From contig OZ237770.1 in NCBI GenBank assembly GCA_965178125.1, forward strand, positions 186,001 to 250,000: 64,000 nt of DNA, given 5' to 3'. The DNA is from Bilabrum cf. latius. Lineage: Eukaryota. Shown here in pieces: positions 1 through 64,000 of this stretch (positions within the stretch are counted from its first letter, which is position 1; every line of letters starts with the position of its first letter). The notes beneath the pieces were generated by a model. The model saw nothing but the letters and a program-made list of their open reading frames with translations, made no database searches and was not told the origin of the DNA. Both the position numbers and the translations under genes were made by a program.

Positions 1-928
1 GCCCCGCGGTCGTCCCTCCTCGCACCACCGTGCGATGCACCTCCCGCACCGCGCGAGGGTCTGCTGACCGGGTCCAGCCGGATGGTGGCAGTCGCCCTGT
101 GCCTGTTGGTGATCTCGCTCATGTCCAGCATGCGGAGTGCCCGCTCCATGCCGTCTCTGGAGAGGAAGTGCACCCGGGCCCGACCGTCCCCGATCACGTC
201 GGCCTTGCCCACGTCTGCAGCCTGCCGCATGTGGTCTTTGACGTCCTGCGGGGTGTGACGAGTGATGGTGTGACGAGTGATAGTGTGACGAGCGCGCAGT
301 CATGGGTCCGATGCATCGTGCATGGTGCGCAGGACTGCAAGGACAGCGCGAGGCACGCGTCCTCACCTGCCAGCTGGTGCCGTCTGGGATGCCAGTTACT
401 TCCACGGTGAATCCAGTCTCGACGGCGGGGCTCCTCGCCGGCCTCTCACGCCCGGGCGGTCCCCGACGGTCGCCCCGATCGCCGCGATCGACGCGGTCGC
501 GCGGGCCAGCTCCCTTGGCAAACTCCACGGTCACGCGCCTACCATCGAAGTTCACGCCGTGCCTCTCCCTGACTGCATCTGCGCACCCAATAAAAAATGC
601 GGTTCGCATGAAGTAATGTTGGCATGAGGCCTGCTTGCGATCCATGGCAGTGCCTCCGAGTGGAAAGAAGTGGGCCCCTTTGACACTGCTGAAGAAGCAG
701 TACCGCGACACAAATCCATAGGTATCGGATCAAAATCATGCAGCTATTGGACTTACCCTCCGCATCTCTAAGCTCGTCGAATGTCACAAAGGCAAACGCG
801 ACGCCAGGCTGTCTGCGGTTGAGCTTCACGCTAATCGTGCGAATGGGTCCAAACTTTTCGAACATCCGGCCAAGCTCGTTCTCGCGAACATCATCAGGGA
901 GATTTCCGACGAACAAACGGCCAGCCAT
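1..928 (-). CDS. SRSF1: SR splicing factor, SRSF1/ASF-SF2-like (two RRMs); 3' end runs off the window
   Basis: ATG at 928. RRM1 reads LFVGNLP...AFAFVTF. Introns 756-579 and 366-246 (GT-AG). The spliced product gives the pseudo-RRM signature SWQ|DVKDHMR. Confidence 0.85.
253..294 (+). repeat. Three tandem 15-bp-period copies of the GTGTGACGAGTG motif at the 3' end of SR-gene intron 2
   Basis: GTGTGACGAGTG at 253 and 268, GTGTGACGAGCG at 283. Confidence 0.9.
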
Positions 929-1444
929 GGTAATTATTGAGCTCGTATGTGGCCAAAAGCATGCCTGTTTGGCAGACTGAGATTCTGAACTGGCACGCAA
1001 CAAACAGTCCGAGAGCGACCATATCAAATACAGTAGCCGCGCGGTCTGTTTATTCGTAGACCGCTCGCTGGCGACAATATTATTTTATATACTGCTGCTT
1101 AGCGGGTTCAGGCCTATCATAGTCGCTTGCTGCCGAGCAGTCGGCCGATTGATCCACACGGTCCACTCGGCAAAGGAATCAGCATATTTTCTGACTTGGC
1201 TTGATACCCGTAGCCACAGCAATACGAGGATATGAATCCTTCCACATTTGGTTAGCATCGTGGGGCCCGGGCTGGCGCTGGCCCTGGAAGTGGGCAGGAA
1301 TCGCAGGGTGGGACGCACCACGTTGGCGCGCGGCCTCGTCCAGGGGCACCCAATGGTGTCATGAGGGTGCAAGGGCTGGCTGGAAATTGGAGTTCAAACG
1401 GAGCAAGGCCCATACAGCCAGGCAGGCCAGGGCCGGGTTCTGCT

Positions 1445-4400
1445 ATGGCAGGCCAGTCCCAGAGCAACGCTGGCGGCAATACTGCTCGCCCCGCGGTCCT
1501 TGGCCAAGCAGCTTCTGGAGCGCGACCGCTGGCAGTTAGACCACCTGCATCGATGGGTGTATTTGGATCTGGAAGGCCGGCATCTGCAGGTGCATTCGGA
1601 GTTCGTGGCCTTCCGGGCTTGCCGGCTGCGAGCGGTGCTCGCCCGCGAGCAGTTGCCCCGGCATCGGCCCGGCCCAGCACTGCGCACTCGTCACACGGAT
1701 CGGTCACGGCACGGCCGGGCTCCATGCAGGGGTTCGGTCGCCCCGTTGGACTGTCGTTCGGCAGGCCTGGGCCCAGCACTGGCACTGGTACAAGCCCAGG
1801 CACAGGGTCGACTGGATTCGGGCAGGGCAAGGGCAAGGGCAAGGGCAAGGGGCAGGGCCGTGCTGACCCCCACGCGGGGCACGGCCCGAGACCGTCTGGC
1901 GCGCACTCGTCACAGCCAGTCCCGAGACCACACCAGCCGCAGTCCATTCGGCCCCCTCCACAGTCCCGGTCCCAGCCACCGACATAGGCATAGCAACCGA
2001 CATAGCCACAACCACAGCCACAGTCACAGTCGCGAACACCATTTGCACCCGGCCCAAGGCCCGGCTCGTTCGTGCGACCACCCGTAGTTCCGCAAAACGG
2101 CGCCGCGCACGGCGCACGGCCCGGCCCCCCCTCAGGCGGAGGTGTGGTGAAGCATCCCATGGTGCGACCAACGGTGCGGCCGGGGCACCAGCCGCAGGCG
2201 AGGCAGGCCAACCCACCCCCGAGAATCGAGCCTACACAGGCCCCCCGCGTTCTCTACACGAGCGCGGGGAGGCCCCAGTTCTACAACACGGGAACCGGGA
2301 GCGCGCTGCCTCCGCCTGGGCACACCCATTACGTTGTGGAAGATGAGGGCAACGCTTCGCCGCGCTGCCTTCGATCGACGCTGTACAGGGTAAGGCCTGA
2401 GATTTGCAGTGCATGCTCATGTGATGCTTCGCTTGTGCTCCAGCAGCTGCTACATGCTCCCCCTTGCAGTGTCACCTCCTATTTTCCGAGCATGTGGTTC
2501 TTGACTTCCGCTCTCCATTCCCATTTTCAACCACTTCTTCTTCGCCCCTCCCCCCGCAGATCCCGACGACCAAGGCCCAGCTCGAGAGCACGCACCTCCC
2601 CCTCGCACTGTGCGTCACACCACTGGCAGAGCAAGCCGACGGAGACTCGCCCATGGAATGCGTGGATTTCGGAGAGGCGGGCCCTCCACGGTGCAAATCG
2701 TGCAGAGCCTACATATGCGCGTTCAACAACTGGAAGGACCAGGGGAGGAAGTGGGACTGTGTCATGTGCGAGACGGAGAACGATACACCGGTGGATTACG
2801 TGGGACCGATCGACCACACCGGGCAGCGGCTGGACAGGCGGGACAGGGCGGAGCTGTACAGGGGCTCGATCGACTACATCGCGCCCAAGTCGTACTGGCA
2901 GAGGACGCCGCTGGGCAGCCTCCAGCAGCCGCATTCGCCCTCGTTTGTCTTCCTCGTCGACTGCTCGGCCGCTGCGGTTGCAACCGGCGCGACGTCGCTC
3001 GCGATCCGATCCGTCCGAGACTGCCTGGATTCTCTGCCGGCCGGGACTGCCACCCGCGCGGGGGTGGTTGCCTACGGCCGGACCCCCTTCTTCTTCAAGT
3101 GCGCCAACACAAAAGTGTCCAAAGAGGCCAAGGAAGCCCACGCCATGGCGGCGCAGCAGGCCGCGAAGGGGGGTAGACCCCCTCCCCCGGGGCCCACCCC
3201 GGACCACGGGGAATACCCCGAGGAGGACGGGGGTCACCCCATAGTGGGGCGGATCCCCGTGGCGGAGGGTGTCGACCTGGAGCACCCGTGCGGCGTTTTG
3301 GCTCCGAATTCGCTGCTGGCGGCCCTGTGGGCGCCGGCCCGGGATGAGGCTGGTCAGCTGTAGGGGGGGCTGGTGCGGGCCCGGGGCCGCGCGCGTCTGG
3401 AGGCTGCCTTGGGTCAGATCGAGGAGGCCGCGTGCGGGGGCATCGAAGGGGCCCCTCGGCTGGCGGACGCGGGGCGGTTGCAACCTCCTGGGGAACAAGA
3501 GGGGTACCAGTCATGGGCGCTGAGGGGGGAGCCCGCGAGAGACTGCGAGGCGGAGGAGGAGGAGGAGGAGGAACGGAAGGGTGCATCGCACGATGGCACC
3601 TCGTGGAGGCCAAGCCAGCAGGACGTGGTCGACACGATCCGGGGCTCGGCACCGGGCCCGACGAGTTTGGGTGCAGCGCACGGTATTTGTTAGGATAGTC
3701 CCGTCGCAGCGAGGGATGCTCGGGGCGGCTGGTTTGTTCCCTCCTCCGAGTCGTGCGCCGTGTCGGCGGTGGCAGCGGTGGTCGACAGTCTCGGCCACTG
3801 CGGAGGCCGGGTCATCTGGTTCGTGGGACGGGGCCCCTCGGTGGGGATCGGCGCAGGTGTGACGAGTACATTGGGGGCGGGTGTGACGAGTGCGGCGGGT
3901 GTGTACGGGACGGACGGCGAGCGGTCGCTGTACACGGCCAGCTCGGAGGGTCCTGCAGTGCAGTGCACCGATGCATTGGGCGCGCTTGGGAGGGAGGCTG
4001 TGGAGAGGCGCGTGTGCGTGGATCTCGTGCAGGCCTCCTCGGGGGATTGCGGGGCCGCGGTTCTCGGGATCCTGCCTTAGCTGACGGGGGGTGCGCATCT
4101 GCGAGTTCCAGAGATGAGCGACCCGGGGAGGAGGGCTAGAGCTGCAGCGGTGCTGGCTCGGGCGGGTGTCCCCGGGGGAACAGGGGGGCAGGGTGCCCCC
4201 GGTGGGGGCCCGCCTGGAGGTGGGGGGGCTGGTACCCCGGTAGCTGGAGGGCCAGCAGTAGGTGCATCGCACGGTGGTGCAGCCCCAGGCAGCCCGCCCA
4301 AAGCCACCGGACGGGGGTTTGCCGGCGGGCCAGGTCTCCCTGCCTCCGGAGCCGGCGGCACCACCGGCCCCCCGCCGTCGGGGCCGGGTCACCATCGGAC

Positions 4401-6555
4401 CTCCAGTTCCGGTTTGAGCGTGCACTCTGCCGCTGCCCGCGCGCTGCAGGGCAAGGGCAAGCGCGGGCATGGCAGCAGCACTGGCAGCGGGGGCCCCCCC
4501 GTTCAGATCAGGGCAGACGGCCTGGGCTCCCCGCAGGGGGGTGGCCAAAGGGGTTCAGCCTGGGGAACAACGTCGGCGCAAGGCAGTGCTCCGCCGCAAG
4601 GATTTGGGGGCGGGCTCCCGCCCGACTCGATTCGGGCGGGCGCGGGCTTGGTGAGCGGTCCTGTCGGCGTGTCGGGTGGCGGCACGCCAGTGCCAGGCAT
4701 GGGCACCGCCGCTGGCATGCACCACGGTCCTACTGGTGCCGCGGCAGTGGATCACGGCTGGGGCTTGGGACCTCTGCCTTCCGAGTTTGAGCTGTTTGGA
4801 GGCGCGGGGCAGGACGGGGAGCCTGCCGTGCCTCTTCGTGTGGCTGCTCGACGACTGCGGGACCAGCTGTGCTTTGCGCTGGGCCAGCCGTCTGGGGCCG
4901 CGGCGATGTTCAAGCTCAGAACAAGCAAGGGACTCGAGGCGGGCGCGATGAGCGGAAACGTGCTGCCGTAGTCCAACGACCCCGGTGCGTGCGACATGGC
5001 TGGCGTTGGTCCGCTGTCCACCATCGTGATTGACCTGGGGCTGACCAAGACGATCCCATCGAGGGGCACTGAATACGTGCAGGCTGCTCTGCTCTACACG
5101 ACTGCGTGGGGCGAGAGACGAGTGCGGGTTCACACGCTGGCTCTAGAAGCCAACGACCAGAGCAGCTACACATACAGGTTCGCGGACCTTGGAGCCATCG
5201 GATGCTACCTGGCCCACAGAGCAGCGGATTAGGCGGCCATGGCTCCCATGAAACAGGTGCAGACGGACGTGGTTAGGACGGTCCGTGAGATGCTAAAGCA
5301 CTACAGGATGGAGGTGGCTAGGAATCACAGGCAGGGGCAGCTGATCCTGCCCGAGGGTCTCAAGACCCTGCCCCAGCTGACCACTGCCATGCTGCATTCA
5401 ACGGCGTTTCACCACAACCAGGGCCAGGCACACGCCACCACCGCGCAGAGGTACGCCTCGCAGGGTGCGGAACATGCGCCGCGCGGCGTGTTCGGTCGCG
5501 ACCCCGGGCACGTCCTGTCCAGTGACCCCACGGGTATGCTACCCCTGAGGGTGGGGTCCCCCATGGTGGGGGCAGGGAACACAAGGTGGGCTTCCATGGA
5601 GGGACCCTGGCTCACAGGCATCATGGGGGTGAGGGTGACCGCGGACGCGCGCGCGGCTGCACTGCACTGTGCGAGGGGGTTGGCCCCTCAGGAATGGGTC
5701 CGTCAGGTCTTGCCACGGTGCTTCTGGGTCAACCGCCCGGACGAAGAGGAGGCAGGGACATGGATGAGGAGGAGGGGCGCGGTGGACGGGGAGCACCCCG
5801 ATGAGGCACCAAGGGGCGGGAGGGACTGGACCATCGTGCCCATGGAGCTCTACGCAAGCACGCTGCACGTCAGGATCGAAGGGTCTCGCAGGATCGCACT
5901 CGTCGACGCGGCAGCACCCATCGGGCCGGTTCTGGTGATCGGTTCGAAGGTGCCCGATACCGACGTGGAGGCTCTGTTCGGGCCCGAGGATGGCGGCTGG
6001 ACGAGGTACCTCCCCAGGGAACAACAGGAGGGTGGGGTGGAGGGTGCCAGCGAAGAGGATCGGTCGCGCCGTGGATCCACGGCCAGTGGTGCTGCGGTCG
6101 GCGCGGGCGTGGAGGCCGGTAGCACCAGCAGCACAGGCAGCAGAGCGAGCCATCGGAAGGGCCGAAGGAGCCGGAGGAAGAGCGACGAAGAGCTCTGCCC
6201 CTAGCAGCTAGCGGCACGCCTGCCGCCGCGGCCCGAGGTAAACCTCTGGCGGCTCGGTGTGGGAGGCGTGAGCGGCGGCAAGCGCGACAGGGACAGGGAC
6301 AGGGGCAGAAACCTAGGCATGGCCGAGGCGCTCGCCGCGGTGCTGGAGGAGCTGGCGAGGCAGAGAGCGGAGACAAACCCGCGGCCCGCCACGCTCCAGG
6401 CGATTTGCGCCTCGGACGGACCGGCAGCGGAGGAGTGGCTGGGCTGTTTGCTGGTGGAGGACGAGCTGGACGGCTCGCCCTCGTACGTTGGGTCGCTGTG
6501 CGACGCTCACCTGGAGGTGCAGGAAGCCTTGGCGCGTGGAGGTGGGCTGGGCTGA
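1445..6555 (+). CDS. SEC24: COPII coat subunit Sec24 (~1646 aa when TAG is read as Gln)
   Basis: P/G/Q-rich N-terminus, GNASPRCLRSTLYR|IP (intron 2390-2559), zinc finger RCKSCRAY...WDCVMC, FVFLVDCS, QAALLYT...ERRVRVHTL, GQLILPEGLKTLP. Seven track ORFs from 2464 on share one frame and are separated only by TAG (9 TAGs in the gene). Ends TGA. An alternative ATG lies at 1361. Confidence 0.9.
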
Positions 6556-6792
6556 ATGGGCAGTTTTTGTACGTTGTCTACGGGTACGTGTGGAGCTGGA
6601 CTGGTATTGGCGCACCTTGGCAGGATTCTAGTGGATCCGATGCTTGGATCGGGATCTAAATCTTAAGCTAGCATCCCAAAAAGATCCGGATCAATTACTA
6701 GGCCAAACCTGAATTGTTTCACTCGCCTTCTGACGCTGCTGAAGCAAACACACGTATAACCGAAAATTTTTGACCGGGATCCCGGGGCTGGT

Positions 6793-8664
6793 TCATTGAG
6801 CTCCGCTGATGCGCACAGCCACGGCATCTCCGGTCCCGCGCACCGTGGCCCACCCAGGCAGCGAAGGCAGCGACAAAGTCAACCCCTTGTTCCCTGCCCC
6901 CCCGTGAACTGTGACGGAAGAGCCGCCAAACCCAACGAGTGCACCAGACAGGCCACTGCCAATCAACGCGCTCTGCTACCGACCGCCAGCCACCACCACA
7001 GGCTCGGTCAGTGTCACGTTGAGCGTCCCATCGGGTCCACTTCCAGCCACCCCACCTAAGTTAGGATACGGCCTGAAGATCGCGTACAGCACCGGATCCG
7101 ACCCTTGCTTCACGGTGTAGGCGATTTTGGACACCCCCGATCTTCCGCTGGAGCAGCCCGCCCTCCAGACAGGCTCCCAGTCCGGATCTGTCCTGCCGTA
7201 GCACTGGCCCGCTAGCGAGGGCGGGGCGCCCTGGGAGCCGTCAAAGTAGGAGAACGAAAAGCAGCTGCCAGCTGTTGCCTCGTCGTTTGCCCTGCTGCTG
7301 ATCGAACCGCCCTGCCCATCGTTCGCCCTGTCCAAAGCAGCGGCCGTGCACAGCTTCTGGCACCCCTCGATCCCGCCGCCCGGTTTGCCCAGATACGCCA
7401 CCCCCACTGTGGAATTCGATTCCGAATTGTCAGGGATGGCCACGCACTGACCCGCCTGCACCTCGGGAAAAGATGCGGAATCAAAAACCACCGTCTCGCC
7501 CGTGGCTCCGTGGGCCGCGCTCCGCGGGTCGGTACCAAAGATGGCATCCCCGGACACGTTCAGCCAGCGACCAACCGTGCGGAGCAGCTGCTCCTGCGCG
7601 ATCGGAACGAGGCCGGCGCTATCCGGCCCGAGGTTCAGGATCAAGTTTCCTCCATTCGACACCGTGTCGGCCAGAAGCCCGACAAAGTAGGACGAGGGCT
7701 TGTAGACGGCAGCACCCTCCGTTCTTGAGTATCCCCAGGACACTCCAATGGTCTGCCAGAAGGCCCACGGGTGGGACCTACCGTCCTTGGCTCCTTCCCC
7801 GTTGCAGAAGGGGCTGAGCCCGCCCTTTTCGCACACGTAGTAGCCCCCGTGCCTCCCCCTGCATTCGTTGCCCCAGCGGTCGTTCACTGCGATGTCGCTT
7901 CCCACCGTCTGGTTGTTGAACAGCCACGCAAGGAACTGCTTTGTCTGCCAGAATGTGGAGTTTTGCTCCCACTCCCCATCCACCAGCAGATCGTCTGGGA
8001 GGTAGTCAACGGCCTCCCGTAGGGACGGGTGAAGCCACTCTGTGACGTAGGAGCTGGGGTCCGGGCCTCTATACAGGGGGTTGAACCACTGGAAGATGGT
8101 GTGGTACAGGCCTACTCGGAGCTTCTGCCTGCGCATAGCTCGCGTGAAGGCCTGTATCAGGTCCCTTCCTGGTCCCACATCGACGCTGTTCCAGTTGTAG
8201 TTGACCGTGCTCGGGTAGAGCGAGAAGCCGTCGTGGTGCACAGAGGTCAGGTAGGCCATCCTCGCGCCAGCGTCCTTGAACAGCTGGGCCCACTGGTCCG
8301 CATCGAACAAATCAGCATGGAAGTCGTGCGCCAAGTCGGCGTAGGTTGCATCAGGTCCGTACCGCCGGGCGAAGAAGCTCTCGGCCACGTTTTTGGAGTT
8401 TGGGTCGTAGGGACCGTGCTGCCCTAGTGAGTGCCAGAACCACTCCGAGAACCCAACATTGGGTGGAATAGCCTGCTTGCTTGGATTAGAAAAGGATGGG
8501 ACGCTGTAGACGCCCCAGTGGAGGCTCACCGCGAACTTGACGTCGCTCCACCACTTCGGATTCGGCCGCGAGTCCAACGAGTCCCAGTTTGGCTGATACT
8601 CTGCAAGAGCTACGGCAGAATAAAACAAAGCATACTTAATGCAATGCGACACATGCTGCTGCAT
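6793..8664 (-). CDS. Alpha-L-fucosidase (GH29) with a Cys-rich PAN/apple-like insert
   Basis: YQPNWDSLDSRP, HWGVYSVP, HHDGF, VNDRWG, SWGY, GGNLILNLGP. Reading through the TAG at 6976 adds a plausible C-terminus (GLTLSLP...AVRISGAQ) ending TGA at 6793. Start codon uncertain. Confidence 0.88.
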
Positions 8665-8813
8665 TGTGGTCTGCTTGAATCGCCGTGGCTCGGTTGTTGC
8701 ACTTGGGATCGATATGACGAGTTGCGGGCTTTATAGATACACGCTTCAAACCGCGATAAATCAGATCGAGAACGGTCGCGAGGAAGCGTCACGGGCTACG
8801 GCCCGGTGAAAGC

Positions 8814-10041
8814 ATGGCATATTGCATGAGCTCCAGCGAAAGCGAGAAGTCGATTTCATTTACTGCTAAAGCATATGACCCGAGCAAGCATGCATCGATA
8901 GATGGGAAACGCTCGAAAATTGTGTTTTGCGTTCGACATGCTCAGGGTGAGATCAACTGGTTCTATCAGCATTTGGAGTCAGGTGGTGTCATATTTGTGT
9001 GGATATCATGAAACCCAGCTATATTGATATATCCTGTGCTGACTGCGCATACTCCAATCGACCGTGATACTGGCGCACTTGCGAAGATTCTATCGTACTA
9101 CTGAAACGCGTCACTGCTTCAACCGGATCTTCGCAGGGTTCCACAACAAAGCAGTGGAGGAAACAGGAGACCCAGAGGAGTATAAGAATTGGGATTGGAA
9201 TGATTCGCGGTGAGCATTGTATCTGGCCATCGTGCAAGTAAATACGGCTGAATATGGCAAGGTGGCTCTGCAGAGGTTACAACCACATCACTGGCTGTGC
9301 TTTGCCGCCTCTTCAAAGCGTGCGGCTGGGCCAACTGCGCCGCATGGTACTATTGAAGGGTGTGCATGCGATAACCAAGAGCTTACGGATATGGCCGCCC
9401 ATCGTCCGCCCATTTGAATATCGCACTGTCGATCCGTTCTCACTACCGTCCCTACCCTAAGCTCCTGTATTCCGATATTCTCGGCTTCTCTCGCCCGCAG
9501 TCTGACAGAGAAAGGGGAAGAGCAGGCCAGGGCACTAGGAGAGCGCGTGGCCAAGGAGGCGATCGAGCCCCAGGTCGTGCTTGTCTCGTCCCTCTCTCGG
9601 GCCATCAAGACGGGGCTCCTTGGGTTCCCCGCTGCGGCCAAGGCCGGCGTGTCCTTCGAGTGCGTGGACGATTTGAGGGAGACGATCGGGACCCACCCTT
9701 GCGACAAGAGGCGGTCTAGGAAGGAGCTGGGCGAGGATTTCCCAAGCGTGGATTTCAGCTCGCTGGACACGGAAGAGGACGAGAGGTGGAGCGAGGCTCG
9801 TGAGACGGACGACGCCATCAACGAGCGGGCGAGGGGCGTGCTGGGGCTGCTGGCGGGGCGCAAGGAGGAGCGAATCGCGATCGTGTCGCACAACGATTTT
9901 CTCACGGCGATGCTGTTCAATTCTGGGCTTAAGTTTGCCACGCCGGAGGACGAGCGCGCGCTCCGGGTCAAGTTCGGGAATGCCGACCTGCATGGCATGG
10001 TGCTCGAGTGGGAGGAGGAGGCGGTGGGAGAGGGGAAGTGA
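8814..10041 (+). CDS. Histidine phosphatase / phosphoglycerate mutase family protein
   Basis: VRHAQG|FHN, LTEKGEEQA, SSLSRAIKT, IAIVSH. Introns 8947-9136 and 9210-9500 splice in frame. Ends TGA. Confidence 0.88.
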
Positions 10042-10329
10042 TGCACGGCCGGGCTGGGGTGAGCGTGCGAGTTGCATGGGCTAGTGCGTCCTCTGCATGC
10101 CCAGGCTGCCGTGTCTCGCGCTAGGTTCGGTTGCCTAGGTGAATGCCGTCGACCCTGGACTGTGGACCGCCGGCGTGACGAGGGCAGAAATAGACCAAAA
10201 AAATTGTTTCCAATATCAAGTAGTACAGCTATGGTTCGAGCCGCTCGGTTTGCCAAATGGAAACCGATCCATTTTGTTACAATATATGGGAGTGGGATTG
10301 CTGCTGCGTTCGTTGGGTAGACAATAGCA

Positions 10330-11557
10330 CACTCGCTGCTTCAGCCCGACGAGAGGCTGCCGGTATCGAGGAAAGCCGCTCATGTGAACCCCGTCGCCCT
10401 CTCGCCTTTTGCTGCAGCGCTAGAAGTTAATAAATAGCTTGAGAACCCTCCAGGCAGTCATGGAGCAGGTGGTAAGCACGGCAACGACGAGAAGAGACAG
10501 TGACAAGCTGTGCTATTTTTAGCTACGTGCCTGCTTCCATGAGGTCAATGCGATAAATCCCACTGCTTCCAAGCTTGGACTCGCGTTGTAACACCGTACG
10601 AAAGCTTCCAGGTGTTCATGAAGCTCCGAGCATTCATCAATCTCTGAATGCACAAGGTGTAGCCCGCGTTCAGTGCTTCGCAAGCCTCACTGCACCGGTC
10701 GCGCATCAGCAGGGTCCTGCCAAGCCATGCATTATGGTAATAGAAAAATGGTTTGGAGCAAACGGCGCCATCGAGCGTGTCAGGTGGTTGCTAGGTACAC
10801 GGTTCAGCACACCTACACGGGATGGTGCGAGGGGCAGTTAAGCTCACTGGCAGTAGGATATTTCACCAGGAGCACGTGCATTACACAGTGCTATGTGCCT
10901 CATATGAGCTGCATTTCGCAGGCCATTAACTCCATTCCGGCTTACATGGGGCACATGGTTGACGTGGCTTCCTCAGCACGAGCAGGACTTCCCATTGCTG
11001 GCACAGCCTTTACTTGGTGTCTGTCTGTGAGCAGCCTAGATCTAGACAGCTCATCTTTGGCTGACAGATGCCCATGCAGTCAGCCGGTTAGGGGTGCACG
11101 TTAGCGGCAAATATGGGAGGAAGAATGGAGGAGGAGGAGAGGTGGGAGGACGCAGAGAGAGCAGAGCAGCAACAGGAAGCAGCAGCATCGGCAGCGGCAG
11201 GTGAAGTGGCAGACGCCGCAGCACTTGCAGCAGTAGCTGAGCAGGCCGAAGTTGAAGCCGACTAGCAACAGCGAGTATTGCCGGTCGCGCTACACCTGGA
11301 GGGAGGGGTCCGGGGGAGGAGCAGCCGCAGCTGCTGACCCTGGCAAAGCACCTCCTCAAGAGATCGAGCCCGAGGATCCAGGAGCTCCAGCTGCACCACG
11401 ACCCCACCATGGCGGGGAATAGGTGTTGCTAGATCATCCTGAGTGAGCTCGGGAGCCTCGATGAGTGCCACAGAGATGAAGCGTTGGACGAGGGGCCGGT
11501 GCGAGACCTCGAAGGTGATGTTGACGACTGAATATGACAATATTACTTGTTCTCTCT
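10330..11557 (+). mobile_element. Possible decayed retroelement remnant ending in a short (TC)n tail
   Basis: Broken reading frames and an Ala/Glu/Gly-rich 3' part. The terminus GACAATATTACTTGTTCTCTCT resembles the GACATATTATATTCTCTCT end of the element at 16721-17105. Left boundary is a guess. Confidence 0.25.
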
Positions 11558-12653
11558 GGAACCGTGCCCAGGAGGGCTTCGCGGTGATGCCACCTTTTCG
11601 AACGTTCTTGCGATAGTACGAACCTCCGCCGGCGGCGCGGCGTCACACCAGCAGGGGCCCGCGTATCTGAGTCATTTGTACCATAATCTGCGGTACGTAG
11701 GCGAGAATTGCGAGCATATACGGGCACGAAAACAAATACTCCCCTGTTGTCAGTATACAACCAGAATGGGCGCTTGTGGAAGCTTGGTGAGCAATGCCAG
11801 ACCGTGATGGACTAAGGACTTGCGCACCTCCCAGGGCGCACCACAACGATTGCACGCAATATCATGGACAAGCTTGTGTAATTAAACTAAATAATGTTGT
11901 GGATGCATTCAGATAAGCAAGGAATTGTCGCAGTAGCTACCAGCCACAGTTGACGCGTCCAAACAAGCCTCGACGCTACATCGCCGTGAGTGTACCTGTG
12001 TTGAAGAGAGCTCCTCATGCAATCTTTATTCTAGCTTTGCAATATAGTTGCGTTGCTGGCTCAGGTATACCAACTTCAGTTCGTCCAGTGTGAGTTGTTG
12101 CCAGCCTCGTCGAATACCGTGTTTTCTTGCACGCAGACTCATCCGCATCCGGGTCCTCATCCATAAACGTAGGCGTGAGCGAAACGAATTGCCCCAACTT
12201 AGACAGTTGGGCTATTAGTTATTCCTTAAATGGCGTATTTGCGTTGTCTTTTCGATTCTAGAAGGCACGGACAGAGGCCCATGGTGCAGTTGAGTCCAGA
12301 GCAATGATTCTGCCCTGTGGAGTGGACGTCGTCGCACTTGTCCGTCTTTGCAAGCCCAGTAAACAAAAAGAGTCTCGCGTTCTCACTTAAGGACATCGCA
12401 GGGCAAGACAGTACTGGAAGGGCATCGTGGCGGCGGTCGCACGGTTGGTCGCAAACGTACCCAGCGACCGCCATCACTGGGGCATGCGCGCATGCCCGGA
12501 AGTAGAGCTGCAAACAGCGGAACGACTAAGCAGTACGACGTCCTATTGCTATCAATGGCTTTTTAGGGTGATGGTGCGGACCGGCAGCAGCCCGCCCACC
12601 TTAAGCGGAGTGCCGGGGGTGCCGCCACATTGCCGGATTCTGGTCCGACGCCG

Positions 12654-14675
12654 ATGATGGGTGGCAGCCTGAGGGTTCCCAAGCTAGATTTTACCAGGCT
12701 TCGAAATGGAATTACAAGGAAAGGCCAGGCTTCGGCGGCACATACGATTAAGAACAATAAGAAAGTGAAGCCGAAGCGGACGAGTAGCACCAAGCGCCGA
12801 ATCAGGGGCGGGGTCTCCTGGGATCCATCAGATTCAGCGGCGCCGATCTCTGATAGGCAATCGCACAAAATGAAATAGAAAAGTTCGCGATAGCTCTGGC
12901 ACGGGTCAACGTCCAGCTCGGATGGCGCCCGCTGGCGGCCCCCGAGAGAAAATGGCAAGGAAGTATCGGGCTCGAGCAAGTGTTCCAGCAAAGCCGAGCG
13001 GCGCATTTCGGGTGAGGATGTGGCGCAAGACGCACGGGCTGGGCTTCGTCGGCCTGTGACGAGTGAGGAAGAAGAGCACCAGCAGCAAATCGCCTGGAAA
13101 TCGCACGCAAGTCCAAGCCAGCGGCATCTCAACGACGAGCCGACCACGACAATGGCTGCCTTCGATGCAGCAGGAGCAGCCGCCGAGCCTTGCAACTCAC
13201 CGAGGCCAGTACAATACGATCTGACAGATATCCCGAGCAGTAGCCACGCATCCGGCACGGGTGATTCGAACCTAGCAGCTCGCAAGAGCTGTGGCACTGA
13301 GGTCGCGACCCACCCGGTTGCAACCGAAGAGCTCGACAGCGCACTCATCCGGGTGCCCAGCATGGGACAAGTGATGCAAGGAAGAGAAAGCACCCGGTAG
13401 GGACTGGGAAGGGTGCAGGGCATTGACGCGCACGATTCGCGCGCGTGGGTGCACTCTCGCTGGGGAGTTGTCGGTGGTGCCGCGCCCAAGCGGAACATTG
13501 ATGCTGATCCCCCTGTCGCAATTGCCACCACCTGTGGATCGTCCCACACCAGGTAGTCGGCAGGTCTGGGCGCCGCGCAATACAGCGGAACCAGTCCCCT
13601 GACTCGTCTGCCGACTGGCCTCACCGTCTCAGCCGAAACAGACGGTGGCAGCAGCCCAAACGTCGTGGGGGGACAGCAGCACCCAGTGCCGGTAGCAGAC
13701 ACATCTTACGACAGGGTACAGCGCAGTGCAATGCACCTCACATTACCGAAGACCGCTAGCAGCCCCCGGCCGAAACAGGCCGACTTGCCCAACGGTCCGC
13801 TGTCTGTGGTTCACTCGTCACACGCAAGTCTCACTCATAATGCAGTTGATCAATGCAGCGATGGTGACGATGCAGGTAAAGATGTGGCCAAGATGGCCAA
13901 AGTTGCGTGCTCGGTGGACCAACCCGGCAAGTCGAACCGTCTTCACTCGCATTTCAGGGAAAGAGACCCCACTGGCACGCGCGGTGCGATCTCCGGCTCA
14001 ATGGACGACAGTAGCACCAGCAACGGCAGCAGGATCACCCACATTACCAGCAGTGGCAGCAGCAGCAGCATGAGCAGCAGCAGGAGTAGCAGGAGCAGTA
14101 TCGACAGCAGTCATGCCGGCACAGGCGACTTGGAGCAAGATCCCTCGCAACAGGCGCAATCGCGAGCGCCCAGACCACTCGTCACACCGGCACTTGTCCG
14201 GGAGCCGGCCTTGGACCGAGGGCACACTCGTCACTCGAGTACCGCAGTTGCCCTGCCAGTGTTCCGGGATTCGACGGCGGCCTCCTCGGAGAACGCGGAA
14301 CCCAAGCGAACCTTCGCTTTCGAGGACCGCCCCAAGCTCCGGAAAGTTGCAGCCTGCTTATCGAATGAAATGTTGAAGAGAGGGAACGAGAGTCTGTCAT
14401 GCAAGACGTGTTGTAGTGGAGGTGAGAGGGTTGTAGCGCCGGCTGAGTTTGCAGACGGAGAGCACCGTGCGACGAGTGAGAGCCACAGCACGTCCGACGA
14501 CCCGCCCTCTCATACCTTCAGCGAAGAGGTGCCCATGACTTCCGTGGCAGCGAAGAGTCTTCGCTCCGCCGGTGGGATTGATGCCTCACTTGACTCCGAT
14601 CGCCTGCCGGCAGCTTCCAGTCATCAGGAGCGGCATGGCTTGCGAAGGAGATTGGCTGCTGCGTTGGATGGCTGA
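12654..14675 (+). CDS. Hypothetical low-complexity Ser/Arg-rich protein (~673 aa with TAG=Gln)
   Basis: ORFs 12630, 13020 and 13665 share a frame and are joined through 4 TAGs with no TAA or TGA. Ends TGA. No domain recognised. Confidence 0.6.
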
Positions 14676-14991
14676 TGCTTCCTTTGGCCGATGCGTATGT
14701 AGCGCAATCATTATAGCCGGCATTAGCAACCCGCACACGTAGGGAATTTGTTTCGTCAGGTTGACGGCACGCCGCATCAGCAGTGAGCAGGTGCTTTGGA
14801 TCGGCTGCTCGGCTTTCTGGGCATCAGTTTCTTATCTTTTTTTGCATCAGAGCGGTAGTAAACAAGCAACTCAGTGTTTGACTTCGCGTAAACTACAAAT
14901 TTATGTTTATTCTGTGACATGGCACGGCAAAATCAAGTTCACGCAGTCTCACTCGTCATAAGAGCTGCAAGTAGATCTATTCATATCATAA

Positions 14992-16702
14992 GCAGCCGTG
15001 AACTCTGACTGGAGCCTTGCACAGCTGTCCTCGATCCTGTACAGTGCAGTCTACGGAACGGTGCTGCAAGACCTCCACCTCTCAGCGGCACCAGCAGGCT
15101 TCGAGCAGGAGCTAAAACGCAAGACAGTGAAATGCACCTACGTACCAGGTATAGTCTGGAACAAGGCAGCTTTGAACATTGTCGACGAGGTCCTAGACTG
15201 TGCCAGGGCCGCCCTGGTCGAAGCAGCCCCCCGACTTCCTAAGAAAGGAGGCGGCCGTTTCCTGCCGAAGGACACGGTCAGGGCGCTGGTCTGGCCGGCC
15301 GACGCGATGGCCAGAGCTGTCTCACAGGCATACGGCTGCTCACTGGTGCTGCTGAGCGGAGACACGCCTGCCCACATGCAGCTAACCGCGTGGTACATGG
15401 TCAAGCACGAACCTAGTGCCCAGGGACCTATGGCGAACATGGCCGCAGTCTACAGGTGCCAACATGGCGCACGAGACCAGTCCGTCTTCCAGATGATCTT
15501 CAACACCAAGAACCGCAAGCAGCCGAAACGAACGTTCACCTCGTGGCTGTGCCCGTATATCCTACGGGACGCGACTGCACTGCTGAAGTCGAGCTCCAGC
15601 ACGCACGCTGCCGGTATACTGCGCGAAGCAGAAACGATGCACCCGGTAGCGACAGACGCCTGGGCAAAGTTTGACGAGGACTCTGTAGGCATGAAATACC
15701 TACAGAGCTGCATCGGTTTGGACAATTCCCGGATCCTCGGCCCTTCGGCCATGCCGGCGATAGCACGGAGCACCTGGCGAGGCCGAGACGGCCGCCTCAT
15801 CCTCCGATGGCTCACTGGGCGTTACCCTCGGGAAGGGACCATGCACCACAGAGGAGAACGCTCGGTACAGGCCGAAATGATGCGCGCGGAAGCCACGCAC
15901 ACGGACGTACCCTGGGCACCCACGGCAGTGGGGAGAGCACTATGGATGGAACACGTCAAAACGGAGCAGGTGCTGACACAGGAACACCGAGGGGACGCAG
16001 ACTCCTTGGAGCTCTCTATCGTCCAAGGCACCCTCGAACAACTCCAAGAACGGTGCCGACGTGCAATCCGACGCTTGTAGCAGAGGGCCAATGAGAGCTT
16101 CGGACGAGCCATCGAGGGGTTGTAGTCCTGCCAACTGTGCGTAGCTGAACAACTCAGCTCGGGCAGCCCAACAGCCCGAGACCTTGCAATCCGAGCCCAC
16201 CCGCTCGGACACATACTGAATCCCTCCGAGAACTAGTTCATCGGAGAGTGGATGACAGGAACGCTGGGCCGTTGCGCCCTCAGCAAGGAGCTTCAGGTGC
16301 TAGAACGCATCTGGGCGAAGGGAACGGCAAGGCTAGCACGCTCCCGGATCTGGAGCAGGCAACAAGTCCTAGAGGCGGACTATGTGGCGGTCTGGTGGCG
16401 AGAGGCTGAACGCCTCACGCCTCGCCAGGCCTTCCTCGCGCATGCTCCCTCACTGCGGACGTTCGACTGGGTCTGACTCCCAGGAGATCTCAACGCGATG
16501 CGCTTAGGACACGGGTCCTAGGCATGTATCGGTCTTAACCAGACCAACTATTTCTTCAGAGGCCTTTTCAGGTCCTGACTGGCTCCGCCAACTCGGGTAC
16601 AGCTGGGTCCCCTGTTAAGGTGCGCGTTACTTTGGTGGCAGTCCTCGGATTGTCTCTGGTATTGAATTGCGTGCGAAAACTCTATTTTCTCTCTCTCTCT
16701 CT
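14992..16702 (+). mobile_element. Probable 5'-truncated non-LTR retroelement A (ORF 14992-16476, 3' UTR, (TC)n tail)
   Basis: The frame opens directly after an in-frame TAA with no ATG near its start, stays open ~495 codons through 3 TAGs to TGA, and is followed by ~210 nt ending in (TC)7. Codon style differs from neighbouring genes. No RT motif is visible. Confidence 0.45.
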
Positions 16703-16720
16703 ATTCCTTGCACAATCACA

Positions 16721-17105
16721 GGAGCTGGTGGTCAGGTGGGAGAGCTGGCAGCGGGAGTTGCGCAGCTAGGAGTGGCACTACAGCAGGCTGGTGGAGCTGG
16801 TGGTGCGTAGGGTTTGGATGCAGCTGGAGCGCCAGCTGTGCCCGCAGTACCTGCTGCAGCTGCAGTAGGAGCTGAGGGTGCAGCACCGGACGAGGCGGCT
16901 GATCCGAACGCAATCGAACACGAAGGCATCGCGAACGCAGATGGACCGCAAGCAGCGCAACTCCCCCACGGAGGAGCGGCCCAGCTTGCGGAGCCCATGG
17001 CGTGAGCTTGCTGATCCGTTCGACCTGCCCAGTGCGATTGCCTCTTGGGGTGGTCGTTGTAGTTGGGTAGTGTGTGCTTTGACTCAGACATATTATATTC
17101 TCTCT
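16721..17105 (+). mobile_element. 5'-truncated non-LTR retroelement B with a 25-bp target-site duplication
   Basis: TCTCTCTATTCCTTGCACAATCACA occurs at 16696-16720 and 17099-17123. An Ala/Gly-rich ORF tail is open from the 5' break through one TAG to TGA at 17005. The 3' end recurs three times at 36913-37219. Confidence 0.8.
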
Positions 17106-17326
17106 ATTCCTTGCACAATCACATAGTTGTGCAGTATTTGTGCAGAGGCCCACCAGTCTAATCATTTTACGTTACTAATTACATTGCGAAGCGCTGAGTA
17201 CTGCCGGAGCTTGTCGCTGTGTACTATTGCTTGCCAATCGTACTACTCCAACATCTATTCTACTCAGGCTCAGATAAGGTGGTTGGATCTTACCAACCAA
17301 TTTGTGAAGGTATTCATGTTTTTACT

Positions 17327-20300
17327 ATGAGCTCCAGTCGTAAATGTGATGTAACGCCGAGTCTTATCGGGGTTGATGTTGGAACTGGGTCTGCTCGGGC
17401 TGTTGTGTTTCACGTTAAGGACGGCCGTGTTATTGGCAATGGAGTGCATCCGATCAGCACGCATGCATACCGGGCTACACGTTTTGCACATACTGGCGCC
17501 TGCGACAATGTTGCAGAGTCCGGTGCATCTGAACACAACGAGCAGCGAACACAGGAGATCTGGCAGGCTGTGTGTCTGGCCAGCAAAGAAGCCATACGCC
17601 AAGCAACAGCAGCGCTTCGATAGAATGATGCTTCAAAGTAGATTCTCACTGGTGATCCAGCTGAAATTGGTAGTAATGACGGTGAGGCGCCGGTGGACCG
17701 AAGCTAGCTTCGAGTGGTCGCGGTCGGCTTCGACGCGACTTGCTCGCTCGTCGCCATGGACGAGCAGGGAGCACCTGCTTCAATCTCGCATCCTGAGCAT
17801 GAAACATCATGTAAATAGGCAGGATCAGCCGCTGTCAACGATGTTATCCTGTGGATGTGCCACAGAGCGAGCGAGCAAGCCCGCCACCTCTCCCGATCCA
17901 GAGATCTGGATGTATTGCAGCGCCTGCGATTCGTCGGCGGGGCGGTATCTCCAGAGATGCAGATCCCCAAGATTTCTTGGCTACACCATGCCGGTCTCAT
18001 TGCACCGCAATGCTATGCTGCTGGTGCTCCCGAACCAGGCTCATCTCAGGCTGTCGCTGCAAGCAGCTCAGGCTCGACCATGGCTGCAAGCTCTGGAGCC
18101 ACATCCCCCGCGTCAAGTAGGCATGCCAGTGGATCCATTGCTCATCTGCTGGACCTTGGTGACTGGCTGGCCTGGCGAGCAACTCGGAATCCAGAGGAAG
18201 TTCCTGTGACGAGTGCGGAGAGGGGGGTGTGTGCGCTCACCTGCAAGTGGCTGTTCGATCCGATCCATCTGGAGGGCGACTCGCACTCGCCACACCGCTA
18301 TCAATCGTCAGGCAGTCACACCAGTCAGTCTGGCTGGAGCCGCGCTGTGTTTCGAGAAGCAGGCTTGGAGAGCCTATGGCGCTCTCAAGGGGGGAAATCC
18401 CCTGGAGCGCTAGGTACTCATGGGGGCGCCTGCACCTGCGATGATAGCGACCTCGGAGAGGAGGGCAGTGGGTCAGGAAACATCAAAGGGACAAGCATGT
18501 CTAGAAGAGACGGAGGCGGGGTTGGTGAAGGGGGAGGCCTTGCTAGCATCGGTGGAGTGCACTGCACTCCAGTGCCGGTGGGTGCCCCGATGGCCAAACG
18601 CATGTCCGTTGAGGCGATGGAGGAGATGGGGATCGTGTGCAGAGGTGCGCTGCGTGGTGATCAGACTGATTCATCGCACGGTGCATCATCGCCTACGTCT
18701 GGATCTGATTTGACTGCGGAGTCGCATGCCGGTCTGGGATAGGCATAGTCACAGCCGTAGGCACACCTCATGGCCCCTGTGGTGTGCAGTGGGATGATAG
18801 ATGCGCACGCCGCTGTGCTGGGGTGCATTGGTGTGACGAGTGACTATGGTGTGGGGAAAGCCGCAGCTGCAGGCATGCATGCAATTGATCCTGGTGATGC
18901 TGCTGCTGCCGCTGCCGCTGCTGCTGCCGCTGCCGCTGCTGCTGCCGCTGCCGCTGCTGAGCCATCGAGTCAGGAGACTGGGCCCGGTGCCAATCCACCG
19001 GTGGATTGCGTGTTGGTGGCCGGTACATCGGCGTGCCACATGGTGCTCCGCGAGCCGAACGTTCCTCGAGGTTCGCCAGGGTACCCCGGCTCGCCCCCGT
19101 TCTGCCGGGGTGTATGGGGCCCGTACTGGAGTGCTGCTGTCCCAGGGATGTGGCTGTTGGAGGGTGGTCAAACCAGCGCAGGATCCATGCTCGATAGCGT
19201 GATACGGTCGCAGACAGGATTTATCGGTATCGTAGCAAGCGAGCTTGGAGCGAGGAAACAACGCTCTGCTGCTGGGAGGGGCTCTGCTGCAAGAGAGGTC
19301 TCGCATGCAGCACCAGTCCCGCCATAGGGGACCGCAAGCGAGAAGGGCAGGGAACAAGACGTGGGCGTGCCAGGAGGTGCCATGCTACCGGTAGGAGGGT
19401 CACCTGGGGAACACAGTGGTGCTGTGGTGGGAAGCTCCGATCGAGCGCTCATCGGTGAGGCATTCGAACTAGTGGGAAGGCCCGGCCCACTGCCCGGGTG
19501 GGTGCATGATGCTGCGGTGCGAGCAGTGTGCAGGCACAGGGGATGGCCGGAAACCGGTATCGGCTCCGAGTCGAAGTCCAGCCCGACACCGGTCGCGCAT
19601 GCCCGGGCCATCCGGGATCGCATCGTCGCGCAGGGGCGAAGCGGCAGCGGTGGCCGGGTGATTGTGACTCCGAATCCGATGGGGAACCGATGCCCGCTGG
19701 CGGATCCCAGCATGCGCACGTGCCTCGCTGGGTTGGGTCTTGCTAGTTCCGGTTTGGAGGCGGAGCGCCAGGCGATCGAGGTGTACGACGGGGCTGTGAG
19801 GGGACTGGCCATGGGGACCCGGCAGATCCTCGGGGCTGCCGGTGTGATGAGTGATAGTGGGAGTGTGACGAGTGACCACTGGTCGGAAGGGTCATCATCG
19901 CCTGATATGCGACAGAGGAGGCGCCGGCTGGTCGTGTGCGGGGGGCTTGCCTCCAACCCGCTGTACCTGCTGCACCACGCCGACGTGATGCGCGGGTGGG
20001 AAATCGGTGTGACGAGTGCGGATGACTTTTCCGTGTGCCGTGGGGCCGCAGTGGCGGCTCTGAGCGCCGCCGTTTGCGGTTCCGCAGAACGCGCGGCGCC
20101 GTCCAGCACGCGGGCCTCGGTGCTCCAGGCCGCGGCACGGCTGTGCGCGTACGAGCCTCGAGGACGGCCGGTTGGGGGTGCCATCACATGGCTGGGCGGA
20201 GACAGTGCGCGAAATAATTCGGAGGGAGGTGCTGGGTCCTCTGCATCAGCTAGGGGTGGCGCACAAGGTGCAGTGCACGGTGGGTAGGCGAGGACTCTGT

Positions 20301-20350
20301 AGGAGTACAGTGCCTGGATAAAGCTGCAATCGTGCTCGCAGTCCCTGTGA
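17327..20350 (+). CDS. FGGY: FGGY-family carbohydrate kinase (D-ribulokinase/YDR109C-like), ~1007 aa with TAG=Gln
   Basis: IGVDVGTGSARA, GFDATCSLV, VILWMCHRA, VSPEMQIPK, CKW, IDAHA, GTSACHM, GVWGPY, EGGQTSAG, GNRCPLADP, CGGLASNPL. One frame with 10 internal TAGs. Ends TGA. Confidence 0.9.
18899..18958 (+). repeat. GCT/GCC trinucleotide tract encoding ~20 Ala inside the FGGY kinase
   Basis: Directly visible in the sequence. Confidence 0.9.
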
Positions 20351-20569
20351 CATCATGATGCGATGTTCGTTTTTCAATTGTTATTGTACTTGGATTTTAC
20401 CCGAGGATCCCAGATCAGGGGGTAAGGTGGCTGTGGTGCACTTTGGGTCCCGCCGATCGTTCTGGTTCGAATTATATCATACTCTCCTGTTGGTCGGCTG
20501 TTCGTTTGCGTGCGTGCCACCTCTCCGAATTCGGGGTAAAATCGACATTTGTAGCAGAATCTACGCATA

Positions 20570-23500
20570 ATGCAGAGTAGACGTACTAGTAAAGATTCTA
20601 TGTTGGCAGGAGGAACGTCTGGTGCCGTTCCGATGCCGCCGGGAAGAGCGAGAGCTGGATCGTCCAATGCATAGCCTCGAACCATGTCGTTCAGCAGCGG
20701 GGGCGCGAATCCTCTGGTAAGCCTATCCGTTTATCCCTTTTGAATGGTTTTGTTTGTTGTATTACGTCAGTGCTGCACGTCGCAAGATGTTCATGCTGAC
20801 CTATTCCTCTTTGCTTGACCTGCAGGCGAAGGGGCGGCGTCCGAGCGCCGCGAATGATGGTCGGCGAGCGTCGCAAGCCAGTGCTTCGGGCCCAGAGGAG
20901 AGACGGTCTACAATTGTGATCGGCTCGAGCGTCCCCTTAGCGTCGGCAAGTCCACTGGATGGCACGGAAGGGAAGGCAGCTGGTCAACCGGGCAACCAAG
21001 CTGGGAACCGGGGCGCAGCTGAGCTCGATAGTTCGCTAGTGCGCGATCCGAATAGTGTTGCATTTATTTCGTAGGACGAGATCGGTGCCGATGATGTATG
21101 GCGAGCGAAATGGTTGCGATAGTATCGAAAGAAACATGAGGCCGATGACAGGGGAGATCTTCTCGCTCGGTATCAAGCTCCCACATCAATAGGTGAGCAA
21201 TGTGACAGCTCCATGACGATACACATATAGTATGGGCATCTGTACCCGTGCAACAGCCCGCCTTGATGCCATACAGGGTCCGATCTTGCAAGCACACCGT
21301 GCGGCATTTTCGCAACACCAGTGCTTGCCCATCCATGCCCAGTCAAACACATCCCTGCAGGCCACACAAATCCCGCTCCAACCGTTCGGCAAGCCGTTGA
21401 CATATCTCTCCCATTCGATCGGCGCCTAGACCACCTGGGCAGGACCAGAGCAGAGGCACAGGACGCGGCAAGAGCAGGTGCTGCGTCGCCTGCGGGCCGG
21501 AGCCACGCCGGGTTTGGGGGCCCAAGGCGGGCAGGAGACCCATCTGCTCCAGCACCGCCGGCAGATGGGAAGCATGCATCGACTGCGAGCGCATCTGGCG
21601 CGTCTGAATCGTTTCCTCCCCCCGCCATGCCGCCAGGCATGACCCCTCTCTTGGCCTCCATCCACGAGGATGAGGCATCCTCCTCCCCATCCGATCGGAG
21701 CGCAGTCAGGAGACGGGCCTCCAAGGCACAGAGGGACGCATCGCGGGGATGGACGGGACACGGCGGGGGCAGCGACTCGGATTCCAGCTCCGAATACCAT
21801 GACGCGGCCGCCCAGGAAGCCTAGGCGTCGATGCGAAGGGGCACGGGCTCCGTGGCAATCCACCGGCGGAGCGGACCCGCCGGCAATCCACCGGTGGATA
21901 CGATGGGCAGGTTCAACCGCTGGCAGCACGAGCGCGATTTCGGTACGTACGAGCTGGAGGTGGACGGGCAGGCAGTGCGGCGGCGGCTGGTCACCCGATC
22001 GGGCGACGTGTACACAAGGGAGGTCTCGATCGATGCGCCGCAGCTGTTTGAAATCGAGGAGGTGCACCGCACTGCTGCGCAGGTAGCGCAGGAAAAACTG
22101 TACGCGTGCGCGAACAGCGGCTGCGTGCGGTACGTGAGGTCTCAGCCCTTGTACGTGGTGGCATGTGTTGGAGTGCTGGCCGTGCTCTACACGCTGACCC
22201 TGTTTGGCCTGCCCGGACTCAAGCTGAGGTCAGCTGCGGTGACGGCGTCTTATCTGCTGGCATTTCTGGTGGCGCTACCGGTGTGTTCCTCGGGCGCGTG
22301 GCGCTGCTGCTTCGATTGTTCCCCGGAATGGAGGGTCTGGTGCAGGGACAGGTTCAGGACGGTGGGAGCCGACACGGATCTGGACCCGTGCTGCGGGTGC
22401 GGGTTCGGGTGCCTGGCAGAGCGTCTCGGGTGCCACTGGTGCTGTGCTTGCTGTGCCGGGTGCGCGGGCTGCTGCAGGGGGTTGGCTTACTGCTGCCCAG
22501 GTGGGTACGAAGTGGCTGGTTTCTCTGACGCGAACCTGGCCTGGGTGGCCTTCGTGATCGAGTCCTGGTACGGACCGTCCCGGCCCCCTTCTCGACTGGG
22601 AGGGTCTAACCGCAAGGACCTGCCGTACCTGTACGACTTGGATCTGCGCCGGCAGGCCATCGTGGCAGAGGCCTCGAGAAAGGGAGGCCAGGCAGACGAC
22701 GGCCTTCAGGAGGTGAGGGTGGAGGCGGCGCGGCGGGAAGCGGACAAGTCGAGAAAGGAGGCGATCGACGAGGAGGTGGAGCGGGAGTACGTTCTGGACA
22801 GGATGCTGTTCCCTGGAGGGTGCGGGGGGACGTCTTTGGCCACCCTTGTGTTCCTCAACTTATTTCTGGTCGTCCTGCTCCCGGCTTTGTCCACCTGCAG
22901 CTTCTGCGCGGCGGACGCGTACGCCAGCCCGAGCCAGGTGGGTTCTTTCGCTGTGGCCACACCGTCCGCAACCCCTGTACCTCCTGCGGGCCCCCAGTGC
23001 AGGTGGGGCGCGAGGTACTATCTCGCCCGTCTGGGCTGCGAGTACATTGATCCGATCGCGCTGTGCCCTGGGGACACGGCCGAGTTCAGCCCGGATGTGC
23101 CCCCGGTGATGCGCACGGTGCACGAGCTGAGGAACCCCCAGGACGACGATGACGCGGGGCCGCTCTCAGCAGAGGGGATGGGCGGGCTCGGGCTGTATCT
23201 GGATGGAGCATTAGGTCATGGTGAGAACGACAACGCAACGGGGGCCAGCTACGAGAGAGCTGCACTGCATGGTGGTGCGGGTCGTGGGATGGCAGCAGCA
23301 GGTGCAGGCGGCGGGGTAGCAGTCTCGTACAGTTGGTCGCAGGACGGCAGTGGCGCCGCGCAATTCGAAGCGGAACATGGTGGTGATCGGAGCGGCTATG
23401 CCTCGTGGGCCGCCAGGTCGCTCCGGGTCCACGGCACTCGTCACACAGAATTCGGGCCGTAGCCCGAGCAGCCCGTGTGCAGGAGCCTCCGGCTGCAGGC

Positions 23501-25748
23501 CGAGCGTCAGGTATTAGCCCAGGGAACAACGCCGTACCCCACTCACTCGCCTGCCCGAGGGTAGGGCCTTGGCTCGAAGTCGCCCCCTGGCCATTCAACT
23601 CCGGACGGACTAGAGCAGTGGGTACAGGAGCGCAGCTCAGGCGCATCGCACGGTGCTGCAGCTCCGTCGCCGCGCGGACTGCGGTGGTCCGGTAGGGGGG
23701 AGTCAGCTGGTGCATCGGATTCGGAGCCGATCCTCGGACTCGATCGCCTAGGACAAGCCGATGGCGATGGTGGCGCGGATGCAAGCAGTGGTCGCGATGG
23801 TAAGCCCGGCGGGTCGAGCTGGGGTCTGGTCTCTGCTGCAGTCTCCTCGGTTGAAAGGGCGTGGTCCGGGGTGCGAGACCCGGTGGGCGCCCTCGGTGCC
23901 GCTGCTTTTTCGTGCATGCGGCTGGTCAGGTCAGGCTGGTCGATTGCCAAAGAAGGCATTGCAGTTGGGGCGTTCGGCCTGGAGCTTCTTCGGGCAGGCG
24001 AGCTGAGTGCAGCGGTGAACCCGTGGGGGGTGGCTTGGGACACTGCAATCGCCGGGTCTGGAGCGCTTCCGGTCTTTGGGGCCGGTGCATCGCACGATGG
24101 TGCCGACTCGGAGTCGTACTGGCTTCAGAACAGCGCGCTGACGAGTGCGGCCATGCTAGGTGGTAGCCACCATACCGAGGGAACAAGGGGCCTTCAGGCC
24201 GGCAGCGGTGCAAGGCCCCATGCCACTGGTGGCTGGGATGGATCGAACCCAGTCAGCGGCTCTAATTTGGGACAGGGAGGGGGCGAGGAACGGCTCCGGA
24301 ACGACATCTTCACCCTGCCCGCCAAGTGCGACAAGCTGTTCCGGTTTGTGGACGACGTGAGGAGCACGCCGGGCCTGGATCCGGACCAGGCGACGGCCTT
24401 CACGAACGTTCTTTCAATATACAACGAGGCCAAGCCGGGCCGGGTCATCGATCGGATCAAGAACGTGCAGATCGACCAGATCACGGAGTCGTATGCCTCC
24501 GTTCTCGCCAGCGCGGTGCCTGGCTCCAACGACTTTACCTGCCAGGCGTGCAGGCGGCCAGCGTTCTACGCCTATCTGGGGTGCTACTCGCTGTCATGGA
24601 TCGCTGCGATCGTGCTGCTGCTGGTCATGCCGTGCCTTGGACTTGTCCCCATGCTTCCCATCCGGCCCCTGTACTTTTATCCACGGCCCCAGTCCGTGCT
24701 GCACATGTACGATTCGGCCGGTATTGAGCTCATGACTGTGGATCTGGGGGATTACCGCAACTGCGAATCCGCCATCAGGTTCATCCGGCTGAGGCAGCAG
24801 ATCATGCTCGAGTCGAGACTGGCAGAGGATTTCTCGGGATGGGCGAGCCTGGTGAACCCGACGTACAGGCCCGACGGGAGCGAACCCATAGGAACGTTCG
24901 TCACGGGTACGGACACTGCGCCGGCGCAGCATGCCTTGTCGAGCGCGGGCCGCACGGCCTGTGCAGCCGTTTCGGACGTTGTGTGCTGCAGGCTCGCGGG
25001 ATCGAGCCTGCGAGGGGGCGCCCGCTCTGGGCTTGCTCTGTTCTGCTGCCCTTGCCTGGCTTGCGGAGGCGGCTGTGGGGGGGGATCGCCTGGGGGAATC
25101 GACGATGCCTTGGAGGACGGGGAACAGCCCGCCTCCACCACGGTGGGCGGCGGGGCCCTGCGTGCAGCTGGAGAGGTGGTCAAGGCTGTGGGGGGTGCCC
25201 TGGGCGCGGGGTCACGTTCGGTTTTCTTTTTTGATGGCTGGGGACATGCTGCCCGGACTCGATCCTCGGTGGAGGACGCGGTAGACACTTTGATCCGGGG
25301 GATCGCCACCGAGAGCGACCTGGATGATGTGACGAGTGCGCTTGGTGCGGTGGATGCGGGTGTGGTCCGGCGTGACCTGCAGGCGTGGGAGGGCGCTCGT
25401 CACACCTCGGGGAACATGGCCACCCAGCAGCTGGAGCGCGTGGCAGTGGCGGCCCGAGTGGCACGCGCTGGACTGATGCCCTCATTGCCGGAGGTGGTCA
25501 AAGGCATGCGGCGCAGGGAACTGGAAGAAGTGGATCTTCAGGAGCAGCTGGCGCTCCCCGGTGGCCTCGCACGGGCAGCCGGGCTGCTCGCTCGTCGCGG
25601 CGCCAAATTCGTCGGTGGATTGGTCAGGAAGGGTCTGGACCACGGGGCAGACCTCGCCCAGCGGGCCATGGTGCGCCTGGAATCGGCGGGGGAGGGGTTT
25701 GGGGTGGGGCGGGTCGCGACCGCGTTTTGCCGGTGCTTTGGAGTGTGA
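20570..25748 (+). CDS. Uncharacterised Cys-rich multi-pass membrane protein, paralog A
   Basis: Introns 20717-20825 and 21193-21360; one frame through 6 TAGs; ends TGA. Shares blocks with the gene at 28110-31400 (AKWLR.Y, LDP.CGCGFG, CCPGGY..AGFS, PPSRLGGS, ITE.YASVLASAVP, VDLGDYRN.ESA). Confidence 0.75.
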
Positions 25749-25902
25749 TTGCCGGTCGAATGGATATTACAAAAGGAAACGAGATACTGGGCGCACTGGA
25801 AACGGGCGGTGTGACATCAAGCTTGCCGCGTGAATCTTCTGTATCTATAATGATCGGATCAACTGCATCTTCAAACCAAGTGCATCATCGGGAGGCCAGC
25901 GA

Positions 25903-27850
25903 TCACAGCAGGTCTCTGACCGTTGGGTACCCATCGCTGCTCTCCGCTGGCCTCCAAAGTGGCGCTGCAGGTTCCAGCTGCGAAAGCTAGATGCGCGGTG
26001 AGGCGGACTAGCGAGCAGCAATCGAGGCGGACACCCCCTCTATGTGTGTGGTGGATGCCGCCCCATTGGGTTGCCGCTTTGCACTCGCGTGCAGTGCACC
26101 CGGAGCACCACCTTGCAATGTATCTGATGCGCCTCGCCCAGCTTTACCTTGAGTACCAAGCACCGGCACGGAAGCTGGCGAAAACAGCCTGCCCCGGCCC
26201 GCGCCCGACCCGCATGCCGCTGTCAGCTTGTGCTCGCTAACGCTGGCTCTGATCTTGGAAGGAAATACCCTGCTCTTGGAAGCAAATGCTCTGTTCTTCG
26301 AAGGAGAGACCCTTTGGCCTGCTGGCGCCTCTCGCTTGATCAAGGCCATTCTGCTCGGCTCTGTGCTCAAGTACATTGGAGGTCCGGGCCGGGGCTGCAT
26401 TCCTGTCTCTGGCATGGTCCGGGGTCCAGAGGTGGGCCCCATTACCATGAGTGGCAGCTTTAGGATCGTACTCGTGGTTGGGAAGTCCTTCCGGTCCCTG
26501 GTCTCGCCAGAGCAAGCAGCTGCTCCTGCTCCTGCTCCTTCTTTTGCTCGTTCTGGTGAGGCACGCCTCTGGTATCTTGCGGTGGCAGGGAATTTTTCGG
26601 CCAATTTTACCGATGGTGCTGTTTTCCCCTAGTGTTTGCTGGCTTGGCGCCCACCACTGGCCGCGTGGCTGCCTGCGTCGGCATGCCCTCCCGCAGTAGA
26701 GGCACGGCTCGAGCCGCTGCAGGACGAGGGAGCCTTTGTGTGAAGATATACATGGCCAGCTGCAGTCGCGAATAGAAGCTTGTCCATGTCCAGCGATATT
26801 CCCTTTGGTGCAAACGGAAGGCCCGTTGCCGGTGCGGCGTTGGTGCATCGGTCGTCTGTGCAGCCTGATCCCCCCGGTTGGAGAATAAGCCCATCCTCCG
26901 AGTCATCCAACGCTCCTGCTGATCGCAACGACTTCGTGCTGCATGCAATACCGTCTAAAACGCAATAGCTAGATTTGCCGAGGTCTAGCATCATGGCTGC
27001 GTGCCTATCTAATGATGACATCGTGACTTCCATGAAAGCTTCTTTTACAGACTCAACCACCCAAATACAACCAGACATGGCATCGAACACAGAGCCGTCG
27101 CCATGTGCCTGAATCCACCGATGGATTTGTCCACCAGCGGAGACACACAACGAATTCTCCATGTCTTACCGGTGGACAAATCCATCGGTGGATTCAGGCA
27201 CATGGCGACGGCTCTGTGTTCGATGCCATGTCGCAGAGCCATCCTCATCGCACAGACGCTTATCATCTCATTTGACGTCAACAACGAATCAGACTCTGTC
27301 TCCTTAATACCAAATGCAGCTACGACGCTTCGGCTGCTCGGTGCGACGTCCTGCGAATCAACAATGCAAAGTAAGCAACGAATACTTGACTGCATGGCAC
27401 GACATGTGATTCAGATGGGCTACGCTAGCATCGCACATTTGCTATTCGATCAACAAAGCCGACTGTGAACGCCTCAACACTCGCCCCCGCGTTGTACAAT
27501 GATGTGATTGAATCCGTCAAACTAGCATGCAAGTGAGCATTAAAGTATATATCCACTCCAGTTCTTACGATTGGGTCCACCACTTCTTTGCGCCGCATCG
27601 GCATCATCGTGCGGCCGCCGGAGTAATCGGGATGATTTGGCCATTGTACTCGTGTTCATCGGACCAACGGATGTCCACACTACAACAATAAGAGATAAAA
27701 TGGGTCATTATTGAACAAGGTCCGGAAACTGCTAAAGCACGGGCTGAACTGAGGCCGACAGGCCAATAGCTGAAGTGCTTGCGTCCGTCCTCACACAATT
27801 CTGTTCGTTTACGCAACTGATACCCCGTATGGTACTGGTGCGGCACAATT
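25903..27850 (-). CDS. Hypothetical multi-exon protein; exon structure unresolved
   Basis: ORFs 26629-27162 and 26008-26604 are in one frame joined by TAG and continue to TGA at 25903. Upstream ORF pieces have GTAAG-type donors. Confidence 0.35.
27074..27232. repeat. Perfect 62-bp inverted repeat with a 35-nt spacer
   Basis: 27074-27135 is the exact reverse complement of 27171-27232. Confidence 0.95.
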
Positions 27851-28109
27851 TAACCTGAATAGGTACAGATAAAAGATGCAGTGGTCTTGCCAGGCACTCA
27901 ACTCTGCGATTCACTCGTTGTTCGGCTTGGTTCTTAATTCTGCAAACCGTGTCATGGAGAGCCGATTTGGGAGAGGGGGGGGGTATTTTTTATCATCTAC
28001 TTCGTTCCATGTTCGCTTTGCTTGCTTGCTTCTACCGCTGGGCACGTCCCCCAAAATCGAGTCAAATAGACTGCCACAGGCCCTTGTATGCCAGCGTCGA
28101 GCCGCTAAT

Positions 28110-31100
28110 TCAGCCCAGCCGCCCCCGCAGCGCACTCGCACCGCCGCCGCTCCCACCCCCGGGAGCACCACCAGACAGCGCACCCCCACCCCCGATCGCG
28201 GCCATCCCCGCCCGTAGATTCCGCATGAACAGGGCGTACGACGTAGTCTGGATGTACCGGAGCGCCGATTCCGCGTTCCTGTAGTCTCCCAGGTCCACTC
28301 GAAGCCTTCCCGAGATGTCCAGTACCGCGGTGGGCCGAGGGAAGAGCTTCTGCGGGTACATGGGCAGGACGGGCGCGCTACCCATGCAGGCAGCCACGTG
28401 CATGAAGATGAAGAAAAACGCGATGAAGACCACGCAGGACCGGAAGGCTGGCAGGAACGGTGTCTTGCACATCCCGCACGTACCATCGGGTGCGTTGGGC
28501 ACCGCGCTAGCCAGCACTGAAGCGTAGTCTTCCGTGATCGTTGTTCCCCGCTTGTCCATGGACTCGGAGCCGCTTGCCGTGCCGAAGATGTTGATGGCAT
28601 TCTGGAAGCCAGTGGCCTGGTCCGGTGGAAGTGTTCCCTGGTTGGCGATGGTCTGGAGGTCTGCGAACGTCTGGGTGCAGCTGTACGGCAGCTTGCGGTT
28701 GGGCTCATCGTACTTGCTGGTGCTTGGCCCGGGGGTGGCCAGAGGGGGAGGGGTGGCCAAAGGCGACTGGGAAGAGGACCCGCCGGAGGAAGCGCCCTGC
28801 GTCCGGCGGCCCGACGACTGGGGTGAGGCATCTTTCTGCTCCGATCGAATGACCTCAGCGAGCGAGGGGTACACCTCGACGACTCCGCTGGGATTGAACG
28901 CCTCGGGCGAGTTCACGACGTCCCACGCGTCTCCCCAGGGGTTCACCACCCACATGGTCGTTCCACTCGTCACACCGTCCAGCACCAGGGTGACAATTTC
29001 GGCCGCGACCAACACGCGGCTGCGGGCACCGGCCACAGCGAGCATCATCCCGTTGGTGGCCCGCACGGTGGATTCCAGGGGGTCTGTGACGAGTGCACCG
29101 ACAGCTGTCACGGCGTGACGCGGCGCGCTGTAGAGCGCCCCCGCAGCCGCCCACAAGTCCTCCCCCAGCGAAACACTCGTCACACCATCGACAATCCCGT
29201 CTTCCTCGGCGGCTGCACTGGTCGAGGCGGTGGATGGGGCGTCATTCAGGGCGGACTGGGGGTACCCAGCTGCGTCCAGTCTCCTGCGAGGCGTTGGACC
29301 ATCATCGTCATTACCGCCGTCGATGAGGTTGTGGACGGCGCGGACAGCCGGCACCTCGGGCTCGTACACGTCCGTGTCAGAAGGGCACTTCTGATACGGG
29401 TCGTAGAACTGGCAGTTGAGGCGGGCCCAGCCCCACTGCGCCTGCCACTTGCACACCTTCACGTCGCTGCCACCTCCTGCAATCAGCTCGTTGGAGCCAT
29501 TGTGGTCTAGGTATGCCATGGTCACCGCGCACGACAAGAAACCGGGGAGCACGAGGAGGATGCACGCGAGCGAGAACAGCACGGTCCGCATTGACAGCCC
29601 CATGAACAAGGGCATGCCGCCCTGCACGTGGAACTCCGTCTCTTCACGCTCTTTTTCGCTCCGGATTGCCAGGGCCGTCGTCTCTTGCGCCAGGCCGTCC
29701 GCGTGCTGCTGCAGGTAGGCGGATGCCGCGGCCTCCCCCTTGGCCGCTTTCTCTCTCAGCAGCAAGTCCTGGTTCTCGGGGATGTCTTCGACGTCGGAGC
29801 CTCCCAGTCTGGAGGGAGGGGAGGAGGCCTTGTACCACCACTCGATCGTCCAAGCGGTCCACTTGATGTCAGCCGGGGAGAAACCGGCGGCGTTGTAGCC
29901 GCCCGGGCAGCAGCACGCGAAGCCTCGGCAGAGGCAGGCAAGCGGCGCGCACATCCCGCAGTAGCTGATGGGGCAGCACAGCCCCTGCCCGTCGCTGGCC
30001 CTGCACAGCGGGATGGTCGTGCCAAACCCGCACCCGCAGAATGGATCCAATTCCGAGTCCTTAGTGATGCGCCTGCGTGCCCTGCGGTAAGCCCTCCGGT
30101 CGGCGATGCAGCAGTCGTTGTACCACGTGTTCCCCAGGATCCAGAGGGTCAGCAGTGTGACGACGACGGCGAATATGCCCGCGGCGGCAGCCAGGGTCCG
30201 CTTGGACTTGCGACCGGGCTCGATGGCCACAAAGGCCGTGATGAGCGTGATCCAGGACAGGAGGAAGAGGAGCAGGAAGGACGGCTGGGACACGATGTAC
30301 CTGCAGCACCACGAGTTCGCGGCACCGTATGCAGCCTCCATCGCGTTGTTGTACCACTCCCCATGGTACTCCTGCACGCTGGCGCTCCGTACCTCCCTGA
30401 GGGGCAGCACCCGCACGGTGACGTTTCCGGACTTGTCGATGGACCGGTGGGTGATGGTCAGGTCGTCAACCTCTAGCTCCTCGGTTGTGGTGGCCGTCTT
30501 GTGCCTCCATAGGTTCTTCCTGCGGCCCTCCTCGTCGAAGGGGACGCCGATCTCCACGGACTGGTGCCGGGTTGGCGCCGGGGTGGCGATCCCTGCGAGA
30601 GGGGGGCGGCTGGAGTGGTGCAGTGTAGTGCGATGCAGTATAGTGCGATGCAGATGTAGGGGACAAGGACAAAGTAAGAGGAGGACAAGAGAGACAATGA
30701 GAGGCAGCAATCGATTGCTCCACGCAAATTTGCCGAGCTAAATTTGGTGGGTGCTACACCTCGGTGCCATCGGTGTGCCAGCGACCATCGCACAAAACCA
30801 CGATCGATTGCGACCGGAATCTTGCACTGCGAGCCGAGGCGACTTATTCTATGGCTACACATCGGAGACAAAATCTCACCTCGTGTGGTAGGCGGCTGGT
30901 ATGTGAACACGAAATCGTCGTGCTCATCCATATACTGCCTCAGCCACTTGGCCTGCCACTGCCGCGTGGCGGGCATGTCGGAGCGAATGAAGGCCGAATC
31001 GGGGTCGATGACCGATTCCTAGCGAGCCGCACGCGCTGCTGCCTGTAAAGCGGCGGGGGAGCCACCGGCGGGAACAGCGCCGCCTTTCCCAGAGGCCGGA

Positions 31101-31400
31101 GGGAGTCTGGCGACCGTGCTGGAATCCGGCGCTGTGCTCGCTCCGCCTGCCTGGTCCTTCATGCGATCGTCGCTGCCGGAATCAGGAGGCTAAAAGGAAG
31201 GAACCGCACCTGTGTCGGTGCGGAATTGGTCTGAAAATCCGGGGCCGCCCGTCTGCTGCCCGCCAGTGATTGAACCATAAGGCTGTGCCGACAAGCCTGG
31301 GGCATGCCCTCCTGCCGCCGAAGCCGATGGAGTGCTACCAGATGCATTAAGTGGATAGCTTGATTCAGATGCAGCTTGCTGCGAAGAGTTCAAGGGCACA
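28110..31400 (-). CDS. Uncharacterised Cys-rich multi-pass membrane protein, paralog B
   Basis: Intron 30879-30593 sits at the same position as paralog A intron 2. The upstream exon is open through 2 TAGs to ~31410. True start uncertain (an in-frame ATG is at 31162). Ends TGA. Confidence 0.75.
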
Positions 31401-31903
31401 GGAGAGTGAACTAGATCGGCGAATCAATGGTTCTTGGCTTCAACTTGTGGTGTTCGGCTGTTCTCTTCCCTTATGCAGATGCTGGTCATTGGTGTCTGTC
31501 CTCATAACAAAACATGCTACTTTACTCTAGAGAAAATACCACGAAAAACGCGGTACAGAGCTGAAGTGAGGCCATAGGAGGGTTGATAAGCGCCAACGGC
31601 GCCTGTCACTTGAGACAGCCAAATCAAACCACCAACAATGGACATCATACGAGGTTCCCTGGCGCGCATCAGGAAGTACTTACAAGTGGATTCGCCATCA
31701 CATTGCCATCGCCTCCCGATGACATGATATCCACGCCAGGCACGCTGATTGGCGTTCTGGGTCTGACCGGCGCAAGATTTTGGGGTAGCCCCGAAAACTG
31801 GTTGCAACCGCTGCCAGTGTGTGCCTGGTGCTGCGATGGTGCGCACCGCTAAGGCCCCACGATGTATAATACTAAGAATGTCATGCAAAACTAGTTCAAA
31901 TCT

Positions 31904-33524
31904 TCAGCCAACTGGTTTCCCAGCAGAACTAACATCTGCCCCGCCAGTTGCAGCTCCCTCCTGGCCCGCCTTCAACGCAGAATCGACGACATACGCCGTG
32001 GCATCCACCCCATCCACCTCGGGTGGCCTCAGCAATTCGTCCGCACTTTCCAGGATCCTCAGCTCTGGTGGGGGTTCGCGCCGCAATGCAATGCGCTTGG
32101 CGTCCGCCGCGAGTCTTGCAACATCCGCATCTTCACTCGCTTCCTCATGCGACGCACTTTCATGCGATGCACCTGCAGACGCAGCTCCATCAGCAGAGGG
32201 GAGCAACCCGGCGGATCGCAGGATGTTCCTCCCTTGTTCCCTAGCTTTCTGCTCCGACCCCGCCGCGCTCATCGTCCTGCGGCAGACGGCGTTCACGGAT
32301 CGGATCACGTCCACGCACGCGGAACATAGTTTCCCCGGCTGCTTGGACCACTGTGCCACGAGCAGCGCAGCAGTTAGATCCCCTGTGCCCGTGTATGACC
32401 CTTCCAACCGTGGGATGGTCACGGTGAAGCGAGCACGCGGCCCATCGCCCCACCCCGTCTCCCAGACGGCACCTCGATCGCCTTCGACCTCTTCTGCAGT
32501 GGTTGGGCGTGGGAATTTATAATTACAAGTATTGTTTTCGCACTTCAAAATAATGTGAACCATGGACACTTGGCCGAAGGAACTTTCCGGCATTCGAGAC
32601 TCGCTGCACGCATGGTATGGTACGTGCACATGTTCGCAGCATAGACTAAAACGATTGCTCACCCCACGGACAGGAGACGAGCATGAGCATGTGGCCGCTC
32701 TGCCCGGCTGGCAGGTTGGAAGAGGTTACGACCACTGTAGAAGGGCCGCCATCGTGCAATGCATCCACGGCACTGAATGCATCCTCCAACGTGTCCGTAG
32801 ACATCCCAGTGAGCAGTCTGCGGTGCCCAGTTACCTTAAAATGACAAGTCACGATGCCCGGAAGATGGGGGGAACACATGACAATGGTGCGCCACAAGAG
32901 GCGCGAACTGAACTTGGCCTTTGGCTGTCGATGCCAAGCACACATGTCTCACCCCAATTCGAATTGATTCGGCGTCATCACCGTTGCAACCGGCGCCACC
33001 TTGTCTCTATACAGAGCCACTAGTTCCTTGGGCACGTAAAGGTGCCCGTCGTCGCCGAGCACTGGGTCGCATACGTATCTCATCGAGGGCCGGACGGCAC
33101 GGATCTGCTTTACGACATCCAGGACCCGCATCAGGAATGATTCTGATCGTATGTATCCAGTGATAAGGTACGAATACCACGCCAGCTGCCCATTTCTGCG
33201 CAAACCTCCAATCAGGGTATCCAGCTCGTCTCCCTCCAGCACGCTGCCTGGAAAGTCGCCATACCCAGCATGGTGACTGTACTGAACCGAATTCAAGGCG
33301 GATACGTTTATACCATGCAGCTAAAGTGGGAAGGTTGCACTTCGGTTGCCGACGTATCCAAACACTCTGCGAGACGCAACACATCATTCTACACCATTTA
33401 GTATCAATCGACTAGCGTGCTATGGATGCATCATGTATGTACCATCTTACACATGGGACTATATAGCAAGACAGTGCAACTAATCAAGCTCCAATTCACT
33501 CGTCGCGTCCTTCACGGCCGCCAT
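31904..33524 (-). CDS. PDXK: Pyridoxal kinase
   Basis: LAI[TAG]SHV|VFGYVGNRSATFPL[TAG]LHG, NSVQYSHHAGY, LITGY, YVCDPVLGDDGHLYV, TPNQFEL, YTGTGDLTAALL. At least 3 introns, the first at 33450-33367. Confidence 0.92.
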
Positions 33525-33627
33525 ATTATTGTAGTTGCACCGAAGAGTTCATTGAACCAATCCCGAACGTTCGTCTGGCCGTCACTTGCTTAGAATCATT
33601 TATCGAGCCCTGTAGCAGATTATCGTT

Positions 33628-35897
33628 ATGATGGGTGCGGTCGGTGTACTTGTGGCTATTCATATAATAACTGGAGCTTGTGCGAGCGCAAAACCAAACT
33701 TTGTGATGATTCTAGCGGGTAAGCAACACGTATGAATATCTGCTCATTCCTTGCGTTCGACTTTGACATGATTTATGAAGTACGAATCGCAACCTGTATT
33801 TGGCTTCGACTCGCAGATGACCTAGGGTGGTTCAACGTCGGATGGAACGGGAACACGCTGATGAAAACCCCATTCATGGACAAGCTCGTAGCCCAAGAGT
33901 CTCTACGGCTCGATCAGGCCTACGCCTACAAATACTGCTCGCGTGAGTACAGTTCGTTTGCCTGTTTTCCAGAGTGGTACCATTAGATGTAATAATCGAC
34001 GATGTTTTAGTGCTAGCGCAATTGTGCATGCTCGCAGCCACCAGGCGTTCGTTCATGACGGGCCGGCTGCCGAACCACGTCGGGATCAAGAACGATCTCG
34101 AAAACGCGACCATTGACTCGAGGTTTGACACGATACAACAAAAATTGAAACGGGAAGCAGGCTATGCCACGGGCATGTCGGGAAAATGGTGAGCGGACCC
34201 GTGTATGACGGGTCTATCCGGATCAAGGGTCTGCAATCAACCGGACTGATGGCGTCTAATCGTAAGCAATTGCGAGTCATCTTCTGTTTTTATCGTTTGT
34301 TGGTGCAGGCACGCGGGCTGCTACACGATGGCCCAGGTCCCGACGGGTCGTGGATTCGACACATCCATCGGGTACTTTCAGGGCATGGAGGACCATTACC
34401 TGCACAATTTCACGGCCTGCAACAACGCCATTGACCTTTGGGACTCGTACGATCCGAGTCCATTCAACCTGACCGGCACGTTCGGCGACTACCTCTATGT
34501 GGATAGGGCCGTGGACACGATCCGCAAGCACGACCAAAGCAAGCCACTGTTCTACTACCTGGCCCTGCAGGTGAGACATCGCGGAGGAGCTTCCCTTGCG
34601 TGGACATTCGTGTGTTTCACCTTGGGACCGGTCAAAACCTACCAATGCGAGCCTCACAACCTAGCAACTCGCGCTTGTAACGGGCTGTTCCCGACTCGAG
34701 CGCAGTACGGTGCAATGGCGCAACCCGTGCTTTCACATCGTCCTTACCAAACTACTAATGTGATATAACCGCACAACTTAGTCCTGCTTCTGTCGCAGGT
34801 GGCCCACAAGCCCAACGAGGCGCCCCCTCGCAACATGGCGGAGTACCCGCCAAGCGTGCCATCGCAGTCGTATTACGCGATGAGTTCGGTTGTCGATGAG
34901 GCTGTTGCAAATGTGACGAATGCACTCAAAGAGGTCGGTATGTGGGACAATACACTGGTGGTGTTCTCGTCCGATAACGGTGAGGCATATTATTCGCAGT
35001 GTTGTCGATCGGAGCTCCAGAACGGAAGGAGGGCTACCAACCGCGTAGCGTGCCCCATTGACCGTAGCCCCCTTTGAGCATATCCATGGCCTACAGCCTC
35101 GCCCTGTTTCCTCTACATTCCACTCCTCTAATTTCTACGCCACACCGCGCAACACTGCAGGCGGGCCCGCGTTTGCCGGTACCTCTACCGCGAGCAACTA
35201 CCCCCAGCGCGGGTCCAAATTTGGGGACTGGCAGGGGGGCGTGCAGGTGGCTTCATTCGTCACAGGGGGTATCCTACCCAGGGAGCAGCGGGGCAGGGCC
35301 ACGAACGCCACCGTTCACATCGCGGACTACTTTGCCACCTTCTCCAAGCTGGCGGGAATCGATCCCGGGAGCGGTCTCGCGGAGCCCAGCGCCGATGCCT
35401 GGCAACGCATCAACCTGGACTCGGAGTCAAAAAACGAAGGGGCTGTCCCTCCTCTCGACTCCGTGAACTAGTGGCCCGTCCTCAGCGGGCAGACAGGCCA
35501 GCCCGCCCGCACTGAGACGTACCTCACCGAGAACGCCGTGATGAGAGGCCCATGGAAGCTGATCCAGGGCAAGGGGAAGAAGCAGCTCGGTGACGCGCAG
35601 TGGTCGGGGCCGTTGTACCCCAAGGTGCCTGCGAACGGAACGGCTGCAGCGGACTGCAGTGCAGGGTGCCTGTACCACGTGCTGGATGACCCAAGGGAGG
35701 AGCACGATCTGGCCAACGAGCAGCCGGGCGAGGTCAAGGAGCTGATGGACCTGTTAAATAGTTACAGGCAGACGAACTTCGAGCCGCAGGTGCCCAGTGT
35801 GAGCATCGAGGAGGTGTGCGCCAAGACGGCCAAGAACGGTGGCAGGCTCACGCCGGCAGATTGGAATGAGAGTCGGCAGAGTAGCGCCGAAGAGTAA
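33628..35897 (+). CDS. Secreted/lysosomal arylsulfatase, ARSB/ARSI/ARSJ-like
   Basis: Signal peptide, KPNFVMILA|DDLGW, formylglycine motif CS|PTRRSFMTGR, GKW|HAG, RGFD, SSDNG. Five GT-AG introns. One TAG in VN[TAG]WPVL. Ends TAA. Confidence 0.9.
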
Positions 35898-36912
35898 CCC
35901 AAAGTAGTCTTTCGCATGATCCCACACCAGACGATCCGAATTGTCGAATCCCGAAACCATCGATGGATAGTGGCGCGATAGCGATCAGCAATCACGCGTC
36001 TTCGGCAACTCCTTGCACTAGCAAGTGCAACCAAGTTGCAATTGCGGGCAACAGTACTCACAATAATGACACGGTCCCTACAGCCCTAATACATCCAATT
36101 AAGAATCTCCACCACAAGCCATAATTCGGATAGATCCTGCGCCGTAATTCCAATATTTACGGCACGGGATCTGCGGCTGTGGAGAAGACGACGCCAGTGA
36201 AACGGGTGCCACGCAGTCAGCAAGCTTACCAGATGGGCATTGCAGCGTATACCGTTTCCATAAATAGTTAAGAACTTCCCACATAAAGCGGAAGAACTCT
36301 TGACGCCATGTCAACCCTACGCAAGGGGCCAATCAACTGGAGGGAGGTGGAACCTGCGCAGTCCACAAATCGTAAGATTCAAAGCGATCACTCGGTTTAG
36401 TTCTATATTCTGACATACATGTATACATTATAGCGACCGTATATAGTGTAGCTACCCGTAGGCTGCAAGAAGCGTGGCGCCTGCCGATAACTAGGATCAT
36501 TGCCAATTGCCACCTTCAGATTATCGGTGTCAACTGGGTTAAGCAATCAACCGAACACAAACAAAAATGAAGTGAGTCTTGGAACGTGTTCATCTTCTTT
36601 GTGTCTATGTTCCTGGTAGTAAGAGCACTGAGATCACACGTTGTACACAGCACCCTAATCTCGCAGACAGTCACACATGGTTGCAGTTGGTTTCCTCCGA
36701 GAGCCCATCCTCAAAGTTACCACACTCGTCACACATGCCCAACCCACACCTGCCCGGCCTGTGCCTCCCCCTTCCTATCCGCCTCATCAACCCAGTGACC
36801 CCACCGATCATCTTCTCCTCCACCATTTCCTCCCCGTCCCGTTGAACCGTCGTCCCCCCCTCCCTTTGCTCTACCCTCCCCCCCCTAGCTGCCCTCTCTC
36901 TCTCTCTCTCTC

Positions 36913-37219
36913 GCTTGCGGAGCCCATGGCGTGAGCTTGCTGATCCGTTCGACCTGCCCAGTGCGATTGCCTCTTGGGGTGGTCGTTGTAGTTGGGTAGT
37001 GTGTGCTTTGACTCAGACATATTATATTCTCTCTCTCTCGCACTTGCTGATCCGTTCGACCTGCCCAGCGCGATTGCCTCTTGGGGTGGTCGTTGTAGTT
37101 GGGTAGTGTGTGCTTTGACTCAGACATATTATATTCTCTCTCGCACTCGATTGCCTCTTGGGGTGGTCGTTGTATTTGGGTAGTGTGTGCTTTGACTCAG
37201 ACATATTATATTCTCTCTC
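36913..37219 (+). mobile_element. Three head-to-tail, progressively 5'-truncated 3' ends of element B at a (TC)n microsatellite
   Basis: Copies start at 36913, 37043 and 37148 and nearly match 16984-17105. Each ends ...GACATATTATATT(CT)nC and is followed by the same flank GCACT. A (CT)~10 tract lies at 36894-36912. Confidence 0.85.
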
Positions 37220-37499
37220 GCACTCCTCCGCATCGCTACGTCGCATCTGAGCCTGCTCCTCGAGCGGGTCCTGCGCCCACCGAGCGACCTCAATCTCAGA
37301 GACCTTGCTGGCCTCACCAACAATTTCCGAAGCTTGCCTGCCACAACATGCACGAGTAGAATTATTATCGCACTGTTTGCGTGTAGATACTTTTATTGGA
37401 TTATAACCTTATGCCTTGCTAACATTTTGAGTTCTTCACGTCATGTTAAGTCTTTGCAGACAAAGCAAAGCCTCCAAATAATCTGGAATCCGTTCGGCA

Positions 37500-37953
37500 T
37501 CACGCATCTTCAGCAGCTCCCTTCATGAACCGGTTGCACTTGCTGGCAACAGCATGCGCGACCATGTTACGGGTTGTCGTAATCTTGGGCTCTTTGGTAA
37601 GCCAATCTGAAAATGCATCCTGTATCGCAGAAAATCCGGATGGGGGACATACTCCAGGATTGCGCGTGCGACACCATAAGGTATATGTTGGAAGGCATCG
37701 GGAACGAATGCGCTATGAAGCTCACCAGAATTTCTTTGCTGCTCATACCATCTTCGTAAAATGTCATGAACTTGCCGCAGAGGGCAGCAGCGCTTTTGAT
37801 TCCAAGACCCTCGAGCGCGGCGGCTCCAACAAGACCGATCCCCGGGACCGCTTGAAGCGAGTCTGAGCCAGCTGCCGACTTCAAGTCATATACAACGAAC
37901 CCATCAAGAGTGGCCTTAGTGGCTTTTGTTGCAGACGAACTGTATCCTGCCAT
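37500..37953 (-). CDS. Small barrier-to-autointegration factor (BAF)-like helix-hairpin-helix protein (~115 aa)
   Basis: LQAVPGIG...LEGLGI....LCGKFM, then after intron 37725-37620 DAFSDWL...AHAVASKC. The pattern resembles BAF (LAGIG..LG.KL...G...AY.VLGQFL...F.EWL). Confidence 0.6.
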
Positions 37954-38114
37954 CCTTGTGTTTATACTATACGTATGGGTCGAGCCAAGTAGGAGTCCGG
38001 TTGGATCTTTGACGATTTATCAGATCTTGAAAAGAACGTTCGTTGGAGTTCATTGCATATGAGTGAAAAACAATTAGAACAAACACCCGCATTTCAACAG
38101 GTTCGCAAATACCA

Positions 38115-39482
38115 TCATTGCCCGGTGATCGCCTCGAGGGACCGAGCAAGTGCTCCGTGCTCGCCGTAGCCCTCCTCGCTCTCAGGCTGCAGCCTTGGCT
38201 AGCCCCCCTTCGGCACCTCGTAGCTCGTCGCACCCCTCCTCTGAGTACTGGACCTACCTCCACCGCTCCCTGCAGACCCAGAGAAGGTCCTCTTGAGCTC
38301 GCCGCCGAACTCCAGCCAGCCGTCCGCACTCGTCACACGGCTTCGGCCACGCCGTGGGGCAGCTTCCAGTACCGCAGGGGTGCCCGCATGCACCGGCCGA
38401 GGAGTGTCCGCTTTAATGGAGTCGGAAGATGCCCCTTTCTGCATTGCTGACACAGCAGCGTCGCTGGGAACAACTGGCAGGTCGCTGTGCATGCAAGAGC
38501 TTGATACGAGCTCTTGTGAACCTCCGCCGCGTACCTGCAAACCCTATGCAAAGTACGACGAGCACGGCCCGGCAGTTGGGCCGTCCAGCTGTGTCCCATG
38601 CTCGTGGCAGAGGCTGGCGCTGCTGCAGCTGTTGCACGTGGAGCAGCTGCCGGCATGGATGCAAGAGCGCGCAGATGAATTGCCCCCATCCCCTCGGGGC
38701 ACCCCGGCGTACTTCATCACATGGCTTTTGCCACCCTTCGTGCTCCTGAACCTGCTCACACTCCTCTGCATCGCGTCCAGATCCAGTCGTGGTACCACCG
38801 GGTGCATCGTACTGCGGTATATAAGGGAGACGGGGTCCCGGGAATCGAAACTCGACCGCTCCCCTATGGACGCCGCGCGCTTGTTCCGCTGCGCCGTGTG
38901 AGGATGGTCCACAGAGAGCCTGCCCGCACCAGAGGTGGTGGGGGTTTCAATGCACGTGTGCGCATGCCCCGGTTCTTGGATGGAAAGTCCGGCAATCTGC
39001 AGACATGCCATGCTCGGTGAGAGCTGTGCGTGTGCTCTGTGTGACGACGACGACCCCATACCGCTGCCGGTGGTAGGGGTGCAGGAGGCGGCTAGTGCCG
39101 CAGGGAACGCGTCGTCTGGGACACGGGACGGGCCGCGAGCAGCTGGGGCTCCAATCGTTGAACTGGGCTTGAGCCGGGGCTGCGTTTGGCACGTGGCACC
39201 ACGGGTTGTCTTTCCAGGCGATCGAAGGGAGGGCTACCCCTTCATGTGCGCTGCCAGTGCCCTGTGGCTGCTTGAGTGAGCAGTTGCAGCTGTGGACTGC
39301 GCCCTCTGTGTTGCCGGGTAGGCGACACTTGATTCGGAGGCTCCCGCATGTTTCCATGCTTTGTTCTTTGATCTAGCCTTTCCAATTGATGGTAAGTCAT
39401 CTGCGGTGCCGTCATGTCTTGCACCATGCGGCCTTAGCGTTCGATGCGAATGCCCAGTCTAGCCCCCAGAATCAGTCCTCGC
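38115..39482 (-). CDS. Hypothetical low-complexity protein, last exon; upstream exon probably near 39577-39690
   Basis: One frame runs from the acceptor TTCGCAG at ~39483 through 4 TAGs to TGA at 38115. Confidence 0.5.
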
Positions 39483-39949
39483 CTGCGAATGATATCATGG
39501 GTAATTCATTACTTGTAAAAACGATTTCGAGGCTGAAACCTGAAGCACGCGAAATGCAGTCGCGATTAATACATACTTCGAGCCGCGAAGCAAGTGCAGC
39601 AGCAGCTGCTATTCTTGTCGTGAGGGTCAGGCAACCAGCCCTTCCATAACATGATAAACAAAACATAGTCTCACGCTGTCCTAGCATATATCAGCTGGAG
39701 TTGTGCTCTCAAATTCGCCTGCGAGTAGATTGGGATCAGTTCGGATACCATCCAGTGAGCAGTAGTAGGACCACAAGAGCTGTAATCTCGCGCCCCAGAC
39801 CAGTGGTACAAAGATTACCCAACATAATTAATAGGCAAATTGATTCGGTGCCAAGGGTTCACTCACCGTCCTACAGTCCGTCAAACTTGTTCTGCGTCGG
39901 AGTTGAGAGCCTATGCAAGCAGCTATAGAGTTGCTAACGCATAACGTGG

Positions 39950-40440
39950 TTGATCTACACACAATAGAAAATATCATGACATATTCGACTTCCAATGCTT
40001 GATTGAGCTCACTTCAAGTACAGTTCCGTCATCAGACTGAGCTGCGTGCCAGCTACTTTTTAGCTACGACCCGCACACTCCCATTACACCTTATTAGAGC
40101 TCAAGTATGGCTGAAATTCAAGAAGCAAATACCTACGTGCTGTAAATCAATGCAAGACTGGATTGCACCCCTACAAGAGACTTTATATGAATCCACACAA
40201 AACCGACCCCAGTACAAAATACACGCTACTCCAAGCAACACTAGACAACTTGGCTAGATGCAATCAGACCTCGATTACGACCACATTGCCCGTGCCAACT
40301 TCATATCGGTGCATCCTCACAATCGGCATCCAGGGGCATTGGGGTCCCGCTGCCCGCGAGGGACGATCGTGCCCTTTTGCCGCCTAAGCACCGTGCAGTG
40401 CAGCAACACGTATGAACCCGTGATACAACCATCATGTGCA
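39950..40440 (+). mobile_element. Possible decayed LINE ORF2 C-terminal fragment
   Basis: Lower-GC segment. Frameshifted pieces read LTIGIQGHW...REGRSCPF(C)...YEPVIQPSC, similar to the L.IE.GRW...R.CP.C...E..H...C knuckle of LINE ORF2. Confidence 0.3.
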
Positions 40441-40452
40441 GGCAAACCATCA

Positions 40453-41955
40453 TTATTCATGCCTACCATTCTTGGACCTCCATGCCCAGATCCTCTCCTG
40501 CTCAGCCGCGGCCTCTCTCAGTACCTCCGCCTTGAGATCGTGCCTTAAGCCGGGTGTGTGGAGCAGCCAGCCCTGTGACGAGTACCAAGGCCACTGGTAA
40601 CCCAGCACGCCAGCATACGCTACCGAGCAGATGCCGCTCTTTGCCGTGCTCGCACCACTTTGGCTCGCCTCGAGCAGTTGCTCGGCCCTGTGCTCGCACA
40701 CGGCGTGCTCGTACGGCAGCGATGCGACACGGTTACCGTCTGCACTGGCCTTGGCGACCGCGTCTGCTGCAACACTGTGGCACTTGCTATATGCCAACAG
40801 TCGACGGTATTTCTGCAGTCTCGTGGCATCTGTGGCGTGCTCCTTGTTCTCCCCTCGGGGCCCGTACTTGTTTCGATCAACCGGGGTTCGGCCCGGCTGC
40901 AGCACACCGTATACACCGGGTCGACTTTCCTGCTGCTACTACTGCTACTACTGCCCCAGCTGCCTACTTCTACTGAAATGTTCACCAAACGCCTTGGCTG
41001 CGTGCAAGGCCCCTTCTAATAAAGGCTGGTCACGGAGACCGTGTCCATCATACCTGCGCAGATAGGCTCGCCCGATCCAGTCGCACAGCAGGGTCGCACT
41101 GCGTACCGTTGGTCGCACGAAGAGAACTCCGGAGTTGACCGGGTCTGTCGTGATGACGTCTCGGCTGTTTTCCAGAGTATGTAATTCTGCATCCGTGTGA
41201 TCCTTCTTAGGCGATGTAGTGCTAGATGCAGATTTCTCTGACTTGCGGTCAATGCTGCTGTCGGCTCCGGTGTGTCCGCCGCACTCTCCCATCGATTTCT
41301 CCACGATCGTCTGCAGGTTGCCGTCACCCGCAGCGAGGAAGACGACGTCCAAGTCGCGCCAGATCAACCAACGGGATCTGCGAGTAGCTGTAGCGGATGC
41401 ACTCCTCAAATGACCCGGCTGAAATCCAGCGCTTGCTGCGGTGGCGCATCGCCTGAAAGCGCCTATCGCGGCGGCCTCTCCAAACTGCGCCCCCGAATCC
41501 ACATGGCTGCCGTCCGTCGGCTACGGCACGAACGATTGCATGCCTGGAAATTCTGCCCTTAGCATTAGGATCGGCTTCATGAAATGGGCCTCGCCGAGCG
41601 TGTCTGTGGTGAGGGCTGCAACGCCGTTCAGTGAGCTGATCTTGTCGCCCAGCCAGCACTCGTACCCATGGTGTTTGCAGTAGGATGCAAAATTGTCGAG
41701 AACTGCTCCGCTGAGATCATGCTAGCCTTGATTGAGCGAAAGGATTGCGAATGGCGACGAAGCATTGGTGTGCAACCGAGTGCCAACCACTGATGAAGAC
41801 TGCCAGAAGTAGGCTTTCCACGGCAATGTGACGTGGTGCCTGTACGAAATTAATACAGCAATCATGATCTGCACAAGGACCATGGTGCCAAACATGGCCA
41901 GCGATGAAGCGGAGCAGCTACTTATCGACCGCGGTGGTGGTCGATTACTGTGCAT
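40453..41955 (-). CDS. Type II membrane glycosyltransferase, GT34/GMA12-MNN10-like
   Basis: N-terminal TM segment, NFASYCKHHGY, WLIWRDLDVVF (DxD), VNSGVLFVR, LRDQPLL. One frame through 6 TAGs. Ends TAA TGA. Confidence 0.75.
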
Positions 41956-42149
41956 TTTATCTTTGCGTGCGTTGCCCCTATTGCTGCACTTTACTATAGG
42001 GTGATATACTCATTACTATGTACGAATCATGTCACTCTATCTACGCAATGAAGATCAGACAAATGTCTTGCCGAAATAGATAGTCGGTTCCGCGGCGCAT
42101 TTGGCGCGGCGCCCATTGGATCACTGCGATGACAACACTTCCGTCCAGC

Positions 42150-44703
42150 ATGCGCTCGCTGCGGATACTGCCCGCTGTTTCTGCAGCTTTATTTTTGGGC
42201 GCGTAGGTCGTCTTGGCACTGGGTGCTGATCGTCCAAACATTCTCGTAATTCACTTCGATAGCTTCGCTGGGAGGGATGCTATACTCGATCCAGCATAGG
42301 ACGCGATAAGTCAGCCGAATTTGCAGTCACTCATTGACAATGGCGTGCAATTTACTGATACGTATTTCGCTTCTTCAGAGTGTGTGCCCTCACGCTCTTC
42401 ATGTAAGCGATTGGGTGACTGTATGGCTGGCTGCTCAATTCAGCTCAACAGTTTCGTGCACCGTTACACAGTGTTCAAGCCGCAGTCTGGACTGGAAGGC
42501 ACGTCCATCACATACCTAATGGGTAAGCATGAGTTCTGTTCTATTGTACAGCAACTTTGCGAACGGTCTTGCCGTATGAATCCGTCCAAACTTGATGACC
42601 AGGCCTGGACCCATCCCTAGCAGATACGGCGACATTGGAACGTGGCAGAATGGCGTGGGAGTATCCTGGGAGTTTCCAACCATGTACGAAAGGATGAACT
42701 CGACCGGTCACTACCTGATCGACCAAATCGGCCGCTGGGATCACCGCGACGGCTCCCACTCGACTTCGATGAACCTGAGCGTGAGCGAGCACATATAATG
42801 AATCTAGCCCATCATGAACGCATTGTATACATGCATGTGCATCCCTGCGTTATAGTTCGATTGGAGCACCGCCGCCAACCTGACTCCCATGCTCACTCCC
42901 TCAACCACTCCCATGCTCACTCCATCACTTTCGCAGGGATGGCTCAGGAACGTACCCGGGCTGGACATCCCCAACGAGTACAGGCCAGTGCCCACCATCC
43001 ACAACGACAACGACACGAGGGTGCACGGAGGCGACTGGCACAACGCCGACAAGTCCGTGGCCTGGCTGAAGCAGTACGCTGAAGACCGGAAGTCCGGCAA
43101 GGAGACTCTCCCCTTCTTCTTGTCCTCCGGCTACATCATCCCGCACCCCGCCTTCACCACCAGCCAGTACTACGCCAGCCAAGTCAACCGATCGCGGGTC
43201 ACCATCCCCACTTGGAAGAACTGGGAGGACATGCACCCAGCTGACAGGTACGCGTCCAGCACCAAGTGCATGAGCACGGAGTACTGCGGGGATTGGACCC
43301 CGGAGCAGATCCAGGAGGTCCGGTTCGTCTACAAGGCTATGCTCCTGGAGTGCGACGCAATTCTGGGCGAGCTCCTGAACGCCCTGAAACAGACGGGACT
43401 GGATGAAACCACTCAGATCGTCTACTGGTCGGACCACGGTAAGGAGCCAAAACCCGCTGCAGCGGCCCGATCGATTAGCGCTGTGCTCCCTGGGTCTTGC
43501 TCCGCCCGCTGCCAGCCCATCGTACTTGCTTGACCACTCCACGCAGAGTCGATTTGCATCGCTGCAAGTGGTACATCGCTCTCTCACTCGCCACACACCG
43601 CAGGCGAGCTTGCCATGGAGCACCGGTCCTGGTACAAGGAGCAGCTCTTCGACGGCAGCAGCAGAGTGCCTCTCGTCTGGAGCGGACCCGGAATCAGAAA
43701 GGGGGTCAAGATCGACCGGTGAGGCCAAGTATCTGCCAAGAGCACACGGACTAGATCTAGATTGAATCGGGTCGAAGCTTGGTGCCGCGGCCTAGCAAGC
43801 CGGCACGTCGGGCTCAGAAGGATGCCCGGTTGCAGTCGTACCTGCGCCATCGTACCCTCCAATGCCTACTATACGCCCTTGTGTCTTGTGTCCCCTGTCC
43901 GCAGTCCTGCCTCTCTCCTCGATGTGTACCCCACCATCATGGACCTGGCCGGCATGGAGCATCCTACCGGTGCGCAGTCATTGGACGGTCACACGCTTTA
44001 CCCCGACATCACGGGGCAGGGGCAGCCCACCCACCCGGGGACGGCATTCGCCATGTCGCACACGGACCACCTCCCCGTTGGCTCGTACCTCGTGCGATGG
44101 GAGGATGCAGTCCTATTCTGGTACGAGGGCATGGACCCTGAGGTGCAGCTGTTCAACCTGACGAGCGACCCAGAGCAGCTGCATTCCATCCACGAGACGG
44201 AGCCCGTGCTCCTCGCCAAGATGAAGGGACTGCTCGAAGACGAGTTCAACACCACGGCCATCAACGACCTCGCCATCGCGTGGGACGCGCTGCAGTACCG
44301 AACCTTCATGAACTACTCGGGGAACAAGTACCCAGAGAACCTCAATGCCTCGAACCTTCGCTGGCACAAGTACTACAGCCAGGACCCGGAGAAGTACCTG
44401 ACTATGATTGACAAGTGGCTGCAGGCGAACCCAGCCGCCAGCCTCCTCGACGGAACCAACGGCGCCGCGCATTCCCGCGACGAGTACGGAGTCAGCAGCG
44501 CGGCAAGGATCCGGGTCATGGAATCGACCCGCGCGAGCCTGGACGGAGGCAGGGCGAGCAGCCTCCCCGACTGCACCGGGGGGGCGGCACGGAGCCCCGA
44601 GGTGGCGACCCGGCTGGCCGCCCAGCTGGCTGTTGTGAGGCCCGAGATTCGGGACGGGGACTGCGGTGGCCTGGACGCGGACAGCTACTGGGACTGGGAC
44701 TGA
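42150..44703 (+). CDS. ARSK: Arylsulfatase K-like sulfatase
   Basis: Signal peptide, RPNILVIHFDSFAGR, CVPSRSS, PHPAF, WSDHG|ELAMEHRSWYKEQLFDGSSRVPL, SLLDVYPT, QLFNLTSDPEQL. Several introns. Two TAGs in exon 1. Ends TGA. Confidence 0.8.
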
Positions 44704-44996
44704 AACCTACGACTAGATCCGGATGTGGAGATGCTGCGGTGCAATGCATGGTGACATGGGGGCTTGGGGGCTTGGGGGCCTAGTAGCTTTCTACGGATCA
44801 ATATAAACATGTGGATCTAGATTCCCTGGGCTATTGGCACCAGAGTGCATCATGCTTCGGCCACTGGTATCGGATGGTATACCGCAGCGTGACCACTGCT
44901 GCAATTTTCTGCTTGTTTCGCATTTAGAGTTGGCAATTTCAACTGGTCTCGCAACGCAAGTACGCGGTGTAAACACCCCCGTTACGGATACACTGC

Positions 44997-46145
44997 TCAC
45001 AGCGAGCAGTGCTGCCACACCGGCGGGAACTGCTCGCCCCTCTGCCTATACTCTGCGAGCACCTGCTCGGCCTGCTCGTACACGGCGGTCACATTTGCAC
45101 CGACCATCCCAGGCTTCGTGTGATCAAGGGCTTCAAGGTGGTGACTCTGATGAGCTTCAGAGTCGCTGATGCTCGTGTGAGGTGGCTCGGGCGGGAAATC
45201 CCCGTTGAATAGCTCTTTGTTGGACTGCAGCCACGCCGTGAAATCGCTCCAGTGAGCCGAGTCCTCGTCGCTCCAGATGATGGTGCCGTCGCAGCCCATT
45301 TGCTGCGGCTGCACGAATGACAGCCATGTTTCCTTCGGTTTCAGGTACTGCACATTACCCGTGTGGTACCTGGGCCAGGCGTACGGAAACACCGGCTTGC
45401 CGCCCACAGCGGCCGCGACCTTCTTCGCGTTCAGCAGCGTTGCGTTCACGTACTACTGGTTCCGATCGAACGTTGCATTCGGATAAAACTGGTAGATGGA
45501 CGGAAAGAGCGCATCCACGTCCCTCCAGACCTCTGCGAACTGCATGTTGACCTCGAAAATGCTCGCCCAGTCGCAGCTCCAGTAGCACCGAGTGGGGTGC
45601 CCATAGTATCCAACCTTTGCTTTCGGAATGACCTGGCGTACTGCTGCATTCGTAGCCAGCATGAACTGTACGGCTGCTTTGTTAAAGCTGATTTCGGCCT
45701 TGGAAAAGGCCACTTCGGGCGAGAGACTCGGATCCGCTTTCAATTCGAGCGCTACACTCATGGCCTAGTACAGCGTAGAGCTACCATTGAACTCAGACCA
45801 TGACTCGTAGTCGACCACAGCAAAACCGTCCCAGTTCGAGTCATTGACCCTTGCGCGAACGTCGCGAACAGCCGCTTCAGTGTGCGCAGACAGGTTCGCG
45901 AGCTGTGGCAAGCCGCCATTGCACCACTACTCGGGAGCCGACGCATCATTTTGATCCCGTAATAAAGGGTAATCTCCAAAGTATGTGGTAAAGAGTTCGA
46001 CTGATTTTCGTTTGATCCAGGTGTAGTCCGAGGTGCTGTAGTTGCTCGGTAAGCCTCCCACGTTCCAATAGAATCGGTATGGTGCAGCTGCATACCCTAC
46101 CGATAGACTTGTAACGGACAGCAGGAGCGACATCGTAGCCACCAT
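44997..46145 (-). CDS. Hyaluronidase (GH56)
   Basis: Signal peptide, FYWNV, GDYP, NGGLPQ, GFAVVDYESW (DxE), VGYYGHP, ALFPSIY, PVFPY, GCDGTIIW. One frame through TAGs at 45927, 45765 and 45453. Confidence 0.85.
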
Positions 46146-46760
46146 TACTGCTTTATCAGCACTGAATCTGGGAAGCCACCAAGTTTGGCGCCGCGCATAA
46201 TTCCGGAACCAACGTTTGCGACGACTCGCCGACGAACCAAACTTTGAAGATGAGTGTGTATTGATTGTCTGTTTGCTATTCTGCAAAGTGGACGCATCAC
46301 CTTGACAACCGTTCCATCATTTTATAAGGTTCATTTGGACCGGATCATCTGAGATTGGTGAGGACGACTCGGAGCGTGGTATATGCCATGGACCAAAGCA
46401 AGTAGCCACGGTGTGTCTTCGCACAAGAACGCTGTCTCGATACACGCTTTCAAGGACATGTTATTGAACATGCGTTGTTGCAATCGTTTTACGTGGAACA
46501 ATTTTAGGCCCAAGAGCTTGCATGCTGGTCCAGGGAACCTGTAGCCGAGCACCCAAAGTGTCTGCACCGTACGCGCGAAACCGATTCGATTGGGTTTGCA
46601 TCGTCAGGCCGCATTTAGCGGGTTTTCATCACCCCAAGTTTGGAATCGCTGTTAGAGATTATAACATACTGCATTTCACGCGTATCACCTCTGATCTGTC
46701 TCGCAGTTACCGATGGGACTGCAACATCACGTGTTGAGATCGCTTCAACGCGTCTCATCC

Positions 46761-49700
46761 ATGCTCTCCTTGCTCCTAATCGTTCTCGCGAGTTACGCTG
46801 CGGCTCTTCGTATGACGTTTAATGGACATGCACTTAGACCAGCCGTGGGCTCCATTTCTTCATCTGGTTCGATCTTCTTCAGCGGCATTTCCCGCCATGA
46901 GGACCCCGGAACGATGAATTACTTTGGCAGCCGGGTGGCAGTGACATCGAACCACGCGTTCGCTGTAGACGACGACGATCCACAGAGCTACACAGACCCA
47001 TTCGCATCACCAGCGGACCCCACAAAGTCCCGCTTGTCGGTGTTCGGCATTTCCAAGTCCACGCTGCAGCCGGTTGCCCCAGCCATCGTGCCCAATCTCC
47101 TGGACACGCGCCCCAACAACCAGACAGCACCGCTGGTGGCAGCCCGCAGCGCCCTCGATGCCTGCGTCACCAGTAGCGGCTATGAGTACGTCGCTGCTGC
47201 CTAGGGCGAAGAGGTGCTCGTGTACGTCAGGTGAGGTGATGTGGACACTTCCCACACGCGGCGCGCGCACTCACTCGTTAGGGCCGGGGGTGTGAACACG
47301 CACTGCTCACTTGCCGGCTACTCAGCACCCCAATAACCCTAGCAGTATTCCCAGCTTACTAGTATTTCACGTCACAACCATTCCATTGCGCTATTTTCTT
47401 CCTCTGTGCCTTCATGCCTGGCCCTCGCAGTCGCTCGTCAGACGCGACAGGTGTGTTCCGCTTGCACACCCAGCTCTTCTCCAGCCAGTTCCAGGACAGC
47501 GACGGGGACTCGATGACGATTGACCGCAATAGAATCGATCGGCAGGTGGTGATCGACTGCGCCAACACATCACTCGCCGGGGTGCCCCCCCCCAGGGTCT
47601 ATGTCAGCTCGGGCGGCTCGCTGGAGCAGTGGGAGGACAAGCCTGGCTCCCCCCTCAACGAGGGGTACTGCAACCAGATCATGGAGCTCACATCTACCGA
47701 CGCGGACGGGGGCACCCCATTCGCAGTGCACGACATTTTTGGCTCCGAGTTGAACGCCACCGGCGACAACGCGACGTACTACCTCGGTGACGAGCCCGGG
47801 CTGGACGAGCTGACGTACGAGCCCAATGAGAATGACCCGAACGCGGTGCTGTTTGCCCCTCCTCTCATCAGCGGTGCAAAGCAGAGGGACCATCCGGCCC
47901 TGGGTCGCTTCGACGTCGATGGAGACCATCTGTTCGGAGCGGGCGACGACCCCAGAGTGTCTGTCCATAGATACCAGAGGAACCCCAGCACGCTCAAGTG
48001 GGAGCTGCAGGAGACGATCCAGCACGCCTGCCACGAGGAGAGGGATTACACCAACCTGCCCTCATCAGGGATTGACCTCAGACCGTTCAAGGGTACCACG
48101 ATCGCTGCTGCGGTGAGTCGTGCGCGCACGGATCCAAACTCTCCGATCGCTGAAATACCAACCTTCGCCGTGGGCTGCAGAGCCGAGACGTTCGTTCCAA
48201 CGTCTGCGGACAGCACTCAGGTATCAAACGGACTTGCAGAGGCAACAAGCACTCAGCGTGGGTCTGTCGAGGTCCGTATCTTCCGGAAGGCTGCCTCGAG
48301 GGACCAATGCAGCGGCGAGGAGGGCAGTTTCTGGATGCATGCGGAGCCCTTGGATGTCGAGCCCATCGATCTGATCGGGGGCGAGGTGACCGATGAGGAC
48401 CTGTTCAAGGCACTGGCGCCGCAGGTCCGATTCCTTAAGGAGACTGAGCTGCCGAGCGATGTTTCGGGTGATTTCGAGCGGGACTAGATACAGATATTCA
48501 TCGGTGACCCGGGCTTCAACGGTGCCTCGCGTGACGTCGGGCGCATAGTACTGGCGACTGTCACATTTGGCGAGACCAGCGCAGCTGCGCTTCTATCCTC
48601 GGATGACCTACCGATCACCACAAGCATCAACCGCGTGGTCACCAATTCTTACATCCCTGCAGCGTCGATTGTGGAAGACGCGAACAACCCAGTTCTGACG
48701 GACCAGTACTTTGGTGCTGGGGCCCTGGCCGTGGACTCGTTCGATCGGCCGTTCTACCTCTCCTCGGTCGTGTTGGTGCTTACAACCGTGCCGCAGGGGA
48801 GCCAGCCGTTCATTGCCAGCGTAGGACTCATCGAGGAGCAGGACAGGGTGATTGAAGCCCCCCAAGCGGGGTCATACCCCGCCCCCCCTGTGGGGTTTGC
48901 CAGCACCGGCATACAGGAGGAGGTGCCCAGCTGGAATCAGGCCACGGGCGGCGATGGACGACTCGGTGGGAGCATGGACGCCCACGGCACCTGGCTTGCG
49001 ATGTCCTTCGAGACCAATGTGACCGTGTACTTCAACGCGGAAGCGCCAGATCAAGATGACCCGGCCTCGGATGCGCTCTACGACTCAAGCAGGGGCGTGA
49101 CCCCCGTGTTTCATTCCACGGTCCTCTCGCCCGAGATGGTCCTGGGTAACTCGTTCAGTGCTTGGGAGGAGGACCTGCTGGACACGCAGTATGCGGGGAT
49201 GCTGTGGGGGGGATATCACGCTGACTCCTTCCCGGGATTCGTGCTGAAACAGTCGGACTACAGGGGGTATGCCAGCTTCGTTGGCACTCCGGTCGTCAGG
49301 TTCATCTCCGGGGATCGATCCCCGGACGGACAGCCCAGGCTCGCCGTCCTGCTCACGACGGAGAGGAGGCTGCCCCCGGCTTCCGCCACGGCAATGCTGC
49401 AGGATGGCTCCGCCAGCAGGACGCACCTTGTTGTGCTTAGGCCAAGGCCCAAGGTCCCGGCCAGTGCAGGGAACGATTGGTCTGCGGATTCATCCGACGT
49501 AGATCCAGCGTCTGTGCGGTGGCAGCTCGAGACCTCGACGGAGCTTCCGTCCGATTATCAGATGTGCGTGACTCGCTGCTGGGCCGCTGCAACGACTGGC
49601 ACCATACCCAACGAGTTTGACACCACGAGCGACTGCTCCAGCGGCGCGGACTCCGACTTGTTCTCCGCCCGGAACCAGCCGGCTGCCTGCACCCGGTCGT

Positions 49701-52700
49701 TGGAGATCTTGCAGGTCCCCACGGCCGCTTTGAGCGAAGAGCCGGCGGCCCCTGTGGCGGCATGTGCCAGCGGTAGCCAGCACTAGGCAGTACTGGTGCT
49801 ATCCAGCCCCATCACCAAGAAGCTGTACGCTGCTTGCCTCGACCTGTCCGGCGTGGGTAGTCAGTGGAACCAGCCGGGCAGGGCGAATTTGACGCTCCTC
49901 TCTGGTGCAACCACCGCAATCCCAGACACGGCTGCCGTGTCATCCGACCGGAACACCCTAACCGCGGGGCTGATCGTAAGCACCGGAGTGCTGGCTGGCC
50001 GCGGGATCGTAGCAGTCGGCTCGGACAGCGAGGCGCTCAAGCTGTTCTCTGTGAATGCAGCAGCGACCAGCGCAAGTCAGCTGTTCCGGCCCATCGCCCT
50101 TCGTGACGCGGTGATGAAGGTGTCCACTGAGATGTACGTGAGGCCCGGATTCGATGTCAGGATTCTGGGAGATCGGATGACCTTGCTGGCGGGTGTGCCC
50201 GCCATCGAGGCCAATCTCGCTGCAATGCCCGAGCCTGCCAACTTTGGCGAGATCAGAGCGGGCGACGTGGGCGTGTACGTGATCGGGCCGGTGACCGACA
50301 CGTCCTTCTCCACCGGCGATTTCAATTCCGAGTTCGACGCCATCACGGAGGAGGGTATGCTGCGTGACGCCTCTCAGCAGAGGGACATGATCGACACGCT
50401 GCAGGTGGTGCTCTAGGGTGTGATCAGGGCCCCGAGTGCTCTGAACGAGGGAGTGGGCGCGAGCCAGTTCGGAAGGAGCATCCTTACTGGGGGCGGTCTG
50501 TATGACGAGTATCGCACCGTGGGCATTGTGTGCCCTGCCAGCCCGTACGAGAGCTCTTCAACGGACACGCTCACCGAGTTCGGCATTGTCTTTTACAGGC
50601 AGGTGGTTCATCCCACGCAGGACGCATCCGGCACCAACGATGTGGCTGGGATCGGATCGTCCCGCCGATTTCCTGTCGAGACCACGTCATGGCTCGAGCA
50701 GCAGACCCTGATGGTGAATGGCTTCCTCAATGCGAGATCAAGTGCCATCAACGCGGAGCAAGGCAGCTTCCCTGGATACGACGGGACGACCGACAACCCT
50801 TGGGCGGTTGGCATGTATCAGTACTACTACGGCGGATTTGCGGTGGCTCGGACAGAGGATCGCTCGCATGGCCCAGGCACGCAAGCCACAAACCCCTCAG
50901 GGGCGGCGGGCAGCATGCCCCGCATTTTCCTGTAGAGCATGGGCCTACCTCGACAGGTGGATGCAGTGGTGCTGACTGCCGATCACACGGAGCTGGAAAG
51001 CGCTGAACTTGCCACAGGTAGGCCCGACTCGCCCATGCAGCAGCTCACAACGGCACTGCATGCAGCGTGCGGATTCGATGACGGGTCGGCGGCTGCGGCA
51101 GCTCTGACAGACGAGGGCGTGAGCTGCGCCACCGTCGTCTCCGTGCGCCCGTACGATGCCGCTGCGTTCGCGTTGGATCCGTTCTAGGTGGACCAGCTGT
51201 TCCTTTCTGAAGACTATTCTCTCGTGCCGATCGACATCAGGGGATTGGATCGGGAGAGGACGCTGATCCAGCTGAAGGAGCCCTCTAGTAGCACCTCTTC
51301 CTCGACGTCGAGCGCGGTCGGGCTCAAGCACGCCATTCTCAGGGATCTCACCGTCTCGGGAACCAAGGAGACGAATATTTCACCCACATCCGTTGCGGAC
51401 AGCGTGGGCGGCAGCGTGGCAGTGTCCGCTGCAGGCGTGTTCGACGTCAAGGAAGGAGGTCAGCTGCTCATGCAGCGCGTGAGGGTGCAGCACGGCTACA
51501 GTGCAGGCAGCGCGGGGCTGATCCGCATGCGATCCGAGTCGGCTCTGTTCGCCACGGAATCGATTTTCTTCTCGGGGGCAGCGACGACGACGGGGGGCTG
51601 CATCGGTGGTACTGCGGCCCACATCGAATTGTGGAACTCCACGGTCGCGTACTGCGGTGCGCTGGGTGCGGGTGGCGGCGGCATCGCGGTGGATGGTGAG
51701 TCGGCGGTTCAAATGTACGGTTCGCTGATTCTGGGGAACACTGCCGTGGGCAGCGGCGGCGGGCTGCTCATGTCCTCTGCCGGGCCCTTGGGTCTATTGG
51801 TGCAGGAGTCTGTGTTCGCGCAGAACGTGGCCAGTGGGTCCGGCGGCAACATGGCTTTGCTTTCAGTGTACGGCAGGATTGACGAGTCCTAGATCCTGGC
51901 GGGTTTTGCCACCTCCTCCGGAGGCGGCGTTCTGGTGGAGCAGGGCTTCAGTGGCGGCGCCGTTCGGTTCCGCAGGAGCGTGGTGGGCGGAAATTAGGCG
52001 GGCGAGGGCGGAGGCGGCGTGCTGGTGTCATCGGCGGGCGGCCTGGGTTCCGTTCGATCTGCGTTCGTGTACAACCGCGCCACAGGTGCATCCTCCAGGG
52101 GCGGGGGCGTGCAGGTTGCATCGGGGGCCAGATACAGCGACGTGCAGTCTGTCTATGGCCACAATGGGGCGGTCACTGGGGGTGGGCTTGGAGTGACCGG
52201 TGAGGCCACTGTCGAAGTGGCGGGATCCGTTCTCTATGACAACGCGGCAGACACAGGGGGCGGAATGTCTTGCGATGGTGAGAGCTCCGTCACGATCCAT
52301 GGGATGGCTGGGCTGCACGCTCTCTAGCACGCAGCGGGCTACGCGACCTTTCTGCAGAACACCGCCTCGGTGTCCGGAGGCGGCAGCTCGCTTCAGGCCT
52401 GCCGAGCCTTGCTGGTGAACGTCAGCCACACGGGCAACACAATGAGACAGAACTCGCGCTTCCGGAGGGTGCTCGGTCTGCTGGGCACTGAGATGTCAGG
52501 GGTTGGTTTTACCGGCGGGGGTGCTTCGAGGGGTGCATCCGGTGCGGACTACTTCGGGTTTGACCAGGCAATGACCGTGCAGGCCTCTGTGGATCCGGCC
52601 ACCGCGGCGCACGAGCAGTCTCCGTACTGGGAGGCCGACGGCAGCGATCCCGCGCTGGTGGTGGACGAGGACCAGCAGCTCTACTTCCGGTCTGGACCCA

Positions 52701-55700
52701 TGGATCGGATCATGCCCGCCTTCCGAACCAAGCTCCGCACCTACTCGGTGAATCCTCTCAGCACAGTGTCGCTCAGCTCGGACGGCGTCAGCTCCGGAAA
52801 CGGCGCGGGCATGTTCGTGGCTACCACGGCGGACGCAGCCGAGTCGCTGGACCCTCTCGACTCCAGCAGCATCCGGGTTCGGTGCTTCCGGTGCAGGTTC
52901 GTGGGGAACCTTGCGCTGGCTGGGCTGGGCGGTGCCGTGTACGCCGCGGGTGCCACGGATGATGACGAGTGCACCGAGGTGCCGGCCACGTGCACCACGG
53001 GAGCAAAGGCCATCAAGGCGACTTACCTTTCGTTCCTTTAGAGCTGTCCCCAAGATTTCCAGCAGAACTACGCCGGGGGCTCTGGGCCAGACGTGTCCTG
53101 GACGCAGATCGAGCCCACTGGCCTTCTCGCTGTGCTACTTAACGATGACACGCTAGGGGGAGGGGAGCCGGTCGCGACCCCGCACACCAGCCGGCCGGGA
53201 GCCTGTGACTGGGACTCGCTAGAGGGTCCCAGCTACGCGGAATATTCATTTTCCGACAGTGAGCAGACGCGCATCGAAGAGAGCGGAGCCTCCAATCGCA
53301 CCCAGGAGTTCCCGCTCTCGTCCATGCCTACCAACATCGGCTTCGTGCCGAACTACGGGGTCGAAACATCGCCCGAGCCGGGGTCTGTGCTCGCCGCCGC
53401 CGCTTCCAGTACGACCACAACCACTACCACTACCACTACCAGCGGTGGAAGCAAGTTCGAGGAGGCAGACGTTACCTCCAACTTTGGGGAGTCCACGCTG
53501 GCAGTGGAGCTGAGGGACAGGTACGGCTACCGCGTGGATGCAACGCAGTTCGGCCAGCTGATCGTGCGGGCCACTTTGTCGAGGGAGGAGACGCAGAACG
53601 TGGGGCAGTACACGGGAGACAGCACCGACTCGGGGACGGATCGCAGGCGCCTGCGGAAACATGCCAGGCGGCTCGGCAGGGGGCGTGGGTTTGGGGGCAG
53701 GAGACTGCAGGGGGGTGGCGGTGGCGACGAGGAGGATGATAACGAGCCGAGGCAAGGGGAAGATGCAGACGGGAATTTCCTTGACGGGACGGTGACGGCG
53801 GTTCTGTCCGAGGATGGCGTGGCGGAGTTTAACCAGCTCGAGTTCAGGGGGCGGCTGGAGGGTACAGCGACCTTCCAGGTGTACATCGATCCCAGCCTCG
53901 GCGTGAGCGCGTTCGGCACGGTCTTGCAGGTGGCTGACAACTGCACCGGCAGGTCAGAGTTCGACGACGACGATCTCGAGTGCAAGAAGTGCGGTGGTGA
54001 TTACGAGTTCTCCGACGGTCGCAACTGCTTTGCGTGCCCGGCAGGCACCGAGCTGAAAGAAGATTCTCAGTCTGCGCCCAGGGGGGAATGCCGCAGCTGC
54101 ACGAAGGGAAGGTTCTCTGCCGAACGAGATGACGAGTGCACCGAGTGCCCGGTGGGTCGGTTTGCAGAGAGCAGCGGAACCGCTGACGAGTGCACCGAGT
54201 GCCCGCCCGGCAGGTTCACTGCCCTGACGGGATCCACCTCGTGCGAGGCGTGCCCGTTCGGGTCCATCCAGCCGGTCGCTGGACAGTCGGGGTGCACCGG
54301 GTGCGGAGCCGCAGAGGTGTCCGTTGACTCGTCCACGTGCGCGTCCTGTCCCGCCGGGTCGATCCCCAACCCGGTTGCAACCACCCTCGATGACGTGGCG
54401 TGCGTCACTTGCCCTCGCGGCTCGATCTCAGCCGAAGGGGATGAGGAGTGCACCACCTGTCCACTGGGAACGGTGGCCAATGCGAACCGCACGGTCTGCG
54501 AGACGTGCCCAGAGTCCGACGGTGTGACCTGCACGGGCTCGGCGATGTCCCTGGACAGCGGGTACTGGGTGGACGTCGACGACGTGGTGGTTGAATACGA
54601 CACCGAGAGCAACCAGATAGTGAGGATGCCCGAGTCCTCCATCGTACACGTCTGTTCCTCCACGGCGGTGTGCGTGTCCAACCTGACCGATGCTGGGGTT
54701 GCGGTGGATGAAGACGGCAAGGCTGTTGCAGTGCTGTGCGCAGACGGGCACGATTAGGAAGTGCCCCTGTGCTCCGTGTGCGAAGGCGATTTCGCGCAGT
54801 TCAGCGGACAGTGCTCCAAATGCTGGTCCGAAGCCGCCAACACGATCGTCATCGTGATCACCATTCTGATTGCGGTGATCATCGCCGCTGCCATGGTTGC
54901 TAGGACGCGGGCGGCCGCCACAAAGGCAGCTGAGAAGGGCAATCTCCTGTCCGCAACCATCCGGATCGGGCTCAACTACCTCAAGCTGATTACCACGCTG
55001 GGCGCGTTTCGAGCAAAGGCGCCCGAAGTGATCGCCAGTTTGCAGGAGGGTGCATCCACGGTGAGTAACGGGCTGTCCTTCAACGTGCCGCCGGTGGCCT
55101 GCGCCTTTGATTTCACGTTCGTGGGTGTCTTCTGGGCCACCATGACCATCCCCTTACTGATCCTCGCGGGGTGCGCGATTGTGGCCGCGGGACTATACGC
55201 CAGGGCACAGTGCAAAATCCAGCGCGAACAGGCGAGGCGGAGTGAGCTCTCCCCTCAAGAGCAGGCTTCGCTCGATGATAGCGACCCTGTCCCGACGCCA
55301 AACCAGCTGTGGGACACGTACGTTGGCGTGTTCGTGAGCTCGGTGATCATCCTCGTCTTCCTCACATACCAGACAATTCTGGCCACCACGGTCAGCGTGT
55401 TTGACACCTATGACGTCCCGATCGACGGCAAGACGTACCTGAACGCCGACTTTAGAATCACGACGGATGACGCCGTGTACGACCAGCTGGTGGCAGGGGC
55501 TATCGTGTCGATGATCGTGTACGTGGTGGGCATCCCGCTGCTGGCCGCCTTCCTGCTCTGGAGGAACCACGACAGGCTGCACGTGCGGGAGGTTATCGAG
55601 TCCTACGGCTTCCTGTTCCTTGGGTACGAGATTGGGACCAAGGCCAGGGTCAAGAGGGTGGTGGGCGCGCGAGAGCGCGCTACCAGGAAGCAGCAGAACC

Positions 55701-57043
55701 TTGCGAGAGAAGAGAGGTTGGCAGCAGCGGCCGCCAGATCCGCGGCCCGCAGCGCCGGGGCAGATGAGGATGCCGCTGCGGAGGAGGCGGTGGCGCAGCT
55801 GCGTGCCCAGCGCGATGCAGCCGGGATCTCGCTGTCGGGTTCATCTGCAGACAACGCGGTGGATGGGTACCTCGTGGATGGGATTGCAGACACGATGGTA
55901 CAGGAGGTGGACATGGTCGACGATGACAGTGCCAAGAACAGCACCTTGGGTGGGGGTGCTGGCAGGACGGCTGTGATCGGGGTGGCCAGGGAACAACGGG
56001 AGGGTCAGGGCCAGGAGGAGGGCGGCCCGGATGGAAGCGATAGCCAGGGCATGACCCGGGTGGGTACCGTGGCGCTGATCCAGACAGCCAAAGAGGACGA
56101 GGACCCGTTGGTGGGGAAAAGGTCCAACTACTATTTCTGGGAACTTGTGGTTCTCGCTCGGCTCGTGGCGACGGTGCTGCTGAGCGTGTTTGTGGGGGAC
56201 ACGTTCCTGCAGTCGTTCTGGGCGGCGTGTCTCGTGGTCGCTGCGCTGGTGCTGCACCTTTCTTACGAGCCGTTCGAGGACAGGATTCTGAATGTCCTGG
56301 AGGCCAGCGCGCTCATTAGCGTGTTCACGACTCAGATGGGCTCTTTGCTCTTCTTCTTCAGGCAGGACCGCGACACCGAGCTCCTCGTGACATTCGTGCT
56401 GCTTGCCGTGAACATCGCCACGCTCCTGCTCTTTGTCCTCTGCGCCGCCGCGAGCGTGATGCCGCCCGAATGGCTGGCACAATCATGCTGCTGCCCTACG
56501 CTGCTGGTCAGGATCTTCCACAGGAAGCGGGCGGCGTTCGCAGTGATGGAGCTGGAGAAGCGGGCCTCGGAGCACAAGAGGCGGAAATCGAGGATGCTGT
56601 CTAGCGGTGTGACGAGTGGTAAAGACGGTGTGACGAGTGATGACGAGCGGAAGACCCAGCTCGCGTACGCTGCTAGCGTGCCGGTGACTCAGCCTGCGCA
56701 GGCTGCTGGAAGCGGGGCAGCTGCCGCGGTGGCACCTCATGCCGGGCGAGATTCCCGCTCCGAATCCACGACGAGGCAGGCGCTGGCCTCATCTCACCCG
56801 AATGCATCGAACCCGGCATCGAACCCCGGGGGGGACAGCGTCCGCGGCGAGATGGCAAGCCCTGGGCTGGTTCGGCCAGGGACCGGGGGCAGCGCGAGAA
56901 GTAGCGGCTCAGGGGGGGGCGGGCACAGGGTCACCCCAAGGGGGTACGGGGAGGGCTTCGAAGAGGCCGGTGTGGCGAGTGCGGTTGGTGGTGTGACGAG
57001 TGCGGGTGGTGATGGTGCAGGCGAGGGGAAGGACGACAGCTGA
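46761..57043 (+). CDS. Giant (~3360 aa) surface protein: signal peptide, FG-GAP-like region, Pmp-type beta-helix repeats, Cys-rich repeats, multi-TM C-terminus
   Basis: One intron (47231-47430), then a 9.6-kb exon in a single frame broken only by TAG (11 TAGs in the gene). GGG(I/V)...F..N.A repeats, C..CP.G repeats, SYGFLFLGY and YYFWELVVLAR in the TM region. Ends TGA. Confidence 0.85.
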
Positions 57044-57301
57044 GGCTGTGCTGCCCGGGGCCTCGTGGCATCGCCAGTGGTGGAGTGTTCTTTCGATTGG
57101 GGCGCAGTTGGAACGGGGAGGGATAGAGCGCTAGGCTTAGCTGCACTTCTGTCTTGAATCAATAGCGAACACAGAAGTGATCCATGGGATGCTTGGAAGC
57201 CCACATGTCCCACCTATCCGAGGAGTGTTCTACTTGCGGAACCAACTTTATGCTGTGCGCGGCGATCGACCGGTTCTTGATGAATACCACATACTGTCGC
57301 C

Positions 57302-58374
57302 ATGCACAGAAGATTCGAATAGCACGGCCGATGGAGCTCGGTTCGAGCAACAAGCAGCTAGGCTGCCGCGGCACCACGGCCGCTGTCTTTCGTTGAAAGC
57401 GTAGTTGCAGGAGCCGCGGCTGGTGGCACCGAGCTGCTAGCCATGTATCCACTTGATACTGTCAAGACCAGGCAGCAACTCGTATCTAAGGCTGACGCAG
57501 CGGCAGGGAAAACACCAAGTCTTGTTGGGACTTTGCGCGATATAGTTAAGAAGGAAGGCGCTTCGGCCCTCTATCGAGGTATCTTGTCGCCCTTGGCAGT
57601 CGAACCCTTCAAGCGCGCTGTCAAATTCTCAGCAAATGCAAAATATAATGCATTGATTGTAGGAAACGGAACGAAGACTGTGCTCACGTCAACAATTTGT
57701 GGCGCCATGGCTGGGATGTCGGAGGTGAGCCTGCAGACGCGTCGCGAACTAACGCATGAGACTGCTTGCAAGCTTGCTAGGGATTTCTGCCGCAAATGTG
57801 CCAACTTGGTACGTATTTTTAATCATTACATACCGTGCAGGTGGTTATCATCGCTCCTTTTGAAGTGGTAAAGGTGCGCATGCAGAGCAAGGAGCGTAAG
57901 GCGGTGTACAAGGACACGTTCGACGCAATCCGGAAAATCATGCAGCAAGAAGGGCCTGTTGCATTCGCACAGGGACTTGAGTCCGCTCTGTGGAGATAGG
58001 CAACCTGGAACGGCACGTATTTCGGCGTCATATTCTGGCTGAAGACCCAGGTCCTGTGGTAGCCAAAGACGGATTCCACCCTGTCCGTGCTGGGCCGCAA
58101 CTTTACAGCAGGAGTGCTTGCGGGAACGGCTGCGACCGTGCTCAACACCCCGTTCGATGTTGTTGTTAGCCGGATGCGAAACGTGCTCCCCGGCGAACCA
58201 ACCCCATACCGCTGGGCCTGGCCGAGCCTGGCGCGGATCGCGCGGGAGGAGGGGCCTAGGGCGCTGTGGAAGGGATTCGGAGCCAAGGTGGCCCGGCTGG
58301 GACCAGGTGGTGGTATCATGCTGGTGGTGTTCGAGCTCGTGTCCAACTGGCTGCGGTCTCTGGACGAGAAATGA
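57302..58374 (+). CDS. SLC25A21: Mitochondrial 2-oxodicarboxylate carrier-like, copy 1
   Basis: MYPLDTVKTR, EPFKRAVKF, PFEVVKVRMQ, NTPFDVVVSR, RLGPGGGIMLVVFE. Intron 57725-57840. Four TAGs. Confidence 0.85.
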
Positions 58375-58800
58375 GGATAACGAGAGGGTCTTATTTGGGA
58401 GCTTGAGGACGATTGAGGGCATGGGCAATCATGCCGCACAACAGGTGCAACACGGAATGTTAAACAGTTAGGCTTTTTGCTAGGATCGCACACGCGGCAC
58501 GTCTCATTGTTGCGGCTGTAGCTGCAGCGCGATCAAGCGCACCCATTCTCAACCTGTCTTCACTCCTGTTGGCCGAGCAACTCAAACTATACGACAGGCA
58601 GTCGCGCCGGCAGCATATTATAGCAACCAGATGAATAGGCACTTATCGGCTATAGCTTGCTTGCGTCGCGTGACAACATGCGTTTCGTCTCCCTCTCAGT
58701 ATTCGTCACATGGCGTGGCACCATCAGCTGGCCTGATCAGAAACGATCAATCACAGCACATCTTGGAGCCAAGGACCCGAACAAGCACATAAAAAGAGCC

Positions 58801-59922
58801 ATGCATCGTGCCGTAGACCGTGTCGAGATACACAAATCCGTTCAGGAGAGCAGACCTGCGACTAGGGCGTCGCTGAGGCAGCTATCCTTCGTTGAGAATG
58901 TAGTTGCAGGCGCGGCCGCGGGAGGTACAGAGCTTCTGGCCATGTACCCTCTCGACACGGTCAAAACGAGGCAGTAGCTTGTATCAGCTGGAAATTTTGC
59001 AAAAGGAGAATCTACATCGATCATCGGATCGCTTCGGACGATCGTGCAGAAGGAAGGCGCTTCGGCACTGTACAGAGGTATCCTGTCACCGCTTGCAGTT
59101 GAGCCATTCAAGCGAGCCGTCAAGTTCACGGCCAACGCGAAGTATAATTCGCTCATTGTGGGCAAAGGAGAGAAAACCGTCTTCACTGCGACCCTCTGCG
59201 GATCACTGGCAGGCATATCCGAGGTGAGAAATGCGGCGAATCTTTGCCGCCGTCACCAAGCGTTCGCGCGAACTGTTCGCTGCTTGCATACGAATGGTGC
59301 GCTACGCTACCAATATCACGCATCTGATACGTGTTTCTAATAGCGCGGCTTGATCATCCCATCATGCTCGACAGCCTACCCCAAGCCGCAGATTGGCCTG
59401 ATCGCTCCTTTTGAGGTGATTAAGGTGCGCATGCAGAGCAAGGAGCGCAGGGCGGTGTACAGAAGCACATTCGACGCGCTCTCGAAGGTACTTCGACAAG
59501 AAGGCCCTATGGCGTTCGCGCAGGGCATTGAGCCCGCACTGTGGAGGCAGGCGAGCTGGAGCGGTGCATACTTTGGCATGATCCACGCCCTCAAGACGCA
59601 GGTGCTATGGACACCGGATGCGAACACGCCTGGGTCCTCGCTCGGTCGCAACTTCACCGCTGGTGTAATTGCAGGGACGGCTGCGACCGTGCTCAACACC
59701 CCGTTTGACGTGGTGGCCAGCCGGATGCGGAACGTGCTTCCCGGCGAACCCACCCCATACCGCTGGGCCTGGCCGAGCCTGGCGCGGATCGCGCGGGAGG
59801 AGGGGCCTAGGGCGCTGTGGAAGGGATTCGGAGCCAAGGTGGCCCGGCTGGGACCAGGTGGTGGTATCATGCTGGTGGTGTTCGAGCTCGTGTCCAACTG
59901 GCTGCGGGAGAGGAGCCAGTGA
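58801..59922 (+). CDS. SLC25A21: Mitochondrial 2-oxodicarboxylate carrier-like, copy 2
   Basis: Same motifs as copy 1. Intron 59224-59391. One TAG at 58975. Confidence 0.85.
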
Positions 59923-60919
59923 AGTGAGGCGAGCAAACGAGCGAGCGAGCAAGCAGCTGCTCCAGCACCAAGGGTGGAAAGAAGGAAATTAGCCTCGATC
60001 CCCAAGCCTATATGTGTCTTGCAGGCAGGGACGTTTGCTCCACTAGAGCGGGCGGCTAGCGGCCGCAGCTGGTACTGATGTCATGGATCCCGTCACATTG
60101 GCGTGGTCTCGGCACAGGCAGCTTCGGGATCGCAAGCTCGGGGGCGTACAATGGTTGCCACAGCATGTCTGGAAAGGCTGCGGGCAAGCCTAACTTGGGA
60201 GGAGCGTGTACACTTACATAACAGCGGAATGGAGTCGGGTACGAAGGAGACAGGCCTGCGTTCTGCACTGCTTGGTGCACGAGCGCGTCTGCTCTCCGCG
60301 AGCTCGAGCTCCAGGTGGAACTATAATACATGGAGTTGAGGGGTTTGAGATCCGCTGCGTGCGAGTTTATCTCCCCCGCGAAATGCTTTGAGTCTATTAA
60401 TTTTGCTTGGCGAGAAGATCCGGATCTACACGGTGCGCGTCTGGCATGCACTGCTTCGATATCCTGGATCGGGCATCTGAAGTAATATCTATATTTTGCC
60501 GCCAGGAATGCGCAAACCGTCGCATCCCCCTAGCATTTCAAGCACTATCCATGTTGCATTCACTTTCACCTTTGCCCCGACACGATGACTCTGTTGAGTG
60601 AGTCCAGGTCTATTTGTTGATGCTCCGCTCCCCTCCTGCTCGGATCAATGACGAACGAGCACTTAAAACCGGGAAAGGGGAGCACGATGATACACGGCTC
60701 ACGAGACCAACCAACGCGCCCTAAGAAGAGCGCGCAAGGATCTCAAGCGAGCCAAGCCAGCGATGCCCCAATATGGCACTCCGCACGGCTCGATTGACAA
60801 GTAAGGGGCGAGCTAGTGTCCTGCCTTGCTCGCTTCCCCCCCATCCCCCCCCTCCAAAAAAGCAGCTATATAGCCCCGAGCTCAGGGAGGGCTTACTTCT
60901 CGCTGTAGCCCACCGCTCC

Positions 60920-62342
60920 TTACTCCCTCGCTTCTCTAAATCCCTTGAGCTGGGAAGACACCAGCTCATAGAACACGAGAACGATACCACCACCTGGTCC
61001 CAGCCGGGCCACCTTGGCTCCGAATCCCTTCCACAGCGCCCTGGGCCCCTCTTTTCGTGCGATCCGCGCCAGGCTCGGCCAGGCCCAGCGGTATGGGGTG
61101 GGTTCGCCGGGAAGCACGTTTCGCATCCGGCTGGCCACCACGTCAAACGGGGTGTTGATCATGGTCGCAAATGTGCCGGCGATCGTCCCCGCAGTGAAGT
61201 TGCGGCCCAGCACGGACAGGGTGGAATCCGTCTTTGGCTGCCACAGGACCTGGGTCTTGAGGTGGTGAATGATTCCGAAATACGCCCCGCTCCAAGCGGC
61301 GTGCCTCCACATCGCGGGTTCGAGACCCTGAAAGAGGCCCCCCAGCCTTTCATTTTTTGCGATCTGGAGGAAGGCCCTTCCCGCCCCCCTGCTATACCTC
61401 CAACCGTGTTCCCTGCTCTGCATGCGCACTTTGACCACCTCCTGAGGGGCAATGGTCAGGGCCTGCGAGGAGGACACAAAGGAGGGATCATGATTCGAGC
61501 CGAGGAAGGTGCATGACGAGATGCGGGCGTGGTCAATCGCGAGTAGAGGAGCTACCAGGCAGTTACATGCCGTTTGATACATTTCAGAGCATTGTATGAA
61601 CCAGAAAATGACATTGAGAGCAATGGGCTGGGGTCGGCCGAAACGTGTGGTGCACCGTAGCGCCGCGACTCGCCACTCAGAACCAACCATGCTTCGGCAC
61701 ACGTACTATGTATTCGTACGCTTATACGGCCATATCGTGATACATGCTGCACACAAAATCAAATCCACCAGTTCTATGCCTGCACTAGCGCTATATAACA
61801 CATGATTTTCTCACCTCGACCGCACCAGCAAGCGAGCCGCACACAGCTGCTGTACCTGCAGATTTTCTCCGGCTAGAGCCCACTAGCAAATGAGTAAAAA
61901 GCTCATTACCAGAAAATTTGAGTCCTCGCTTTATAGGTTCAATGGCCAGCGCAGAGCCGATTCCTCGGTACAGCGCCTTGGTTCCTTCCGTCGCGACAAC
62001 TGACTTTAGCATGCCCATAATGGAGGCCCTGTGAGGTGAAATCGCGCCGGATCCACCGCTCAATTGCAGACGTGTCTTGACTGTATCTAATGGATACAAG
62101 CACAGCAGCTCTGCGCATCCAGCAGCGCCACCAGCGACTACAGTTTCCCCGAACATCGTCCACTTGGCAGAATAGTCCGTGCTAGTTCCTTTTACAGCGG
62201 CACGATTGCTCTTAAATCCCATCATGTTTTGGTACATGCCAGTAACATGATATCTGCTTGAAGTCTCAGTCGCATTTGTAGCCGTCATGGCACACGGCCT
62301 GAGATTCGAGCTGTGATGGCTTCGAGTTGCAGTTGACATCAT
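60920..62342 (-). CDS. SLC25A21: Mitochondrial 2-oxodicarboxylate carrier-like, copy 3 (inverted)
   Basis: LYPLDTVKTRLQ, EPIKRGLKF. Intron 61814-61463 at the homologous position. Ends TAA. Start codon uncertain. Confidence 0.8.
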
Positions 62343-62424
62343 GCGCGCAGCAGCGGTTTCGTGAATGTTGCGTGTAGAATGAAAAAACCTCAGGTGCACA
62401 TATTCATCAACAGCTCTCTAAGCA

Positions 62425-64000
62425 ATGAGTGGAAGGCATCCAGGAAGTGATTTTGGTGGATGGCTCATATCTGGGGCAGTTACAGGAGGTGTGGCGGCTC
62501 TTGCAATGATGATGTACCGAAAACAGCGGCATGATGCAGATTTGTAAGTGCGCCCTTGCCTCCAAAAAGATCACCTGGCATTGATAGGCCATTTGCATTA
62601 TTCCGCGTATGTGATAATTACTCATGGTGCAACGGTGCTCGCTCGCAGGCTTGCTCAGATACCCCAGCGGACGGCGGCCGAGATTCAGGAGCTTGTCAGG
62701 CAGACTTCTCTTGGGGGGAACGAGCCGCCGCTTGTTGCCACGCGTGGCGCCACCGCGCCATCGATGGCTTCTTCATAGCCAAGGCTAAGAATACCGGGCC
62801 TCAAAGCAGACATGCTTGCGGTGGAGCAGAGCACGTTCCTTCATGCGCAGCGGGCGGTCATTGTCAAGAAGCCCAAGCCGTCGTCGCAGGGGGGAGCAAG
62901 AACACAATTGGAGCAGTCCAGCGGTGGTCGCATGGACGGCACCGTCCTTCGATTCGAACAACAAGCCGGTGGAAGCAGCAGCAGCAGCAGCAGCGGCGGT
63001 GTTGGCAGTGGGCCAGCACCGCACCGGCAGTTGCGACCAAACTCGCAGCAGGAGTACAGAGCAGCTCCGGGAGCGCCCAGCGCACCGCCAGCCGATGCTT
63101 CCAATGAGTAGGACCCTCCCATTCGAAACGACAGGACCGCTGGCAGAGAAGAAGAAGATCCGCAGGCGCTGTCGGGGTCAGGTCGCCAATCCACCGGTGG
63201 AGCCGGTACCCCACGCGGCCAGGACCATCGCCGGGCCACATCGCCCACGCCCGGATTCTGGGGCGGAAGTTCCTCCTCCTCCTCCTCCTCCTCCTCCTCC
63301 TCCTCCTCCTCCTCCTCCTCGGCGACTTCGTCCTCGTCACAGGGGCCTGCCAGTGGTCCCACCCAGCCCACGGAGGCCCCTTTTGACCTCGAGATCAAGC
63401 TGCTCAAGGAGCGCAAGCCCGAGTCTACGTACCGGTCCCAGCTGCCCTTCTCGGTGATAGATGAGACAGGGCGAGTTGAGGTTGCGACCGGCGGCGGCAT
63501 GCCGGAGCCGCCGCTGGAGCCAGTCAGGACCCAGCACGTTGTGTTTGACGCCCTGAGCCCGGAGGACAGGTACCAGGCGGGGCGATCGGAGCTGCGGATC
63601 TCGGAGGTGAGGCATCACGAGGCCTCGGGGGTTAGAACCACCAGCTGGCCCAGCCCGCCGGCGTACGGGAAAGTGCCCCAATCCCCGGAGGCGGCCGAAT
63701 CTTTTTCGTCTCGAGAGATAACGTGGTCTGCGCTCCCGGTCGGCACCGTGCTTACGGTGGTCGGCACCGCACGGCGGCTGACCGAAGCAGGGCCTGACGC
63801 GGTCGAGATCGGACCTGGGACTCGGGGCGGGCCCGCCTATGTGACGAGTGAGACGCTTCCATCCCTTGTGCGTAGGCTCGACTCAACGGCTAGTATCACC
63901 TACGGCGTGACTGTGGCGATCGGATTCGTGGCTGGCGCCTTGACTGCAGTGGGGGTGTGGAAGCTGGGACAATGGGCTTGGTCCAGGCTTGGCGCGGGTG
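62425..64000 (+). CDS. MUL1/SP1-like GIDE-domain membrane protein (putative E3 ligase); truncated by the window end
   Basis: N-terminal TM, one intron (~62544-62649), LPFSVIDETGRVEV, LPVGTVLTVVG, PAYVTSETLPSLV, second TM. Two TAGs. A RING domain is not reached in the window. Confidence 0.65.
63271..63320 (+). repeat. (TCC)n tract encoding poly-Ser
   Basis: Directly visible in the sequence. Confidence 0.9.

Follow-up and report, generated by a model that had tools for sequence, protein, structure and literature searches.

A dispersed 12-base word in the genes of Bilabrum cf. latius as a candidate DNA recognition site

The 10-mer TGTGACGAGT was found 25 times in the window, i.e., the whole 64,000-nt (64 kb) stretch of Bilabrum cf. 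latius DNA analyzed here. By string count, 15 exact copies were on the plus strand and 10 on the minus strand, which represented a density of ~1 per 2,500 nt. The full word is gGTGTGACGAGTG[C/A], which is non-palindromic and differs from its own reverse complement. The copies were placed mostly inside genes and were read in several frames, and the signal belonged to the nucleic acid rather than to the peptides. The reading that we favor, tentatively, is that the word is a DNA-level recognition site kept exact by biased repair or by selection, like the uptake sequences or HIP1 of bacteria.

The enrichment was confirmed against each null that was run. Dinucleotide shuffles (n = 100) contained TGTGACGAGT 0.14 times on average and once at most, and the Markov expectations were 0.11 (Markov-3) and 1.8 (Markov-5). 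The 12-mer GTGTGACGAGTG was present in 17 copies vs. 0.01 (Markov-3) and 0.28 (Markov-5) expected. The long open reading frames (ORFs; 37,470 nt) carried 22 copies, whereas 300 synonymous-codon permutations that kept the proteins gave 0.18 (maximum 2), and permutation of the codon order in the same ORFs gave 0.04. The excess over high-order and codon-preserving nulls, on which an earlier note on this DNA had made its interpretation depend, therefore persisted (22 vs. 0.18). The count of 25 in that note was also borne out; its coordinates were one base lower, with the preceding G included.

Exact copies outnumbered the one-mismatch ones. The 12-mer occurred exactly, with one mismatch and with two mismatches 17, 15, and 8 times in the window, compared with nulls of 0, 0.43, and 5.6, and the 15 one-mismatch forms were spread across all 36 possible variants. 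In the frame read Val-Thr-Ser (VTS), the numbers of copies with 0, 1, 2, and 3 mismatches were 15, 3, 4, and 36. No conserved flanks were found beyond 13 nt, and the profiles were flat outside −2 to +2 save for codon periodicity. A transposable element or MITE remnant was rejected on the same flat profiles beyond the core. The earlier hint of a CRE in the TGACG half-site did not hold: the TGACG half is followed by AGT, and the full TGACGTCA-type site is not part of the word, so the half-site is no evidence for a CRE.

The copies and their arrangement were as follows (VTS, SSH, SSQ, LVT, and TRH are the tripeptides of the frames; X5 and X8 are labels of transcript contigs).

252..294, + strand: array of 2.7 units of GGTGTGACGAGTGAT, inside an intron and antisense to its gene; exact copies at 254 and 269, third unit at 283-294 with T>C (TRF 252-292, period 15)
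1686..1695, - strand: single copy, antisense, Sec24 exon 1, read H-S-S-H
1905..1914, - strand: single copy, antisense, Sec24 exon 1, SSH/Q frame
3857..3892, + strand: direct pair 24 nt apart (3858, 3882), sense, GVTS..GVTS, Sec24
13055..13064, + strand: single copy, sense, VTS frame, ORF 12363-14675 (X5 covers 12402-14044)
13813..13822, - strand: single copy, antisense, SSH frame, ORF 12363-14675
14177..14186, - strand: single copy, antisense, LVT frame, with one-mismatch neighbors at 14225-14236 (-) and 14467-14478 (+)
18205..18214, + strand: sense copy (PVTS), FGGY-kinase gene, within 8 residues inserted relative to PDB 3gg4
18284-18295, - strand: inverted one-mismatch copy near the copy at 18205 (X5 covers 17129-18884)
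18832..18841, + strand: sense copy (GVTS), FGGY-kinase gene
19842..19874, + strand: direct pair 21 nt apart, one-mismatch at 19842 (GVMS) and exact at 19864 (SVTS), Pfam FGGY_C envelope
20008..20017, + strand: sense copy (GVTS), Pfam FGGY_C envelope
23436..23445, - strand: antisense copy, TRH frame, ORF 21267-25748
25328..25337, + strand: sense copy (DVTS), toward the 3' end of ORF 21267-25748
25394-25405, - strand: inverted one-mismatch copy near the copy at 25328
28965..28974, - strand: sense copy (GVTS), minus-strand ORF 28110-30875, gap-free alignment to a paralog
29085..29094, + strand: antisense copy, LVT frame, ORF 28110-30875, gap-free alignment to a paralog
29175..29184, - strand: sense copy (GVTS), ORF 28110-30875
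36724..36733, - strand: sole copy outside long ORFs, about 240 nt from repeated sequence 36964-37200
38328..38337, - strand: sense copy (RVTS), minus-strand ORF 38115-39494
40574..40583, + strand: antisense copy, SSQ frame, minus-strand ORF 40453-42009
43585..43596, - strand: lone one-mismatch copy, GTGTGGCGAGTG
56607..56639, + strand: direct pair 21 nt apart (56608, 56629), sense, GVTS..GVTS, C-terminal tail of a 3267-residue ORF
56969..57011, + strand: direct pair 21 nt apart, one-mismatch at 56970 and exact at 56992 (TRF period 21, 2.0 copies), sense, in the last 25 codons of the 3267-residue ORF
63840..63849, + strand: sense copy (YVTS), ORF 62548-63999 (with a GIDE domain)

The host is eukaryotic, as had been claimed before; seven GT..AG junctions were seen in transcript-derived contigs, and Sec24 and SR-type genes were present. 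The seven introns begin with GTRAG and end with CGCAG. TAG appears to be read as a sense codon. A literature search found no stop-codon reassignment described for relatives of the lineage's closest protein matches. The Sec24 matches reached 39% identity at most, and the best full-length matches of a fucosidase included a choanoflagellate transcriptome protein. A tRNA scan and an Rfam search returned nothing. CAG runs were the commonest 8-mers in the window. Two general features of the background were considered and rejected, namely a palindrome excess, which was only 1.2–1.8-fold over lengths 8–14, and CpG depletion (observed/expected 0.92). The earlier note had mentioned neither the use of TAG as sense, nor other enriched words, nor the small tandem arrays that copies seed.

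Most copies (22) lay in long TAG-sense ORFs, two in an intron, and one outside the long ORFs. The earlier description of a word running across exons, introns, and intergenic DNA held for exons and for the intron, whose two copies are spliced out, while its intergenic part rests on the one copy at 36724. The intron lies at 246-366 on the minus strand (GTGAG..CGCAG), and the transcript contigs of X5 and X8 skip 245-365. In the part of the window compared, 8 of 13 copies fell within transcript contigs, and an X5 transcript contig spans 1048-2388 with 0 differences. The Sec24 pair at 3857..3892 is kept in the mature mRNA and sits at the 3' end of a ~790-nt insert specific to the lineage; the alignment to the PDB Sec24C resumes just after the pair. 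Two of 22 clusters were non-coding vs. about six expected from a rough estimate of 28% non-coding DNA. A splice or branch signal was rejected: only one of the seven introns has the word, as an internal array, and copies in exons are not removed by splicing. Alignment was possible at just a handful of sites, where the copies sat in inserts, in tails, and in variable stretches without gaps; several (the paralog pair, FGGY_C) occupied aligned, poorly conserved positions without a gap.

The copies were clustered. Three neighbor gaps were ≤30 nt (0.28 expected) and nine were ≤400 nt (3.5 expected), and the close pairs were all direct, with no inverted terminator-like pairs. Arrays were found at many loci with periods of 14, 15, 17, 18, 21, 22, and 42 nt; they shared a common core with locus-specific spacers, and the variable periods argue against a fixed telomere template. 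Most arrays were small (2–4 units), the exception being one of 9.5 units in a relative. The relatives' loci were picked by the presence of a word pair, which inflated the arrays there. In the window, which is an unbiased sample, 17 of 22 clusters were single copies. In the array of locus L091 from a relative, with a 42-nt unit, the word was altered in 4 of 10 units (~5% of positions) and the spacer at ~3%. Since the word changed no less than the spacer, the individual copies had no visible protection.

These observations bear on an explanation that we regard as possible, if on the unlikely side: that the word forms the core of a mobile or slippage-prone unit of very small size, selfish or neutral, read by no dedicated factor. 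It would be inserted at breaks together with a little variable sequence, or spread by unequal exchange, and would expand into local mini-arrays and then decay. The minisatellite-like arrays, the clustering into direct pairs, and the equally quick decay of word and spacer in L091 fit such a history, and the excess of exact over near copies fits youth of the copies. The copy within the 8-residue insertion relative to 3gg4 and the pair at the edge of the 790-nt Sec24 insert also fit an insertional origin. However, nothing was conserved past 13 nt, and neither terminal repeats nor target duplications were seen; all transposable units that we know of are longer than 12 nt. The prevalence of single clusters and the copies at aligned positions without a gap also speak against it. 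Neutral insertion should prefer non-coding DNA, and no such preference was found. Moreover, the word was active at non-homologous loci in contigs that are possibly of other species.

The frames and orientations were assigned by the longest-ORF rule; a codon-likelihood classifier was dropped, as it mislabelled RNA-supported exons. Per copy, the frames in the window were VTS 15, SSH/Q 4, LVT 2, and TRH 1. The pooled clusters (n = 46) gave VTS 31, SSH 6, LVT 4, TRH 4, and CDE 1. The word thus occurred on both strands and in several frames, as reported earlier, but the frames were not used evenly, with 31 of 46 pooled clusters read Val-Thr-Ser. A peptide-tolerance model, in which each frame is used proportionally to the commonness of its encoded peptide, predicted VTS 22–25, LVT 15, SSH 3–5, TRH 2–3, and CDE 1 for the 46 clusters, so that LVT was under-used (4 vs. 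about 15). Easier mutational access to the VTS frame was rejected, as near-cognate sequences were no commoner in that frame. Because frame use was near the tolerance model and near-cognates were no commoner in the VTS frame, a DNA process indifferent to orientation, combined with filtering by protein function, suffices.

The orientation bears on a second explanation, an mRNA element such as the site of an RNA-binding protein or small RNA, needed in many transcripts and placed in the frame least costly to the protein. PUF-type sites begin with UGU, and so does the word. In the pooled set, 32 of the 46 classifiable clusters were sense (51–56% expected; p 0.01–0.07), mature transcripts keep copies, the synonymous sites are invariant, and 9 of about 20 window clusters fell in the last fifth of their ORF. 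Nevertheless, 14 of the 46 clusters were antisense, as was the intronic array relative to its gene. The sense excess in the window alone was not significant (13 of 20 clusters, p 0.26) and was largely predicted by peptide tolerance, and none of the copies fell in a defined UTR. We consider this explanation improbable.

Selection on a G-V-T-S peptide, for example as a modification site, would account for the 3.4-fold over-representation of the VTS tripeptide (17 observed vs. 5.0 expected). It is contradicted by the codons. Fifteen of the 17 VTS tripeptides were encoded as GTGACGAGT (GTG-ACG-AGT), a combination for which codon usage predicts 2%, and VTS tripeptides in other encodings, without the word, numbered 2 vs. 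5 expected. The T closing the codon before VTS was also invariant, and further copies of the word lie antisense, within an intron, or beyond the ORFs. This supported a signal at the nucleic-acid level rather than in the peptide, as the earlier note had held, and leaves the peptide explanation very improbable.

Beyond the window, 16 contigs from one (main) metagenome and 2 from a second carried the word dispersed on both strands. Reading TAG as sense lengthened the ORFs at least 1.5-fold in 9 of these 16 and in both contigs of the second metagenome, the remaining 7 of the 16 being assigned by source, composition, and word alone. Most of the 120 metagenome loci were unrelated local GT-rich tandem repeats, as were the two viral contigs with matches and all 25 loci that matched when 596 Gb of prokaryotic genomes were scanned. 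Since GT-rich repeats match the paired-word pattern in metagenome, viral, and prokaryotic loci, the pattern alone is not specific. In an all-against-all comparison of the fetched loci, the only pairs among the relevant contigs were identical ones (L072 = L119), and L119 and the window share a sulfatase-like gene (46–70% identity). No orthologs covering the copy sites were found by a word-based search, and an exhaustive search gave four matches, none over the sites, the best of which was a 119-residue fragment with 94% identity.

At least three other words, GGTTGCAACC, GTGCATYGCAYG, and YYGGGGAACAM, were also enriched, and they recur exactly or with mismatches in the metagenome contigs; GGTTGCAACC is palindromic. 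This suggests a vocabulary of DNA sites.

The part of the window compared is also covered by contigs of four runs from four studies, which carried it without reported indels and showed no polymorphism at the copies; long contig pieces differed from it by 0 to 1 outside repeated regions. An assembly artefact, a leftover adaptor or linker, or an oddity of this single contig is scarcely credible, because the dispersed word recurs in independent metagenome assemblies, the four runs agree, and the reading frames stay open through the copies over as many as 3267 codons, and we found no point in its support.

Taken together, we return to the recognition site. On this reading, gGTGTGACGAGTG[C/A] would be a lineage-specific DNA signal, most likely a site recognized by a factor that binds or processes DNA in a sequence-specific way; we infer both its reading by a protein and its maintenance by drive or selection. 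A process blind to gene orientation would keep the copies numerous and letter-perfect, and candidates are word-biased repair or gene conversion (molecular drive) or direct selection on the site. The earlier note had put forward four candidate mechanisms with none preferred. As the genome is mostly coding, the word would fall inside genes, and protein function would then filter where copies persist, mainly as Gly-Val-Thr-Ser within variable loops, in inserts specific to the lineage, and in tails. Pausing, breakage, or slippage at the word would explain both the clustering and the seeding of small tandem arrays. Some findings stand against this reading. A drive acting on DNA would be expected to load non-coding sequence no less than coding sequence, and only 2 of 22 clusters are non-coding; the pooled clusters lean to sense and under-use LVT; and the words of the L091 array were altered no less than the spacer. 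We also know of no eukaryotic mechanism for such a drive.

A bolder version seems unlikely to us, namely that a TAG-sense lineage writes the 12-base word and a small vocabulary into its own DNA via word-biased repair or gene conversion. In that case the word would be a signature that propagates or marks itself, the nuclear equivalent of bacterial uptake sequences or HIP1, and the coding sequences would have been reshaped around it.

Hyper-abundant signature words, long familiar from some bacterial genomes, each led to a mechanism, i.e., DNA uptake, RecBCD control, and methylation. In string and topic searches of the literature, we met no comparable word described for the nuclear genome of a eukaryote; the titles matching the string were not genome-related and, judged by title, were taken for primer-type sequences. 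To our knowledge, no eukaryotic mechanism explains such a word. If a factor reads it, the organism would give direct access to sequence-specific bias of repair, or to self-marking of the genome, in eukaryotes and to the way such a process taxes proteins, one tripeptide being tripled here. The word is also a practical tag for spotting DNA of this lineage in metagenomes.

Several known systems resemble the word in part. In human hypervariable minisatellites, one core of 10–15 nt (the Jeffreys core) is found across arrays of differing unit length, and here too a common core occurs in arrays of unequal period at many loci; however, the copies are mostly single (17 of 22 clusters), exact, and coding, and the arrays are tiny. 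The palindromic elements of Rickettsia and the telomere-like and CAG repeats of Eimeria are repeated DNA translated inside unrelated proteins, a tolerance shared by the present word. They are structured elements of 100–150 nt or simple tandem repeats, in contrast to a dispersed, flankless 12-mer. Chi and KOPS are likewise short, asymmetric, and over-represented; they are read by RecBCD or FtsK, which are bacterial, and are skewed with the direction of replication. Here, plus and minus copies interleave across 64 kb in which no replication origin is known, and the host by its lineage lacks such enzymes.

HIP1 (GCGATCGC) of cyanobacteria is described as hyper-abundant, located in genes, conserved across a clade, and long unexplained in function (PMC13756078, PMC4390886). 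The present word is also hyper-abundant within genes. HIP1 itself is an eight-base palindrome linked to orphan DNA methylases, whereas the present word is a non-palindromic 12–13-mer.

The DUS of Neisseriaceae and the USS of Pasteurellaceae act via uptake by competent bacteria followed by recombination, whereas the host here is a eukaryote with spliceosomal introns for which we know of no DNA uptake route. In addition, the present copies form direct close pairs instead of inverted terminator-like ones and are not enriched in non-coding DNA. In other respects the systems are alike: a non-palindromic word of 9–12 nt occurs on both strands about once per 1–3 kb, exact copies dominate (here 17 exact vs. 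15 one-mismatch), and coding copies lie in tolerated frames at poorly conserved positions, judged here from a handful of alignable sites. In coding DNA, the DUS and USS inflate certain tripeptides, favor certain frames, and fall on poorly conserved residues, according to one study (PMC2817400). The interpretation in the earlier note is, as a whole, partly supported, and its comparison with uptake sequences stands in the statistical sense: exact copies far outnumber near copies, VTS is inflated (17 vs. 5), and the frames are used near the prediction from peptide tolerance.

The window contained exactly 25 copies of the 10-mer TGTGACGAGT, of which 15 were on the forward and 10 on the reverse strand, in agreement with the number and places in an earlier note. 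The corresponding expectations were 0.14 under a dinucleotide-shuffle null (largest 1) and 0.11 and 1.8 under third- and fifth-order Markov nulls, respectively. The 37,470 nt of long ORFs contained 22 copies, compared with 0.18 (largest 2) in 300 permutations of synonymous codons that kept the proteins unchanged and 0.04 when codon order was permuted. The enrichment thus persisted against both high-order Markov and codon-preserving nulls. The aligned copies gave a 12–13-base word, gGTGTGACGAGTG[C/A], outside which they showed no conserved flanks, codon periodicity aside. The 12-mer had 17 perfect occurrences, and a further 15 and 8 sites differed from it at one and two positions; the third-order Markov null gave 0, 0.43, and 5.6, respectively. 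An end base was the sole difference in 9 of the 15 one-mismatch copies; among the remaining six, three had an exact copy no more than 25 nt away, two had one no more than 300 nt away, and one (43585) was isolated.

Contigs of sequencing runs X5 and X8 joined across seven GT..AG intervals that contigs of runs X3 and X6 did not skip, and the former were therefore transcript-derived. The seven introns read GTRAG...CGCAG. The genes in the window included Sec24, an SR-type RRM protein, alpha-L-fucosidase, and FGGY kinase; the best full-length matches of the fucosidase were transcriptome proteins (43–46% identity), one of them from a choanoflagellate. With TAG read as sense, the longest ORFs, which otherwise reached 875 residues at most, grew to 3267, 1493, 1376, and 1050; no such lengthening was seen with TGA or TAA, and TGA terminated 17 of 19 long ORFs.

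Examples of ORFs lengthened when TAG is read as sense
2425-6555, + strand
17198-20350, + strand
21267-25748, + strand
47240-57043, + strand

An X5 transcript contig matched 2559-6688 with zero differences, so the in-frame TAGs are present in the mature mRNA, and in alignment one TAG stood opposite a Gln conserved in human Sec24C and Sec24D ('..VPQLTGG'). On these grounds TAG is very probably a sense codon. This single site suggested that it may encode Gln; the other alignable TAG positions were uninformative. Topic searches of the literature found nothing relevant on TAG reassignment near choanoflagellates. The 3267-codon ORF (47240-57043, +) was uninterrupted with 12 in-frame TAGs; it contained Cys repeats resembling those of ephrin receptors and of ELAPOR, and its C-terminal part was transmembrane.

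Assignment by longest ORF, which had to reach 250 codons and exceed the next frame by a factor of 1.5 or more, put 22 of the 25 copies in ORFs; two were in the verified intron 246-366, and one was outside any long ORF. The proposed spread across exons, introns, and intergenic DNA was thus upheld for exons and for an intron, while the intergenic part came down to that single copy. In the 20 kb compared with run contigs, 8 of 13 copies were in transcript contigs and 2 in the spliced-out intron, the other 3 being outside the pieces listed. The copies occupied variable parts of proteins. In Sec24 these were the N-terminal region and a ~790-nt insert; in the FGGY kinase, an 8-residue insertion and variable stretches; in a paralog-bearing protein, the variable middle, where the paralog aligned ungapped; and in the 3267-codon ORF, the last 150 codons, the first 9.3 kb having no copy. 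Copies were also clumped, with three gaps of ≤30 nt (0.28 expected), nine of ≤400 nt (3.5 expected), and a largest copy-free gap of 16 kb (p 0.02).

The Sec24 insert (3106-3895) was lineage-specific and translated, and it was located between trunk-domain segments; it contained in-frame TAGs, seven of the window's repeated words, and the motif pair at its end. The genes at 21267-25748 (+) and 28110-30875 (-) were Cys-rich paralogs (31–34% identity over ~800 residues) with predicted membrane stretches and no Pfam family, and a search with the latter gave only four relatives among 1.84 billion representative proteins. An identical 38-nt stretch at 58273, 59824 (+), and 61014 (-) suggested that 57–62 kb may hold three recent paralogs. 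The high-copy region 14774-17441 showed contig depth up to ~2170 (~58 nearby), and a stretch of it (17035-17090, ≥55 nt) was found thrice more, at 36964, 37071, and 37148. This region and 36964-37200 are probably a transposable element, and neither contained an exact copy of the word.

Restriction to this contig, which the earlier note had considered, was not observed. When metagenome contigs were scanned for pairs of the 12-mer no more than 30 nt apart, at least 120 loci were returned, most of them unrelated tandem repeats of whatever base composition. Dispersed copies, lying on both strands, were found in 16 contigs from one metagenome (57 exact copies in 97,036 nt) and in 2 from another. 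These contigs encoded eukaryotic proteins (HECT, SMC, TPR), and TAG as sense lengthened ORFs at least 1.5-fold, up to 5-fold, in 9/16 and 2/2 of them. By hand arithmetic the 97 kb held ~13 further clusters vs. a uniform expectation of ~0.2, leaving out each contig's recruiting pair and counting the array of contig L091 once. The paired-word scan also matched 25 loci in 596 Gb of prokaryotic genomes, as well as 2 viral contigs; all of these were GT-rich arrays of local extent and lacked the TAG signature. In these (L123-L147 and L121-L122) and in most of L001-L120, the paired 12-mer was part of tandem repeats, GT-rich and unrelated, in bacteria, viruses, and other organisms of the metagenomes. 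This illustrates that any 12-mer recurs among the minisatellites of very large collections. The sulfatase-like gene at 33813-35840 was colinear exon by exon with a gene on the metagenome contig L119 (2099-4109; 46–70% amino-acid identity).

At least four further short words, lying in coding DNA, were strongly enriched.

Other enriched words in the window
GGTTGCAACC: 2976, 3476, 13316, 31800, 54373; 5 vs. 0.05 expected
GTGCATYGCAYG: 29, 3581, 4262, 24085, 32161; 5 vs. 0.07 expected
YYGGGGAACAM: 3488, 4560, 19404, 22316, 30127, 44317, 51731; 7 vs. 0.37 expected
CAATCCACCGGTGGA: 18991, 21884, 63187; also enriched

GTGCATYGCAYG was the core of a ~20-nt word whose variable sites were the C of CpG. 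All four recurred in TAG-sense metagenome contigs, either as perfect copies or with a few mismatches at most. Two of the further words abutted at 3475-3498, and likewise in locus L023 near 2060.

Five of the 22 clusters in the window consisted of two copies in direct orientation or of a short array (periods 15, 21, 21, 21, and 24). Arrays in the word-bearing metagenome contigs shared the word, each with its own spacer (periods 14, 15, 17, 18, 21, 22, and 42). The longest, in L091, had 9.5 units of 42 nt with the word intact in 6 of 10 units; by hand count, ~5% of word positions were changed vs. ~3% of the spacer, and therefore array copies were not visibly protected. These arrays, their unprotected copies, the clustering, and two insertion-associated sites would fit a core that is copied and then expanded. 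However, there were no flanks of any kind, some sites were ungapped, and single copies were the majority, so this explanation is possible but doubtful.

The earlier note's claim of both strands and several frames was borne out (15 + and 10 -; VTS and antisense frames in the window). VTS and CDE denote sense frames and LVT, SSH, and TRH antisense frames, each named after the peptide read through the word.

Clusters by reading frame
Window: VTS 13; CDE 0; antisense 7; no long ORF 2; ambiguous 0
16 contigs, one metagenome: VTS 17; CDE 1; antisense 5; no long ORF 4; ambiguous 4
2 contigs, second metagenome: VTS 1; CDE 0; antisense 2; no long ORF 0; ambiguous 1

These counts resembled an mRNA-level bias, but two checks pointed the other way. 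Near-cognates at three and four mismatches numbered 36 and 225 in the VTS frame vs. 46 and 267 in the CDE frame, which contradicted the idea that VTS is favored through commoner near-cognates. A tolerance model, in which the use of a frame scales in proportion to how often the encoded peptide naturally occurs, predicted VTS 49–54%, LVT 32–34%, SSH 7–11%, TRH 4–6%, and CDE 2%; the observed shares (n=46) were 67, 9, 13, 9, and 2%, respectively. The departure was modest (chi-square p 0.007–0.014; sense share p 0.012–0.075; window alone p 0.26) and was chiefly a shortage of the Leu-containing frame. Therefore, an orientation-neutral DNA process with a protein-tolerance filter accounts for most of the frame and strand pattern. 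An mRNA element would agree with the lean toward sense, but it is unlikely given the antisense and intronic copies.

Val-Thr-Ser occurred 17 times in 12,490 residues (5.0 expected). GTG-ACG-AGT encoded 15 of the 17, where codon usage (0.54 × 0.35 × 0.11) predicts 2%, and other codings were fewer than expected. This placed the signal at the nucleic-acid level, as previously proposed, and contradicted peptide selection. An artefact was likewise contradicted by the data.

We tentatively favor the interpretation of a putative DNA-level recognition word that would be kept up by biased repair or by selection, with protein tolerance as a filter. In the literature, the 10-mer and 12-mer strings appeared only under non-genome titles, which by title were taken for primer-type sequences, and nothing relevant was found on a eukaryotic counterpart. 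The closest analogy is to the bacterial uptake sequences in coding DNA, for which one report describes doubled tripeptides, frame biases, and a location at poorly conserved residues (PMC2817400). Because the host is a eukaryote, the word does not belong to the uptake-sequence family.

What the first reader, a model, noticed from the sequence alone, without database searches (positions are those of the whole stretch)
1445..63111. Nuclear genetic code with TAG reassigned to glutamine while TAA and TGA remain stops
Seen: about 70 in-frame TAGs (hand count) in ~17 otherwise intact reading frames, including Sec24 (9), FGGY kinase (10) and the giant surface protein (11). I found no internal TAA or TGA, and no gene I reconstructed ends in TAG. 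Established: in nuclear codes UAA and UAG almost always change meaning together; uncoupled UAG reassignment is reported from only a few lineages (e.g. the fornicate Iotanema spirale with Gln, a rhizarian with Leu, some phyllopharyngean ciliates). Inference: this GC-rich, intron-bearing genome with aerobic mitochondrial carriers does not look like those lineages, so it may be an independent and undescribed code change. It would need a tRNA-Gln(CUA) and an eRF1 that reads UAA and UGA but not UAG.
Basis: partly seen in the sequence, partly recalled or inferred. Interest (0 to 1): 0.95.

Follow-up and report, generated by a model that had tools for sequence, protein, structure and literature searches.

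The report
TAG read as glutamine, nuclear genes
In this GC-rich eukaryotic chromosome piece the usual stop codon TAG sits inside many working genes and is most likely read as glutamine, while TAA and TGA still end genes, a rare kind of genetic code change seen here in an organism that could not be named.

Summary
In 15 frame-checked coding segments (13 genes, 11,218 codons) there are 49 in-frame TAG, 0 TAA and 0 TGA. With looser gene models I count 69 TAG in 17 frames. Contigs of run X5 that lack GT..AG introns (one carries a poly-A tail) still carry the TAGs: 23 of 25 TAG sites in 1000-20500 lie in listed X5 pieces with no differing letter. Introns, editing and assembly error are therefore excluded for those genes.

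Glutamine is the best reading:
- a CAG/TAG poly-Q run;
- TAG at the near-invariant carrier glutamine (Q in 220 of 255 aligned repeats);
- a 21-nt paralogue match that differs only TAG/CAG;
- a metagenome orthologue with TAG where the window has CAG;
- Q ranks first of 20 residues in a small column log-odds test.

Of 14 genes, 11 end in TGA and 3 in TAA.

Not testable here: tRNA-Gln(CUA), eRF1, peptides. No genome is held and the window has no tRNA.

The organism is unresolved. It is not Amoeboaphelidium by GC content. Single-gene hints are weak and conflicting (a choanoflagellate-type fucosidase; an environmental carrier clade).

The code type is known (Iotanema, Protocruzia, two phyllopharyngean ciliate lineages). 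I file this as a probable new member.

The parts
1445..6555 (+). Sec24 gene, two exons (1445-2388, 2559-6555; intron 2389-2558, GT..AG). It has 9 in-frame TAG (1985, 1991, 2003, 3361, 3691, 4078, 4969, 5230, 6202) and ends in TGA.
   Evidence: Pfam Sec23/24 zinc finger, trunk, beta-sandwich and helical domains. PDB Sec24C E 3.7e-50. X5 contig record 9 (5471 nt) covers 1048-2388 and 2559-6688 with 0 other letters. TAG positions.
6793..8664 (-). Alpha-L-fucosidase (GH29) with a Cys-rich C-terminal extension. 1 in-frame TAG (6976); ends in TGA.
   Evidence: Pfam PF01120 E 1e-88. Human FUCA1 E 2.7e-76. End-to-end match to P0296. X5 contig 6777-8685 with 0 other letters.
8946..10219 (+). Histidine-phosphatase gene, 3' part. 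Spliced introns 8946-9135 and 9209-9499; TGA stop at 10039-10041; poly-A loose end at 10219. No TAG in the last exon.
   Evidence: Pfam His_Phos_1. GT..AG joints in X5, X6 and X7, and an A-run loose end in X5. Stop.
11786..14675 (+). Ser-rich protein gene of no family. Introns 11786-11932, 11986-12136 and 12175-12401. 5 in-frame TAG in the last exon (12564, 12876, 12891, 13398, 13554); ends in TGA.
   Evidence: GT..AG joints in X5 (one also in X7). X5 record 12 covers 12402-14044 with 0 other letters. TAG positions. No Pfam family.
17327..20350 (+). FGGY-family sugar kinase with long low-complexity inserts. 10 in-frame TAG; ends in TGA.
   Evidence: Pfam FGGY_C and FGGY_N. PDB 3gg4 E 2e-31. 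8 of the 10 TAG lie in listed X5 pieces with 0 other letters.
21267..25748 (+). Cys-rich membrane protein, paralogue A, no family. 3 in-frame TAG (21822, 23460, 23562); ends in TGA.
   Evidence: Open frame of 1493 aa only if TAG is sense. 34% identical to paralogue B. GC by codon position 0.67/0.58/0.72.
28110..30788 (-). Cys-rich membrane protein, paralogue B. 1 in-frame TAG after the first ATG (30738); ends in TGA.
34917..35897 (+). Last exon of a sulfatase-like gene. 2 TAG in the open frame (35046 may lie upstream of the exon; 35469). Ends in TAA.
   Evidence: GC by codon position 0.59/0.52/0.74. Stop. No Pfam hit at E<=0.01, so the name 'sulfatase-like' rests on my reading of the sequence.
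40453..41955 (-). Protein of no family. 6 in-frame TAG, four of them inside a glutamine run (CAG TAG TAG CAG TAG TAG CAG CAG at 40930-40953). Ends in TAA followed directly by TGA.
   Evidence: No Pfam family.
42802..44703 (+). Sulfatase gene, two exons seen (42802-43530, 43723-44703). 2 TAG near the start of the first open frame, possibly outside the exon. Ends in TGA.
   Evidence: Pfam Sulfatase E 1.6e-10 and a weak SGSH_C hit..
44997..46199 (-). GH56 hyaluronidase-like gene. 3 in-frame TAG (45927, 45765, 45453); ends in TGA.
   Evidence: Pfam PF01630 E 8.1e-39. PDB bee and human hyaluronidases. TAG positions.
47414..57043 (+). Giant surface-type protein (3209 aa from the ATG) with Cys-rich ephrin-receptor-like repeats and C-terminal membrane spans. 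10 in-frame TAG; ends in TGA.
   Evidence: Frame with 0 TAA and 0 TGA in frame, against 75 and 58 TGA in the other two frames. Pfam Ephrin_rec_like. TAG positions.
57302..58374 (+). Mitochondrial 2-oxodicarboxylate carrier MC1, two exons. TAG at 57320, 57359, 57997 and 58060; ends in TGA.
   Evidence: Pfam Mito_carr. Frames. TAG at 57997 matches Q in MC2 and in both L001 genes. TAG at 58060 matches CAG in MC3 within an otherwise identical 21 nt.
58801..59922 (+). Carrier MC2, tandem paralogue. TAG at 58975 sits at the conserved carrier glutamine (P-x-D-x-x-K-x-R-x-Q). Ends in TGA.
   Evidence: (Q in 220 of 255 aligned repeat copies).
60920..62200 (-). Carrier MC3, inverted paralogue. No TAG inside the recognisable coding part. 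Ends in TAA at a C-terminus of paralogue-like length. The upstream end is approximate.
   Evidence: Pfam Mito_carr on both exon frames. Sequence and stop.
62548..64000 (+). GIDE-domain (MUL1-like) protein; the frame runs off the window. TAG at 62776 and 63109.
   Evidence: Pfam GIDE. Homologous frame next to the MC3 orthologue in L002. TAG positions.
14992..16476 (+). Open frame inside a multi-copy repeat (depth up to several hundred in the DNA run). 3 TAG (16078, 16123, 16234). Coding status uncertain.
   Evidence: Depth table and variant letters. No Pfam family. TAG positions.

Best explanation
This is nuclear DNA of a GC-rich (about 60%), intron-bearing, aerobic eukaryote whose translation system reads UAG as a sense codon, most likely glutamine. 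UAA and UGA remain the terminators, with UGA preferred. Shown here: TAG sits in frame in nearly every gene, it is kept in spliced transcripts, and it aligns best with Gln. Inferred from how other UAG-only lineages are thought to work (PMC11687900, passages from the Introduction and Discussion): a glutamine tRNA with anticodon CUA decodes UAG. Because CUA does not pair with UAA, UAA could stay a stop. The release factor eRF1 would have lost or weakened UAG recognition. None of these three mechanistic steps could be tested here.
For: (1) Frames. 49 in-frame TAG against 0 TAA and 0 TGA in 11,218 codons of 15 checked segments. ORFs lengthen to 3267, 1493, 1376 and 1050 aa only with TAG as sense.
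(2) Transcripts. Six GT..AG joints are seen only in runs X5, X6 and X7, not in DNA run X1, and X5 has a poly-A loose end at 10219. X5 record 9 is a spliced 5471-nt Sec24 contig with 0 other letters. 23 of 25 TAG sites in 1000-20500 lie in listed X5 pieces, and no differing letter is listed at any TAG.
(3) Glutamine.
- Run CAG TAG TAG CAG TAG TAG CAG CAG in orf40453, and TAG inside a Q/P-rich repeat of Sec24.
- The MC2 TAG lies at the conserved carrier glutamine, Q in 220 of 255 aligned repeat copies.
- MC1 'GTC CTG TGG TAG CCA AAG ACG' against MC3 'GTC CTG TGG CAG CCA AAG ACG'.
- MC1 TAG at 57997 is CAG or CAA in MC2 and in both L001 genes.
- The L002 orthologue has TAG where window MC3 has CAG.
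- Sec24 site 451: Q is the commonest residue, 27 of 148.
- Column log-odds over 5 window sites: Q +5.0, N +1.7, H +1.1. Over 9 sites including the metagenome relatives: Q +2.7, next H -3.8.
- TAG (49) is used about as often as CAA (52), the Gln codon of equal GC content.
(4) Terminators. 11 TGA and 3 TAA in 14 genes. MC3 ends in TAA at a paralogue-like C-terminus, and orf40453 ends TAA-TGA.
(5) Relatives. Metagenome locus L001 has the same tandem carrier genes with 3 in-frame TAG and TGA stops.
Against: - The residue assignment rests on few informative sites. Of 8 TAG sites comparable with a close paralogue or orthologue, 5 match Q. The others match E (2 sites) and a G kept in all five other copies (L001 gene 2).
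- In distant homologues several TAG columns favour other residues: H/N at MC1 site 55, L at site 76, R at Sec24 site 364 (49 of 105; Q 5), aromatic or hydrophobic residues at the L002 site.
- The Sec24 'ILP-TAG-LTGG' match to Q of human Sec24C/D comes from low-scoring alignment pieces (6.7 and -2.7 bits). It was aligned in only 8 of 150 representatives, without consensus.
- GH56 and FGGY sites were uninformative.
- Only 3 TAA terminators were seen.
- Absence of TAG termination cannot be shown from ORFs that are defined by TAA/TGA.
- No tRNA, eRF1 or peptide evidence.
- The tool labels X5 'RNA? (probably DNA)', so unspliced X5 pieces may be DNA. The spliced ones cannot be.
Confidence: 0.83

Rival explanations
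1. The organism uses the common UAR = Gln code (NCBI table 6 type: both UAA and UAG are glutamine and UGA is the only stop). In-frame TAA is simply too rare to appear in 64 kb of a GC-rich genome.
For: GC-rich codon usage disfavours A-ending codons (CAA 52 against CAG 344). TGA ends 11 of 14 genes. Coupled UAA/UAG change is by far the commoner pattern (PMC5304391 abstract; PMC11687900 Introduction passages).
Against: Three genes end in TAA. In MC3 the TAA stands at the C-terminus expected from paralogues, and in orf40453 TAA is followed at once by TGA. There are 0 in-frame TAA in 11,218 codons. About 7 would be expected if TAA:TAG followed CAA:CAG (my arithmetic). No TAA has credible coding flanks on both sides.
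Confidence: 0.07
2. UAG is ambiguous: it is sense inside genes but also a terminator in some contexts, as in Condylostoma, karyorelicts or Blastocrithidia-type codes.
For: My frames were delimited by TAA/TGA, so a gene truly ending in TAG would have been read through unnoticed. FGGY has two TAG within 21 codons of its TGA. The L002 carrier has TAG a few codons (about 6 to 9) before the expected C-terminus.
Against: Every gene with a homology-anchored C-terminus (Sec24, MC1, MC2, MC3, fucosidase) ends at TGA or TAA where expected. The L002 TAG aligns with CAG of the window orthologue.
Confidence: 0.05
3. TAG is a sense codon for another residue (His, Asn, Glu, Leu, Ser or Lys, as in other variant codes).
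For: Some distant-homologue columns favour H/N, R, L or aromatic residues. Two close comparisons give E and one gives G.
Against: Q ranks first of 20 in both log-odds sums. TAG sits in a CAG run. TAG lies at the conserved carrier Gln, 220 of 255. TAG/CAG is the only difference in an otherwise identical 21 nt.
Confidence: 0.04
4. Artefact or non-function: the TAGs lie in unrecognised introns, are edited to CAG in mRNA, come from assembly errors, or the genes are pseudogenes.
For: None found. RNA evidence was laid only for 1000-20500.
Against: Spliced transcript contigs keep the TAGs with 0 differing letters. The same letters are held by runs of three studies. 11 to 12 of 13 genes carry TAG yet show no TAA/TGA and keep codon-position GC bias. 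A metagenome relative shows the same habit.
Confidence: 0.01

Closest known systems
UAG-only = Gln nuclear codes: the fornicate Iotanema spirale; the ciliates Protocruzia tuzeti, Hartmannula sinica and Trochilia petrani (PMC5304391; PMC11687900, passages). NCBI table 15 has the same assignments (recalled).
   Same: UAG is sense and best read as Gln. UAA and UGA remain terminators. UAG is spread through most genes.
   Different: This window is about 60% GC and prefers TGA as terminator, 11 of 14 genes. [quoted passage not shown] Introns here are 147-291 nt with GT..AG ends. Mitochondrial carriers are present, unlike what I would expect of an anaerobic fornicate (expectation recalled). No tRNA or eRF1 data here.
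UAR = Gln codes (table 6 type): many ciliates, Dasycladales and other ulvophytes, Hexamita, oxymonads, the aphelid Amoeboaphelidium protococcarum
   Same: A stop codon is reassigned to glutamine. The aphelid is a non-ciliate opisthokont precedent (PMC5304391 and PMC6299283, passages).
   Different: TAA is used as a terminator here and never in frame. Amoeboaphelidium genomes are 40.5% and 39.9% GC (PMC10608142 Table 1) against about 60% here. Per that paper's tables their proteins have NCBI accessions, yet no named hit was close (best named carrier hits about 50%).
Other uncoupled UAG codes: UAG = Leu (rhizarian exLh, TARA phyllopharyngean MAGs), UAG = Ser (Scotinosphaera), UAG = Glu with UAA = Lys (an oligohymenophorean ciliate)
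   Same: UAG changed meaning without UAA following. The proposed logic is a CUA-anticodon tRNA that does not read UAA.
   Different: The residue here is best read as Gln. Leu, Ser and Glu score lower.

Membership tests
UAG-only = Gln nuclear code (Iotanema / Protocruzia / table 15 type) | Many in-frame UAG in conserved, expressed genes | tested here: met
   49 TAG in 11,218 checked codons. 23 of 25 sites in 1000-20500 lie in transcript-run contigs with no differing letter, including spliced ones.
UAG-only = Gln nuclear code (Iotanema / Protocruzia / table 15 type) | UAG aligns with glutamine in homologues | tested here: met
   Q ranks first of 20 in the log-odds test (5 and 9 sites). 5 of 8 close comparisons give Q. 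Poly-Q run. TAG/CAG as the only difference in 21 nt. The sample is small and exceptions exist.
UAG-only = Gln nuclear code (Iotanema / Protocruzia / table 15 type) | UAA not sense; used as terminator | tested here: met
   0 in-frame TAA in 11,218 codons. 3 of 14 genes end in TAA, one at a paralogue-anchored C-terminus. This covers the window only.
UAG-only = Gln nuclear code (Iotanema / Protocruzia / table 15 type) | UGA not sense; used as terminator | tested here: met
   0 in-frame TGA. 11 of 14 genes end in TGA, as do both L001 carrier genes.
UAG-only = Gln nuclear code (Iotanema / Protocruzia / table 15 type) | tRNA-Gln with anticodon CUA present and no tRNA with anticodon UUA | not testable with these tools
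   No tRNA in the window or in L001/L002. No whole genome is held.
UAG-only = Gln nuclear code (Iotanema / Protocruzia / table 15 type) | eRF1 that no longer recognises UAG | not testable with these tools
   eRF1 is not in the window and no genome is held.
UAR = Gln code (table 6 type, incl. Amoeboaphelidium protococcarum) | UAA also used as a sense (Gln) codon; UGA the sole stop | tested here: not met
   No in-frame TAA. TAA terminates 3 genes. The limited sample means this is not absolute.
Ambiguous stop/sense codes (Condylostoma, karyorelicts, Blastocrithidia) | The reassigned codon also terminates translation near mRNA 3' ends | tested here: inconclusive
   No gene needs TAG as its stop, and all homology-anchored C-termini end in TGA or TAA. 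But ORF logic cannot exclude TAG termination.
UAG = Leu / Ser / Glu codes | UAG aligns with Leu, Ser or Glu | tested here: not met
   Log-odds over 9 sites: Q +2.7, S -7.2, E -9.8, L below the top 8.

The most novel reading that the evidence does not exclude
An independent origin of the uncoupled UAG = Gln code in a so far unsampled, GC-rich, aerobic, free-living or host-associated lineage outside ciliates and metamonads. The lineage may lie near Holozoa: its GH29 fucosidase with a Cys-rich tail groups with choanoflagellate proteins, and it carries a GH56 hyaluronidase. If so, it would be the first nuclear code change on the animal side of the opisthokonts. It also has environmental relatives (L001; for L002 TAG use is less certain) that share the code.
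Probability: 0.25. Interest if true: 0.85.

Novelty: new member of a known kind. Interest (0 to 1): 0.7.

Why it matters
Nuclear code changes are rare. Cases where UAG changes meaning while UAA stays a stop are rarer still, and they bear on why the two codons usually change together (wobble of a UUA-anticodon tRNA against a CUA-anticodon tRNA).

A further, probably independent case would be useful in three ways:
- It has a very different background (60% GC, TGA-preferring, GT..AG introns of 147-291 nt, mitochondrial carriers), so codon-capture and ambiguous-intermediate ideas could be tested outside AT-rich ciliates.
- It would give a new natural pair of amber-decoding tRNA and UAG-blind eRF1.
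- It warns that standard-code gene calling breaks most genes of this organism and its environmental relatives. Database proteins of its relatives are short pieces, e.g. 136 to 181 aa carrier fragments.

Tried and rejected
- The whole genome is not held, so tRNA-Gln(CUA), tRNA(UUA), eRF1 and rRNA could not be sought.
- No tRNA and no Rfam family in the window or the two loci.
- The look-up of sequencing runs listed no holder on record as RNA. The RNA nature of X5-X7 is my inference from spliced joints.
- The first protein search with Sec24 was swamped by low-complexity words: 4 hits among 8000 scored candidates.
- The two Cys-rich membrane paralogues align, but their TAG sites fall outside the aligned blocks.
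- GH56 TAG sites align with V, K/R/K and G/M/G in 3 solved structures. One FGGY site aligns with P. The fucosidase TAG lies in a poorly aligned tail. All are uninformative.
- Sec24 representatives: site 67 aligned in only 8 of 150, site 775 in none.
- Aphelid hypothesis (Amoeboaphelidium, UAR = Gln): rejected on GC (40.5% and 39.9% against about 60%) and on the lack of close NCBI hits. The primary aphelid genome paper was not held, so its own statement on TAA could not be read.
- Placement of the organism stays unresolved. In the carrier tree the window clade sits with unnamed environmental sequences and a long-branched testate amoeba. In the fucosidase tree it sits in a 7-row clade with two choanoflagellates, with long branches. 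Sec24's best named relatives are a pedinophyte, Mastigella and a basidiomycete at about 35%.
- Supplements of the cited papers were not seen. They may list further taxa or GC values.

Full report
WHAT THE WINDOW IS

The 64 kb are 54-66% GC and hold no N, no tRNA and no Rfam family. Pfam and solved-structure searches name these genes:
- Sec24 and a GH29 alpha-L-fucosidase;
- a histidine phosphatase and an FGGY sugar kinase;
- two sulfatase-type genes and a GH56 hyaluronidase-like gene;
- a 3,200-aa surface-type protein with ephrin-receptor-like Cys repeats;
- three 2-oxodicarboxylate-type mitochondrial carriers and a GIDE-domain protein;
- several proteins of no family, among them two paralogous Cys-rich membrane proteins.

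Spliced GT..AG introns of 147-291 nt and a poly-A end mark it as nuclear DNA of a eukaryote.

THE OBSERVATION

Under the standard code the longest frame is 875 aa. With TAG as sense the longest are 3267, 1493, 1376, 1050 and 921 aa. With TAA as sense instead, nothing of note changes. TGA as sense inflates frames everywhere, as expected in GC-rich DNA where TGA is the commonest stop triplet.

In 15 frame-checked coding segments of 13 genes (11,218 codons) there are 49 TAG, 0 TAA and 0 TGA in frame. The two other frames of the same DNA hold 44/16/194 and 57/31/157. The giant gene alone has 3,209 codons with 10 TAG and no TAA/TGA, against 75 and 58 TGA out of frame.

The zero for TAA/TGA is partly by construction. 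But the frames are complete against homologues: the Sec24 C-terminus matches that of human Sec24C, the fucosidase aligns end to end with P0296, and the carriers end where their paralogues end.

Counting all my gene models, less certain ones included, gives 69 TAG in 17 frames.

NOT INTRONS, NOT EDITING, NOT ASSEMBLY ERROR

One search found eight runs in three studies under three coded organism labels. I laid X1, X5, X6 and X7 on 1000-20500.

Six GT..AG joints (2388>2559, 8945>9136, 9208>9500, 11785>11933, 11985>12137, 12174>12402) occur only in X5, X6 and X7, never in X1. X5 also has a 22-A loose end at 10219, 178 nt after the phosphatase TGA. These runs therefore hold spliced transcripts, although none is on record as RNA and the tool marks X5 'probably DNA'.

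X5 record 9 (5471 nt) covers 1048-2388 and 2559-6688 with 0 other letters. That is the whole Sec24 message with its intron removed and all 9 TAG kept. In all, 23 of 25 TAG sites of Sec24, the fucosidase, the Ser-rich gene and FGGY lie inside listed X5 pieces with no differing letter. The only differing letters listed lie in two repeat stretches (11188-11447, 15057-17062).

WHICH RESIDUE

The evidence for glutamine comes from independent kinds of comparison.

(a) Runs. orf40453 has CAG TAG TAG CAG TAG TAG CAG CAG, and Sec24 exon 1 has TAG within a Q/P-rich repeat.

(b) A near-invariant site. The MC2 TAG (58975) is the last position of the carrier motif P-x-D-x-x-K-x-R-x-Q. That column is Q in 220 of 255 aligned repeat copies from 104 homologues, and Q in every paralogue and relative.

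(c) Paralogues and orthologues.
- MC1 and MC3 share 21 nt that differ only TAG/CAG.
- MC1 TAG at 57997 is CAG or CAA in MC2 and in both L001 genes.
- L001 gene 1 has TAG where three of the five other copies (MC1, MC2, L001 gene 2) have CAG and the other two (MC3, L002) have Leu.
- The L002 orthologue of MC3 has TAG where the window has CAG.

(d) Columns of distant homologues. Over 5 window sites the log-odds are Q +5.0, N +1.7, H +1.1. Over 9 sites including the relatives they are Q +2.7 and next H -3.8. At Sec24 site 451 Q is the commonest residue, 27 of 148.

(e) Usage. TAG (49) is used about as often as CAA (52).

Against this:
- Three close comparisons give E, E and a conserved G.
- Several distant columns favour H/N, L, R or aromatic residues.
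- The Sec24 Q-L-T-G-G match to human Sec24C/D rests on weak alignment pieces and was not recovered among 150 representatives.
- Neighbour enrichment (8 of 98 TAG neighbours are CAG/CAA, against 0.043 for Q codons) is suggestive only.

TAA AND TGA

Of 14 genes, 11 end in TGA and 3 in TAA. MC3 ends in TAA at a C-terminus of paralogue-like length. orf40453 ends TAA-TGA.

No TAA or TGA has credible coding sequence on both sides. The few that pass a GC3 filter lie on antisense or off frames of known genes, or at an exon end.

If TAA were Gln and followed the CAA:CAG ratio, about 7 in-frame TAA would be expected in the checked codons (my arithmetic). None is seen.

Whether TAG ever terminates cannot be decided from ORFs. 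No gene needs it.

RELATIVES

A metagenome scan with the carrier gave two loci.

L001 (3.9 kb, 86% aa identity) has the same tandem MC1/MC2 arrangement, 3 in-frame TAG and TGA stops. L002 (3.1 kb) has the MC3-GIDE arrangement. At least one environmental relative therefore shares the habit.

Database proteins of this clade are short fragments of 136-181 aa, as expected if standard-code gene calling cuts them, although introns would do the same.

WHO IS IT

This is unresolved.
- Best named carrier hits are about 50% identical: chytrids, Glomeromycota, Parvularia, Clastostelium, Spironema, Andalucia.
- In a quick carrier tree the window clade joins unnamed environmental sequences and a long-branched Pyxidicula.
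- Sec24's best named relatives are a pedinophyte, Mastigella and a basidiomycete at about 35%.
- The fucosidase, with its Cys-rich tail, falls in a 7-row clade (SH-aLRT 99) with Savillea and Didymoeca (choanoflagellates), an unnamed EukProt entry and an MMETSP entry, on long branches.
- A GH56 hyaluronidase is also an animal-side trait as far as I recall.

I tested one named candidate. Amoeboaphelidium protococcarum is reported to read TAG and TAA as Gln (PMC5304391 and PMC6299283, passages). It has a 40.5% GC genome, and per that paper's tables its proteins have NCBI accessions (PMC10608142, Table 1 and passages), so it does not fit.

Phyllopharyngean ciliates with UAG reassignments have 27.4-53.6% GC, and they use UAA most and UGA least as stops (PMC11687900, passages). 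That is opposite to this window.

COMPARISON AND NOVELTY

UAG-only = Gln is a known kind. It is reported for Iotanema spirale, Protocruzia tuzeti, and Hartmannula sinica and Trochilia petrani independently (PMC11687900 Discussion passages). I recall that NCBI table 15 has the same assignments.

The window meets the four sequence-level criteria of that kind. The two molecular criteria (tRNA-CUA, eRF1) are untestable here.

Five full-text searches found no report of such a code in a GC-rich non-ciliate, nor in a choanoflagellate, among the listed titles and abstracts. I saw only listings, abstracts and the cited passages, no supplements, and the library lacks most subscription papers.

I file it as a probable new member of a known kind.

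MECHANISM

Shown: UAG is kept in spliced mRNA inside reading frames, and behaves in evolution like a Gln codon.

Inferred, by analogy with the argument in PMC11687900: a tRNA-Gln(CUA) arose, probably from tRNA-Gln(CUG) by one anticodon change. It reads UAG but not UAA, so UAA stayed a stop. eRF1 lost UAG recognition.

Strong use of TGA as terminator (11 of 14 genes) may have kept the cost low. That last point is speculation.

Noticed in passing
window 10765-11450 and 14670-17275: Multi-copy repeats. Summed contig depth in DNA run X1 rises from about 22 to 200-800, many variant letters and internal joints are listed, and an open frame (14992-16476) of no Pfam family lies inside. Probably a transposon or other dispersed repeat.
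   Followed up: partly
window 6793-8664, 32500-35897, 42802-44703, 44997-46199: A fucosidase, two sulfatase-type genes and a GH56 hyaluronidase-like gene lie within 40 kb. This set resembles lysosomal glycosaminoglycan-degrading enzymes of animals. It may say something about diet or host.
   Followed up: no
window 57302-62200; L001 597-2951: Three 2-oxodicarboxylate carrier paralogues (two tandem, one inverted). The C-terminal halves of MC1 and MC2 are identical over about 60 residues, and in L001 and L002 the same block is identical among copies, which suggests gene conversion. In the carrier tree the copies do not pair up as simple orthologues across genomes.
   Followed up: partly
window 21267-25748 (+) and 28110-30875 (-): Two paralogous (34% identical) membrane proteins with a striking Cys-rich block (D-P-C-C-G-C-G-F-G ... 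C-C-P-G-G-Y ... P-P-S-R-L-G-G-S) and no Pfam family.
   Followed up: partly
window 6796-7500 (fucosidase C-terminal part): The GH29 fucosidase carries a Cys-rich C-terminal extension that aligns end to end with EukProt proteins of choanoflagellates, where Pfam calls PAN domains. Pfam did not call PAN in the window protein.
   Followed up: partly
window 2560-6552 and 17327-20347: Sec24 and the FGGY kinase are inflated by long Gly/Pro/Ala-rich low-complexity inserts (Sec24 exon 2 is 1331 aa against about 770 aa in human Sec24C/D). These defeated the word-based protein search.
   Followed up: no
L001 gene 2, 1822-2397: One TAG stands at a position that is Gly in all five other carrier copies. It may be a real Gly-to-Gln change, a decaying copy or a metagenome assembly error.
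   Followed up: no

Follow-up and report, generated by a model that had tools for sequence, protein, structure and literature searches.

In-frame TAG codons at glutamine positions of mitochondrial carrier paralogs point to UAG as a glutamine codon in a GC-rich eukaryote

Three copies of a mitochondrial carrier gene, two of which carry TAG within their reading frames, raise the question of whether TAG terminates or encodes in the nuclear genes of this organism. We addressed this question in the window, that is, the whole stretch of 64 kb that was analysed, together with assembled contigs from several sequencing runs and the loci of relatives. Open reading frames (ORFs), Pfam Mito_carr hits and homology matches place three mitochondrial carriers at this locus, each with two exons and of the 2-oxodicarboxylate type. 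Copy 1, on the forward strand, has a first exon at 57302..57724 (Mito_carr, E 6e-20), whose TAG codons at 57320 and 57359 are in frame only given the putative ATG at 57302, an inferred start; a GT..AG intron of 116 nt (57725..57840, boundaries placed from the sequence); and a second exon at 57841..58374 (Mito_carr, E 5e-36), with in-frame TAG at 57997 and 58060 and a TGA stop at 58372-58374. Copy 2, on the same strand, comprises exon 1 at 58801..59223, where an in-frame TAG at 58975 occupies the place of a near-invariant glutamine of the carrier motif, a GT..AG intron of 168 nt (59224..59391), and exon 2 at 59392..59922, free of TAG and closed by TGA at 59920-59922. Copy 3 lies on the reverse strand, with exon 1 at 61815..62156, of uncertain start, an intron of 352 nt (61463..61814, CT..AC on the forward strand), and exon 2 at 60920..61462, again free of TAG and ending in TAA at 60920-60922. 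Coding in copy 3 probably begins further upstream of the ATG that we used; residues upstream of it are conserved in L002, one of the relatives. Copies 1 and 2 each show one stretch of Mito_carr repeats in exon 1 and two in exon 2, and exon 2 of copy 3 shows two.

The sequence-only reading had proposed that TAG interchanges with CAG and CAA among these copies as a synonymous codon would, and the alignments confirm the underlying observation. TAG is indeed present at 57997, 58060 and 58975. At the first of these sites, TGG AGA TAG GCA of copy 1 aligns to TGG AGG CAG GCG of copy 2, copy 3 having CAC in the same column. The TAG at 58060 faces CAG in copy 3, within a run of 62 nt (58042-58103) that is identical between copies 1 and 3 save for one T/C difference, and at 58975 AGG CAG TAG CTT of copy 2 stands against AGG CAG CAA CTC of copy 1, with CAA also in copy 3. 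The 3' ends of all three copies are homogenised along a tract at 58083..58356 on the forward strand (partners at 59634-59907 and 60957-61330), with 92% identity versus 72-74% upstream; likewise, dS between paralog pairs, saturated upstream, amounts to 0.34-0.51 in the 3' third. Gene conversion probably keeps these 3' ends alike.

The carrier copies are transcribed, spliced and under purifying selection. Three runs from two other studies, P2 and P3, show GT..AG joints at five introns, none of which is joined in the DNA run X2. Four of the five occur in X5, X6 and X7, and the joint 62543>62649 in X5 and X6 only. The run search lists no holder as RNA; we take X5-X7 to be RNA-derived because they bear these spliced joints, the software label being only a guess (X7 was labelled 'probably DNA'). 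The carrier introns are spanned by joints in X5, X6 and X7, namely 57722>57839 for copy 1, 59221>59390 for copy 2, and 61461>61814 for copy 3, all three absent from X2. The RNA-type contigs of copy 1 start at 57243 or 57309 and reach as far as 58090 in exon 2, with no differing letters, and the joint-bearing contigs of copy 2 (X5, X6 and X7) extend across 58975. In one X7 contig the intron of copy 3 is retained. Reads showing C at the TAG sites had been named as a possible objection; all runs keep T at every TAG, with no other letter and with agreement among four runs, although these data are assembled contigs, which are able to hide minor variants. TAG persists in the RNA. The other objection set beforehand, that the copies might be unexpressed pseudogenes with dN/dS near 1, finds no counterpart in the data, as the copies are spliced and codon alignment of the spliced sequences gives dN/dS of 0.17, 0.28 and 0.26 among paralogs. 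Against the orthologs in L001, on two metagenome contigs, the values are 0.036, 0.076 and 0.064.

This pattern extends across the window, which has a GC content of about 60% (51-68% in 2-kb windows). We assembled 14 gene models with 11,702 codons, 11 of them being ORFs that begin at the first ATG and have no transcripts behind them, and these contain 56 in-frame TAG, no TAA and no TGA, with at least one TAG in 13 of the 14. In the two other frames of the same models we counted 61 and 64 TAG, 16 and 39 TAA, and 198 and 174 TGA, such that TAG is about as frequent in frame as off frame. Such a frequency of in-frame TAG, with zero TAA and TGA, is far beyond chance. TGA terminates 12 of the 14 models and TAA two, and TAG none, in a small sample of ends predicted from the sequence. 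Treating TAG as sense lengthens the longest ORF from 875 to 3267 aa, and treating TAA as sense leaves it unchanged. This giant gene has an exon of 9.6 kb on the forward strand (47431..57043) with ten in-frame TAG, closed by TGA and otherwise free of TAA and TGA. An X7 contig spans 47428-56908 behind the joint 47227>47428 with no differing letters, and the frame stays open for 3267 codons with TAG as sense, whereas the standard code would cut the gene into fragments of at most 761 aa. The window also encodes a lineage-specific protein of 921 aa, with four matches among 1.84 billion representatives. TAG makes up 12.1% of glutamine codons in the 14 models.

As to which amino acid TAG encodes, the residues opposite it differ in how much they can tell. 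In the column of TAG 58975, 97 of 98 homologs have glutamine. The column of TAG 57997 is variable: of 120 homologs, 77 have N, 18 have Q, 15 have H and 10 have S, and Q is the residue in 9 of the 19 homologs chosen for alignment A1. Two relatives, L001 and L002, likewise have in-frame TAG; CAG faces TAG in three of six ortholog pairs, with T, E and G among the others. A run of CAG TAG TAG CAG TAG TAG CAG CAG on the reverse strand (40936..40959), in another gene, embeds TAG in polyglutamine. At variable sites in alignments with solved structures, R faces TAG twice in human Sec24A, K, R and K, and M or G, do so in hyaluronidases, and P in a kinase, and these alignments speak neither for nor against glutamine. 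Since variable sites face other residues, the identity of the amino acid comes mainly from one near-invariant column, the CAG and CAA matches and the polyglutamine run. Genes that are transcribed, spliced and selectively constrained frequently contain TAG in frame, at glutamine positions, and the earlier reading of TAG as glutamine is supported by paralogs, homologs, orthologs and polyglutamine alike.

We consider it highly probable that the nuclear code of this organism reads UAG as glutamine, with UGA, the common stop, and UAA as terminators. Mechanistically, UAG would be decoded by a tRNA-Gln whose anticodon CUA differs by a single base from that of tRNA-Gln(CUG) and pairs with UAG and not with UAA; eRF1 would no longer recognise UAG. 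Neither gene was encountered at this locus: tRNA genes number zero in the window, L001 and L002, with no Rfam matches, and no release-factor family turned up among the 78 window ORFs scanned with Pfam, a minority of the ORFs, since the list has 226 entries of 130-759 aa.

The scope of the change depends on UAA, which could have become a glutamine codon as well and yet be too rare in 64 kb of GC-rich DNA to be seen. UAA and UAG usually change together (PMC5304391); NAA codons are under-used in the 14 models (CAA:CAG is 68:338), and the informative TAA ends are just two. However, seven ORFs whose limits are independent of TAA provide 8,534 codons with 36 TAG and no in-frame TAA, where 5.3 would be expected from the CAA:CAG ratio (P ~0.005), and TAA as a sense codon lengthens none of the top ORFs. 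The TAA of copy 3 falls at the C-terminal end of its homologs, and that of a sulfatase gene (35895..35897, forward strand) coincides with the homolog end, lying 39 residues past the alignment versus 24 in the solved chain of arylsulfatase B. Read-through would add about 50 and 100 unmatched residues to the carrier and the sulfatase, respectively. Gene 40453, one of the two models among the 14 that end in TAA, is uninformative, as TGA immediately follows its TAA. We regard a code with both codons as glutamine as quite unlikely, and conclude with weak to moderate confidence, given two informative ends and a small sample, that UAA is kept as a stop. It is unlikely, too, that UAG is read in the absence of a dedicated tRNA, either through mispairing of tRNA-Gln(CUG) at the first codon base while an altered eRF1 fails to compete, or in a context-dependent manner, as sense inside genes and as stop at their ends. 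A near-cognate tRNA does serve UGA reassignment in other protists (PMC13092985), and no tRNA(CUA) was seen in the window, L001 or L002. Against this, ten UAG in one gene and UAG in 13 of 14 genes would require decoding to be nearly complete, all 14 models can end without recourse to TAG, and a tRNA(CUA) is present in all UAG-reassigned genomes whose tRNAs are described in the portion of PMC11687900 at hand.

That TAG encodes some other amino acid, such as Glu, Lys, Arg or Leu, is very improbable. Codes in which UAG means Leu, Ser or Glu are known in other eukaryotes (PMC11687900), and R, K, E, G, T, P and M all face TAG at variable sites; nevertheless, the sole near-invariant site calls for glutamine, CAG or CAA stands opposite TAG at all three paralog sites originally noted as well as in half of the ortholog pairs, and TAG sits inside a CAG run. 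Under the standard code, copies 1 and 2 would be pseudogenes or nonsense alleles, or their TAGs would be sequencing errors or be edited to CAG in the RNA. This could be argued from the lack of TAG in copy 3 and from an initial observation of only three sites, and CAG to TAG is a common C to T mutation. However, dN/dS of 0.04-0.28, spliced transcripts that keep T in two studies, letters that agree in four runs, 56 in-frame TAG against zero TAA or TGA in 14 genes, and orthologs in other samples with TAGs of their own already contradict it, and we find a standard code hardly credible.

By family, the carriers of the window are of the 2-oxodicarboxylate type, their transport specificity being predicted from sequence. 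The listed matches with functional names are 2-oxodicarboxylate carriers, the best of them at 43-54% identity, the other named ones among those listed being 'hypothetical protein' or 'mitochondrial carrier', and in a carrier tree the copies fall inside the family, in a clade of 27 environmental sequences. Like SLC25A21 and yeast Odc1-Odc2, they have three Mito_carr repeats; unlike these, they form three tandem paralogs with 3' ends in concerted evolution. The named best matches of different genes disagree on affinity, as those of the carrier come from a nucleariid, Amoebozoa, a euglenid and Mucoromycota (51-54%), those of Sec24 from chytrids (30-33%), and those of a fucosidase from acanthoecid choanoflagellates (52-54%). 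No ciliate appears among the named sources of the listed carrier matches. Two further relatives, L003 and L004 (34% identity), were left out of the comparisons, and a search for further relatives' DNA gave no relatives in genome contigs and no loci in viral contigs.

Reassignment of UAG to glutamine is a rare code change of a kind known from a few other protists. NCBI table 15 is the 'Blepharisma' code. The ciliates Hartmannula sinica, Trochilia petrani and Protocruzia tuzeti, in which only UAG means glutamine, share the codon table of the window and are expected to have a tRNA(CUA) that reads UAG and not UAA (PMC11687900). The window differs from ciliates in its multi-gene contig of at least 64 kb, its GT-AG introns of 116-352 nt and its GC content of about 60%, and nothing in it points to a ciliate affinity. 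A close counterpart in scope is Iotanema spirale of the Fornicata, in which UAG alone is reassigned, also to glutamine, while UAA and UGA terminate (Panek et al. 2017, PMC5304391), and in which UAG is likewise a minority codon (about 8% of glutamine codons, compared with 12% in the window). However, Iotanema is an anaerobic metamonad with UAA as its primary stop (PMC5304391), whereas in the window TGA is the main stop, GC is high and three genes encode 2-oxodicarboxylate-type carriers. Because stop usage, GC content and mitochondrial carriers differ, we take the organism of the window to be unrelated to Iotanema.

Codes in which both UAA and UAG mean glutamine (NCBI table 6 type) are found in Amoeboaphelidium protococcarum, ulvophyte algae, hexamitid diplomonads and Streblomastix (PMC5304391, PMC11687900, PMC6299283), and this 'ciliate/Dasycladacean' code has been reported in oxymonads too. 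They likewise turn nuclear stop codons into glutamine, and differ from the window, where TAA is not seen as sense. Amoeboaphelidium and the best named matches of the window both belong to the fungal and animal side of eukaryotes; we considered it as the genus and rejected it, given a GC content of 40.5% and 39.9% (Table 1, PMC10608142) versus about 60%, and the zero in-frame TAA in 8,534 codons. Nuclearia thermophila has 44% GC and is mentioned without a code change. Codes that split UAG from UAA are rare; the passages of PMC11687900 drawn on list them for a metamonad, a rhizarian, a green alga and several ciliates. We found no report of UAG as glutamine among GC-rich eukaryotes other than ciliates and metamonads, in a literature search whose scope excluded supplements and many subscription papers. 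It is a tentative proposal, to which we give not quite an even chance, that an aerobic, GC-rich lineage, possibly allied to opisthokonts and to date known solely from environmental assemblies, independently changed UAG alone to glutamine, with TGA as its usual stop, as the first such case outside ciliates and metamonads.

For annotation, the consequence is that gene callers using the standard code fragment nearly every gene of this organism, and because they cut its genes, its proteins in public collections are fragments. If this is an unrelated GC-rich case, it would represent one more independent origin of the split between UAG and UAA. Such a case would allow one to test whether the capture of UAG alone follows from its rarity as a terminator, and it bears on how eRF1 drops UAG yet keeps UAA. 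With transcript and DNA data present in at least three studies, the tRNA set and eRF1 of this organism should be recoverable.

The three tandem carrier genes, of 2-oxodicarboxylate type, have a single intron apiece at a position common to all three; copies 1 and 2 lie on the plus strand and end with TGA at 58372 and 59920, respectively, and copy 3, on the minus strand, ends with TAA at 60920. Their exon translations match the Pfam family Mito_carr (E 6e-20 to 5e-36), the functionally named proteins among the matches listed are 2-oxodicarboxylate carriers (SLC25A21/Odc; 43-54% identity) and, by their sequences, the three genes are paralogs of the mitochondrial carrier family. Aligning the spliced copies codon by codon bears out the exchanges with CAG and CAA on which the sequence-only reading had based its claim that TAG encodes glutamine: the TAG at 57997-57999 of copy 1 faces CAG in copy 2 (CAC in copy 3), that at 58060-58062, also in copy 1, faces CAG in copy 3, and opposite that at 58975-58977 of copy 2 both other copies have CAA. 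Around 58060, copies 1 and 3 are identical over 62 nt (58042-58103) apart from the TAG/CAG difference. Copy 1 has further in-frame TAG codons at 57320 and 57359 if its start is the ATG at 57302.

The 3' thirds of the carriers (58083-58356, 59634-59907 and 60957-61330) share 92%, 84% and 88% identity, versus 71-75% upstream, and gene conversion keeps them alike. In L001 and L002, metagenome contigs of relatives, all copies share a 3' segment of their own, and concerted evolution is therefore ongoing in both organisms.

Selection, expression and the letters found at the TAG positions agree that copies 1 and 2 are not dead genes. Nei-Gojobori dN/dS between paralogs is 0.17 (copy 1 versus 2), 0.28 (1 versus 3) and 0.26 (2 versus 3), with synonymous sites saturated over the first two thirds. 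Against L001, which carries two tandem orthologs of the window's carriers, it falls at 0.036 for exon 2 of copy 1 and at 0.076 and 0.064 for exons 2 and 1 of copy 2; L002 has the ortholog of copy 3 beside the same adjoining gene as in the window. Spliced joints 57722>57839, 59221>59390 and 61461>61814, bounded by GT..AG (CT..AC for copy 3, on the minus strand), are present in contigs from X5, X6 and X7, runs of studies P2 and P3 whose RNA nature is a tool's guess, X7 being marked 'probably DNA', and are absent from the DNA run X2; one X7 contig retains the copy 3 intron. We took the spliced forms as transcript evidence. Across 47000-63000 no run differs from the window's letters at any position, and no other letter occurs in the contig pieces 57243-57722 and 57839-58090 (X5), from 57309 (X6) and 58861-59221 (X7), although these are assembled contigs, in which a minor variant could be hidden. 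This agreement excludes both sequencing error and complete editing of U to C.

In X2 itself, at 53408-53941 and 56600-57015, summed contig depth rises to about 6379 in one bin, with about 65 elsewhere, and many contigs have breaks and loose ends around 56605-57015, probably reflecting low-complexity or repeated stretches common to other organisms in the sample. The likeness to the window of its 82 contigs on 47000-63000 is 95-99% for 44 and 90-95% for 26, and close variants or sister strains may coexist in this run.

Beyond the carriers, the longest open frames reach 3267, 1493 and 1376 aa when TAG is read as sense, against 875, 761 and 727 aa otherwise, and reading TAA as sense leaves these lengths unchanged. 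We assembled 14 gene models (the three carriers spliced per the transcripts, exon 47431-57043, backed by one spliced X7 contig, and 10 ORFs taken from the first ATG), including a Sec24-like protein, an FGGY kinase, an alpha-L-fucosidase and a GH56 hyaluronidase. Their 11,702 codons contain 56 TAG, no TAA and no TGA in frame, and the two off-frames contain 61 and 64 TAG, 16 and 39 TAA, and 198 and 174 TGA. TAG is present in 13 of the 14 models and makes up 12.1% of their glutamine-type codons. ORF 47240-57043 has 12 TAG, but those at 47279 and 47360 lie in an intron (joint 47227>47428), so exon 47431-57043 holds 10.

This exon belongs to a giant gene (46695-57043, plus strand; more than 3200 codons, single 200-nt intron at 47231-47430), covered over its whole length by one spliced transcript-type contig, with membrane spans at the C-terminus and, around residue 2300, Cys-rich repeats of ephrin-receptor type. 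Two large Cys-rich membrane proteins (21267-25748, plus; 28110-30875, minus) are paralogs (34% identity, E 8e-55) with no Pfam family; theirs has only 4 matches among 1.84 billion representatives, all from environmental assemblies.

Twelve of the 14 models end with TGA and two with TAA. The TAA of gene 40453 is uninformative because TGA follows it directly (40450-40455, minus strand), and that of copy 3 coincides with the C-termini of homologs. A sulfatase gene outside the model set ends at TAA 35895, 39 residues past its alignment to arylsulfatase B, whose own chain has 24 left at that point, and read-through would add about 100 residues. That UAA too might be a very rare glutamine codon is improbable: seven ORFs whose limits are the same with TAA as stop or sense (8,534 codons) contain 36 TAG and no TAA, where 5.3 TAA are expected if TAA:TAG follows CAA:CAG (P about 0.005). 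Since TAA is absent in frame and TAA ends fall at homolog termini, the code looks like one with UAG as glutamine and UAA and UGA as stops.

As a sense codon, TAG very probably means glutamine. The TAG at 58975 falls in the first carrier signature, P-x-D-x-x-K-x-R-x-Q; its column, aligned with the 120 homologs listed, has Q in 97 of 98 residue-bearing sequences and H in one. The 57997 column holds N 77, Q 18, H 15 and S 10 in the 120 homologs listed, with Q commonest (9/19) in the alignment with chosen homologs, and the 58060 column is variable. Six codon pairs between the window and L001/L002 have TAG on one side; CAG stands opposite in three, and ACC, GAA and GGA, in variable stretches, in the others. 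A gene unrelated to the carriers spells a glutamine run CAG TAG TAG CAG TAG TAG CAG CAG. In Sec24, GH56 and the kinase, TAG also stands at variable sites, where homologs of solved structure have R, R, K/R, M/G and P, a pattern compatible with glutamine but no evidence for it.

By analogy with established reassignments described in PMC5304391 and PMC11687900, among them the finding on Tetrahymena tRNA-Gln(CUA) to which they refer, UAG but not UAA would be decoded by a tRNA-Gln whose anticodon is CUA, and eRF1 would have lost recognition of UAG. A competing mechanism is near-cognate decoding of UAG by tRNA-Gln(CUG); no tRNA gene was found in the window, L001 or L002, and no eRF1 among the 78 window ORFs scanned against Pfam.

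The host is a eukaryote, and the window has about 60% GC (51-68% per 2 kb), large intronless exons and few, short GT-AG introns (105-352 nt). Best named matches, among those listed, come from various groups on the fungal, animal and amoebozoan side of the tree and from some excavates, with no ciliate or green plant among the organisms named. A quick maximum-likelihood tree covering 108 carriers joins the window's copies to P0001-P0003 (SH-aLRT 99) within a clade of 27 (SH-aLRT 97), all environmental proteins. Possession of three 2-oxodicarboxylate-type carrier genes would argue against anaerobic metamonads. The alpha-L-fucosidase (6793-8730, minus), with a Cys-rich C-terminal extension, has as nearest named relatives acanthoecid choanoflagellate proteins with PAN-type domains (52-54%), bacterial and insect enzymes being farther (35-46%). 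The GH56 hyaluronidase (44997-46316, minus) and at least two sulfatase genes (34250-35897 and 42802-44703, plus) adjoin it in a cluster of lysosome-type hydrolases, a possible sign that the organism lives by phagotrophy or by animal-like breakdown of glycans. Amoeboaphelidium, the one fungal relative for which a stop-to-glutamine code is reported, is ruled out as the host by its 40% GC (PMC10608142, Table 1), against about 60% here.

This kind of code change is already known: PMC5304391 reports UAG-only reassignment to glutamine in Iotanema spirale, PMC11687900 reports it in the ciliates Protocruzia tuzeti, Hartmannula sinica and Trochilia petrani, and UAR-to-glutamine codes are described from several lineages. 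Our search, of incomplete coverage, found no matching report, and the case may already be described. In contrast to the known UAG-only cases, the host here is unplaced, aerobic, GC-rich and drawn from environmental data, and TGA is its main stop. What its genes show is that interchange of TAG with CAG and CAA is frequent and selectively neutral in translated genes, with UAG kept in the mRNA.
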